Assembly (NCBI GenBank): GCA_029258735.1
Contig: JAPDKD010000029.1
Location: 1-42,125 of the forward strand
Origin: an archaeon
Lineage (GTDB): Archaea; Thermoproteota; Thermoprotei; Thermofilales; JAPDKD01
DNA length: 42,125 nt
Direction: 5' to 3'
Part shown: one piece after another, positions 1 through 42,125 of the stretch
Layout: each line of letters starts with the position of its first letter
How positions within the stretch are numbered: the stretch's first letter is position 1
Translations under genes and position numbers: made by a program
Notes under the pieces: generated by a model
The model's input: the letters and a program-made list of their open reading frames with translations, nothing else
What the model was told of the DNA's origin: nothing
Databases searched by the model: none

Positions 1-21
1 TAGTCCAGCAAAAAAATACCT

Positions 22-885
22 ATGTATTTGGTGGCTGTTCAGCTTAAGCTTCATGAGACGGACCTCGAAAGCATAATAAACTATAGGAGAAAAATCGAAG
101 CGACTTTCGAGGAAATATGCTCAGAAATAGGAAGCGGCAATGCGTTGGTTGCTTTCCCTGAACATATAGGCACGTTCATCTATCATATATTATTAAAGAA
201 AAAGAAGATATTGACAGCGTCGCTACTTAAGGCTTCACTACTATTCCTATATAATCTGCCTAGCCGCCCGCATCCTCTGTCAGCTTTGATAACCGCACTT
301 AGCAGTAAAGCATTATCAATTTACCGGGAAATATTTTGTTCTAACGCAGAGAAATACAGCTACAACGTTGCAGCTGGAAGCACGCTTCTTCCAATGCACG
401 GTAAAGTGTACAATGCAGCATATCTTTTTGACAAGACGGGAAGAGTGGTTCTGATTCAGAAAAAGGTTCACTTGGTAGATTTTGAGGCGAAAAGCCTTCA
501 CCTCTCCTGCGGCTCGATCAGAGAGTTAAAGGTAGCTGAAATATGCGGCAAAAGGGTTGGCGTAGCCGTATGCTACGACGCCTTCTTCAACGACGTAATG
601 GCGAGGCTCGACGAATTGAGGGCTGAAGTACTTGTCCAGCCCTCCGCAAACCCCGAAGTGTGGGACGAAAGGCTAGAGAAGGAATGGCCTAGAGGCTGCT
701 TAGAGCATCTTTGCAAGAGTAAATATGGCCGAGCATGTGTTAATCCGATGCTTGTGGGAGATGCCGCTAAAATGCATTTTGAAGGGAAAAGCTCGATTGC
801 CGTTAAAGACGAGGATGGATGCAGGTACGTTGAAAGAATTGAGGATCCGCGGGCGGAAGGCTTCATCGTTGTTGAACTGCCTTAA
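22..885 (+). CDS. Carbon-nitrogen hydrolase (nitrilase superfamily) protein
   Basis: N-terminal VAVQL; catalytic triad motifs AFPE (Glu), QKKVHL (Lys), VAVCYDAFF (Cys); YNAAYLFD and LVQPSAN. Confidence 0.88.
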   Translation: MYLVAVQLKLHETDLESIINYRRKIEATFEEICSEIGSGNALVAFPEHIGTFIYHILLKKKKILTASLLKASLLFLYNLPSRPHPLSALITALSSKALSIYREIFCSNAEKYSYNVAAGSTLLPMHGKVYNAAYLFDKTGRVVLIQKKVHLVDFEAKSLHLSCGSIRELKVAEICGKRVGVAVCYDAFFNDVMARLDELRAEVLVQPSANPEVWDERLEKEWPRGCLEHLCKSKYGRACVNPMLVGDAAKMHFEGKSSIAVKDEDGCRYVERIEDPRAEGFIVVELP

Positions 886-956
886 CTGTCAGGTTTATCT
901 CGGAGGCGCGTGCTGCTTTTAAGCTTCGTGTAGAAAGAGTATGTGGAGGGTGGGCG

Positions 957-2255
957 ATGGTTCTTGAATTTCGCAGGTATAGGGACGGCGATGAAGTTGG
1001 AATTGTTGAGACGATGAATTCTGCTTTTGAGACGTTTAGGCAGTGGGGTTTAACCAGCGATATTTGGTTAGAGCTTACTCGGAGAGATTACGGGTTTAGG
1101 CGGGACCTGGCTTTAGTAGCTGAGGAAAACGGGAAGATAGTCGGGCATGTGCAGCTGGTTTTAAGGAAGCTTAGATATGGCTGTGCCGTATTTACTACTG
1201 GAGGCATAGCAAATGTCTCGACTAGGCCGGAGCATAGGGGTAGGGGAATTGCGACTAGGCTTATGAGCCTGGCTGTGGAGACGTGCCGCGAAGAAGGCAT
1301 CCCTATATCATCGCTTTGGACGGGGTTTCTGAGCCCTGCCCACCACATATACAGGAAGCTGGGCTATGTTGACACTTTTTCGCCTTACAGCTTTGGCGCT
1401 CATCTTCTAGAGGTTAAGGAAGCCTTGAAACTATTAGGAGGAAACGGCGTGGAAGTGCGTGAGCTTCAAAGCGCCGACCTAGATGAGATACGGAAAATAT
1501 ACGCGTTGTTTACTGAGGGGTGGATCGGGCCTGGAGTAAGAGACGTGGAATACGTGAGGAACAAGTTCACTGACAAGCAGTTTTATCATACCTTCTTCTA
1601 CGATGAACCCGAAAACTTTGTCAGGCTGGTCAGCGTTGACGGCGGAAAAGTGACCGGTTATGTGATTGCAGCATTCGGAGGCAAGCTGTCTCGCCGCTAT
1701 GGAGACCCGTATGCTGGCTCTGTGCTGGAAGCCATAGCCTTAGATGAGAAGTCCCTACGCTGTTTGATGCAATCCGCACTTCAGGAGCTGTTAGAGGCTG
1801 GAGCAAAAAAGGTTTGGGTAAACGCTCCGGATATTCCGCTGTATCGGCGCCTCCTTCCCGAGTTTAGGAAAGTTGGAGGGCAGGGTACCTATATGGATAA
1901 GATAATAGACCTGCCAGCTCTGCTGGAGCAGGTTAAGAACGAGTTAGAGCGACGTCTAATAGAGAGGGGGGTTAGTGTGTCAACAAGTATAAAGTTGGCT
2001 GTCGACTCGGGCAGCGCCGCGCTTAAGATCGAAGACGATAGCATCACCGTCAGTAGGGAAGACTCGTCTCCCAGTTGTATTTCTCTCAGCGATAGGAATT
2101 TCCTCAAAATGTTCTACGGAGTTGAGTCTTTCGAGGAGCTTCTGCAGAGGCGGGCTGTGCGCTCGCTAAAACTGGCCAGCGGTATGGAGCTGGAAATACT
2201 GTCCACGCTCTTCCCGAAGAACTTATTCTACGTATGGCCTCTAGACCACTGGTAG
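957..2255 (+). CDS. Eis-like GNAT N-acetyltransferase (tandem GNAT plus SCP2-like C-terminal domain)
   Basis: GGIANVSTRPEHRGRGIATRLM acetyl-CoA motif A; IYRKLGY; ~430 aa; C-terminal DHW end typical of Eis-like proteins; GGAGG/GGTGG upstream of ATG. Confidence 0.82.
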   Translation: MVLEFRRYRDGDEVGIVETMNSAFETFRQWGLTSDIWLELTRRDYGFRRDLALVAEENGKIVGHVQLVLRKLRYGCAVFTTGGIANVSTRPEHRGRGIATRLMSLAVETCREEGIPISSLWTGFLSPAHHIYRKLGYVDTFSPYSFGAHLLEVKEALKLLGGNGVEVRELQSADLDEIRKIYALFTEGWIGPGVRDVEYVRNKFTDKQFYHTFFYDEPENFVRLVSVDGGKVTGYVIAAFGGKLSRRYGDPYAGSVLEAIALDEKSLRCLMQSALQELLEAGAKKVWVNAPDIPLYRRLLPEFRKVGGQGTYMDKIIDLPALLEQVKNELERRLIERGVSVSTSIKLAVDSGSAALKIEDDSITVSREDSSPSCISLSDRNFLKMFYGVESFEELLQRRAVRSLKLASGMELEILSTLFPKNLFYVWPLDHW

Positions 2256-2263
2256 CGAATGTA

Positions 2264-3730
2264 TTACCTGCGGAAATATCCTTTCTTTTTTTGTATCCTC
2301 CTTATGCCGCCTCTCAGGCTGTATGCCTTAAACCCCTTCTCCCTCATTAGGCGTGCTGCTTCGAGACTGAGCGCGCCCTCGTCACATACTAGCACATAGG
2401 TCTTATTTTTATCCAGCTTATTGAGGAGCATCGGTAGCTCCATGAAGTCTATATTCAGCGAATTTTTCAGGTGCCATCTGCCATATTTTGAGGACGGCCT
2501 TAGGTCTAAGATAACCGCGTTTTGGGGTATTTCATCGACCTCGTACTTTTCAGTCAGCTTGGGCATCGCAGCGCTTCTAAGGTCTATGACTTTAGCGCTT
2601 TGAACGGCTTTTCTCAAGATTTCTCCGCTTATCTTCTCTTCTTCTCTTTCAACCTCGTCAAGCGAGGCATGAGTCTTCGGGTGCTCCGCGAACGCGCCGC
2701 AGTATTCCTTCACTAGAAGCGAGAATCGGTAAGTGCCTATCCTCTCCGCCTCTGCTACTATTTCGTCTTTATCTAGCCCTATGAGAGGTCTGTATATTGG
2801 CGCGCGTACAGCTAGTGAGGAAACGTAGAGGTTTCTAAGGGTTTGAGAAGCCACTTGGCCGAGAACTTCCCCAGTCACTATTCCCTCTGCTCCAGTTTTT
2901 TCAGCGATCATTTCAGCTGCCCTATACATGTACCTCTTCAGCAGGACGTTCAGAAGCGACAGCTCAGTTTTCGTCCTAAGCTCGTAGAGAAACTCTCTGA
3001 AGTCCACAACGTAGAGCTTCGGCCTGTATCCGTAGCTCCACTTGTCCGCTAAAACCTTAAGGACAGACAGCACCGCTGCTTCAGCGGCCTCGCCGGCCAA
3101 GTTGCAAAAGACGTAGTCTACCCTTGCGCCCCGCCTCATCATGTACCACGCTGCTACAGGTGAGTCTATTCCCCCGGAAACAAGTGCAACGACTCTTCCC
3201 TCGGATCCTAGAGGAAGGCCGCCGCAGCATTTCTTAACTTCAGTAAAGAGGTAGGCGCGTTTCTCCCTTATCTCCACGAACACTTCTGCCTCAGGTTTTT
3301 TCAAATCTACTCCCCGCGAAAGGGGGTACAGCGCGTCTCCGAGCTTTTTCGCCACGTCCATTGAAGTGAAGCTGTGGCTGCCCCTCCTCCTAACGCGTAC
3401 GGCGAACTTCTTGCCTTTTACGTGCTCCGCGAAAATGTCGCGTGCCTTTTTCACCAGCTCGTCCAGAGTGTCGAACTCGACCTCGAGAGCTGCGGATAGC
3501 GACTTTATGCCGAAAACCCTGCAAACCTGTTCTGCGGCTTTTTCTGCATCGTCCGTGTAAATGTATATTCTCCCCGGCTCAGCCTTAATCTCAAATGAGA
3601 TTTTTGCCGAACCTAGAGAATCCTTAATGTTACTTAGGAGAAGTTTCTCGAATAGGCGGCGAGTTTTCCTTCCCTTTATTGTAAGCTCTCCGGGCCTAAC
3701 TAAAACAATTCTCCTTATCTGCTCGTCCAT
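2264..3730 (-). CDS. thiI: tRNA 4-thiouridine(8) synthase ThiI with C-terminal rhodanese domain
   Basis: RPGELTIKG N-terminus, THUMP domain, PP-loop LVSGGIDSPVA, TGEVLGQVASQT, RPLIGLDK, EYCG; rhodanese LVCDEG. Confidence 0.95.
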   Translation of the reverse strand: MDEQIRRIVLVRPGELTIKGRKTRRLFEKLLLSNIKDSLGSAKISFEIKAEPGRIYIYTDDAEKAAEQVCRVFGIKSLSAALEVEFDTLDELVKKARDIFAEHVKGKKFAVRVRRRGSHSFTSMDVAKKLGDALYPLSRGVDLKKPEAEVFVEIREKRAYLFTEVKKCCGGLPLGSEGRVVALVSGGIDSPVAAWYMMRRGARVDYVFCNLAGEAAEAAVLSVLKVLADKWSYGYRPKLYVVDFREFLYELRTKTELSLLNVLLKRYMYRAAEMIAEKTGAEGIVTGEVLGQVASQTLRNLYVSSLAVRAPIYRPLIGLDKDEIVAEAERIGTYRFSLLVKEYCGAFAEHPKTHASLDEVEREEEKISGEILRKAVQSAKVIDLRSAAMPKLTEKYEVDEIPQNAVILDLRPSSKYGRWHLKNSLNIDFMELPMLLNKLDKNKTYVLVCDEGALSLEAARLMREKGFKAYSLRGGIRRIQKKKGYFRR

Positions 3731-3769
3731 TACTAGATAGACACCTAGACGTAAACGCTTCGACGAATA

Positions 3770-4654
3770 TTAAATGGCTTCTCTGATCTGTTGCAGTCCT
3801 CTGAGTATCGCTTCTGCCACGGAGACTTTAGATATAGGGGAAGGCACGGAATCGGTTGCAGCGGCCTCCTTTACACCTTCATGATATATTCTGTCCAGAG
3901 CGCCCTTAACCAACAGCGCGTGAGTGCAGGCAACGTAAACGTTTGCGGCCCCCATTTTAAGCATGCTTCTAGCTGCCAGGGCTATCGTGCCTCCAGTGCT
4001 TATAATATCGTCTATTATCAGGACGTTCTTTCCGCTTACATCAATCTCCTTGGGAGAAATCGCAACCTCACCCGTCACTCTGTCTCTGGTCTTCTCCAAG
4101 TAGTCGTAGCTTAAGCCTAGAACCTTGGCCGCCTCCTCTGCGCGGTGAAGAGCCCCCTTATCCGGAGCTAAAACTACTCCCTGACCGAGCTTAACGCGGA
4201 AGTAGTCTGCGAGCTCTTTCACTGGCAGTACGTTTACGTGAGGTATGCTGAGCCACTCGTCTAGGCTGCGTGGTTGATGAATATCGACGGTCACCAGAGC
4301 GTCAGCTCCAGCTGTTTCAAGCCCCCGAAGAACTATCGAAACTGTTATGGGCTCACCTTCCAGGAAGCGTTTATCCTGGCGAGCATAGGCGACGTAAGGT
4401 ATTGCAACTACGACTCTATCTGCCCCCGCGCCTTTAGCTGCGTCTATAGCCATTAGTAGCTTCATGTAGGCAACGTCTTGGGGGGCGTAGAGAGAGTGCA
4501 CTATTAACGTAGTGCCTCCAAGTTTTTCGGGTATTCGCAGGTAAGATTCACCGTCCGGAAAAGTTTTTTCCTCAGCCCTAACCAAGCGCGCGCCAAGCTT
4601 TTCAGCCAACTTAGCCGCTATGCCATTCGAAAAGGAAGTTGCCACGACAAACAT
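3770..4654 (-). CDS. prs: Ribose-phosphate pyrophosphokinase
   Basis: FPDGE, PYVAYARQDK, VDIH, LAPDKGA, IIDDIISTGGT. Confidence 0.96.
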   Translation of the reverse strand: MFVVATSFSNGIAAKLAEKLGARLVRAEEKTFPDGESYLRIPEKLGGTTLIVHSLYAPQDVAYMKLLMAIDAAKGAGADRVVVAIPYVAYARQDKRFLEGEPITVSIVLRGLETAGADALVTVDIHQPRSLDEWLSIPHVNVLPVKELADYFRVKLGQGVVLAPDKGALHRAEEAAKVLGLSYDYLEKTRDRVTGEVAISPKEIDVSGKNVLIIDDIISTGGTIALAARSMLKMGAANVYVACTHALLVKGALDRIYHEGVKEAAATDSVPSPISKVSVAEAILRGLQQIREAI

Positions 4655-4745
4655 AGCTTCACCACATCAATACATTAAAGCCAGCAGTAATAAAGCTCCC
4701 CTTAGCCTAAAGACTTAAAAACAGTGACTCGCATTTGTCTCTGTC

Positions 4746-5462
4746 ATGTCAAGACACCTAAAAAGCCGTGACCTAGCCTTAGCCTCTATCTTCGCTGCAC
4801 TTTACGTCGTCACCTCGACCATTCCAGGAATAAGGCTACCCATGCTGCCGAAAATTAGCATCCAAGTTGAGGCGCTACTGGCTACGCTCTTCGGCGTTAT
4901 TCTAGGCCCTTACCTCGGCTCTCTCTCAACGTTGCTCGGCGTCTTCTTGGCGTGGCTGCTACCTCCCGGCACTCCAAAAATAACCGGACTCGTTTTCATG
5001 CTAGCGCCCCCATCAAACGCCTTGGTCTCAGGACTTCTCTATAAGGGTAGAAATAAAGAGGCAGCTGCTATCCTTCTCGCTGGGCTTGTAGTCATGTCGC
5101 TCTCACCGATCTTTTCCCCACTGACCTCGCACTGGCTTGTCTATATTCTAGCAGTATATGACAAGGTCGTTGCGGTCGCAGCCGCTATTACTTACGGCTA
5201 CATTAAGAAAAAGCTTAGGCGCGGCCTGGCTTCTTACGTGGTGCTCGGCTTTGTAGGCATAGAAGCCGACAATATCACGGGCAATGCGGTGTTTTCTCTA
5301 CCCTTTATATATGGCGGCGTCTTCGGGCTTCCAGAGAGCATAATAAGGGGCATATATGTGGCCGAAGCTGTCACAGTTCCTCTTCTAAGGGTCGTGCAGA
5401 GCCTCTTGGCCGGAATCCTAGTCTACTCCGTCCTAAAGGTGGTAAAAATTGTTAGGAAATGA
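4746..5462 (+). CDS. Putative ECF transporter substrate-specific (S) component
   Basis: About 6-7 hydrophobic helices; DLALASIFAALY N-terminal AxxxA-type motif and GVILGPYLG pattern typical of S components. Confidence 0.65.
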   Translation: MSRHLKSRDLALASIFAALYVVTSTIPGIRLPMLPKISIQVEALLATLFGVILGPYLGSLSTLLGVFLAWLLPPGTPKITGLVFMLAPPSNALVSGLLYKGRNKEAAAILLAGLVVMSLSPIFSPLTSHWLVYILAVYDKVVAVAAAITYGYIKKKLRRGLASYVVLGFVGIEADNITGNAVFSLPFIYGGVFGLPESIIRGIYVAEAVTVPLLRVVQSLLAGILVYSVLKVVKIVRK

Positions 5463-6324
5463 CTTGCAAGACTGTTAAAAGCACGGGCAGCACTACAATA
5501 GATACGAAGATAGTAAGCCCCATAACTATCCTGGCCACTTCCTTCGCGTCCATTCCTAGCTCGTTTGCTAGGGCAACGTTTGAAATAGCTGGCGAAGAAA
5601 GGGCCTCCAGCAGCAGTACGTAGAGAGGCACTGACGATATTCTGTATACCGTTGCGACTATGGCTGTTAACGTTAACGATATGGCTACGCGCGAAAAATA
5701 TATCGACAAGTCCTTGGGGTTAAACTTCATTTCGCGGGAGAAATCTATTCCGAGTAGAAGTATAGCTAAGATAGGCGCGGCCTCCCCCACCTCGGAAGCC
5801 AGCCTCACAGCGTCCTCCGGTATTTGTAGGCTAAACGCGGTTGCGAGAAGAGCTGCGAGAATAGCGTAAAGCGGAGGGAACTTCATAAGCCTTCTCAGGG
5901 ACTTTTTCAGCGGCTCACGGATTAACAAAGGGGCCAACACGTTAGAGGTTGTTACGCTTCCAAGCATGTAGAAAGCAACATAGGTTACGCCCTCAGCTCC
6001 CCACACCGAGTAGGCTATCGGGATAGGTAGATAGCCCGCATTTGGCTTCATAGCCACAAGAGTATATTCCGGTTTTTTAGTAGCCAAGTAGAAAACAAAC
6101 GCCGTCACCACAACCGAGGCAACCGCCGTGAGAGTTAGCAGGCTTCCCTGCCCCAGGGCCTGTCCATAAATGGAGGCAAAAAGAAGAAAGGGAAAGAGAA
6201 TATTGATTACAATGCTGGAAATCACCTTAGACTCGCGCTCGTCGGGCTTCACCGTCAAGCCGTATATTAGCCCAAGGCTCAGCGGTACGTAGAGCTTGAG
6301 CAAGGCATAGATTACGGAGTACAA
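5452..6324 (-). CDS. AEC (auxin efflux carrier / malate permease) family transporter
   Basis: About 10 TM segments; PNAGYLPIP, FPPLYA, SSPAIS motifs; TTG start with GGAGG upstream. Confidence 0.8.
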   Translation of the reverse strand: MYSVIYALLKLYVPLSLGLIYGLTVKPDERESKVISSIVINILFPFLLFASIYGQALGQGSLLTLTAVASVVVTAFVFYLATKKPEYTLVAMKPNAGYLPIPIAYSVWGAEGVTYVAFYMLGSVTTSNVLAPLLIREPLKKSLRRLMKFPPLYAILAALLATAFSLQIPEDAVRLASEVGEAAPILAILLLGIDFSREMKFNPKDLSIYFSRVAISLTLTAIVATVYRISSVPLYVLLLEALSSPAISNVALANELGMDAKEVARIVMGLTIFVSIVVLPVLLTVLQVIS

Positions 6325-6340
6325 AAAATCTACCTCCTAG

Positions 6341-7867
6341 TCAGAGAGGAGGGATTTTTCTTCCATATTTACGGGCGAAGCGCACCGAGGGAATATACGT
6401 GTCCATGCGATTTGCCTTCACCATATCGAGCCGACCAACAGACGTGTTAACTGGACGTTTTTTAACGTTCTCCGGCTGCTCACGCGCCTCTCTACTTATC
6501 TCAGCTAGAACACGAGCATAATAATCTATAGCCTCCTTAGGCTCCGACTCAGTAAACTCTATCATGAGAGCCTCCTCAACTATAGGCGGAAAATATATGG
6601 TTGGCGCATGCACCCCATAGTCGAGCAAAGCTTTAGCTACATCTTCCGCCGTAACCACATAGTCTCTAGCCAAGGGCTTAGCCGAGAGCACTACCTCGTG
6701 CTTCCTAGGCACGCCAGCAGCATAGGGTATATCGTAACCCTCTACCTCCTTCATCCTACTGATGAAATAGTTTGTGGCAAGCACAGCCTGCTCCGTAGCC
6801 TTCTTAAGCCCCTCACCGCCCATGCTCAGAATATAGATGTAAGCCTTGATTAGGGGCACTATATTGCCATAGTAGGCCCTCACCATGCCTATCGAGTGCT
6901 TCACGCTATAGTCCCAGTAGTACTTCTCCCCGTCGTAAGCTATCAGCGGCACCGGGAGATAATTCACGAGCTCGCCTTTGGCCAAAACCACGCCCGCACC
7001 CGGACCCCCGCCGCCGTGAGGCGACGCGAAAGTCTTGTGCAGATTCAGGTGTACAATGTCGAAGCCCATGTCCCCCGGCCTCGCGTAGCCCATTATCCCG
7101 TTAAGGTTTGCTCCATCATAGTAAAGCAGGCCTCCAGCATCATGGACAATGCGGGAAATCTCCAGGATATCCTTCTCGAAAAGCCCTAGCGTGTTCGGAT
7201 TGGTCAACATGATACCTGCGGTCCTCTCTGACACCGCAGCTTCAAGCGCTTCCAAGTCAACGTAACCGTCCCGGCTCGGTATAGTTATCACTTTGAAACC
7301 AGCCATAGCAGCGCTAGCAAAGTTCGTCCCGTGAGCCGAGTCCGGTATAAGCATTTCGTCCCTCTTCTCGCCCCTATTCTCATGATAAGCCCTTATCATT
7401 AAAACTCCGGTGAGTTCTCCGTGCGCTCCCGCTGAGGGTTGCAGCGAGCCGCGGTCCATACCTGTGATCTCGGCCAGCCACCTCTCAAGCCAGTATAGAA
7501 CCTCCAGCAAGCCCTGAACGGTCTCCTCCGGCTGCTCCGGGTGCACATACAAAAGCTTGCTCAGAAGCGGGTTGTGCTCACTGATTTTAGGGTTATACTT
7601 CATGGTGCAAGAACCCAGGGGGTACGTTCCCGAATCAACGCCCCAGTTCATCTGAGAAAGACGGGTAAAATGCCTGACCACTTCCACCTCGCTGACCTCG
7701 GGAAGCTCTATCCGACGCCTAGCCATGCCCGGAGGAACAAGCTCGCCCACATCCACGATTCCCGCGTCATCTTCCTCAAAGCTGGGCGCCGCGAACCCTC
7801 TTCTCCCCTCCCTCGAAAGCTCATATATCAGGAGCTCCCTCCACTTAGCCTGCCTAAACGTCGCCAA
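6341..7867 (-). CDS. gcvPB: Glycine dehydrogenase (decarboxylating) subunit 2
   Basis: YPLGSCTMKYNP, QPSAGAHGE, PDSAHGTN, HLNLHKTF (PLP Lys), PHGGGGPG; start placed at TTG 7867 behind GGAGGAGG (ORF track extends to 7951). Confidence 0.95.
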   Translation of the reverse strand: MATFRQAKWRELLIYELSREGRRGFAAPSFEEDDAGIVDVGELVPPGMARRRIELPEVSEVEVVRHFTRLSQMNWGVDSGTYPLGSCTMKYNPKISEHNPLLSKLLYVHPEQPEETVQGLLEVLYWLERWLAEITGMDRGSLQPSAGAHGELTGVLMIRAYHENRGEKRDEMLIPDSAHGTNFASAAMAGFKVITIPSRDGYVDLEALEAAVSERTAGIMLTNPNTLGLFEKDILEISRIVHDAGGLLYYDGANLNGIMGYARPGDMGFDIVHLNLHKTFASPHGGGGPGAGVVLAKGELVNYLPVPLIAYDGEKYYWDYSVKHSIGMVRAYYGNIVPLIKAYIYILSMGGEGLKKATEQAVLATNYFISRMKEVEGYDIPYAAGVPRKHEVVLSAKPLARDYVVTAEDVAKALLDYGVHAPTIYFPPIVEEALMIEFTESEPKEAIDYYARVLAEISREAREQPENVKKRPVNTSVGRLDMVKANRMDTYIPSVRFARKYGRKIPPL

Positions 7868-9233
7868 CCACCTCCTCCAGAGCCTCGACAAGCCTATCAA
7901 TGTCCGCCCTACTATGTATCTCGGTAACCGCAACCATGAAAGACTCCCCAAGCTTAGGCAAGCGAGTCACCACGGGGCCCACCAGTATATCCTTCGCGAG
8001 AAGTTTCCTCCGAACCTCCTCCGCGGACAAGAGTTCGGAGCGAACCGCAAAGCTCTTAAAGAAATATCTCCCCACGGCTGGCGCCCTAAAGCCTTCTATC
8101 CTGTTTATCTGCGAAGCAGCGTAGCGAGCACGAACCGCAATCGTTCGAGACAGCTCCCTAAGGCCAGAAGAACCGAGAAGGGAAAGGTAAACAGCCGCCG
8201 CTAGCGCGCAAAGCGCCTGATTAGTGCAAATATTAGATGTAGCCCGCTCCCTCCTAATATGCTGCTCCCTAGTCTGCAAAATCATCGCGAAACCCCTCTC
8301 GCCCCGCATGGAGGTAGTCATCCCTATAAGGCGTCCCGGCAGCTGCCTCACAAGCCTCCTCTCCCCCCTCACCCCAAAGAAGCCTAGAAGCGGGCCTCCA
8401 TAGTTAAGCCCGAGCCCCAAAGGCTGCCCCTCCCCAACCGCGATGTCGGCGCCATAGTCTCCGGGAGGACGTATAAGCCCCAGAGACAGGGGATCCACGC
8501 CAGCAACCAAGAGAGCCCCATGAGAGTGGCATAAGCTGCTTATCTCGTCCACCTGCTCCTCAATCGGCCCGTAGAAGTAGGGAACCTCGACGTAGACGGC
8601 CGCTGCGTCGTCGTCCAGCTTCCTTTTCAGATCGCCTATGTCGAGCAGGCCGCTGTCAGCCCCGTTCTCCACGGTTACCAGCTCCAGCCCCTGAGCCTTC
8701 ACAATGGTCTCCGCGACCTTCAAGTAGCAGGGGTTAGCGAACTCTGGCACCAAGATCTTCCGCCTGCGAGTGACGCGGGCAGCCATAAGGAAAGCCTCGG
8801 CGAGAGCGGTGCTACCATCATACATGCTCGCATTAACCACGTCCATCTCCAACAGGTCGGCCATAAGGCTCTGATACTCGAACAAGGCCTGAAGCATGCC
8901 CTGCGAAACCTCCGCCTGATAAGGCGTATAACTCGTGTAGAACTCGCTGCGCCCCACAATCTCGAGCACCACGGCCGGAACGTAATGCGGCGCCAAGCCA
9001 GCAGCGAAGCACAGCATCTCCAAGCAACTACTCACGCGGTCAGCCTTATCCGTCAGCAGCCTATACACTTCAGCCTCCGACAAGGGGCGGCCAGCGCCCA
9101 CCCTTAGAGGCCGCTTTAGCCGAACCTCATCTGGAATATCGCCGAAAAGCTCGGAGACGTCGCTTACGCCTACGGCTTCAAGCATCTCCCGCGTAACCCT
9201 ACCGTCAGAATTAGGAAGCCAAGGAAGTCCCAA
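7854..9233 (-). CDS. gcvPA: Glycine dehydrogenase (decarboxylating) subunit 1
   Basis: EFYTSYTPYQAEVSQG, NASMYDG, GEGQPLG, LQTREQHIRRERATSNICTNQAL; probable TTG start at 9233 after GGTGG (ORF track start 9281). Confidence 0.95.
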   Translation of the reverse strand: MGLPWLPNSDGRVTREMLEAVGVSDVSELFGDIPDEVRLKRPLRVGAGRPLSEAEVYRLLTDKADRVSSCLEMLCFAAGLAPHYVPAVVLEIVGRSEFYTSYTPYQAEVSQGMLQALFEYQSLMADLLEMDVVNASMYDGSTALAEAFLMAARVTRRRKILVPEFANPCYLKVAETIVKAQGLELVTVENGADSGLLDIGDLKRKLDDDAAAVYVEVPYFYGPIEEQVDEISSLCHSHGALLVAGVDPLSLGLIRPPGDYGADIAVGEGQPLGLGLNYGGPLLGFFGVRGERRLVRQLPGRLIGMTTSMRGERGFAMILQTREQHIRRERATSNICTNQALCALAAAVYLSLLGSSGLRELSRTIAVRARYAASQINRIEGFRAPAVGRYFFKSFAVRSELLSAEEVRRKLLAKDILVGPVVTRLPKLGESFMVAVTEIHSRADIDRLVEALEEVVGDV

Positions 9234-9313
9234 AAAACCACCAAGAACAAAAACACTAAGACAAAAATAAACATGCGCCATAAATCTTCCAACCAGCTAC
9301 TTCATGCATCGCC

Positions 9314-10027
9314 TTAGACTAATTCTACAGATACCTTCCACACTTCTATTCCAATTTTTTCCGCAGCTCTGGCTGCGTCTTTCTCTATTTTTAGTGCTAT
9401 GAGGACTATGCGGGCTACTTTTTCGCCTATGGTTTTCTCGTATGCTTGCGCCAGGCTTAGGGCTTGGCTTACTGCTTCGCGTCCAGCTTTTTCCTCTACC
9501 TCGACTATTACTGCGCCGTTTTCGTCCTCCATGATGAGGTCTATTTCTGCCTCGCCTTCTCCCGTGTCGACGCGTTTTTTAACGGCTTTTATGCGCCTGC
9601 ACCTTAGGAGCTCGGGGTGGTTAGCAAGGAGCACTAGTAGAGGTTCCTCGTAGAGGTGAGTGTATTCGCCTCCACGCGATATGAGCTCGGCGCCTTCCCT
9701 GGCGGATATGTAGCGTGTTCCCATCTGCTTGGGGTAGACGTCTACGAGCTTGCCCGCTCTGCATATTAGGAGTATGCAGGTGTTCTGGACATTGAGGCGG
9801 CCGCTCCTAGTAAGCGGCAAGGGTTTTCCGCGTCCGTACCTCACCTTGCCCCTGATCTGCGGTGGCAGGAGCCTTATCTGCGATATGACTTTCTCCTCGT
9901 CTATTTCGTCCCGCGAGGCTACTCTATATGGTATGCAGCTGTTTTCGAGCACACGAACAACGTCTTCCCAGCCTGGACCTCTGACAAGTATTACCTTTAC
10001 CCCGTCTTGTGATGAATGTGTCTTCAT
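9314..10027 (-). CDS. Hypothetical protein with C-terminal NucS-like PD-(D/E)xK nuclease-fold domain
   Basis: EIDLIMED..AVIVEVEEKAGREAVSQALSLAQAY resembles the NucS/RecB-family ID..E-x-K..Q..Y motif; GAGGAG RBS upstream. Confidence 0.55.
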   Translation of the reverse strand: MKTHSSQDGVKVILVRGPGWEDVVRVLENSCIPYRVASRDEIDEEKVISQIRLLPPQIRGKVRYGRGKPLPLTRSGRLNVQNTCILLICRAGKLVDVYPKQMGTRYISAREGAELISRGGEYTHLYEEPLLVLLANHPELLRCRRIKAVKKRVDTGEGEAEIDLIMEDENGAVIVEVEEKAGREAVSQALSLAQAYEKTIGEKVARIVLIALKIEKDAARAAEKIGIEVWKVSVELV

Positions 10028-10139
10028 TACTACTCCTCTTTTTCACTTTTAGGATAGCTGTAGCTATTTATTCTGTTGGCTTTCCCTGTACAAGCCTTAT
10101 AGTTATCTGGCAAAGAAAAGTAAACTAAAAATTTCGAGG

Positions 10140-12599
10140 TTACGGAGTTATTTTGACTTTTATTTCTAGGTATTTTTCTGCTGGATGTGCGTCTTTGGGT
10201 GCCTGGTTTAGCGGCTTGATGGTCACTTTTTTGGCTCGTAGGGTTCCTTTTATGTCTTCTATTGATGTTTCGATTATTTTCCTGTGCTGGTCGCCGCAGT
10301 ACACCGTTATCTCGGATATCTCCTTGCCTAGGGCTATGCCCGCATCATGCTTAGCCCGCCTTCCGGCCGCTATAGTCTCTATCACTACAGCGCCTTCTTC
10401 TATTACTTTCTCGTCGTATTCGGCGGCTCGGGGCCACGGAGCGGTTGTGATGCTCTTGTATCCGGCTTTTTCCTTGAACATTCTGTGGTATATTTCCTCG
10501 GCTACGTGAGGCGCGAACACTGAGATCATATGCACTATCCTGTAGAGGACCTTGTTGAGGGTATAGAGCGCAGCCTTCTTGTCAACGCCGCTGCGGGTCC
10601 TGTACTTGGTTGCCTCTATATAGTGGTCGGCGAACTTATGCCAAGCGAAGTCTATTATGCTTGAAGCCGCCGTTTTGAAGTCGAACTTCTCCATAGCGGC
10701 CGTCACCGTCGCGGTGAGCTTTTCCAGCTCGTTGAGTATCCACTTATCCACCAGCCTAAGCTCGCTCTCCTCCACCTCTTCGGGGACCTCTTCGCCTTCC
10801 AATATCATGTTGACGTATCTCGCCATGTTCCAGAGCTTTGTTAGGAAGCGCTTGGTGTATTGTAGTGTTTCCCATGTGAATAGTATGTCGGAGCCTGTTG
10901 CCGCCGCGGTTGCTGCCCATAGTCTGAAGGCGTCTGCGCCGTATTTTTCTAGTACTTCTAGGAGGGGGACGTAGTTGCCTAGGGATTTGTGCATCATTTT
11001 TATTTCTCCGTCTGGGGTTTTGCCTAGGACCATTCCATTTATTAGGGCTGTTTTGTACTGAGTTTTTCCGAAGAGGGCTATTCCTCTGACTAGTAGGTAG
11101 TAGTCCCATGTTCGGATTATGTCGTATCCGTTGGGCTGTAGGTCTGCTGGGAAGAGTCGTGGGTCCATGTTGTCTGGCCAGCCCGCGTGTACTGCGGCGG
11201 TTATGCTGGAGTCCATCCAAGTGTCCATTACTGCTGTTTCTCCTTTGAGGCTTGTGGAGCTGCATTTAGGGCATCTACCTATTTTGGGCGGGTCTTTTCT
11301 TGGGTCTATCGGTAGCCAGTCCGGCTCGGCGACTATGACGTGTCCGCAGTCCTGGCAGTACCATACTGGTATGGGTGTTGCGAAGAGTCTTTGCCTGGAT
11401 ATGGGCCAGTCCCAGTCTAGGCTTTTGACCCATGCTTCCAGCCTGTTGTATGCGTGGGGCGGTACCCACTGTATCTTCTTGGCTTCTTCTAGGACTTTGT
11501 CGGCTAGCGCCTTTGTTTTTACGAACCATTGTTCGCGTGGGATTATTTCTATTGGTGTGTGGCATCTCCAGCATGTGCCTATGTTGCTCTTGATGCTTTC
11601 TACCTTTACTAGGAGTCCTTTCTCCTTTAGCAGTTCCGCCGCTTTTTTCCTGGCTTCTTCTACTTTTAGGCCTGCGAGGGGGCCTGCGACTTCCTTCATT
11701 CGTCCCCTCTCGTCTATTGCTTCTATGACTGGCAGGACGTGTCTTGCCTGCCATCTGACGTCGGTTTTGTCTCCGTAGGTGCATATCATTACGGCTCCTG
11801 TGCCGAATTCGGGGTCTACTTCCTCGTCTGCGATTATTGGGACCCACCTATCGTATAGAGCAACTTTGGCCCGCTTACCTATGAGATGCTTGTATCGGTG
11901 ATCTTCCGGGTTTACGGCTACTGCGACACAGGCCGCCAGCAGCTCTGGCCTCGTTGAGGCTATTGTGAGGGGGGAGCCATCTTCCAGCTGGAAGTTGAAG
12001 TAGTATAGTGGCCTGTTCTTCTCGACGTATTCGACTTCTGCTTCGGCTATTGCGGTTTCGCAGCGGGGGCACCAGTTGACCGGGTGTTTTGACTTGTAGA
12101 TTAGGCCTTTCTTGTACATTAGGACGAAGCTTAGCTGTGTTCGCCGCCAGTAGTCGGGTTCCATTGTACGGTATTCGGTGGTCCAGTCTATGCTGCAGCC
12201 AAGCGCCTTTATCGCCTTTTTCATGGGCTCTATCCATTTGAGCGTGTACTCGCGGGTTAGCCTTAAGAACTCTTCTGGCGGGACTTCGCTCTTGGATTTC
12301 CCTATGGTTTTTTCGACCCTGACTTCTGTGGGTAGTCCATGGCAGTCCCAGCCTTGGGGGAAGAGCACGTTGTATCCGCGCATCCGTTTGTATCTGGCTA
12401 CGAAGTCTATGTAGGTGTGGTTGAGGGCGTTGCCTACGTGGAATTCGCCGCTGGGGTAGGGTGGGGGAGTGTTTATGCTGTAGGTGGGCTTGGACTTGTC
12501 TTCCCGGTTGAAGCGGTAGATTCCGCTTGCTTCCCATTTTTGCTGCCACTTGGGCTCTATTGTTTTATAGTCGTATCTCTTGGGGAAAGACTCAGACAT
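10140..12599 (-). CDS. valS: Valine--tRNA ligase
   Basis: NTPPPYPSGEFHVGN, GWDCHGLPTE, STRPELL, GTGAVMICTYGD, WDWPISRQR, DTWMDSS; ATG at 12599 behind GGAGGTG (ORF track start 12641). Confidence 0.97.
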   Translation of the reverse strand: MSESFPKRYDYKTIEPKWQQKWEASGIYRFNREDKSKPTYSINTPPPYPSGEFHVGNALNHTYIDFVARYKRMRGYNVLFPQGWDCHGLPTEVRVEKTIGKSKSEVPPEEFLRLTREYTLKWIEPMKKAIKALGCSIDWTTEYRTMEPDYWRRTQLSFVLMYKKGLIYKSKHPVNWCPRCETAIAEAEVEYVEKNRPLYYFNFQLEDGSPLTIASTRPELLAACVAVAVNPEDHRYKHLIGKRAKVALYDRWVPIIADEEVDPEFGTGAVMICTYGDKTDVRWQARHVLPVIEAIDERGRMKEVAGPLAGLKVEEARKKAAELLKEKGLLVKVESIKSNIGTCWRCHTPIEIIPREQWFVKTKALADKVLEEAKKIQWVPPHAYNRLEAWVKSLDWDWPISRQRLFATPIPVWYCQDCGHVIVAEPDWLPIDPRKDPPKIGRCPKCSSTSLKGETAVMDTWMDSSITAAVHAGWPDNMDPRLFPADLQPNGYDIIRTWDYYLLVRGIALFGKTQYKTALINGMVLGKTPDGEIKMMHKSLGNYVPLLEVLEKYGADAFRLWAATAAATGSDILFTWETLQYTKRFLTKLWNMARYVNMILEGEEVPEEVEESELRLVDKWILNELEKLTATVTAAMEKFDFKTAASSIIDFAWHKFADHYIEATKYRTRSGVDKKAALYTLNKVLYRIVHMISVFAPHVAEEIYHRMFKEKAGYKSITTAPWPRAAEYDEKVIEEGAVVIETIAAGRRAKHDAGIALGKEISEITVYCGDQHRKIIETSIEDIKGTLRAKKVTIKPLNQAPKDAHPAEKYLEIKVKITP

Positions 12600-12730
12600 C
12601 TGAGCACCTCCAATATTTACAGTAACAACTAGAGAGAACACGGGAAAAATTAAACCCTTCTATAGCTACTCTACGCCCGGCCTCATGATCACCAGCCGTG
12701 CACTATATTCTTATCCTTCGAGGCTTTAAT

Positions 12731-13588
12731 ATGTGTCGGTGCTTCGCTACGTGGCGCATCAATGAAGAAAGAGCTCGCGGGATAGCCGAGGGGTTCGCCG
12801 AAGCCGAAGACTTCGTCTACGAGTGTGAGCTTTTGGATCCGCAGATGAAGGCTGTCGGGGATATAGTTAGGCGGCTGGGGGCGAAGAATGGGGCGGCTTA
12901 CGTGGTGGGGGTTGCGCTTGCTAGCTACATGTTGTCTGTTCGCGGGGAGAGGCACTGGTTTCTTGCGGCGGAGTTCGCTGGGGAGGACGTTGGCGAGAGC
13001 CTTTTAAGGTTTGTTAGGGAGAGCCCTAGCTTGGCTAGGTTTAAGGTTGTTAGAGAGAGAAGAGTTAGGAGATATTTAACCTTTTTTGTGCCGAGGTTTT
13101 TGGAGAAATTTGAAGCTTACGCTAGCGATTTGAGAAGTTTTTGGGCGGATCTTGCGCGGGCTGTAGGCGCTAAGCCTCGGGCTAAAACTGTAGTTTTTGC
13201 TGTTAAGATGCTTTATTATTCTCTTAGGGCTGCTGGTTTCAAGGTTCGAGGCTTGCCGTACGAGATTCCTATTCCCGTGGATTTCCGTGTTTCTTTGATG
13301 ACGTTGACCAGCGGCCTCATAGCTGACGGGGCAGCTGATTTTAGGTCTGAAGCCAGGCTCCTCAGAGAGAGGGGGGCAGAGCTCGTCCGGCGTGGTTGGG
13401 GCTTGGTTTCGGAGCTTTCAAGCGTGCCGGCGTTAAATATGGACGTGGTTTTGTGGCTTGTTGGAGGAGCTGTCGATAGGTCTAATTTTTCAAGGAAGAA
13501 GGTGTATCTCGAGCTCGAGAAGGTTGTTGGCCGCACTCTGGAGGAGCGCGAGAAGAGGCTTGTTGAGAAGCTTATATGGCGACTTTGA
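12731..13588 (+). CDS. Archaeal N-glycosylase/DNA lyase (AGOG, 8-oxoguanine DNA glycosylase)
   Basis: DPQ, LASYMLSVRGERHW, AKTVVFAVKM (catalytic Lys), IPIPVDFRV (catalytic Asp), DVVLW; start uncertain (12698 or 12731). Confidence 0.88.
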   Translation: MCRCFATWRINEERARGIAEGFAEAEDFVYECELLDPQMKAVGDIVRRLGAKNGAAYVVGVALASYMLSVRGERHWFLAAEFAGEDVGESLLRFVRESPSLARFKVVRERRVRRYLTFFVPRFLEKFEAYASDLRSFWADLARAVGAKPRAKTVVFAVKMLYYSLRAAGFKVRGLPYEIPIPVDFRVSLMTLTSGLIADGAADFRSEARLLRERGAELVRRGWGLVSELSSVPALNMDVVLWLVGGAVDRSNFSRKKVYLELEKVVGRTLEEREKRLVEKLIWRL

Positions 13589-13591
13589 TCG

Positions 13592-14383
13592 CTAGGTTAG
13601 TCCGTAGTCTTCGGGGGTAAAGTAGACGACTAGTTTTCCTTTCTGCCAGTCACGTATTAGGATGCGGGCGGCTTCTTCGACGTTGGGTTCTCCGCCCTTG
13701 AGGAGGAGGCCGCGTCTCCGCGCTAGTTCTTCGAGTATTTTTAGAGGTTCGCGGCTTTTTATTCCGTAGGTTCGCTGAAATACTTCGGGATCTTTTGAGG
13801 CGAGCTTTTCTATCAGCTTTATTGCCGGGATGAGGGGGTCTTCGAGGCTTTCGGGTCGTAGCGCGCTTCTGAAAACTAGTTCTTCGCTAGAGAGACGCGG
13901 CACTATTCCCGGGGTATCTATTACCTTTAGCCATGTTGCTGCTCTTACAGTCTGTGCCTCGGTTGTGAAGCCCGGTATTGGGGACGTGCCGGCGCTGCTT
14001 CTACCCTTTAGCACGTTTATGATCATTGATTTGCCCACGTTTGGTAGGCCGACGATCGCTACTGTTACGGGTTTTTTGCCCCGCGCTGCCATTTTTACTG
14101 CTTTCCATAGTTGCCTCGTTCCTAGCCTGTCGCGCGCTCCTATGTAGATTGTGGGGTATTCTCGGCTAAGAACCTTTTTCCATTTCTCCGCAACTGATCT
14201 CGGTATCAAGTCTGACTTGTTTATGACCAGTATTAAGGGCTTTCCGAGCTTCTTGACGTAGGCTTCAACCTTCTTTGTGCGTGTCGCCATAGGGTCCCGC
14301 GCGTCCAATACCTCGAAGACAACATCCGCTCTCCTAATCACTTGCTTAACAAGTCTCCACTGCTGGCTCATTGAGTCCATCAC
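13592..14383 (-). CDS. Circularly permuted GTPase, YlqF/RbgA/YawG family (ribosome biogenesis)
   Basis: EVLDARDP, NKSDL (G4) precedes GLPNVGKS (G1), PGFTT (G2), DTPG (G3); C-terminal RRGLLLKGGEPN. Confidence 0.92.
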   Translation of the reverse strand: MMDSMSQQWRLVKQVIRRADVVFEVLDARDPMATRTKKVEAYVKKLGKPLILVINKSDLIPRSVAEKWKKVLSREYPTIYIGARDRLGTRQLWKAVKMAARGKKPVTVAIVGLPNVGKSMIINVLKGRSSAGTSPIPGFTTEAQTVRAATWLKVIDTPGIVPRLSSEELVFRSALRPESLEDPLIPAIKLIEKLASKDPEVFQRTYGIKSREPLKILEELARRRGLLLKGGEPNVEEAARILIRDWQKGKLVVYFTPEDYGLT

Positions 14384-14458
14384 TTGAATTTCTATAATCT
14401 CTGGTATTATGGTTTAAAAGAGATAGAAATATTTGTAGCAAATACCTGCCTTTAAGGA

Positions 14459-15907
14459 TTAATAGGCTTTTGCTACGTAAACTATTTGTGTTGCTGGGTG
14501 CCCGCACCAAGCGCAGCGTTTTCCTTCGGGAATTTCTTCCTCACCTAGAGCTGTTCCGCGCACTTTGCCGCCTTTTGTTTCTTCCTGCATCTGCATCGCG
14601 CATTCTTCTCTTCCACAGAAAGGCATCTTGACTATTTTCCCCTCTTTTAGTCCTTCTTCTACTTCCTCTCGCGTCGTAGCGCTCACTATTCTATTTTTGA
14701 AAAACTCCTCAGCCCTTTTCTTGAGGTTTTCAAGTATTTCTCCAGCGAGTTCGTATATCCTCTTTAGCAGCTCATCTTCGGGCACTTTCTCTCGCTTCCT
14801 CAGGTCTCTCCTGAATACAGTTACGTATTTTTGTTCAACCTCTCTTTTTCCTATTTCTATCCGCATTGGCACTCCACGCAGCTCCCAATCATTAAACTTC
14901 CAGCCTGGAGTTCTCTCTCTCAGATCCACTTTTACCCTTAAGCCTGCTTCCCGGAGCTTTTTCTCGATTTCGAAGCATTTGCCAAGCACCTTTTCCGCGT
15001 CCGCCTCCTCATAGTATATTGGTATTATGACTGACTGCAGCGGCGCTACCTCAAATGGAAGCACTAAGCCTTTATCGTCCCCGTGAACTGAAATTAGCGC
15101 AGCAACTATGCGCCATATTCCAGGGCCGTAGCAGGTTTGCCAGGCATATTTCTTTTCTCCATCTTTGTCTGTGAAGATTATTTCAAAGGCACGCGCGAAT
15201 CTTTGTCCAAGGTCGTGAGTTGATGATATTTGAAGTACTCGGCCGTCAGGCATTATAGTGTCGGCTGCGTAGGTGTCTTCTGCTCCCGCAAACTTGTCCC
15301 ATGGAGGGCGGCGAAGGAATAGGAAGGGTATGCCCAGTTTTTCCCATACTACTTTCCGCGTGTTTTCCATGTCCTCTCTTATCTGCTTTAGTGCATCCTC
15401 GTGCGTTGGGAAGACGTTGTGAGCCTCTATCCAAAGGAACTCGCGGCCACGTATGAATGGGCGGGTGTTCTTCTCGTACCTGTACACGGATACACTTTGG
15501 TACAGCTTCAGCGGCAGGTCTCGCCAACTTTCAACCCATAGAGAATACATTTGATAGAAGGCGGTTTCAGAGGTTGGACGAAGCGCTAGCCTTCTTTCCA
15601 GCTTTTCGTCACCTGCCTCAGTTACCCAGAAGACTTCAGGTTTGAAGCCTTCTACGTGCTCTTTTTCCCGCTCGAAGTTTTCTTCGGGAATAACGAGCGG
15701 GAATAGCACTGGCTGGTGCCCTGTCTTCTCTAGCTCTTCCTCGAAGAGCTTATATATTTCCTTTATGATGCGCATTGCCCATGGCTTGTGCACTATGAAG
15801 CCTTGGACGTTGTATCTTAGGTCTATCATGTCCGCTTTTTGGAGTACCTGCGTGTACCACTCTGAGAAGTTTTCTCTCTTTTTTACGGTGATGCCTAGCT
15901 CGGACAT
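14459..15907 (-). CDS. proS: Proline--tRNA ligase (archaeal/eukaryotic type)
   Basis: FSEWY, EHVEGFKPEV, LRPTSET, RYEKNTRPFIRGREFLW, KFAGA, PGWKFNDWELRGVP, C-terminal AKAY. Confidence 0.97.
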   Translation of the reverse strand: MSELGITVKKRENFSEWYTQVLQKADMIDLRYNVQGFIVHKPWAMRIIKEIYKLFEEELEKTGHQPVLFPLVIPEENFEREKEHVEGFKPEVFWVTEAGDEKLERRLALRPTSETAFYQMYSLWVESWRDLPLKLYQSVSVYRYEKNTRPFIRGREFLWIEAHNVFPTHEDALKQIREDMENTRKVVWEKLGIPFLFLRRPPWDKFAGAEDTYAADTIMPDGRVLQISSTHDLGQRFARAFEIIFTDKDGEKKYAWQTCYGPGIWRIVAALISVHGDDKGLVLPFEVAPLQSVIIPIYYEEADAEKVLGKCFEIEKKLREAGLRVKVDLRERTPGWKFNDWELRGVPMRIEIGKREVEQKYVTVFRRDLRKREKVPEDELLKRIYELAGEILENLKKRAEEFFKNRIVSATTREEVEEGLKEGKIVKMPFCGREECAMQMQEETKGGKVRGTALGEEEIPEGKRCAWCGHPATQIVYVAKAY

Positions 15908-15984
15908 AGTTAATCCTCTTATTTAAGCTGTAATTCCTTTTTATCTTTATTACCGGAGAACGAGAATTAAAAAACAAGAAAATT

Positions 15985-16716
15985 TTACTTTATTCCGAGT
16001 AGGTAGCATGCCAGGAGGATGGCTGCTGGTATTAGGAGGTTGTCTACGTCTGCTGGGCTTACGGCTTCTACTATGGTTGCTATAACTCCCATTATCAGCG
16101 CGGCTGTGAGAAGGTTAATGTTTGGCAGGCTCCAGAATACTAGCACGTATAGTATTATGAAGCCTATGAAGCCCGCTATGAACACTGTTAGGGAGCCTTC
16201 GAGGCTTTTCTCTCTGCCCAGCAGCTTATACTTGTGCTTGCCGTATATTTTGCCTATGTAGGGTGCTAGTCCATCTCCCCAGCCTAGGTAAGCCATCGTT
16301 AGTACTCCGGCCGTAGTCATATAGTAGAATATGCCGACGAACTCCATGGCTAATGTGAAGAAAAGCGGCCCTCTGAGGAGTTCCTTTGGGTCTCCGGTTC
16401 TGGTCATTGTTTGTACTGCGACGTCGCCCGGCTTTGCGGTGAAGCCTTTCTGCAGGAAAAGTAGGGTCCATAGGACTGCGACGCTTATGTTGAATATGTA
16501 GGACCAGCCGTCGCTTGGATCCATTAGTGGCCAGACCCATATCCAGCTGCCTGCGGCTATGTGTATTACTTTGCGGGAGAGGTCGGGCGGGAATCCCTTT
16601 GCAACTAGCTTGCCCATTAGCTGTATTATTGTGTTTATGTAGATTAGGGGTAAGGCGACTCCAACGATGAGGTTGTATAGGTATATTGGTTGAAATAGGG
16701 CCTGCATCAGGGTCAC
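15985..16716 (-). CDS. Polyprenol/phytol/dolichol kinase family membrane protein (CTP-dependent; cytidylyltransferase-like superfamily)
   Basis: SRKVIHIAAG, GWGDGLAPYIGKIYGKHK, KSLEGS, DNLLIP motifs; GTG start overlaps upstream TGA (GTGA). Confidence 0.82.
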   Translation of the reverse strand: MTLMQALFQPIYLYNLIVGVALPLIYINTIIQLMGKLVAKGFPPDLSRKVIHIAAGSWIWVWPLMDPSDGWSYIFNISVAVLWTLLFLQKGFTAKPGDVAVQTMTRTGDPKELLRGPLFFTLAMEFVGIFYYMTTAGVLTMAYLGWGDGLAPYIGKIYGKHKYKLLGREKSLEGSLTVFIAGFIGFIILYVLVFWSLPNINLLTAALIMGVIATIVEAVSPADVDNLLIPAAILLACYLLGIK

Positions 16717-17549
16717 CTCGTTATTCTTGTGAATTCGCCGCTACCATCGGTTACGGCGCGATAAAGGTTTCCCTTCTTGAGCATGTTGATTATCCAGACT
16801 TCTCCTCCCTTTTCAAAGTAGTCGCGGTGTTTTAGCGCTTCGGAAAGTTTTCCTTTCATTCCACCCGTAACGTCGACGGGAGAGCCAGCGCCAACGCCTG
16901 CTATTATTTTCTCGAGGTCTTCCAGCGTCAGCTTTTGCACTACGTTTCCTTCTCTGTCCAATACGCCGTCAACATCTACTCCGAATATTATTAGCCTCGA
17001 GTTGAAGGCTTGGGCTAGCTGGAAGGCTAGCTGGTCTCCTGAGCATACGGAGAGTTTTAGGTTGTCATTCATGTCCGCGACCATGTCTCCAGATACTACG
17101 GGAGTGAAGCCAGTATCGTAGAAGCGCTTCATGCCCTTTAGGAAGAACTCGGTTATGCGGCCATTGTTCTGCACTACCATAGATGAGGGATAGAATTTTA
17201 CGGCTGGGACGCCGTGTTTCTCCAGTTTTTCGAGCAACATCTGCCTTAGCCTATTCACTTGGTTCTGAGCGTAGGTTAGGTAGATTAGCTGCTGCTTTTC
17301 TTTTATGCCGAGGTAAAGCTTGTATTTCCTGACTGGTAAGTGTCCGACTATTCCCACGCCGTGGACGAGTATTACTCGGTATCCAGCGTCAAGTAGTGCG
17401 GCCACTTCCCTGGCGATATAGTCTACTTCGGTTTCTCTTATGATTATTTTATCTGTTCTTTTCTTGTCTGTTAGGACAGAGCCGCCTATCTTTATTATTA
17501 TGGGGGGCTTGTTGTTCATTTTGACCAATAAAATATATCCTCTCATCAC
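16713..17549 (-). CDS. Isopentenyl phosphate kinase (amino-acid kinase family)
   Basis: IKIGGSVLTDK, LVHGVGIVGH (IPK-type His), PVVSGD, SGDQL, DVDGV, DVTGGMKGKL; true start may be the Met near 17519. Confidence 0.82.
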   Translation of the reverse strand: MMRGYILLVKMNNKPPIIIKIGGSVLTDKKRTDKIIIRETEVDYIAREVAALLDAGYRVILVHGVGIVGHLPVRKYKLYLGIKEKQQLIYLTYAQNQVNRLRQMLLEKLEKHGVPAVKFYPSSMVVQNNGRITEFFLKGMKRFYDTGFTPVVSGDMVADMNDNLKLSVCSGDQLAFQLAQAFNSRLIIFGVDVDGVLDREGNVVQKLTLEDLEKIIAGVGAGSPVDVTGGMKGKLSEALKHRDYFEKGGEVWIINMLKKGNLYRAVTDGSGEFTRITR

Positions 17550-17577
17550 TTTTTATTTTGCCGCTTAGGGGTTAACC

Positions 17578-18516
17578 ATGGTTCCCAAGCTTCTGGTTCA
17601 CGGAGGCGCAGGCAGATATAGGAAAGTTTCCGAAGAACGACGACAGAGAGTTTTATGCGAGATTGAAAACGCCTTGTATAGCGGCATTTCAGCACTGCGT
17701 TCAGGCTCCGCTATTGAAGGAGTGGTTGAAGCGGTATCGTACATGGAGCAGTGCGGGGCCTTTAATGCTGGCCGCGGAAGCGTGCTAAATCTTCGCGGCG
17801 AAGCTGAGCTTGATGCTGGAGTCATGTTTGGTCTTGATTTATCGGTGGGCGCCGTTGCAGCGTTGAATGATTATTGGAACGCTGTACGTCTAGCCGACTT
17901 TATACGTCAAAATACGGACCATATATTCTTGGCTGGAGAAGGGGCACGACTTCTGGCCGAGAAGCTCGGAATGGAGAAATTCAAGCCGTTGCCGGAGCGC
18001 GTTAAAAAGTATAGGGAGCTGATGAGAAAGTTTAAGGAAAACGAGATCTATTGGAGAAAGAACCGCCAGCTTGTTAGTAGGTACGGTTTAGGCACGGTTG
18101 GTGCTGTTGCTATTGACAGTGATGGGAATTTAGCCGCAGCTTCATCTACAGGTGGAATATGGCTTAAGCTTCCGGGCAGGGTTGGTGACACGCCAGTTGT
18201 GGGAGGCGGTTTTTACGCTGAGAATGGAGCTGCGGCTGCTTCGGCTACAGGGCGCGGAGAACTCATTGCTAGATTCATGCTTTCAGCAAGGATAGCTGCC
18301 GAGGTTCGAAGGGGGCTGAACGCCTCAGATGCAGCTAAAAAAGTTGTGCGAGAACTAACCGACATGTTTGGCGCAAATACGGCCGGCGTAATAGTTATAG
18401 ATCGTAACGGGAATTACGGTTACGCGTATAATACCGAGGTCTTCATTATAGGGATTTACGACGGAGAAAGGATGGAGACAAAGTATATATTAGAGCAGAA
18501 AAATAGCTCAACATAG
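17578..18516 (+). CDS. Isoaspartyl peptidase / L-asparaginase (Ntn hydrolase)
   Basis: VHGGAG, FNAGRGS, ELDAGVM, GTVGAVA (autocatalytic Thr), STGG, GRVGDTP, ATGRGE. Confidence 0.93.
   Translation: MVPKLLVHGGAGRYRKVSEERRQRVLCEIENALYSGISALRSGSAIEGVVEAVSYMEQCGAFNAGRGSVLNLRGEAELDAGVMFGLDLSVGAVAALNDYWNAVRLADFIRQNTDHIFLAGEGARLLAEKLGMEKFKPLPERVKKYRELMRKFKENEIYWRKNRQLVSRYGLGTVGAVAIDSDGNLAAASSTGGIWLKLPGRVGDTPVVGGGFYAENGAAAASATGRGELIARFMLSARIAAEVRRGLNASDAAKKVVRELTDMFGANTAGVIVIDRNGNYGYAYNTEVFIIGIYDGERMETKYILEQKNSST
18484..18491 (+). promoter_or_regulatory. Putative TATA box for tRNA-Ala, embedded in the 3' end of the asparaginase CDS
   Basis: TATATATT 25-32 nt upstream of tRNA G1, preceded by purine-rich GAGACAAAG (BRE-like). 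Confidence 0.45.
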
Positions 18517-18616
18517 GGCCGGTAGCTCAGCGGGAGAGCGCCCGGTTCGCAACCGCGGTTATTACCGCCGGAGAAAAACCGGGAGGTCGCGGGTTCGAGT
18601 CCCGCCCGGTCCACCA
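18516..18616 (+). tRNA. tRNA-Ala(CGC) with 26-nt intron at 37/38 (intron 18552-18577), encoded CCA
   Basis: Acceptor GGGCCGG/CCGGTCC with G3:U70, discriminator A + CCA; D arm GCTC/GAGC; anticodon stem CCCGG/CCGGG with TT-CGC-A|A; T arm GCGGG-TTCGAGT-CCCGC; intron folds as a BHB-like motif. Confidence 0.95.
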
Positions 18617-18617
18617 C

Positions 18618-18644
18618 TTTTTTCTATTTTTCGAACTAAAATAG
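18618..18644 (+). terminator. Oligo-T terminator after the tRNA, followed by a short hairpin
   Basis: TTTTTT at 18618-18623, then CTATTTT-N7-AAAATAG inverted repeat. Confidence 0.55.
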
Positions 18645-18827
18645 CGAAATAGTTGTTTAATATTTTGTAGTAAATTTTGTGTCTTTTGGTGAATATTTTA
18701 TAGCTTAAGGAGTATCACTGCCACTTTTCTTTCCTTATATTTTAAATGTATTTTTATTGTTACTATTTATTTTGATTATTAATGAGAAGTTGAAGATATT
18801 ACTTTTTTTCTTGGAAGGTTATATTTT

Positions 18828-18845
18828 GAATGTTGTCGAACATTC
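18828..18845. promoter_or_regulatory. Perfect inverted repeat GAATGTT-N4-AACATTC, candidate protein-binding site
   Basis: 7-bp arms with 4-bp spacer in an AT-rich spacer about 110 bp upstream of an HTH-like gene. Confidence 0.35.
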
Positions 18846-18952
18846 TATGCTTTTTTTAATTATTACTAGTGGTAAGCATTATTCTATTATATTCTTTAGT
18901 ATAACATATTTGAATAAATTAACCCTAGTGAAAAAATCTATAGAAACTATAT

Positions 18953-19516
18953 ATGAAGATAAAATTGGAAAGATTTATAAGCAGAAGGAAAGTCTATTTA
19001 GCGGTAGAAAGTATGCCTTGTTATATTGAGGAAATCGTAGCTAATTGGGATAAGGCTGTACTACAGCCGCAAGACGATAGGCTGCTAGTATACATCGGCG
19101 ACAAGGTCCACGAATGCGACGCATCAGAACTGGCTCGCGCGCTTTCACGCGAAGCCGTACTAGAGAAGCTTCTTGAGTCCAAGACATTTCTGAGCAAGCG
19201 TGAGGTGGCTAAACTTTTCCACGTTACACCGCAACTTATTCCCAAGTATGCTCCGTGGTCTAAGCAGTACGTGTTAAGGCCTGTTTTTAAGAAGAGGACA
19301 AGAAGAGTTATTTTGACAAAGAATCCGGAGGAGACCAAGAGGATTATAGAAGTAGCGCACAAGTACGGTGTGAATAGCATTTACCTCAGAGACATGTATG
19401 AGGAAGCAAAGAAAAAGAGCATAGAGGAAATCAGGGAAGAATGGGAAAACAGGTTGGCAATCACGATGGTTGACAGGTATTTTGAGGCTTTAGAGGAGCT
19501 GCTGAGAACACAGTAA
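18953..19516 (+). CDS. Hypothetical protein with a putative helix-turn-helix segment
   Basis: 187-aa ORF with normal composition; FLSKREVAKLFHVTPQLIPKY resembles an excisionase/MerR-like HTH; start may be the Met at 19013. Confidence 0.6.
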   Translation: MKIKLERFISRRKVYLAVESMPCYIEEIVANWDKAVLQPQDDRLLVYIGDKVHECDASELARALSREAVLEKLLESKTFLSKREVAKLFHVTPQLIPKYAPWSKQYVLRPVFKKRTRRVILTKNPEETKRIIEVAHKYGVNSIYLRDMYEEAKKKSIEEIREEWENRLAITMVDRYFEALEELLRTQ

Positions 19517-19595
19517 GGGAAATATAGCTCAAAGATTTTTTATTTTCGTTCGTTAACCTTAAGCTATACCAATGCAAATAGTTGTAGTGGATTGT

Positions 19596-20543
19596 ATGTT
19601 GGATTCGCTGTATAGAATTGCAGGAATTTTATGTGGAATCGCGTTTAACAGGGAACTAGGGCTATCAGATATAGGGGATTTTGATGGAATGGCGTGCGCC
19701 GCGTTATTTAAAATGAAGTACCCACGCGGGATTGTGGTTTTCGCATCTCCTAGAGATGTTAAAAATAGTGTGCTTATAAGATGGACTGCGTGGGAATTTG
19801 TCGGTGACCTACCTTGTCCCGGTAAAGTGAAAATTAGGGCTGATCATCATGAAACGAATACTCCTTGCGCTGAAAGGGAATTCTATGATCCAAGCGCGCC
19901 TGCCGCCGCTGTGATGGCTATTAAGGCTCTAGGTTTAACGGGGAACTTGAAAGCCGGAAAAATCGTTAGCTGCGCCGTAGAAACTGACACAGCTAATATT
20001 ATAAGCGAGGAGGCGAGGATCCTTAATGCGGCAACTAAAGGAGCAAGATATCCAGAAAAGGTTAAGCTTGCAGAGTTGCTGGCGGAAAAAGGTACTGAAG
20101 CCGTTAAAGACGAGTTTGTGATGAAACTTGCGTCGAGGTACTTCGACGTTGAGCGTAGGACAGAGCAGCTTGCAGAAAGAATCCCCATCTCCGAGCAAGT
20201 TATCGTGGTTTTTGAGAAGAATGTTGGAATCTCATATCGCTATCTAAGTATCTTGCTAAATAGGCGGGGCGCCAACTTCACTCTTATACTGGTTCCGAGG
20301 GGTCTTTTCGGGGTCAGAGCCTATTTTGGAGCCAGACCGAACTCGCCTTATAACTCTGCTTTTCTTGCTAGAGCTCTAGGTGGTGGAGGCCACCAGTACG
20401 CGGCAGGGGCATATGTTAGGGCATTCCCTCGGAGACAGGCTTTGCTTAAAATTTTAGGTCTAGTTAAGTCCGAGCTTCGGCTTAAAAAGCTGAACTATTT
20501 ATTTGTTAATAAAGATGGGGAACTTGAAGACAGAAGTTTATAA
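19596..20543 (+). CDS. DHH family phosphoesterase with DHHA1 domain
   Basis: GDFDG (DxD), ADHHET (DHH), ETD, GGGGHQYAAGA; start 19572 or 19596. Confidence 0.85.
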   Translation: MLDSLYRIAGILCGIAFNRELGLSDIGDFDGMACAALFKMKYPRGIVVFASPRDVKNSVLIRWTAWEFVGDLPCPGKVKIRADHHETNTPCAEREFYDPSAPAAAVMAIKALGLTGNLKAGKIVSCAVETDTANIISEEARILNAATKGARYPEKVKLAELLAEKGTEAVKDEFVMKLASRYFDVERRTEQLAERIPISEQVIVVFEKNVGISYRYLSILLNRRGANFTLILVPRGLFGVRAYFGARPNSPYNSAFLARALGGGGHQYAAGAYVRAFPRRQALLKILGLVKSELRLKKLNYLFVNKDGELEDRSL

Positions 20544-20563
20544 CCTGCACTAAGTTCCTATAT

Positions 20564-21469
20564 GTGGATATGAGCGGGGCGCTTGTAGCAAATATTTTTG
20601 TTTTAGGTTTGTCTCGGAAATGCGGGAAAACTATAGTTGCTTCAGCGCTTGTTAAAGGGCTGTTGGATAACAACGTAAAGGTGGGGTTTATTAAGCCGCT
20701 TAGCTTGGTGGACACTTACCTGGATTTAGCCGCCATTAGTAGAAGTGCAGATTTAGGTTTTCCCGTAAGCACGGAGGCCGTCCAGTTAAGCGAGGTTGAC
20801 CCTAGCTTGGACTACGACGTTGTTAATCCGCTAGTACTGGTTTCCGCCCCGCCCAGGCTAGAAACGTTTTTGGAGGCGAGAACTCCATCAACCTATTTTG
20901 CCTACCTCGATGACCCGTTTAAGAGGATATTTTTTGTTAAAGCGAGCTTTCCTCAGTCTATTAAGATGCGCTTAGGTTACCTGTACGAATGGTTGCTTTC
21001 TAGAAGACTTGTACACGTGGACGACGAAATTTTACGTAAGATTTCTCGAAATGTAGATAAAGTCATTAAGATAGGCACCCACATCGATGTGGAAAGTTTT
21101 CTTAGGGAGATCATTTTGAAAGCGGTTTGGGAGGCTTATGAAAGATTATCGGAGAGGCGGAGGGTGTTAATAGTTGAGGGAGTTTTCGACAGGGCGTGGC
21201 CTCTGCCTTTCTATTTGCGTCCCGATATTGTTTTTATCGTTGCTCGGGGTTCTGTACTAATGTTTAGCGGTGATAGGTACGCTGCGGCTGTGAAGGTTAA
21301 AGGCGACTACAGTGACATGAGTGTTTTAAGGACAAGAGACGTAATAGCATTGCTGAATCCGAGTACGATTTTTCACGTGCCTCCACTAAGTACGTTTGAG
21401 CTTATAGAGAGTAGAGTGGAAAAATTAAGTGAAGTTATTGGAGCCGTCCTCGATTTTATAGAGTCGTAA
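20564..21469 (+). CDS. Predicted P-loop NTPase (BioD/AAA_26-like fold)
   Basis: VLGLSRKCGKT Walker A variant, GFIKPLS, VVNP, LIVEG Walker B. Confidence 0.7.
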   Translation: MDMSGALVANIFVLGLSRKCGKTIVASALVKGLLDNNVKVGFIKPLSLVDTYLDLAAISRSADLGFPVSTEAVQLSEVDPSLDYDVVNPLVLVSAPPRLETFLEARTPSTYFAYLDDPFKRIFFVKASFPQSIKMRLGYLYEWLLSRRLVHVDDEILRKISRNVDKVIKIGTHIDVESFLREIILKAVWEAYERLSERRRVLIVEGVFDRAWPLPFYLRPDIVFIVARGSVLMFSGDRYAAAVKVKGDYSDMSVLRTRDVIALLNPSTIFHVPPLSTFELIESRVEKLSEVIGAVLDFIES

Positions 21470-22105
21470 AATATTTTTCGTTGTTTTCCAGCTTTTCCTA
21501 GCAAAGGGAGGGGGCTCTCCTTTTAATCTTACCCAGTTCTCAAGGAAGGCTCTTGTTTTAGGGTCGCTTGGGTATCCTGAGCCGATATCGCCGTAGATTT
21601 TCTTAAGCTGGCTAATGTACGCGTCGCGCCTGACTTTCGCTATTATAGAGGCGGCTGCTACTGCCGTATATTTTCTGTCTGCGTGATTTTCCGCTGTTAT
21701 TTTGACTCTTTTTCGCAGATATTTTACAAGGCGGGTTAAGAATTTCTCCGGGTTAGGATCGGGCGAGTCTACATATACGTGCTCTACGTTATTAGGAAGT
21801 TCGTTGATTATTTCGGCTATTATCTTGGCTTCTAGCTCGTTTAAATTATTTATCGACATTCTATTCACGGCGGCGTCTATTTGGTCGGGCTCAACTTTGC
21901 GTTCTATTATTTTTTCCGCGCTATTCTCAATAATCCCGGCCAGCCTCTTTCTTCGCAGGGGAGTAAGTTTCTTGGAGTCTTTAACGCCGAGACTTTTAAG
22001 GAAGGGTATTCGAGATTCCTGTAAAATAACCGCGCAAATAATCATGGGTCCTAAGACCGGGCCCCTGCCAGCTTCATCTATTCCTGCTACAACTCTCTGA
22101 CACAT
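21425..22105 (-). CDS. rnhB: Ribonuclease HII
   Basis: GIDEAGRGPVLGPM, VKDSKKL, YVDS, AAASIIAKVRRD, GSGYPSDP. Confidence 0.97.
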   Translation of the reverse strand: MCQRVVAGIDEAGRGPVLGPMIICAVILQESRIPFLKSLGVKDSKKLTPLRRKRLAGIIENSAEKIIERKVEPDQIDAAVNRMSINNLNELEAKIIAEIINELPNNVEHVYVDSPDPNPEKFLTRLVKYLRKRVKITAENHADRKYTAVAAASIIAKVRRDAYISQLKKIYGDIGSGYPSDPKTRAFLENWVRLKGEPPPFARKSWKTTKNILRLYKIEDGSNNFT

Positions 22106-22183
22106 AATGCTACCTTCTGAAACATTTATTCGTTTATATAATTTTTAAAATGAGGGTTCTTTAAAAATGAGTGAGGGGATGCG

Positions 22184-22354
22184 ATGAGCGAAGAGGCATT
22201 AAAAGAGGCGCTGGATTATATCGACTCCGCGATAGACGTGCTACGCCGCTACATATCTGATAGAAAAGCGGAAGACGAGATACTTGAAGACGTACTTTAC
22301 CACTTGGAGGAGGCTGGGGAGCTTTTAGACACCTATATTTCGAGGCGGTCGTAG
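22184..22354 (+). CDS. Small 56-aa acidic helical protein (not in ORF track)
   Basis: ATG 22184 after GTGAGGGG RBS; MSEEALKEALDYIDSAIDVLRRYISDRKAEDEILEDVLYHLEEAGELLDTYISRRS, TAG 22352-22354; ends 12 bp before the next gene. Confidence 0.7.
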   Translation: MSEEALKEALDYIDSAIDVLRRYISDRKAEDEILEDVLYHLEEAGELLDTYISRRS

Positions 22355-22366
22355 TGGGGTGCTTCA

Positions 22367-22987
22367 ATGAAAAAGATTATAGGAATAAACTCTTCGCCTC
22401 GCTTGAAAGGGCAGGCTTCTAAGCTGCTAGATATATCTTTGAAGGCGGCCTCGCTTCAAGGCGTAAAGACTGAAAAGATAGACTTGTACCTTTATCGGAT
22501 TGAGCCATGTATAGGATGTGTTAGTCGTGACCAGCGATTATGCCGCTTTCCCTGCGTAATTAAGGACGAAGCAAACAAGATTATGGATAAAATTCTCGAA
22601 AGCGATGGCATGATAATTTCGACGCCTGTGTACTGGTACTCTCCACCAGGCCACCTCAAGAACCTTATTGATCGGATGACGGCACTTGAGAACATGATAG
22701 AGATTGAGGGTAGAAGCCTTCTTGAGGGGAAAGTTGTGGGCGTTATAGCGGTGGGAAATGATAGTGGTGCATACAGCGCGGCATCGCAAATTGCCTCAAT
22801 ACTAGTTACGATGGGCGCAGCGGTTCCGCCTTGGGGCATAGCGTTTTATGCTAGGCCAGAGCCAGCAGATTCAAACAAAAGTATATTAGAGGATGCCGCA
22901 AACGTTGGGCGGGTAGTTGCGAAAATGGTTAATATGCTTCAAAAAATAGAATGGTATGACCCCGACATATTAAATAGTATTTTTTAA
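22367..22987 (+). CDS. Flavodoxin family protein / iron-sulfur flavoprotein (Isf-like)
   Basis: GINSSPR FMN loop, CIGC..C...C..KD Cys cluster, STPVYWY, LKNLIDR, GKVVGVI. Confidence 0.85.
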   Translation: MKKIIGINSSPRLKGQASKLLDISLKAASLQGVKTEKIDLYLYRIEPCIGCVSRDQRLCRFPCVIKDEANKIMDKILESDGMIISTPVYWYSPPGHLKNLIDRMTALENMIEIEGRSLLEGKVVGVIAVGNDSGAYSAASQIASILVTMGAAVPPWGIAFYARPEPADSNKSILEDAANVGRVVAKMVNMLQKIEWYDPDILNSIF

Positions 22988-22990
22988 ACA

Positions 22991-23073
22991 TAATTTCCGA
23001 ATTACTAATTTATTCCGTAAATTACGTTTAAAAAATATATAAAAATTTATACATTTTAATTTTTATACATTTT
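22991..23073. repeat. Two tandem palindromes (TAATT-TCCG-AATTA; TAATTTA-TTCCG-TAAATTA) and a 12-bp direct repeat (TTTATACATTTT x2)
   Basis: Palindromes at 22991-23004 and 23006-23024; direct repeats at 23046-23057 and 23062-23073, upstream of the OsmC gene. Confidence 0.5.
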
Positions 23074-23102
23074 TATCCCATATAAATTCTTGTGAAAAAG
23101 CC

Positions 23103-23510
23103 ATGAAGTCCAGGGCTGTTCTGGTCGACGGCTTCTGGATCGTCGTTGATAACGGACGCAAGCACAGCGTGGCTATAGACCTGCCAGAGTCGCTTGGAGG
23201 CACTGATAAGGGCCCTACCGCCTTAGAGCTTGCTGTTATGGGATTGGCTGGATGCGTTGCAACAATATTTAAGCTAGTTTGCAATAAGATGCGCATACCT
23301 GTTGAAAGCTTGGAAGTCGTTGTAGAGGCTGAGAAGCCTGAAGGCGCGTCTACAGTTGAAAAAGCGAAAATAGTGGCGAAAGTGAAGACTTCCGCGAATG
23401 AGGCCGCCGTAAAGCGCGCCTGGAATACTACCATGGAGACCTGCCCTGTTGGCGTACTTTTTAAACGTGCAAACGTGGAATTAAAGGAGGAACTGGAAAT
23501 AGTCAAGTAA
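23103..23510 (+). CDS. OsmC family protein
   Basis: DLPESLGGTDKGPTALEL, LAGC and CPV conserved cysteines. Confidence 0.92.
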   Translation: MKSRAVLVDGFWIVVDNGRKHSVAIDLPESLGGTDKGPTALELAVMGLAGCVATIFKLVCNKMRIPVESLEVVVEAEKPEGASTVEKAKIVAKVKTSANEAAVKRAWNTTMETCPVGVLFKRANVELKEELEIVK

Positions 23511-23553
23511 AAGTAGGTGTTTTTCTTCTTTATTTTCGATTAAGGCGATATAG

Positions 23554-24903
23554 ATGAAAATAGTTGTTGTGGGTTACGGCGCCGCGGGAATGACTGCTGC
23601 CAGCTACGCTGCGCTCACTAATAGAAAGGCTGAAATCGTAGCCTTTGAAAAAAGAAGCTATGCTGTCTATCATCCATGCTCGCTTCCCGACCTAATCAGC
23701 GGGATTGTGAAGTCGCCTGAGCACCTTAAAGAGCCGCCTCCCCGACTTCCAAGGTTGAAGGTTTATACATCCACTGTTGTTAAGGAGATTAAAAGAGGAG
23801 AGAAGAAAGTAGTTGTGCAGGACTTAAAGAGTGGAAAAGAGTGGGAGGAAGACTATGACAGGCTTATTCTTGCAACAGGCTCGTTCCCCTATGTTCCCCG
23901 CGTTATAAAAATCTTAAATAGCGATGGCGTCCACGTGCTGAAGAAGGTGGAAGATGCTGAAGCTATTTTGGAACTCGCGAACAAGTATAGGCGGGCTGTT
24001 GTCGTTGGAGGCTCCTTCATAGGCATTGAGACTGCCCATGCGTTGAGGAAAAAGGGGCTGGAAGTAACTTTAATTGAGTATTTTCCCCAGGTGATGCCCG
24101 GCAAGCTATACGAGCAGCTTGCAAGGGTCGTTGAAAAGGCCCTAGAGGAGGAAGGCATTGTTCTAAAGCTTGGCGTGGGTGTGAAGGAAATTTCGGGTGA
24201 AGTGGGCAATAAGAAAATTATTGCAGGAGATGAAGAGGTAAGCGGAGACTTTGTTGTAATGGCTACTGGCACGAGACCTGATGTAGAGTTAGCTAAGAAG
24301 GCTGGCCTCGAGATAGGCGAAAGCGGAGGAATAAAAGTAAATGTAAAAATGCAGACTTCAGACCCCTCGATATACGCCGCGGGGGACAACGCGGAAGTGA
24401 TCAATATTGTTACGGGGCAACCCATGCTTAGCCTCTTGGGAAGCACAGCCGTGAAGATGGGAAGGGTTGCAGGCATTAATGCTGCTGGCGGCGAAGCTAA
24501 GTTCCGGGGAGTTGTTAACGTCTGGATAGTTAACATTGAAAGCTTAAGGTTTGGTGGTGCTGGGATAACTTTTGATCAGGCTAAGAAACTGGGGTTAAAT
24601 GCTGTCGCTGTTACAGTGCAGGTTCCAGAGAAGCTGGAAATATATCCTGACGCGCACGAGATGACTGTGAGGCTGATTGCTGATAAAGACTCTGGAAGAA
24701 TACTTGGCGGCCAAATTCTTGGTAAAGAGGGTGTACTATGCCGCCTAGACGTGCTAGCTACGGTGCTTTCTCGCGGAATGACGGCAGAAGAGCTGGCTGA
24801 GCTTGAGCTAGCATATACTCCTAGCGTGTGTGAGATTATCGATCCGCTTCACGTAGCGGCCGATGCCCTCCTGAAACGTCTTCGCAGATATAAAACTATC
24901 TAA
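23554..24903 (+). CDS. FAD-dependent pyridine nucleotide-disulfide oxidoreductase (CoA-disulfide reductase / NADH oxidase family)
   Basis: VVGYGAAG, YHPCSLP single redox Cys, ILATGS, VVGGSFIGIE, IYAAGD, GRILGGQ, LELAYTP. Confidence 0.9.
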   Translation: MKIVVVGYGAAGMTAASYAALTNRKAEIVAFEKRSYAVYHPCSLPDLISGIVKSPEHLKEPPPRLPRLKVYTSTVVKEIKRGEKKVVVQDLKSGKEWEEDYDRLILATGSFPYVPRVIKILNSDGVHVLKKVEDAEAILELANKYRRAVVVGGSFIGIETAHALRKKGLEVTLIEYFPQVMPGKLYEQLARVVEKALEEEGIVLKLGVGVKEISGEVGNKKIIAGDEEVSGDFVVMATGTRPDVELAKKAGLEIGESGGIKVNVKMQTSDPSIYAAGDNAEVINIVTGQPMLSLLGSTAVKMGRVAGINAAGGEAKFRGVVNVWIVNIESLRFGGAGITFDQAKKLGLNAVAVTVQVPEKLEIYPDAHEMTVRLIADKDSGRILGGQILGKEGVLCRLDVLATVLSRGMTAEELAELELAYTPSVCEIIDPLHVAADALLKRLRRYKTI

Positions 24904-27900
24904 TTTTTTCTTTTACCGTTTTGTCTATAAAGCGCTTGCCAAGTTAGCATAGTTTTCCTTATTTCATCCACAACGGAGTAAATGAGGTTCATGTAATGTT
25001 CTCCGGTTACCGACTTAGGCGTTATAACTAATTCTACGGAATAATACTTTTGGCTTTCCCTGCGATACCGCAACAGAATCACTGCGGACGCTCTTCCCTC
25101 AGATACGAGGTCAGCGTCTATTTCCAGAATCTTTTCGGAACCTAGGTCTTTTATATGTATAAGTGTGCGAAGAAGAACCGAATGCTGCGGATACGTGGAC
25201 TCGATTCTTCTCTTTACGAATTCCAAGTGTTGCCCGATAAGGTTAGCGTCTATTCTGAATGGAAGGAACTCTTTAACTTCTCCGCCTGTCATTCGCTTGA
25301 AGCTCCATCGCCTGATCAGGCCCGGAACAGCTTGTAAAGACGCTTTTTCAGCAGGTTTCAGCCCAGCTACCACGCCAGTTATGACTGAAAGCAGGAGAGC
25401 GGTTAAAAGCCATTCCGGAGTAAATGATGGCGTAACTCCAAGTATTTTGCTTGCTTTATCTGCCGCTACAAGTGCCGCGAGCATTGAGTAGCCAGCTACG
25501 GATGCACCCAATAATACTGCTTCAAAGATGAAAATGAGGCTTACGTGAGAGGGATTCATGCCTAACGCCGTGTATATTGATAATTCTTTTCTTCTCTCAT
25601 ATACTGACGCTATCATGGCGTTCGCTACCGTGAAGCCGCTTAGGAGCATGACCATTATCGCCTCCAACCTAGACGCTTTTACTCCAATCGTTCTGTAGAA
25701 GGTGTATGCTATCCCATCTTTGCCGTAGGTTACTGGCACTCCTAGCTGCTCGACTAGCTTCTTGGCAGCTTCTTCTGCTACTTTTTCGTCAGGTATATAG
25801 AACGCATAGCCTATAAATCGCGCTCCGAGTTTAGACGCCTCTTTGGGCGGAACCACAGCTATTTCTGAGGAACGTATATACTGTTTTCCGCTTCCGCGTT
25901 CACCGTGAATTATTATCCAGGGACGTAGGGGCGCTCCGTTTATATCGCTGATTCCCGCTAGGCGGTATTCAGAGAAGATACCGGCGACTCTGAGTCTAGT
26001 TATTTCGTATAGGCCGTTGCTGCTGTATATTTCGACGATGTCGCCTACTTTTAATCCTGTCTTTTTCGCCGCATAGGAGCTTATCACTATCCACTTTTCG
26101 TCGGAAAAGTTTCCTCTAGCAATTAGCGTTGAGCCTATGCCTGATACTTTATCTTCCGCTTCGAAGTCCACGCCTATAACTCCGTTAATAATAGTTGTTC
26201 CTTTAGGCCCTTTTAGTCGAAGACCGAGTTTATAACTTGGCGACAAGTATCTTGGAGCTGGCACTGCATTGGGTGCCAGCTCCTTTACTAAAGACACTTC
26301 ATCGAGGTACAGCTTTACGCCGATTTTAATGGCCGGACCTTTCACAGATGTATGTATCGGGAAGGGGGTTTTCGTTATTGAAACCCCATAACCTACAGAT
26401 GAAAAAGCCACAAACGCAAAGACTGCTGCGGCCATAGTTATAAACGTTAAGATGCTTCTAAGAGGCCTTCTTCTTAGGTTTCTAGCTGCGAGACTTATGG
26501 CGGCGCTAAGAGTTGCTATAACGCCTGTAGACTCTCTTGATTGTCCTTCGAAGCTTTGTGGTATTTCACTGTAGATGAAATACGCTATTATGAATAGAAA
26601 TGAACCTATCATAAGCAATTTTCTAACGAAGAGCGGGTCATCCAGCGAGATTATACCGCTTCCCTCCGGGAAAAATTGGAATAGCAAAGCCCAAGACGCT
26701 AAGGTTAAAACTATAAACGTATAGATCCTTTTTTCTCCGTCAAATAATATCTGTGCGAACGCCAGTGAAGATAAGGCTAGCGCGGCTAAAATTATTGCAA
26801 ATATAGCGGAACCCGCCATACTCGACGACTTAGAATATTCGATGGATTTCTTCGCTATCGAAAAGGCCGATTCAGCAGCTAGTTTAGCGGAAATGTACCT
26901 TGAAGCGTTTAAATCCTTTTGGGCGCGTAGTAGAAGCTCTTTCGCTTCTTCTAGAAGGTTTTTAGCGGCTTGAGAGTAAGCAGTATATTTTGACGCTTGC
27001 TCATACGCTTTTTCGGCCTCTTCCACCGCAATGTATGCCTCGTTTATCGATTCTTCAGCAGCTTTTCTCCAGGCCTTATTTTGAAGGTCTTCTATGTATA
27101 GGAGCCTGCCAGGCTCATTCAGTTTTACGCTTGTTTCTACGTGATACCCTGAAAAGTATAGAAATACTCTAATGTATTCTTGCGATGTTCGTACTATTAG
27201 TATTCTTCTTCCGCTGGTCGTGGTATAAAGATAGTAGGGCACGTATTCCCAGGAAGCTTTAGATGAAACGTAGACGTATGTGCTGCTTGGGATTGTCGCA
27301 ATCATGTATCTTTTAGGCTTTAGAGCTGTTAAGCTATTTCCCTCGTATGTCAATAGGCTTGATTTTCCGTAGCATATTATTCTGGCATATTCTATAGATG
27401 CTTTTTGTAAATCTGCGGGTAGGTAGGCAATCCCGTCTTTCGATGTTCTCCACGCCCATATTCTTCTCGTCTTGTCGACTTTATATATTAGAAATATGTG
27501 CGCGTTCGGCAGCGGAGAGCCTAGCGAGTCTTTTATTGTCCTAGGTTCTAATCTTTTAGGAGCATAAAACGTGAAAACGTTAATGTCACCACTGTATACG
27601 CTTATGGGGATAGATTCTCCATTCAAAGTAATGTTAGCATGTATTATTGGCGTATACTTGTAGATAAGGTCATAAACGATTATAGTTGCGTTAGAGTTTT
27701 CCTGTTTTTCCACGCGGTATATTCGAATATTTTTCTTCTGGGATATGCCCACACGGGAGGAGTTAGATACTACGATAATTACTTTGGAGAATGATAATAG
27801 ATTTAGATGTATGATCGCATCGCTCCATATGCTTATTGGGTAAAAGTCTATGTTTAGTTCTTCAAGAACGTTTTTTAGCCTTATATAGTATACGCCTGGG

Positions 27901-28478
27901 TAAATGTTTATTTCGAATTTTTCTCTATCGACAACTCTTTCAATATATGTTGGTCCCTTCAATGTGAAAAGAGATAGGGGCGGGTTTAGAGGCCCAGAAT
28001 ATTTTACAGCTAATTTTATAGTCCCTTTATGGAGTTTTTTAGTTGTTTTGCTAAGCGCACTTACAGCAGCATTGATCGGATCTTTACTCGTTTTTATAAT
28101 TAATCCATTGCCTTTTTCTATTGTTTCTTCACGCGAGTAATTACCGCTTAATATTACCACTCCTCCACTTTCCGCGTACTCTAGCAAAGTTTTAGATAGC
28201 TTTCTCGCCACTACGGCGTCGGCGAGTAGAGTGGAGCAGTTTTCCAAGTCTAGAAATGGGGGTGGCGATGAAACATGCACCATTGTCCCGTTCACTTCGT
28301 ATGTTTCAGGCGTTAGATTTCTGTCTAGAAACCATATTACCACGTTTCTTGGGTTTGATTTAACAATTGCGATGAAATTTATTGTTGAGAAGAAGATTAG
28401 TAGTACTATAAAGAGTGATAATGGGTGATTCGACCTTATGAACCGCCGAAAAGTGTGGTTCGGAGGCATACTGCTCAT
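24900..28478 (-). CDS. Large FtsX/MacB-like ABC permease with extended extracellular N-terminal region
   Basis: N-terminal signal/TM; extra TM block; RNLRRRPLRSILT (MacB-type TM1 entry), periplasmic core, SVYERRKELSIYTALGMNP FtsX motif, C-terminal soluble domain. Confidence 0.82.
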   Translation of the reverse strand: MSSMPPNHTFRRFIRSNHPLSLFIVLLIFFSTINFIAIVKSNPRNVVIWFLDRNLTPETYEVNGTMVHVSSPPPFLDLENCSTLLADAVVARKLSKTLLEYAESGGVVILSGNYSREETIEKGNGLIIKTSKDPINAAVSALSKTTKKLHKGTIKLAVKYSGPLNPPLSLFTLKGPTYIERVVDREKFEINIYPGVYYIRLKNVLEELNIDFYPISIWSDAIIHLNLLSFSKVIIVVSNSSRVGISQKKNIRIYRVEKQENSNATIIVYDLIYKYTPIIHANITLNGESIPISVYSGDINVFTFYAPKRLEPRTIKDSLGSPLPNAHIFLIYKVDKTRRIWAWRTSKDGIAYLPADLQKASIEYARIICYGKSSLLTYEGNSLTALKPKRYMIATIPSSTYVYVSSKASWEYVPYYLYTTTSGRRILIVRTSQEYIRVFLYFSGYHVETSVKLNEPGRLLYIEDLQNKAWRKAAEESINEAYIAVEEAEKAYEQASKYTAYSQAAKNLLEEAKELLLRAQKDLNASRYISAKLAAESAFSIAKKSIEYSKSSSMAGSAIFAIILAALALSSLAFAQILFDGEKRIYTFIVLTLASWALLFQFFPEGSGIISLDDPLFVRKLLMIGSFLFIIAYFIYSEIPQSFEGQSRESTGVIATLSAAISLAARNLRRRPLRSILTFITMAAAVFAFVAFSSVGYGVSITKTPFPIHTSVKGPAIKIGVKLYLDEVSLVKELAPNAVPAPRYLSPSYKLGLRLKGPKGTTIINGVIGVDFEAEDKVSGIGSTLIARGNFSDEKWIVISSYAAKKTGLKVGDIVEIYSSNGLYEITRLRVAGIFSEYRLAGISDINGAPLRPWIIIHGERGSGKQYIRSSEIAVVPPKEASKLGARFIGYAFYIPDEKVAEEAAKKLVEQLGVPVTYGKDGIAYTFYRTIGVKASRLEAIMVMLLSGFTVANAMIASVYERRKELSIYTALGMNPSHVSLIFIFEAVLLGASVAGYSMLAALVAADKASKILGVTPSFTPEWLLTALLLSVITGVVAGLKPAEKASLQAVPGLIRRWSFKRMTGGEVKEFLPFRIDANLIGQHLEFVKRRIESTYPQHSVLLRTLIHIKDLGSEKILEIDADLVSEGRASAVILLRYRRESQKYYSVELVITPKSVTGEHYMNLIYSVVDEIRKTMLTWQALYRQNGKRKN

Positions 28479-28950
28479 CCATGCAATATTATCAATGTTA
28501 TCCGTCTATCAACTCCCTCTATTTTCCGAGTTTTTAAATACTTTGCTGTATTCGGCAGTTGTGGGGTCGGCGGTAGCATTGGGGTTAATTAGCGTTAAAG
28601 CAGGGTTGTTAGCTGCCTTAATTACATACATGGCGTCTGTTCTTTTTTCTTTAAACAACGTGGGTTTTGCTCAAGCCTTTCTTTACTGGCTTAGCCTTCT
28701 CTTTGAGGTTGGTTTCACAGTTTTAGTGTCATGCGCATTCATAAATCAAATTAGGGTTGAAAAGATTGTTGCATGGACTTTTATTTCTAATTTCTTAGCT
28801 ATATTGACTTTAGCAGTACTAGAGTATGGTAGAAATCCTGACTATGTTTTTAGCGTTATTTTGCCTTGGTCGACTCCTCACCTGCTACTTTCTGCCCTTA
28901 TGACCCCTGTTTTCTATTTTCTTTATTCCAGCAAAATCCACCAGGGATAA
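28438..28950 (+). CDS. Hypothetical integral membrane protein (about 5 TM)
   Basis: GGGTGA RBS before ATG; hydrophobic helices throughout; fills the gap between two minus-strand genes and overlaps both. Confidence 0.55.
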   Translation: MNRRKVWFGGILLIHAILSMLSVYQLPLFSEFLNTLLYSAVVGSAVALGLISVKAGLLAALITYMASVLFSLNNVGFAQAFLYWLSLLFEVGFTVLVSCAFINQIRVEKIVAWTFISNFLAILTLAVLEYGRNPDYVFSVILPWSTPHLLLSALMTPVFYFLYSSKIHQG

Positions 28951-30708
28951 TAGTATTATTGTAATTAGTAATGCAACGTCGACATTAAGTGCTTTCATTA
29001 TGTTTAGTTTTACTGGTACGGGTTTGTTGTCGTCTTCTCCGGGCACTATATCGTTTGGGTCTACTTGAACTGTTAACGGTTCAAACGGCAGAGATATATC
29101 TTTCTCGCCTTGTGTGCCATTCACCCATAAAGTTACTGTTATAGATGTTAGCCTCGTGTTTATTCTTACTGGGACCAGAGCTATAACAGGGTCTCCCGTA
29201 TTTTTTACCTTTAGGTGCAAAGTATAGGTTAGGCCTGTTTGTTTTGCGTAGGTTTCAACGCTATAGTGCGGCACGCCTGACCCGTATACCCAGGAATTAA
29301 AGAACCAGTCTAGGCTTGCCCCGTAAACTCGCTCGGCTTCTACTTTAAAGTCTCTTAGTTTGCATATTTTAAATCGGTATTTTTCCTGTAATCTGTGCAT
29401 GAGTTCAAAATATTTTGCATCACCCATCAACCAGTTTAGCATTCGCAGAACCATTGCTCCCTTGTTATATACTATAGTGAAGTATGCTTGCGAATCTGCG
29501 CCGAAATCGAACACTGACCACGCTATCGGATAATCCTTGTCCCTAATTTTTAGGAACCGATAGTAGGGGCGCCTGACTGTTAAGTCAAATATTTCTTCGA
29601 ACTTTTTTTCACCGTACACCCACTTAAAGTACAGAGTGTCAGAATACTCGGCAAAGGGCTCGTCCATTATGGGTTCAAGTCCTTCGTGGTTTCCAACCAT
29701 GCCGTACCACCAGTTGTGTGCTGTTTCGTGCGCTACGACAAGTTCTAGGATTGTTTTTCTTTGTGGCGAGTATAAGCTTGATGTTATCATTACGAACATC
29801 GGATACTCCATTCCTCCGAACCAGCCATATACTTCGACAACACGGAATTCTGAGTAAGCGTATTCACCGTAGTATTTACTGTAAAGCTCTATAGATTTTA
29901 TTGCTGTGTTAAGCGCTATTTCGCCTGCCACTTCGTGGCCTAAAAGATAATAGGAATAAACCTTTACTTTTCTTCTGCCGACACTAGCCTCGCCGCTTAC
30001 AACCTCATAGTTCTTACTGACAGCGGCGGCGAATTCCCTTACTGGAAGCGGCGTATACCATTTATATATCCATTCGCCAGCTTTCTTTTTTATTTCATCT
30101 AGCCTGCCAGTAGCAGCCATTACATAGCCTTCGGGCACGGAGAAAGTTATGTTGTAGTATGCGCATTCAAAATAGAAGCTTTCTCCAGCATCCCAATACG
30201 GGTCTAGATTCCATCCCCGCTCGTCGTACACTGCCATGATAGGGTACCAGTGGGCTAAAGCGAATACTCCTGCGTAGTAGCCGAAACGATCTTCTTTAAT
30301 CGGAATTTTTACTTTAAACGATATTTCTATTTTTATAGAACTTGAAGGTAAAAGGGGCGTGGGTAAGAAGATTTTCAGAATTGTTCTATCTTCTCCTGTT
30401 ACAATAAATTTTGCCTCCTTTCCGTCAATACTTATTTTCCTTATTTCAATGGAGCCCCCTAGGCTTTTAAATGAGGGAGCGTTTGGATATACATGTAGAT
30501 AAAGCTCGTTAAATCCTAGGTCGCGCCTGTTTGTGTAATAGATTGTTTCGTTAGCTTGAATTTCTAGTTTTTCAACGTTTAACTTTGCTGATATTATATA
30601 CTTGTCATAAGAGTTTACCGCAGCAACCGCAAGAGTGGGAGTTGAACAGGTGCAGAAAAATAGAAAGGTGATAATAGTAATTAGAATGAAAAATTTATTG
30701 TTGTGCAT
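28885..30708 (-). CDS. Secreted/membrane-anchored M1 family zinc aminopeptidase
   Basis: Signal peptide; GGMEYP; HETAH-x18-E (HETAHNWWYGMVGNHEGLEPIMDE); YNKGA catalytic Tyr; C-terminal TM plus basic tail. Confidence 0.9.
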   Translation of the reverse strand: MHNNKFFILITIITFLFFCTCSTPTLAVAAVNSYDKYIISAKLNVEKLEIQANETIYYTNRRDLGFNELYLHVYPNAPSFKSLGGSIEIRKISIDGKEAKFIVTGEDRTILKIFLPTPLLPSSSIKIEISFKVKIPIKEDRFGYYAGVFALAHWYPIMAVYDERGWNLDPYWDAGESFYFECAYYNITFSVPEGYVMAATGRLDEIKKKAGEWIYKWYTPLPVREFAAAVSKNYEVVSGEASVGRRKVKVYSYYLLGHEVAGEIALNTAIKSIELYSKYYGEYAYSEFRVVEVYGWFGGMEYPMFVMITSSLYSPQRKTILELVVAHETAHNWWYGMVGNHEGLEPIMDEPFAEYSDTLYFKWVYGEKKFEEIFDLTVRRPYYRFLKIRDKDYPIAWSVFDFGADSQAYFTIVYNKGAMVLRMLNWLMGDAKYFELMHRLQEKYRFKICKLRDFKVEAERVYGASLDWFFNSWVYGSGVPHYSVETYAKQTGLTYTLHLKVKNTGDPVIALVPVRINTRLTSITVTLWVNGTQGEKDISLPFEPLTVQVDPNDIVPGEDDNKPVPVKLNIMKALNVDVALLITIILLSLVDFAGIKKIENRGHKGRK

Positions 30709-30717
30709 TTTTATCTT

Positions 30718-33700
30718 TCACTGTAAGCCTTCTTTTCTAGCTTTGTTTATGTATTCCTGTCGTTCTTCTGGCTTTAGTCCCCTCCATATTAGTAGCTGTT
30801 TTCTTATTACGTCTGTTATTTGCCGAACGCCTCTAATCCACACGTGTTCTGTACCGCTCAGCCTCTTGAATATGATGGTCCAAGTTGTAGTCTTACCGAC
30901 CGTGTCTACCTTTAGCTGAGTGGTTGTAGCCACTCCCCAGTCGAAAGGTTTGATTCTTACCCTCATGTCCAGCACTCTGCTGCGCCCTCTTTCCACTTTT
31001 TCCTCTCTGTATTTAATGCGTTCTACCATGAAGGGTCCTTCTGCCTGTTCTGACTGGAAAAGCTGTAGGTATTCTTTGAGATATAGTACGGCTCCGGCTA
31101 CTTCGGCTCGGGATATTACGAATGGTATTTTCACGATGTAGGTGTCTCCTCTCCTTACTGCGTGTGCTTCAAGCCTCCATTTTCTCTCGAAGCTCGGCGT
31201 TACTAGCCGTGACGCGTAGCGGACAGGGTAGGCTGTTGCGGCTAGCGTTATTCCGATGGAAGCGAGTATCGAGAATACTATCCACATTGACCCTGCGTTA
31301 ACTTTTAGCCCCGTGACAAGCGTTGGCATGGAGATTCCGGCCATGTATCCGAGGAATGAGCTTACTATAGCTACTATGGTGAACTCCATTAGGAATATTC
31401 CTGCTACGTGCAGTGGTGAGAGTCCTACTGCGCTGAGGATTCCTATCTCTTTGGTTCTTTCGTAGACTGCTCCGAGTATGGAGCTAAGTATGGTAAACAT
31501 CAGAAGAACTTCCGGTATTAGAGCTTCTTGCCCTGTTACTTGCTGAGATGTTAGGGTTGCCATGCGTGTTACTTCATATTTTCCGTCTTTGCTAAGAGCA
31601 TAATATACGTTGTATCTGAAGAGTTGTGTAATTTTTTCAGCGACTTGTGGAGCCTTCTTGGGGTTCTTCAGCGTTATATGTATTGCGAATACTTGTCCTC
31701 CCATCTGTTTTGCTACCTCAACAGGCACAATAACTACCTCGGATGGATCCATGGGCTGGGCAGAGCGGAAGGCAACTCTTCCTCCGGCTTCTACTTCTCT
31801 GGAAAATGGAATAATTACGATTCCGTCGAGGTCTTTTATTGTTGATAGATAGACTTTTGAGTTGTTAATGATTCCTACTATTTCGAATCTTTTACCTAGA
31901 ATTTCTATTTTTCCGCCTATTCTAGCGTCCACTCCAGCTGATTTAAGGAGGTCTGCTAGTTCTGCAGATATTATGCAGACTCTCTCATTGCTATTTATGA
32001 ATGGCCGGCTTCCCGGGGTGAAGATAGCGTCCCAGTTTTCTTCGAAGGCTTTGATTATTTTGAAGTCTGCCGGGTCTAAGCCTAGAATCGCTCCTATAGT
32101 TATGGGCTGTCCCGCTGATGTTCTGGCTATTTCTATTTGCTGTCCTATTGGGTAGTAGAAGATTACTTCTGTTATATGTTCAATGTCGTCTCCGAACGCT
32201 GACTGTATCTGCTTTGACAGCAGTGACGGCAGCGGTCTAAATGAGCTTTCGCGTATTAGTAGTCCTTGGTAGCCGTAGCTTACCTCGTATGTTGCTACAG
32301 GCGCTACGTATCTCGTCGAGAGCACCGAGATTATTGAGACAAACGCCATTGTTGCTATCATTATGGAGATTATTAATAGGGAAGTTCTAACCCACCTTCT
32401 CCTCAGATTTCTGAGACCTAGAGATGCCGCCATCAGCATTGCGCTGAATTTGTCTAATTCTGCGAAGTGTTTTCCTACGAACTTCGTCCTTAGCTCCTTT
32501 ATTGCTTCTGTCGCGTGGCTGAAGGAGATTACTAGCGGCACAATAGACAGGATGAGCATTAGGAATGCTATCGCTACGAGCGGTAGGCTGGCTATTAAGG
32601 TGAAGCCTGGGTGGTTAAATACCATGAACGCTATGGCTGCTAGGAATATTGCTATGAACGCTGCAGCGCGCTTCTTAAGGTCTTCAAATTCGAATATTAG
32701 CCTCTCTAGCAGGTACGCGAAGGGCAGGGCTAACAGTAGGAAGAATACCGAGGCGTATGATGCGTCGAAGAACATTGTTCTTATCGCTACGTAGGCTTTT
32801 CGCTCAAGCAGTAGGGCTAGTACCGCGCTGCCTCTTGCTTCATACCATTTTTTCTGGGCGTAATATTCTTGCGCTTTCTTCCAGTTTGCCGCTGACTCGT
32901 TCATGTTTCTTTCTATGGGGTCTACGAAGAGACCTGTTCTCTTGGCTTCTTGCAGGCGTTTTTCATCGACTTTTCTGAAGCCGATGTAGTTTTCGAAGAT
33001 TGTGAATGGCATTATTACCTGTGTGCCGGGCTTTATGTTGTATCCTCTGGTTTTGTTGTTGAATATGGCTGCATACCACCTGGTTCCACCTAAGTCTACC
33101 ACTGCGTCGAATCTGGGCGTTTGAGCTAGGGCGGGGTTTTCGAAGACGACTAGCGTGCCCGTTGACATTTCTGGTGTTGGTACGAAGCCTACGTTTTCCC
33201 ACACAAAGCCGAAGAATCTCGCGTAGTTCTGAGTATAGTGGTCTATTACTAGGACTGGCAGGAATTCGGATACTGGTGATGCAGTATCGGGGTCAAGCAC
33301 GTCAAAGAACACTAGTGTTCCTGCCCTAAATACGCTGGATTCTATTTTGTTGACTGCTTGGTGCATTCTGGCTCTGAATGCACCTCGCATATATGTGCCG
33401 AAGTCTATTGCGTATTTTACTGGTCCCTCCGGCGGTTCGTCGTTGAAGGGGAAGATGGCATATGTCGCGATGTCGCTGGGCGCGATTGTGTGAATTACAT
33501 ATGTGCCGTTGGAGTCTGTTTTTACTACAAAATAGTGTCTCACGAAGAAGGGTAGCTGTCTAGCTGTTGACATTCCAAAGACTATTACTATCGAGTTGGG
33601 GACGGGTTTGTATACGCCTTCTGATTCGTTGAAGAATACTACTTTTCCTTCAAGGGTTCTTACACGTCCTGGAGCGTAGAGTTTTAGTATATCGTCAGGA

Positions 33701-35094
33701 TAGTCGTCGAGTAGGTATAGTAGAAGGTTTAGATAGGTGCTGCCTAGTTTTTCCGCGACTTCGCCGGGCTTTAGGTCTTTTCGCGAGGTTAATGTTTCGT
33801 AGGTATCTTGAGGTGTTGCTGTTCCCTCCCATATTGCTGGCGACCCGAAAGCTATACCTGGAATCTTTACCATTTCGAATATTTCGAAGTCGAAGTATCT
33901 TAGCCTTAGAACTTCTGCCTGAGTGGGGCTGTAGTCCCATAGTATGAGTTTGAAGCCGTAGTGTTTAGAGTAGGTTTCATTTACCAGCTTTATGAAGTCC
34001 TGCCGTACTGCAAATGTTGCTTGATCGTAGTCTAGCGGATAGTAGCTTTGGAAGTTTCCTCTATTGAATATTCCTGCATTTGCCGAGGATGATGAGAGGG
34101 ATAGTTCGAAAACAAAGCGTATGTCGTTGAGTAGGTCGTCTTTATGCTTGTATACAAACTCTCTGGCGCCTTGTAGGGCTTGGCGATATCCTGAGAAGAA
34201 GCCAAATATTAGTGTGTATCTGTGTTTTTTAGCTGCGGCTATTCTCGCTATTTCTAGCAGAGTTGCGGCGCTTAATGCGTCATCCGCTCCTTGAGCTAGA
34301 GCTGGTATTGCAGACCATGTGTCGTAGTGGGTTATTGCCATTATTGCTTCTTTCCTTTCACCGGGCAGTGTAGCTATTACGTTGTATGAAGGCTTGATTA
34401 CGTACTCCATTTTTACTACTATTTTTCCCTGCATCCCCAGCTGGTATAGTTTGAAGAAGTCTTCCTCGTTTACAGCTATTCGTGGGAAGTCTATTGGTAC
34501 CCAGAATCTCTTCCAGTAGTTATCGTACTCTGTGAATCGTGTTTGATTATTTATTAGGAATATAATTCCCTTCGCCCCTAGGTAGGCTGCCCATCTCCAA
34601 GCTTTCTCACTATCCCATTTCAGCGCAACTATCTTGTCTTTAACATCTATGCCTTCGAAGTCTCTTAGATCTCCGTACTTTGTTTCTACGTATATTACCT
34701 CTCCTTCAAGCCCGTCAGTGTAGGATGTTTCGATCGTATTGGGAAGTAAAGCGTAGGCCTTTATAACCTGCGCGCCTATTTGCGTATATAATACTAGCTC
34801 TGAATGCTGCTCGTATGGTACAGTTACGTTGAACTCCTCCAGCGTAACGTTATATCCATAGCTTGAAAGCACATCCGCAATGTATTTCGCCGCTTCTTCA
34901 CATTGAGGATATCCGGAGATTCGGGGTGCAAAGCTGGAAAGTTTTCTTAGGTGCTCTAGGACGTTGTTAACGTTTACATTAAGTTTTGACGGCTCATAGT
35001 TAGGCGGCAGCGCATATGTACTTGTTGAATAGAGACTCGATAGTATAAACACTGACAGTAATAATATTATTACCAGCTTTTTTCTTATCCTCAT
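30718..35094 (-). CDS. M28 peptidase-like (with PA domain) + FtsX/MacB-like permease fusion protein
   Basis: Signal peptide; RISGYP, PA insert, SYNVIA, THYDT, GADD; TM block; RNLRRRWVRT; AVYERTKEIGILSAVGLSP; ATG 35094 behind GGTGAGG (track start 35103). Confidence 0.85.
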   Translation of the reverse strand: MRIRKKLVIILLLSVFILSSLYSTSTYALPPNYEPSKLNVNVNNVLEHLRKLSSFAPRISGYPQCEEAAKYIADVLSSYGYNVTLEEFNVTVPYEQHSELVLYTQIGAQVIKAYALLPNTIETSYTDGLEGEVIYVETKYGDLRDFEGIDVKDKIVALKWDSEKAWRWAAYLGAKGIIFLINNQTRFTEYDNYWKRFWVPIDFPRIAVNEEDFFKLYQLGMQGKIVVKMEYVIKPSYNVIATLPGERKEAIMAITHYDTWSAIPALAQGADDALSAATLLEIARIAAAKKHRYTLIFGFFSGYRQALQGAREFVYKHKDDLLNDIRFVFELSLSSSSANAGIFNRGNFQSYYPLDYDQATFAVRQDFIKLVNETYSKHYGFKLILWDYSPTQAEVLRLRYFDFEIFEMVKIPGIAFGSPAIWEGTATPQDTYETLTSRKDLKPGEVAEKLGSTYLNLLLYLLDDYPDDILKLYAPGRVRTLEGKVVFFNESEGVYKPVPNSIVIVFGMSTARQLPFFVRHYFVVKTDSNGTYVIHTIAPSDIATYAIFPFNDEPPEGPVKYAIDFGTYMRGAFRARMHQAVNKIESSVFRAGTLVFFDVLDPDTASPVSEFLPVLVIDHYTQNYARFFGFVWENVGFVPTPEMSTGTLVVFENPALAQTPRFDAVVDLGGTRWYAAIFNNKTRGYNIKPGTQVIMPFTIFENYIGFRKVDEKRLQEAKRTGLFVDPIERNMNESAANWKKAQEYYAQKKWYEARGSAVLALLLERKAYVAIRTMFFDASYASVFFLLLALPFAYLLERLIFEFEDLKKRAAAFIAIFLAAIAFMVFNHPGFTLIASLPLVAIAFLMLILSIVPLVISFSHATEAIKELRTKFVGKHFAELDKFSAMLMAASLGLRNLRRRWVRTSLLIISIMIATMAFVSIISVLSTRYVAPVATYEVSYGYQGLLIRESSFRPLPSLLSKQIQSAFGDDIEHITEVIFYYPIGQQIEIARTSAGQPITIGAILGLDPADFKIIKAFEENWDAIFTPGSRPFINSNERVCIISAELADLLKSAGVDARIGGKIEILGKRFEIVGIINNSKVYLSTIKDLDGIVIIPFSREVEAGGRVAFRSAQPMDPSEVVIVPVEVAKQMGGQVFAIHITLKNPKKAPQVAEKITQLFRYNVYYALSKDGKYEVTRMATLTSQQVTGQEALIPEVLLMFTILSSILGAVYERTKEIGILSAVGLSPLHVAGIFLMEFTIVAIVSSFLGYMAGISMPTLVTGLKVNAGSMWIVFSILASIGITLAATAYPVRYASRLVTPSFERKWRLEAHAVRRGDTYIVKIPFVISRAEVAGAVLYLKEYLQLFQSEQAEGPFMVERIKYREEKVERGRSRVLDMRVRIKPFDWGVATTTQLKVDTVGKTTTWTIIFKRLSGTEHVWIRGVRQITDVIRKQLLIWRGLKPEERQEYINKARKEGLQ

Positions 35095-35120
35095 ATACCT
35101 CACCTTTTTTCTCTAGATGA

Positions 35121-37052
35121 CTAATATATTTCAAACGCCACCGCCTGCCTCACGAAGCTTAACGCCGTCGCTAAACTGATTACTACGCTGGAGCCTGCAA
35201 ATATGCCTGCTGCAACTGTCATAATATACTTGTCTGCCCATTCTTTGCCCAGCTTCTTCTCCATGAGCTTCTTTAGGAGCAGGCCTAACACGATACCTGT
35301 TGAGTTACTGGGCATGTCCAGTATGCCCGCTACGAATCCGAAGAGCGTTGGAAGGCCGAAAAACGGAGACAAATAGGGGAGGAAGCGCGGAATTACTCCT
35401 ATAATGCTTCCCACAATAAACGAGCTGATAATGTAGTCCGGCTTGAATATTGTCCCCAGCTGTCTTGTTATGAATAAAGCTCTTAGAAGAGCGTCGGCCG
35501 GATAGCTTGGAGCGGGCATGAATCTTGACGGCACATCATACACGTACCATAACATGCCAGCTATTATAAGCCCTATGGCCCAAGTCATGTATGTTCCGAG
35601 AATGTGAGCTTTTGCTATGCTGAAAGGTTTGGTGTTTGTTAGTTGGGCTGCTTTGTAGCCTATACATATTGTAGCTCCCCCTATTGGCTGTGCAAGGAAC
35701 GGATTAAACCATACCCAATAGGACATTGGATTTTGCGGTCCAGGTACTGGGGTGGTTAACCATATTGTTACCTCGTTAAGATAGGGTATCGTGAAAAGCC
35801 CGCCTATTATTCCGGCAGATCTCGCTCCAATTATTGTATTTAAGAAGCTGAAAACTGTAGTTATAAGTATCGTCCCTATTAGGAAAGGTATACCCATTGG
35901 AGTAAACATGTAAGACAGACTAGCGAGAGTTAGTGCTGAAGCCAAGAACATTATAATTGCCATTTTCCCCGGTATTACTCCGCTTTTACGCGCGACGTCT
36001 GCAGGCATTTGGAGGAATGTTTTAATAGCTCCCGCTATTTGCTTTGCGCTTAAAATAGTTGGAACTATTCCTATGGCTACGAGTAGGCCTACTGCGAAGC
36101 TTAGCCAAAAGAATAGCTGTGGCTCGTACCATGCCCCCGTTAGAGTCCCCGGTATGAACATCGGTCTGCCTGGAGTATATGGATATTCTTTTAATCCCAT
36201 GCTTATGAATATGGGGGGCAGTATGACATAAGCTACTATTGATGTTACAAACTGCCATATAATCACTATTTCTGGGATTATTAAACCGAGAGCTATGACT
36301 AGGAGATTTGTCGTTATTCCTGTCGTTGCTCCATGAATTATAGGGTCTATCATTTCGGTGAAATCGTAGTGTATTGGGCTGATTATCATGAGCCGCCTGC
36401 CTAGAATTATTTCAGTCAGAGAGGGGAAGAGGATACGTATGGATTCGTAGATTGCGGCCATCATGGTGGCTATTGCGAAAATCCTGTATCGTTCCTTTTC
36501 GCCTCCTGAGAGAGCGATTGCTATTTCTGCGGCTACAGCGCCTGTGGGGAATGGTAGCTTTTCTACTTCAATGAATAATGTTCTAGCTACGAATGATAAC
36601 GAAATATCTGCGGCCAATACAAGCGTCATTGATAAGAGCCCTATTCCAATAGGTAATAGCCAATCGGGATGCCATATCATTCTGTGTATCATTGCGGGGC
36701 TGTTCTCAGGCGGGCAGGACCACCATGGAATGTTCTGTGCTATGCCGAACTGCTTCGTAATAGGGCTTTTCTTTAAATAAACTGTAAAAAGGAAGCCACC
36801 AGTGTATCCTGCTGCTATTGAAGCTCCCCAGCGGATCGTTGCTAGCTCGCTGGCTGAGAGAGGCGACATCATTATGAGGCCGAGCTCTCCGAAGATTAGC
36901 ATCGTGGCGTATGCCGCCGCTATTGTTCCGACAAGCTGACCAGTTGCTAAGTAAACCCATAGTAGAGCTGGCATCATAACGAGTGAAGAGAATAGCATTG
37001 CTAGAAGGGTTCTGGAGGTCAGTCCTTCCTGGAGCTGAACTGTGCTGGACAT
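35121..37052 (-). CDS. OPT/YSL-like oligopeptide transporter family membrane protein
   Basis: About 16 TM segments; GLTSRTLL N-terminus; IEVEKLPFPTGAVAAE OPT-type motif; C-terminal AAGIFAG; GAGGTG RBS. Confidence 0.72.
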   Translation of the reverse strand: MSSTVQLQEGLTSRTLLAMLFSSLVMMPALLWVYLATGQLVGTIAAAYATMLIFGELGLIMMSPLSASELATIRWGASIAAGYTGGFLFTVYLKKSPITKQFGIAQNIPWWSCPPENSPAMIHRMIWHPDWLLPIGIGLLSMTLVLAADISLSFVARTLFIEVEKLPFPTGAVAAEIAIALSGGEKERYRIFAIATMMAAIYESIRILFPSLTEIILGRRLMIISPIHYDFTEMIDPIIHGATTGITTNLLVIALGLIIPEIVIIWQFVTSIVAYVILPPIFISMGLKEYPYTPGRPMFIPGTLTGAWYEPQLFFWLSFAVGLLVAIGIVPTILSAKQIAGAIKTFLQMPADVARKSGVIPGKMAIIMFLASALTLASLSYMFTPMGIPFLIGTILITTVFSFLNTIIGARSAGIIGGLFTIPYLNEVTIWLTTPVPGPQNPMSYWVWFNPFLAQPIGGATICIGYKAAQLTNTKPFSIAKAHILGTYMTWAIGLIIAGMLWYVYDVPSRFMPAPSYPADALLRALFITRQLGTIFKPDYIISSFIVGSIIGVIPRFLPYLSPFFGLPTLFGFVAGILDMPSNSTGIVLGLLLKKLMEKKLGKEWADKYIMTVAAGIFAGSSVVISLATALSFVRQAVAFEIY

Positions 37053-37235
37053 TTTTACACCTCTTCATTTTAAAGCTATTTTTTATCAATGGATACCCCT
37101 ATATTTAAATAATTCCAGCTAAAGAGTTCTTTAATTAAAAATTTTTATAAGAAGAGCATCATTAAGCGATGGATGATATTTAGAACGTATAAATTTCAGA
37201 AAAAATATCAATATATTTTAATATATGTTGCTTTT

Positions 37236-39203
37236 TTATCCGCCCATTGCTTTAATCGCTGCACCTATTCCGCTGACTACCGCTCCGAATAGTCCGCCTG
37301 CTGCTGCTCCAGCGAAGAATGGTCTGGCTACTTGTTCGTCTAGCTTGGTGCCGCCTATCTTTACCACTAGCCACTTAATTATTAGTATTGGAAGGAATGG
37401 CCAGCCCCAGTCGATGTTTGCAGAGCTGCTCATAAGTACTGTGAGGCCTGCGACTATTGGTATGAATGGTATGGTGAATGCTACTCTCGCTTGCAGTATT
37501 GGTATGGCTATTGCTAGTAACAGCAGTATTATGAATACTCCGAGTTCGTCAGGTGATGGGCCATACCAAGTGAAGCCTCCTCTCACGTAGTTTCTCGCTC
37601 TCGGTATTGCTAGGACCCAGAGGCCATCTATGAATGTGCCGAATACGCCGTGGTTTATTCCGTATGAGTAGGTGAGGTAAGCCTCGAACATTTGTCCTCC
37701 GAAGGAGCCGATGACCAGGCCGATTATTATGGCTATGATTATGGTCTTTATTGAGTTTACGCGTCCTAGGAAGGCGAACCTTGAGCTTTCGAAGAAGGCT
37801 GAGGCGCCTATGTCGCCTCGGGTGAATAGTCTGCCCTGCATTGTGAAGCCGACTAGTGCTGCGGAGGGCTGGCTCGTGTCGATTAAGCCAGCGGCGTAGC
37901 ACATTTCGCCTACTACTGAAGATGCGTGTGCGTCCCATGTGTATTGTAGGTTGATGTATCCTAGTCCCATTACGCCCCACATTTGTAGGACGTATATCAG
38001 GAATAGGGATAGGAGGAACGCTGGCACTGCTGGGGCGCCTAGTGCAATGCCTATGCCAGTCAAAATTATTACTGCCACAAATGATAGTATCCACTGCATT
38101 TGCGGAGATACGAAGTCGTATTCTGGGTTCTTATCCTTTAGGGTTTCTGCTATATACTTCCATGCCGCTATATATGCGCCTATTACGCCTCCAGCTAGCA
38201 GGGCTACGCCTAGCGGGTGCAGCTTGTATGGTGCAAAGTACCACGCGTCAAAGTATATGTCGTCAAAAGCTGCTGATGGATCAAATTCTATTATTCCCGC
38301 GCTAATGTAGAACGGTACAACGACGAAGTTCACTATGAGCATTGTTATCATTATTGTAATTAGGGCGTCCATTGGGGCGAAGTAGCCGAACCAGCTCCAT
38401 GGGAAGACGCTGGCCATGTCTAACCCTATCGCCGCTCCAGGAATCATGCTCCATAGAATGCCAGGCTGTCCCGGTGTGTCACCTACATGACCTGGAATTA
38501 CTGGCACTCCAGGCCACAGAGTTGAAACCAGATATCCTTCGGTGAAGATTACGGTTATAAAGCCTATGAATAGGCCAAAGAGTAGCCAGTTTCTTCTTGA
38601 TCCTAGCAAGGGGACTTTCTCATCTGGAGGCTTTTCGACCGCAAGTGATACAGCTGTGAATGCAGCCGTGGTGGCCGGATACGGGAGACGCTGGATTTCT
38701 ACTATTTGTCGCCTCATCGGCATTAGACCAAATATTGATATAAAGACCAACACTAAAATAAGAACAAAGCCGACGATGAATTGTCCAAATAATTCGCCGA
38801 ACGGCGTTGGCTGTCCCCCGGGCAGAGCAGCTTCATAAAGGTGCTTTGGCAGCGTCAGCCAGCTTGGTACGAACGCCTTAAAGTCTGCCAGCCATGCCGG
38901 AGCTTCTGCGTTGGGGAGTACTAGTGCGCCTACCCAGAAGAACCATCCTGGGTAGGTTGCCGCAGATCCATATACCATTGCGTAGATTACGACGTATTCT
39001 GCAAAGGTGAACTTAATGTTGGTGTAGAGCTGGATTAGTGCTAGTATTACTACGGTCATGACGCTGACTTCTGCGGTTGCTACGAAGCCGCTGGTTGGCC
39101 CCAGTATAGCGTCAGCGAATACTAAGGCCAAGGAGCCAATTATTCCGACGATTATGGCCTTAGGGGTGAAGGCTTTTTCGACGGGCTTCTCGGTTGCGGA
39201 CAT
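37236..39203 (-). CDS. OPT-like oligopeptide transporter family membrane protein (paralog of 35121-37052)
   Basis: About 16 TM segments; AFTPKAIIVG N-terminus; VEIQRLPYP motif; C-terminal RPFFAG; GGTGA RBS. Confidence 0.68.
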   Translation of the reverse strand: MSATEKPVEKAFTPKAIIVGIIGSLALVFADAILGPTSGFVATAEVSVMTVVILALIQLYTNIKFTFAEYVVIYAMVYGSAATYPGWFFWVGALVLPNAEAPAWLADFKAFVPSWLTLPKHLYEAALPGGQPTPFGELFGQFIVGFVLILVLVFISIFGLMPMRRQIVEIQRLPYPATTAAFTAVSLAVEKPPDEKVPLLGSRRNWLLFGLFIGFITVIFTEGYLVSTLWPGVPVIPGHVGDTPGQPGILWSMIPGAAIGLDMASVFPWSWFGYFAPMDALITIMITMLIVNFVVVPFYISAGIIEFDPSAAFDDIYFDAWYFAPYKLHPLGVALLAGGVIGAYIAAWKYIAETLKDKNPEYDFVSPQMQWILSFVAVIILTGIGIALGAPAVPAFLLSLFLIYVLQMWGVMGLGYINLQYTWDAHASSVVGEMCYAAGLIDTSQPSAALVGFTMQGRLFTRGDIGASAFFESSRFAFLGRVNSIKTIIIAIIIGLVIGSFGGQMFEAYLTYSYGINHGVFGTFIDGLWVLAIPRARNYVRGGFTWYGPSPDELGVFIILLLLAIAIPILQARVAFTIPFIPIVAGLTVLMSSSANIDWGWPFLPILIIKWLVVKIGGTKLDEQVARPFFAGAAAGGLFGAVVSGIGAAIKAMGG

Positions 39204-39454
39204 TTTTTCACCCTTGTTCGTAAAGCAATTAATAATAAATACTTAATAAATATTAGGTCGGCTGTAGAGATAAATTTATATAATACCTTTTAAGGTGTTC
39301 TTTTCTAAAATTCTTTTGAACTTTGCTGATTTCATGGTAAAAAATTATTACGTTAATAGTCGAACTTTATTTTGCTCGCCGAAGTAATATACGACAAACA
39401 ACCTCACGCATTCGATAAAAATTTTATGTGCTGAAACTAATCCTAAAGGGAGAG

Positions 39455-41269
39455 ATGTCGTTTAGTACTAAATATCGAGAAAAATACATTAAAAGGATGA
39501 TCTTAAGTTTCATATTACTAATTAGCCTAAGTAGTTTATCACCACATAGAGTTTCGACGCATCCGCATTTCACGTTTACCATCTTGATCACAAATAACAA
39601 TGTAGAAGGGCTTTTACCCGTAATGAAGATAAGCAATTATTCAACCCTTGTTTTTTCTAATTATTGTGATATAGGCTTTTCTACGTTTGAGAAAAACGAG
39701 AAAAGCGTTTTAATAAACCTCTCTTCACCATTAAGTATTATATTACATTTAATAAATAATATGCATGTACATCCAGACCAGATATTTATTTCCAACTCTT
39801 CGTGTTCCCTCTCAGCATATTATTCAGCAGGCCTCTCAGGTTCGGTAATTGTAAATATTGGAAGAAATGTAAGTTATAAAGATTTTCTGAAAGAACTCAA
39901 GCAGCATGGAATCACGGGAATAAAGACGTGCGGTTCAATTAAAAATATTGAGATCCAAGGTTCGAACAGACTTGTCGTTACATTTAAGGATGATGCGCTT
40001 TCGCGTTTAACTGCGGTTTATGCCGGCATGTCTAATGCGCATTTTCTTGTAGCTGAAGACTTAAACAGCATACGAGATGCTATAAAGCGGTATAATATAA
40101 CGTCAGTTGTGTATGTGATTTCTTCGAAGAATTTAATTAAAATGGGCCTTGTAGAGCTGTATAAACCAGTTATAGAGGCATATTCTGATAGATTTTTCCA
40201 CGTAAATATTGGCATAATTTCCGGATACAGTGATTCATGTGCAGTAAACTTTGCGTCGAGATCTCTTTACTATCTTGCTAAAGGAGTAAATGTTCAATCC
40301 GCTCTCTTGGCATATATGGAGGACGTTGAATTGTTGGCGGAAAAAATTATTCGTGAATTGGATAGAAGCGGAGTAAGTATATATCAAAAACTAGTTTCCT
40401 TTAACGAGCATGGAAACCTTACTAGAGAGAGTTTAATTGATTCTTTGAAGCAAGCTTCTGGCATAGTGTTCATTAACCTTCACGGTAATCCCTACGGAAT
40501 GGCTAGGACAACTACAGGTCCCTACGTGGTTACTGCACACAGTCTCGAAGAAGTTAATTCTAGGAACATAATTGTTACGTTATCTTGTTCAACATGCAAT
40601 TTTAACGAAATACTCAATCCGAAGAACAGTATTGCTCTTGCATTTATTTCTAAGGGCGCTTTAGCGTATATTGGGGCTAGAAAGGTTGAATACGCTGGCG
40701 AGCTTGAAACAAGCACTGCTTTTCCAGAACTAATTACGTATATGCTGCTTCGAGGATACACTCTAGGTTCAGCTGTGCGATGGGTGAACAATATACATAT
40801 TCGAGCCGCAAGTGGCGTTGACCCGTGGATTGCAGCTTATACTTGCTTGCTCGGCGAGCCCGACTTACGTCTCTTAAATGCTACTGAGCAAGAAGACGCG
40901 GCTATAAAATTGAATGAGAATGAGATTAGCGTAAATATTCTTAGGGAGACGTGCTGTGTTACATCAAGGATCGAATTTCCTTATGCGGCTGAAGAAGTAA
41001 AATTTGAATTAAAAAATCCCGATGTTAGACGTGTTCTATTTATAACAAAGGAAAGGGGCAAGTATATTTTAAACATATTTTTGACAAAAAAGATAAGCAA
41101 AGAGGTTGGTGATTTTAAGCCAGGAGATGTAGTTATTATTAAATATTATAAGAAGTTATCGGTTATTGATTTACTACCATATGCTGCTGCTACTTTTATA
41201 GCCTTCTTAGCCGTTATTCTTTATGTAAAAAGGAGAAAAAGAAAAATTTTAAGGCCAGATTCCTCTTAG
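39455..41269 (+). CDS. Membrane-anchored C25 family (gingipain-like) cysteine peptidase
   Basis: N-terminal signal; FINLHGNP (catalytic His), TLSCST (catalytic Cys), GALAYIGA, LLGEP; C-terminal TM plus KRRKRK; start 39428-39500 uncertain. Confidence 0.75.
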   Translation: MSFSTKYREKYIKRMILSFILLISLSSLSPHRVSTHPHFTFTILITNNNVEGLLPVMKISNYSTLVFSNYCDIGFSTFEKNEKSVLINLSSPLSIILHLINNMHVHPDQIFISNSSCSLSAYYSAGLSGSVIVNIGRNVSYKDFLKELKQHGITGIKTCGSIKNIEIQGSNRLVVTFKDDALSRLTAVYAGMSNAHFLVAEDLNSIRDAIKRYNITSVVYVISSKNLIKMGLVELYKPVIEAYSDRFFHVNIGIISGYSDSCAVNFASRSLYYLAKGVNVQSALLAYMEDVELLAEKIIRELDRSGVSIYQKLVSFNEHGNLTRESLIDSLKQASGIVFINLHGNPYGMARTTTGPYVVTAHSLEEVNSRNIIVTLSCSTCNFNEILNPKNSIALAFISKGALAYIGARKVEYAGELETSTAFPELITYMLLRGYTLGSAVRWVNNIHIRAASGVDPWIAAYTCLLGEPDLRLLNATEQEDAAIKLNENEISVNILRETCCVTSRIEFPYAAEEVKFELKNPDVRRVLFITKERGKYILNIFLTKKISKEVGDFKPGDVVIIKYYKKLSVIDLLPYAAATFIAFLAVILYVKRRKRKILRPDSS

Positions 41270-42124
41270 CTGCATTGCGCGCGCTACTCTTGAGACAGCA
41301 ATGATGTAGGCTGCTGTTCGCATGTCAACATTTCTTTCTTTGTATATCTTGTAGACCTCTTCGAAGGCTTTTACCATCTTGTTTTCTAGCTTCTGGAAGA
41401 CTTCCTCTTTTGTCCACCATTCTCTTGTAAGCGCTTGCACCCACTCGAAGTATGAGCAAGTGACACCGCCCGCGTTGGCTAGGATGTCTGGAACTACGAC
41501 TATTCCTTTCTCGTGGAGTATCTTGTCTGCTTCTGGTGTGGTTGGGCCGTTTGCTCCCTCACTTATCACCTTGGCCTTTATCTTGTCGGCGTTTTTCTCG
41601 GTTATTACTCCCTCGATTGCAGCGGGGACTAGTATTGTGACGTCCAGCTCTAGCAGTTCTTCGTTGGATATATTCCTAGCTCCCGGGTAACCTACTACAC
41701 TTCCAGTTTTTCTCTTGTGCTCCATTACTGCTTCTGGGTTTAGACCGTCGGGGTTGTATATTCCTCCTTTGGAGTCGCTGACTGCTACGACTTTGCAGCC
41801 CCATTGGTGAGAGAAGTAAGCGGCGTAGTATCCGACGTTTCCGAATCCCTGAACTGCCACAGTTATGGGCTTACTTAGCCCGAGCTTCTTTACGGCTTCT
41901 CTAGCAGTTATCATTGTTCCCAGCCCTGTCGCTTCGGTTCTTCCCTGTGATCCACCTATTTCTATAGGCTTAGCCGTTACTACTCCCGGCTCCCATCTTC
42001 CCTGCAAGCCGCTGTATGTGTCGGCTATCCAAGCCATTGTTTGCGGGTTTGTGTAGACGTCCGGTGCGGGTATATCTACGTATGGTCCTATGAATTCTCT
42101 TATGGCGTAGGTGTATCTCCTGGT
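41249..42124 (-). CDS. gdhA: Glutamate dehydrogenase (5' part outside window)
   Basis: Frame open to the window edge: DIPAPDVYT, GGSQGRTEATG, VQGFGNVG, VPAAIE, EGANGPTT, PDILANAGGVTCSYFEW. Confidence 0.95.
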   Translation of the reverse strand, partial: TRRYTYAIREFIGPYVDIPAPDVYTNPQTMAWIADTYSGLQGRWEPGVVTAKPIEIGGSQGRTEATGLGTMITAREAVKKLGLSKPITVAVQGFGNVGYYAAYFSHQWGCKVVAVSDSKGGIYNPDGLNPEAVMEHKRKTGSVVGYPGARNISNEELLELDVTILVPAAIEGVITEKNADKIKAKVISEGANGPTTPEADKILHEKGIVVVPDILANAGGVTCSYFEWVQALTREWWTKEEVFQKLENKMVKAFEEVYKIYKERNVDMRTAAYIIAVSRVARAMQLRGIWP

Positions 42125-42125
42125 T

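Follow-up and report, generated by a model that had tools for sequence, protein, structure and literature searches.

Paired OPT-superfamily proteins linked to a giant MacB/FtsX protein: a putative modular surface capture-and-import system in Thermofilales

A widespread trio of genes encoding a ~1,500-aa MacB/FtsX giant and two OPT-superfamily proteins, OPTa and OPTb (the latter probably of the DUF6785/DUF6784 type), forms the conserved core of a locus found in an uncultured hot-vent archaeon of the Thermofilales. The window, meaning the whole stretch of DNA that was analyzed, is contig JAPDKD010000029.1 of GCA_029258735.1 (42,125 nt; host genome 85% complete). We consider the odds slightly better than even that it carries a peptide-specialized copy of a modular surface capture-and-import system with a shared energizing module. 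According to this reading, a C25-like endopeptidase and an M1 aminopeptidase would cut extracellular protein, the giant ectodomain would bind oligomers or hand them over, and the OPT pair would provide the path across the membrane. Energy might be supplied by a type VII ABC module that is shared and not linked to the trio (a minimal FtsX and a LolD-type ATPase encoded on host contig C71) and/or by the proton gradient via the OPT pair. Other trios of the same and related genomes may play the same role for oligosaccharides and muropeptides. What was observed is the domain content of the proteins, the linkage, co-divergence, and co-distribution of their genes, and the contexts of the loci; from these genomic data we infer a physical complex, the direction of transport, the substrates, and the energy coupling.

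The six genes to which the initial annotation had assigned domains were all recovered in place with those domains (ORF list and Pfam). On the minus strand, OPTb (37236-39203, 655 aa) is the first gene of the trio and is followed after 183 bp by OPTa (35121-37052, 643 aa), the second. Then come the M28-MacB_PCD-FtsX giant (30718-35103, 1461 aa, Pfam M28, MacB_PCD, and FtsX), the M1-family aminopeptidase (28885-30708, 607 aa), and, 406 bp further, the second giant, FtsXb (24900-28478, 1192 aa, Pfam FtsX and MacB_PCD). The spacing around the 1461-aa giant, described earlier as tight, measures 17 bp on the OPTa side and 9 bp on the M1 side. The C25-like protease gene (39428-41269, plus strand, 613 aa) is divergent from OPTb, and a truncated glutamate dehydrogenase gene, gdhA (ORF call, 41249-42124, minus strand), lies next to it. 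The proposed link to gdhA was not supported, as its adjacency is not conserved, with a GDH match in one of the 20 fetched loci. RNA support is thin: two metatranscriptome runs yielded a few short, low-depth contigs that partly cover OPTb, the giant, and the junction between the giant and M1, for which DNA carry-over is possible; the second giant had no RNA contig, missing cover being uninformative here.

To describe the linkage of the trio, we gathered its homologs from 41 related genomes, where 96 of 104 OPTa-like matches lie within 5 kb of a giant match among those listed on the same contig, 75 of them within 300 bp. Two more paralogs of the giant occur in the host genome and many in its relatives; all three host copies have an OPTa-like gene beside them, and a DUF6785-type gene is present at each of the other two. 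The order and orientation of the trio genes vary across loci, and their proximity is kept. Seven species of one genus carry the giant apart from the DUF6785 gene, with an OPTa-like gene alongside the giant in the single locus fetched. Over 13 trios, the pairwise identities of the giant correlate with those of OPTa (r = 0.96) and OPTb (r = 0.97), values reached by 0 of 5000 permutations. Among 301 sampled Thermoproteota genomes, DUF6785 and the giant's chassis occur together in 55, DUF6785 only in 4, the chassis only in 2, and neither in 240; the module is present in 61 of the 301. Many of the counted loci are mutually orthologous, and the counts therefore overstate the independent support.

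The idea that all these genes form one machine holds in part: the genes are linked beyond chance, but they fall into two conserved sub-modules rather than a fixed machine. The first comprises C25, OPTb, OPTa, and the giant, and the second M1 and FtsXb; the two adjoin each other only in the closest relatives and, in rearranged form, in a single other family. Likewise, the expected co-occurrence with the 1461-aa protein was found for the OPT pair and for C25, which sits beside orthologs of the window trio in 11 of 13 genomes, whereas M1 goes with FtsXb instead. Ten of the 12 relatives that have C25 carry its gene within 1 kb of a trio gene.

The OPT-like character of the 643-aa and 655-aa proteins was borne out for both, by Pfam for the first and by profile homology for the second. 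OPTa is, by sequence, a member of the OPT family, with a Pfam OPT (PF03169) match of 42.8 bits (cut-off 25.8, E 3.8e-11) over profile positions 104-616 of 623; its profile had no match among PDB sequences at E ≤ 1. OPTb taken alone matched no Pfam family. It is nevertheless a full-length homolog of OPTa (hhalign against the OPTa family, probability 99.9, E 8.5e-36), and within its family alignment (n = 13) DUF6785 matched seven members, DUF6784 five, and OPT two. Its nearest Atlas clusters hold DUF6784/DUF6785 proteins (score 0.95), and a crude hydrophobicity scan gave 14 hydrophobic segments. On these profile and cluster matches, OPTb is classified as a polytopic OPT-superfamily protein, probably of the DUF6785/DUF6784 branch. 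Prediction of a complex between OPTa and two transmembrane pieces of the giant, a test of fragments only, scored 0.02 against a mark of 0.32, a result that speaks neither for nor against binding. No OPT-like protein fused to chassis or peptidase domains was seen among the longer proteins, which is weak evidence. OPT-protease fusions do exist elsewhere and set a precedent for an OPT/protease link, while archaeal and bacterial OPT homologs were uncharacterized at the time of a 2011 review (PMC3061005).

The giant begins with a signal/anchor, followed by an M28-like head (residues ~31-440, 33784..35013, minus strand; Pfam Peptidase_M28, E 1.4e-15), a variable ectodomain, a stalk, and three extra TM helices. 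After these come the MacB-type 4-TM core, which holds a periplasmic core domain, and last a C-terminal domain in the cytosol (residues ~1306-1461, 30721..31188, minus strand). Both giants have the feature expected of type VII ABC permeases, an FtsX 4-TM domain whose TM1 and TM2 are separated by a periplasmic core domain. The AF2 model of residues 760-1461 of the 1461-aa giant (pLDDT 87.9) found MacB, LolCDE, and HrtBA as its best Foldseek matches (probability 1.00, E ~1e-10). Regional conservation is highest (0.41) around the helix between TM2 and TM3, which carries the FtsX signature with R457, G468, and P471 invariant and which we take to be the coupling helix.

The head matches the aminopeptidase 2ek8 (E 3.6e-10) and Nicalin (E 1.4e-3) among PDB sequences, and we read the stretch before the M28 match, from its sequence and the 2ek8 alignment, as a probable PA-type insert. 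In the two alignment columns that correspond to the Glu-Glu of 2ek8, which we take to be the catalytic pair, none of the 49 giant-family members has Glu, the first column being H in 41, Y in 7, and T in 1. The last Asp and His positions of M28, presumably metal ligands, are S and F in the window giant, unlike in an active M28 enzyme. The head is thus unlikely to be a peptidase and is predicted to be non-catalytic; because the Glu-Glu pair is missing in 49 of 49 members, it is probably a binding domain, by analogy with the ectodomains of pseudo-peptidases. At the other end, the C-terminal domain has an alpha+beta fold (AF2 pLDDT 93.0) and is not a nucleotide-binding domain. Foldseek returned no match for it at E ≤ 1e-3, and its best VIA-align matches were KA1 domains (5iri_B: Z 10.2, rmsd 2.4 Å, 99 residues), only modestly above the background Z of 7-8, and START/Bet v 1-like folds. 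Pfam gave nothing credible at E ≤ 1 for this domain or for the middle ectodomain. An HPGF motif between the extra TM helices was considered as a mark of OPT pairing and rejected, because M1-paired giants of other genomes carry it as well.

The two proteins were described earlier as surface proteases, which agrees with their predicted anchors and conserved active-site motifs. The C25-like protein matches Pfam Peptidase_C25 (30.2 bits, cut-off 23, E 3.5e-7) over profile positions 191-374 of 374, and H352-G353 and C387, which we assume from clan CD motifs to be the catalytic dyad, are invariant in six of six orthologs. It has a C-terminal TM anchor, and an N-terminal hydrophobic stretch below the scan threshold was read from the sequence. 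The M1 protein (Pfam Peptidase_M1, E 1.6e-17) keeps HEXXH-X18-E in seven of seven orthologs, in all of which the exopeptidase motif of GXMEN type reads GGMEY (N to Y), and it has a hydrophobic N-terminal stretch and a hydrophobic C-terminal tail as membrane anchor. FtsXb shares the giant's chassis (three extra TMs, MacB core, and C-terminal domain) and adds a 520-aa ectodomain, for which no credible Pfam family appeared at E ≤ 1. M1 and FtsXb form a separate conserved pair: an FtsXb-type gene adjoins the M1 ortholog in 9 of the 14 relatives with M1, and the two genes overlap by 4 bp in three fetched loci. In the window, the gap between them is filled by a hydrophobic ORF of 170 aa (28438-28950, plus strand), which overlaps both neighbors as drawn. 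We list it, from its translation and tblastn homologs, as a candidate small membrane protein; homologs lie beside FtsXb in genomes G001 (33% identity, E 4e-19), G004 (E 8e-4), and G011 (E 7e-3).

This pairing bears on a different role for the giants, which could act outward like FtsEX or MacB, by ATP-driven mechanotransmission that activates, positions, or releases surface hydrolases (M1, C25, and others) or expels material, with the OPT pair as a merely co-regulated importer. The MacB/LolCDE fold of the chassis would suit such a role, as would the conserved and often overlapping M1 and FtsXb genes, which resemble FtsX proteins with extracellular hydrolase partners, and the hydrolase-like heads of other chassis members (e.g., Phospholip_B/AAT). 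However, the head of the trio giant itself lacks catalytic residues, and the co-divergence and near-obligate adjacency of the giant and the OPT proteins argue for more than co-regulation, making an outward role improbable in our view.

The contexts of the paralogous trios speak to the substrates. Out of 29 non-orthologous trio loci, 12 lie with glycoside hydrolases or phosphorylases, sugar-catabolic enzymes, or TrmB regulators, three have weak catabolic neighbors only, and 14 have no recognizable one. The neighbors include GH94, GH130 with PMM, GH57, galK/galT/galE, and NamZ with GH3, AnmK, and SIS; trios also occur among Leloir and muropeptide-catabolic genes. At the galK/galT/galE locus (L053) and the GH130 locus (L050), no other transporter family was seen among the genes scanned, a subset of the ORFs, and the trio sits exactly where an importer is expected in utilization loci. 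The unassigned neighbors mostly have the build of surface proteins, hydrophobic at the N-terminus and anchored at the C-terminus, as in the M1 protein of the window and, by its anchor, the C25-like one. The placement of paralogous trios amid sugar, muropeptide, and TrmB genes points to a general import module of utilization loci, one that probably captures and imports the digestion products of the neighboring hydrolases. The peptide import proposed at the outset is therefore kept in part: capture and import by the OPT pair fits the family context, but the family, with its sugar and muropeptide paralogs, is not specific to peptides.

The same contexts weigh on the alternative offered by the initial annotation, in which the system would build the envelope through export or flipping of glycans, lipids, or surface (glyco)proteins. 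In its favor, each component is either a membrane protein or a surface protein, relatives of the LolCDE type extract lipid-anchored proteins, and some trios have galE and nucleotide-sugar-type genes nearby that might act in biosynthesis. The neighbors are nonetheless overwhelmingly catabolic (GH94, GH130, galK/galT, AnmK, NamZ, and TrmB sugar regulators). Moreover, OPTa-like copies range from 0 to 9 per genome, and a genus that we take to be Thermofilum-like mostly lacks the system, with an OPTa-like match in one of eight genomes; such variable copy number and near-absence are not expected of a core envelope function. Envelope building thus appears very improbable.

We then considered the energy source. 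No ATPase was found fused or adjacent to the window giants, and ~40 archaeal trio loci of the host order had no linked ATPase except unrelated-looking ABC genes in three. In 11 of 21 loci from bacterial metagenomes, genes for LolD-type ATPases lie just downstream of the trio, and seven of these 11 add a minimal FtsX and a second ATPase. These bacterial ATPases are 55-65% identical to a host ATPase encoded at C71:4406-5131, where a minimal FtsX gene is followed by the LolD-type ATPase gene, unlinked from every trio. Orthologs of the C71 ATPase, defined by a cut-off of E ≤ 1e-100 set after a bimodal score distribution was seen, are present in 60 of the 61 Thermoproteota genomes with a trio versus 10 of 240 others. 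In one single-contig genome, a minimal FtsX, two ATPases, two GH57 genes, and a trio lie within ~16.5 kb. A second ATPase paralog was not found in the 85% complete host genome, and a search of its 25 ABC ATPase genes for an orphan showed most of them beside permeases, with no clear orphan. The idea of an ATPase-independent chassis was dropped, as bacterial loci carry ATPases and the C71-type ATPase co-distributes with the trio.

The OPT pair could also be a self-sufficient proton-driven importer, with the giant as an ATP-free scaffold or binding protein and the ATPase co-distribution due to other FtsX proteins. Characterized OPT transporters are proton/cation symporters that work without a partner, as stated in the 2011 review (PMC3061005). 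The archaeal loci without linked ATPase, the ten genomes with the ATPase ortholog and no detected trio, and the non-nucleotide-binding fold of the giant's C-terminal domain agree with this explanation. We still regard it as rather unlikely, given that few parts of the giant are as well conserved as the FtsX signature, that a minimal FtsX and two ATPases directly follow the trio in bacterial loci, and that the ATPase ortholog accompanies nearly every trio-bearing genome. Counted against the capture-and-import reading with a shared energizing module were the partner-free OPT symporters, the unlinked ATPase in the host order, the second ATPase paralog missing from the host genome, the seven species with giant and DUF6785 gene apart, the thin RNA cover, and the 14 of 29 loci lacking a catabolic neighbor. 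Type VII ABC systems are not known to import, which also counts against it.

A more specific form of the capture-and-import reading, which we consider less likely than not, is a hybrid transporter of a new class, in which a type VII ABC mechanotransducer made of the giant, the minimal FtsX, and two LolD-type ATPases would capture extracellular oligomers and drive or gate their import through a heteromeric OPT channel, many trios sharing one energizing module. Substrate-specific trios would then serve peptide, alpha-glucan, mannan, galactoside, and muropeptide. Detrital protein and glycans are believed to feed the uncultured Thermoproteota, whose oligomer uptake has largely been deduced from ABC binding-protein systems. 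Were the hybrid form true, Thermofilales would have in it a main route for taking up oligomers, as possibly would, judging by match names, Bathyarchaeia-like lineages and some bacteria. If the trio is an importer at all, a function would be assigned to two Pfam DUF families, OPT-superfamily substrates would be widened beyond peptides, and type VII ABC proteins would gain a role in uptake. A tractable system is offered by two genomes, each on a single contig, that have one complete locus in which the trio is joined by a minimal FtsX, two GH57 genes, and two ATPases. For many thermophiles, a 2024 review names ABC transport as the primary means of sugar uptake (PMC11212667). No papers on DUF6785 or DUF6784 and, at the level of titles and abstracts, no description of the trio system were found, and a 2015 survey of archaeal membrane proteins mentions neither FtsX, OPT, M28, nor MacB (PMC5898192).

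Compared with known systems, the module resembles type VII ABC proteins (MacB, LolCDE, FtsEX, and HrtBA) in its 4-TM FtsX core, periplasmic core domain, and TM2-TM3 helix, in the co-distribution of LolD/MacB/FtsE-type ATPases, and, as in LolC/LolE, in that a minimal FtsX subunit may form a heteromer with a large one. Unlike them, its giant has an ~800-aa ectodomain, a seemingly dead M28-like head, three extra TMs, and a KA1-like tail; it is near-obligately paired with two OPT-superfamily proteins, its ATPase is unlinked in the host order, and its context is catabolic and of import type. With the OPT family (TC 2.A.67) it shares OPTa, which spans almost the whole Pfam profile, and the full-length homolog OPTb, but the module always has two divergent paralogs, OPTb probably falls in the uncharacterized DUF6785/DUF6784, ABC-type components are linked, and many copies lie in sugar or muropeptide rather than peptide loci. 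The giant's head is like Nicalin, nicastrin, and the transferrin receptor in having an M28 fold by sequence with the catalytic Glu-Glu lost, and differs in being fused to a MacB-type membrane core. Group II ECF transporters, which belong to other protein families, are alike in logic only, one ATPase-plus-membrane module, encoded once, serving many scattered substrate-specific units, a sharing that gene counts suggest for the trio system. The SusC/SusD loci (PULs) of Bacteroidota have unrelated proteins, whereas the module belongs to an archaeal host with no outer membrane; the likeness, again in logic only, is that of many co-diverging paralogous units of transporter and surface protein, each beside substrate-specific hydrolases, anchored proteins, catabolic enzymes, and a regulator.

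ORF calling on the window, which makes up all 42,125 bp of contig C2 of an archaeal metagenome-assembled genome of 1.41 Mb (139 contigs, completeness 85%), recovered in place the six cluster genes of the initial annotation, and Pfam bore out most of the domains assigned to them. FtsX and MacB_PCD were found in both giant permeases (the 1461-aa protein, hereafter the giant, and the 1192-aa FtsXb), Peptidase_M28 in the giant, Peptidase_M1 in the 607-aa aminopeptidase (M1), OPT in the 643-aa OPTa and Peptidase_C25, as a weak match above threshold, in the 613-aa C25-like protease. The exception was the 655-aa OPTb, for which Pfam returned no match; it is homologous to OPTa along its full length (hhalign 99.9%, E 8.5e-36), and among 13 of its relatives Pfam matched DUF6785 in 7, DUF6784 in 5 and OPT in 2. 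The cluster is flanked by a gene resembling CoA-disulfide reductase and by the truncated gene of an archaeal glutamate dehydrogenase (GDH); the remainder of the contig has genes for housekeeping and amino-acid catabolism and none for an ABC ATPase. Both subunits of the glycine-cleavage P-protein, a protein of the asparaginase family and GDH are also encoded on the contig (window 6341-9281, 17578-18516 and 41249-42124, respectively), a set that fits amino-acid fermentation. Contigs from DNA runs with at least half of the sampled words matching the window came from vent, marine and sediment metagenomes.

The giant, OPTa and OPTb recur as a trio. Two further giants of the same build lie in the window's genome, each with an OPTa-like and a DUF6785-type gene alongside (contig C3, 881-9486, and contig C14, from 20909 to the contig end). 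Within the same order, the giant was matched in 38 of 41 genomes, many with numerous copies of ~1,500 aa, and OPTa-like genes in 25, with a maximum of 9 matches per genome. Among the giant matches listed, at least 75 of the 104 OPTa-like matches in the 41 genomes lay <300 bp from a giant, 21 more lay 300 bp to 5 kb away, and 8 had no giant on the same contig, mostly at contig-end positions. The arrangement varies by locus (OPTb-OPTa-giant, OPTb-giant-OPTa and divergent forms), and this nearness, retained despite rearrangement, argues for functional coupling of the three genes. Across 13 trios the pairwise identities of the three proteins are also correlated (giant/OPTa, r = 0.96; giant/OPTb, r = 0.97; neither value reached in any of 5000 permutations; r = 0.69 and 0.75 for the 8 paralogous trios alone), so duplication and inheritance have affected the trio as a block.

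Across 301 sampled Thermoproteota genomes, DUF6785 was found in 59 and the membrane build of the giant, its chassis, in 57 (E ≤ 1e-30); 55 genomes had both, 4 DUF6785 alone, 2 the chassis alone and 240 neither, counts that describe a pattern and are no test, as related genomes are not independent. DUF6785 was matched in 0 of 14 model control genomes, and six sampled complete genomes of 1.6-1.8 Mb from one genus, inferred to be Thermofilum, gave no DUF6785 or chassis match. Another genus (G136, G160, G176, G196, G210, G254 and G311) has a single giant unlinked from the DUF6785 gene; at L088, the only locus fetched from these seven genomes, an OPTa-like gene adjoins the DUF6785 gene, and in 6 of the 7 an orthologue of the ATPase described below lies ~7 kb from it.

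The initial annotation had joined all six genes into one machine, in which a surface C25 protease and M1 cut the substrate, the giants capture or present it and the OPT pair imports the products for gdhA-linked catabolism. The placing of the protease with the trio holds: of 12 relatives with a C25-like orthologue, 10 have it <1 kb from a trio gene, the two exceptions being fragmented assemblies. His352-Gly353 and Cys387 of the protease are unchanged in 6 of 6 orthologues. A giant with M1 directly behind it is confined to the window's genome, G001, G002 and G036; G009 holds all six genes inside 18.5 kb in a rearranged order, and in the other relatives M1 is on a different contig. Its constant neighbour is FtsXb: of the 14 relatives in which M1 has an orthologue, 9 have the two genes side by side, and at three fetched loci the two overlap by 4 bp. 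HEXXH-X18-E and GGMEY are retained in all 7 M1 orthologues compared, and the protein has a membrane anchor at its end. One orthologue beside a giant (G036, contig C54, 198-1997; locus L030) showed two in-frame stops, one TGA and one TAA, in the whole-genome search, and the ORF call there still gave a 606-aa frame. Since C25 with the trio and M1 with FtsXb are conserved separately, the 16-kb cluster is made up of two such sub-modules joined together and is not one fixed machine. Nor was gdhA borne out as a part of the system, a GDH homologue being present in only 1 of 20 fetched loci, which makes the link a local one.

The M1/FtsXb pair may have a third member: a hydrophobic 170-aa ORF (28438-28950, plus strand) lies on the opposite strand in the gap between the two genes and as drawn overlaps both. 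In three genomes, G001 (33% identity, E 4e-19), G004 and G011, a homologue stands directly next to FtsXb. Two metatranscriptome runs from one sediment sample contained short contigs of depth 2-4, identical or nearly so to the window, that overlie parts of OPTb, the giant and GDH, with one bridging the giant/M1 junction (30641-30890). Such libraries may hold DNA and contigs cannot show transcripts, and we take these as only a hint of expression.

The AF2 model of giant residues 760-1461 (pLDDT 87.9) shows, in order, a long stalk helix, extra TM helices, a MacB-type core with a periplasmic core domain, a putative coupling helix between TM2 and TM3, and a separate C-terminal domain; Foldseek matched it to MacB, LolCDE and HrtBA with probability 1.00. 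Modelled alone (pLDDT 93), the C-terminal domain had no Foldseek match at E ≤ 1e-3 and resembles KA1 and START-like alpha+beta domains with Z about 10, modestly above background. By sequence, the head of the giant is related to aminopeptidase 2ek8 and also to Nicalin, a pseudo-peptidase. At the two positions that align with the Glu-Glu pair of 2ek8, the catalytic positions of M28, Glu occurs in none of 49 family members, and the remaining ligand positions are variable; the head is accordingly predicted to be a pseudo-enzyme. Sequence variation in the giant is greatest in the middle ectodomain and periplasmic core domain and least in TM2-TM4. Elsewhere in the chassis family the head differs: some members have a Phospholip_B/AAT-type hydrolase domain, some have CarboxypepD_reg domains, and others, FtsXb among them, have no recognisable head. 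A 1200-aa protein of G006 with the Phospholip_B/AAT-type head on an FtsX chassis (contig C3; L028:340-3942) adjoins the trio orthologous to the window's; the chassis can carry different heads.

No ABC ATPase is encoded on the giant-bearing contigs of the window's genome, while two ordinary small FtsX genes of that genome do have one alongside. A first reading of the giants as ATPase-independent proteins was overturned by metagenome loci with LolD-type ATPases. A metagenome contig scan, with a homologue named "M28 family peptidase [Lentisphaerae bacterium]" as query, returned 21 loci. An OPTb-like gene precedes the giant in all 15 that have upstream sequence, an OPTa-like gene follows it in 15 of the 21, and LolD-type ATPases lie just downstream in 11; 5 have none despite enough sequence, and another 5 are too short to judge. 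The order in 7 of the 11 is a minimal FtsX gene (321-350 aa), an ATPase, a small ORF and a second ATPase. The small ORF of these bacterial loci (118-162 aa; L067:17978-18466 and equivalents) matches PqqD (E 5e-6), a peptide-binding domain of RiPP pathways.

The bacterial ATPases are 55-65% identical to one in the window's genome (contig C71, 4406-5131), which is encoded directly 3' of a 220-aa bare FtsX domain protein. Best scores to this ATPase in the 301 genomes are bimodal (E ≤ 1e-100 or E ≥ 1e-83), and with the orthologue cut-off set after this distribution was seen, the high-score group comprises 70 genomes. It takes in 60 of the 61 carriers of DUF6785 or chassis, the exception being a 0.6-Mb, 70%-complete genome, and 10 of the 240 with neither; the six genomes of the inferred Thermofilum genus gave generic scores only, near 1e-62. 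Most carriers have two paralogous ATPases. Two single-contig genomes, G086 and G234, contain one complete locus each; in G086 a stretch of about 16.5 kb takes in the trio, two GH57 genes, the minimal FtsX and both ATPases, and alpha-glucan is the substrate predicted from the GH57 context. The second ATPase was not found in the window's genome, which is incomplete. In G009 it follows a Yip1-domain membrane protein with a weak YknW family match (contig C27; L090:3663-5181), an arrangement that recalls YknWXYZ of Bacillus, a four-component MacB-type system. The simplest reading is that an energising module is encoded once and is common to several trios and FtsXb-type giants.

Neighbouring genes were scanned at 29 fetched trio loci, none orthologous to the window's copy. 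Clear carbohydrate genes were found in 12, weaker hints in 3 and none in 14. The contexts included galK, galT and galE around the trio (two genomes), GH94, TrmB with GH130 and phosphomannomutase, GH57 with a maltose-forming-amylase-like gene and TrmB, TrmB with GH66, a PfkB kinase with fucose isomerase, GH57 and GH78, and TrmB alone (two loci). The cytoplasmic phosphorylases and kinases imply entry of an oligomer into the cell. At L053 (galK/galT/galE) and L050 (GH130), no other transporter family was matched among the genes scanned, a part of the ORFs. Also among the 12, two adjacent trios of G004 (L043 and L044; contig C1, 187000-223000) stand among muropeptide-type genes, one with GH18, Amidase_2, AnmK and GHL10, the other with GH3, NamZ, a SIS protein, a BadF-type kinase and a diaminopimelate-type decarboxylase. 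From their gene content, these loci read like muropeptide catabolism resembling bacterial peptidoglycan recycling, and suggest that this archaeon feeds on debris of bacterial cell walls.

In most of the unassigned 400-650-aa neighbours of the trios, a hydrophobic N-terminus is combined with a C-terminal anchor, the same build as M1 of the window; the C25-like protease shares the anchor. One trio subfamily has, between OPTb and OPTa and beside a TrmB regulator, a pair of adjacent surface-anchored proteins of ~517 aa without a Pfam match (L045:7445-10571, L050:3947-7073 and L052:6793-9886), which add to the conserved components of that subfamily. Among the orthologues of the window's trio it is the C25-like protease that is conserved as a surface enzyme, and no glycoside hydrolase was matched among the scanned neighbours, a part of all; on these two grounds the window's copy is read as peptide-directed, in agreement with the main idea of the initial annotation.

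Overall, the observation behind that annotation is confirmed and its interpretation supported in part. The explanation we favour, by a little over even chances, is that the window's cluster would belong to a modular system for capture and import and be specialised for peptides, all functions, including binding, transport direction and energy coupling, being those we infer from sequence, fold and genomic context. DUF6785 and DUF6784 were not found in the literature searched, nor, judged at listing level, was the trio architecture, and in databases the giants bear generic names ("FtsX-like permease family protein", "M28 family peptidase"). A 2011 review of the OPT family (PMC3061005) describes prokaryotic OPT homologues as biochemically uncharacterised at that time and mentions OPT proteins fused to protease domains. 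A bolder and less likely reading would make the trio system a new hybrid transporter class; we rate the system as known kinds in combination, a MacB-type ABC system with OPT transporters, whose loci resemble polysaccharide utilisation loci in their logic of surface-anchored neighbours and catabolic genes.
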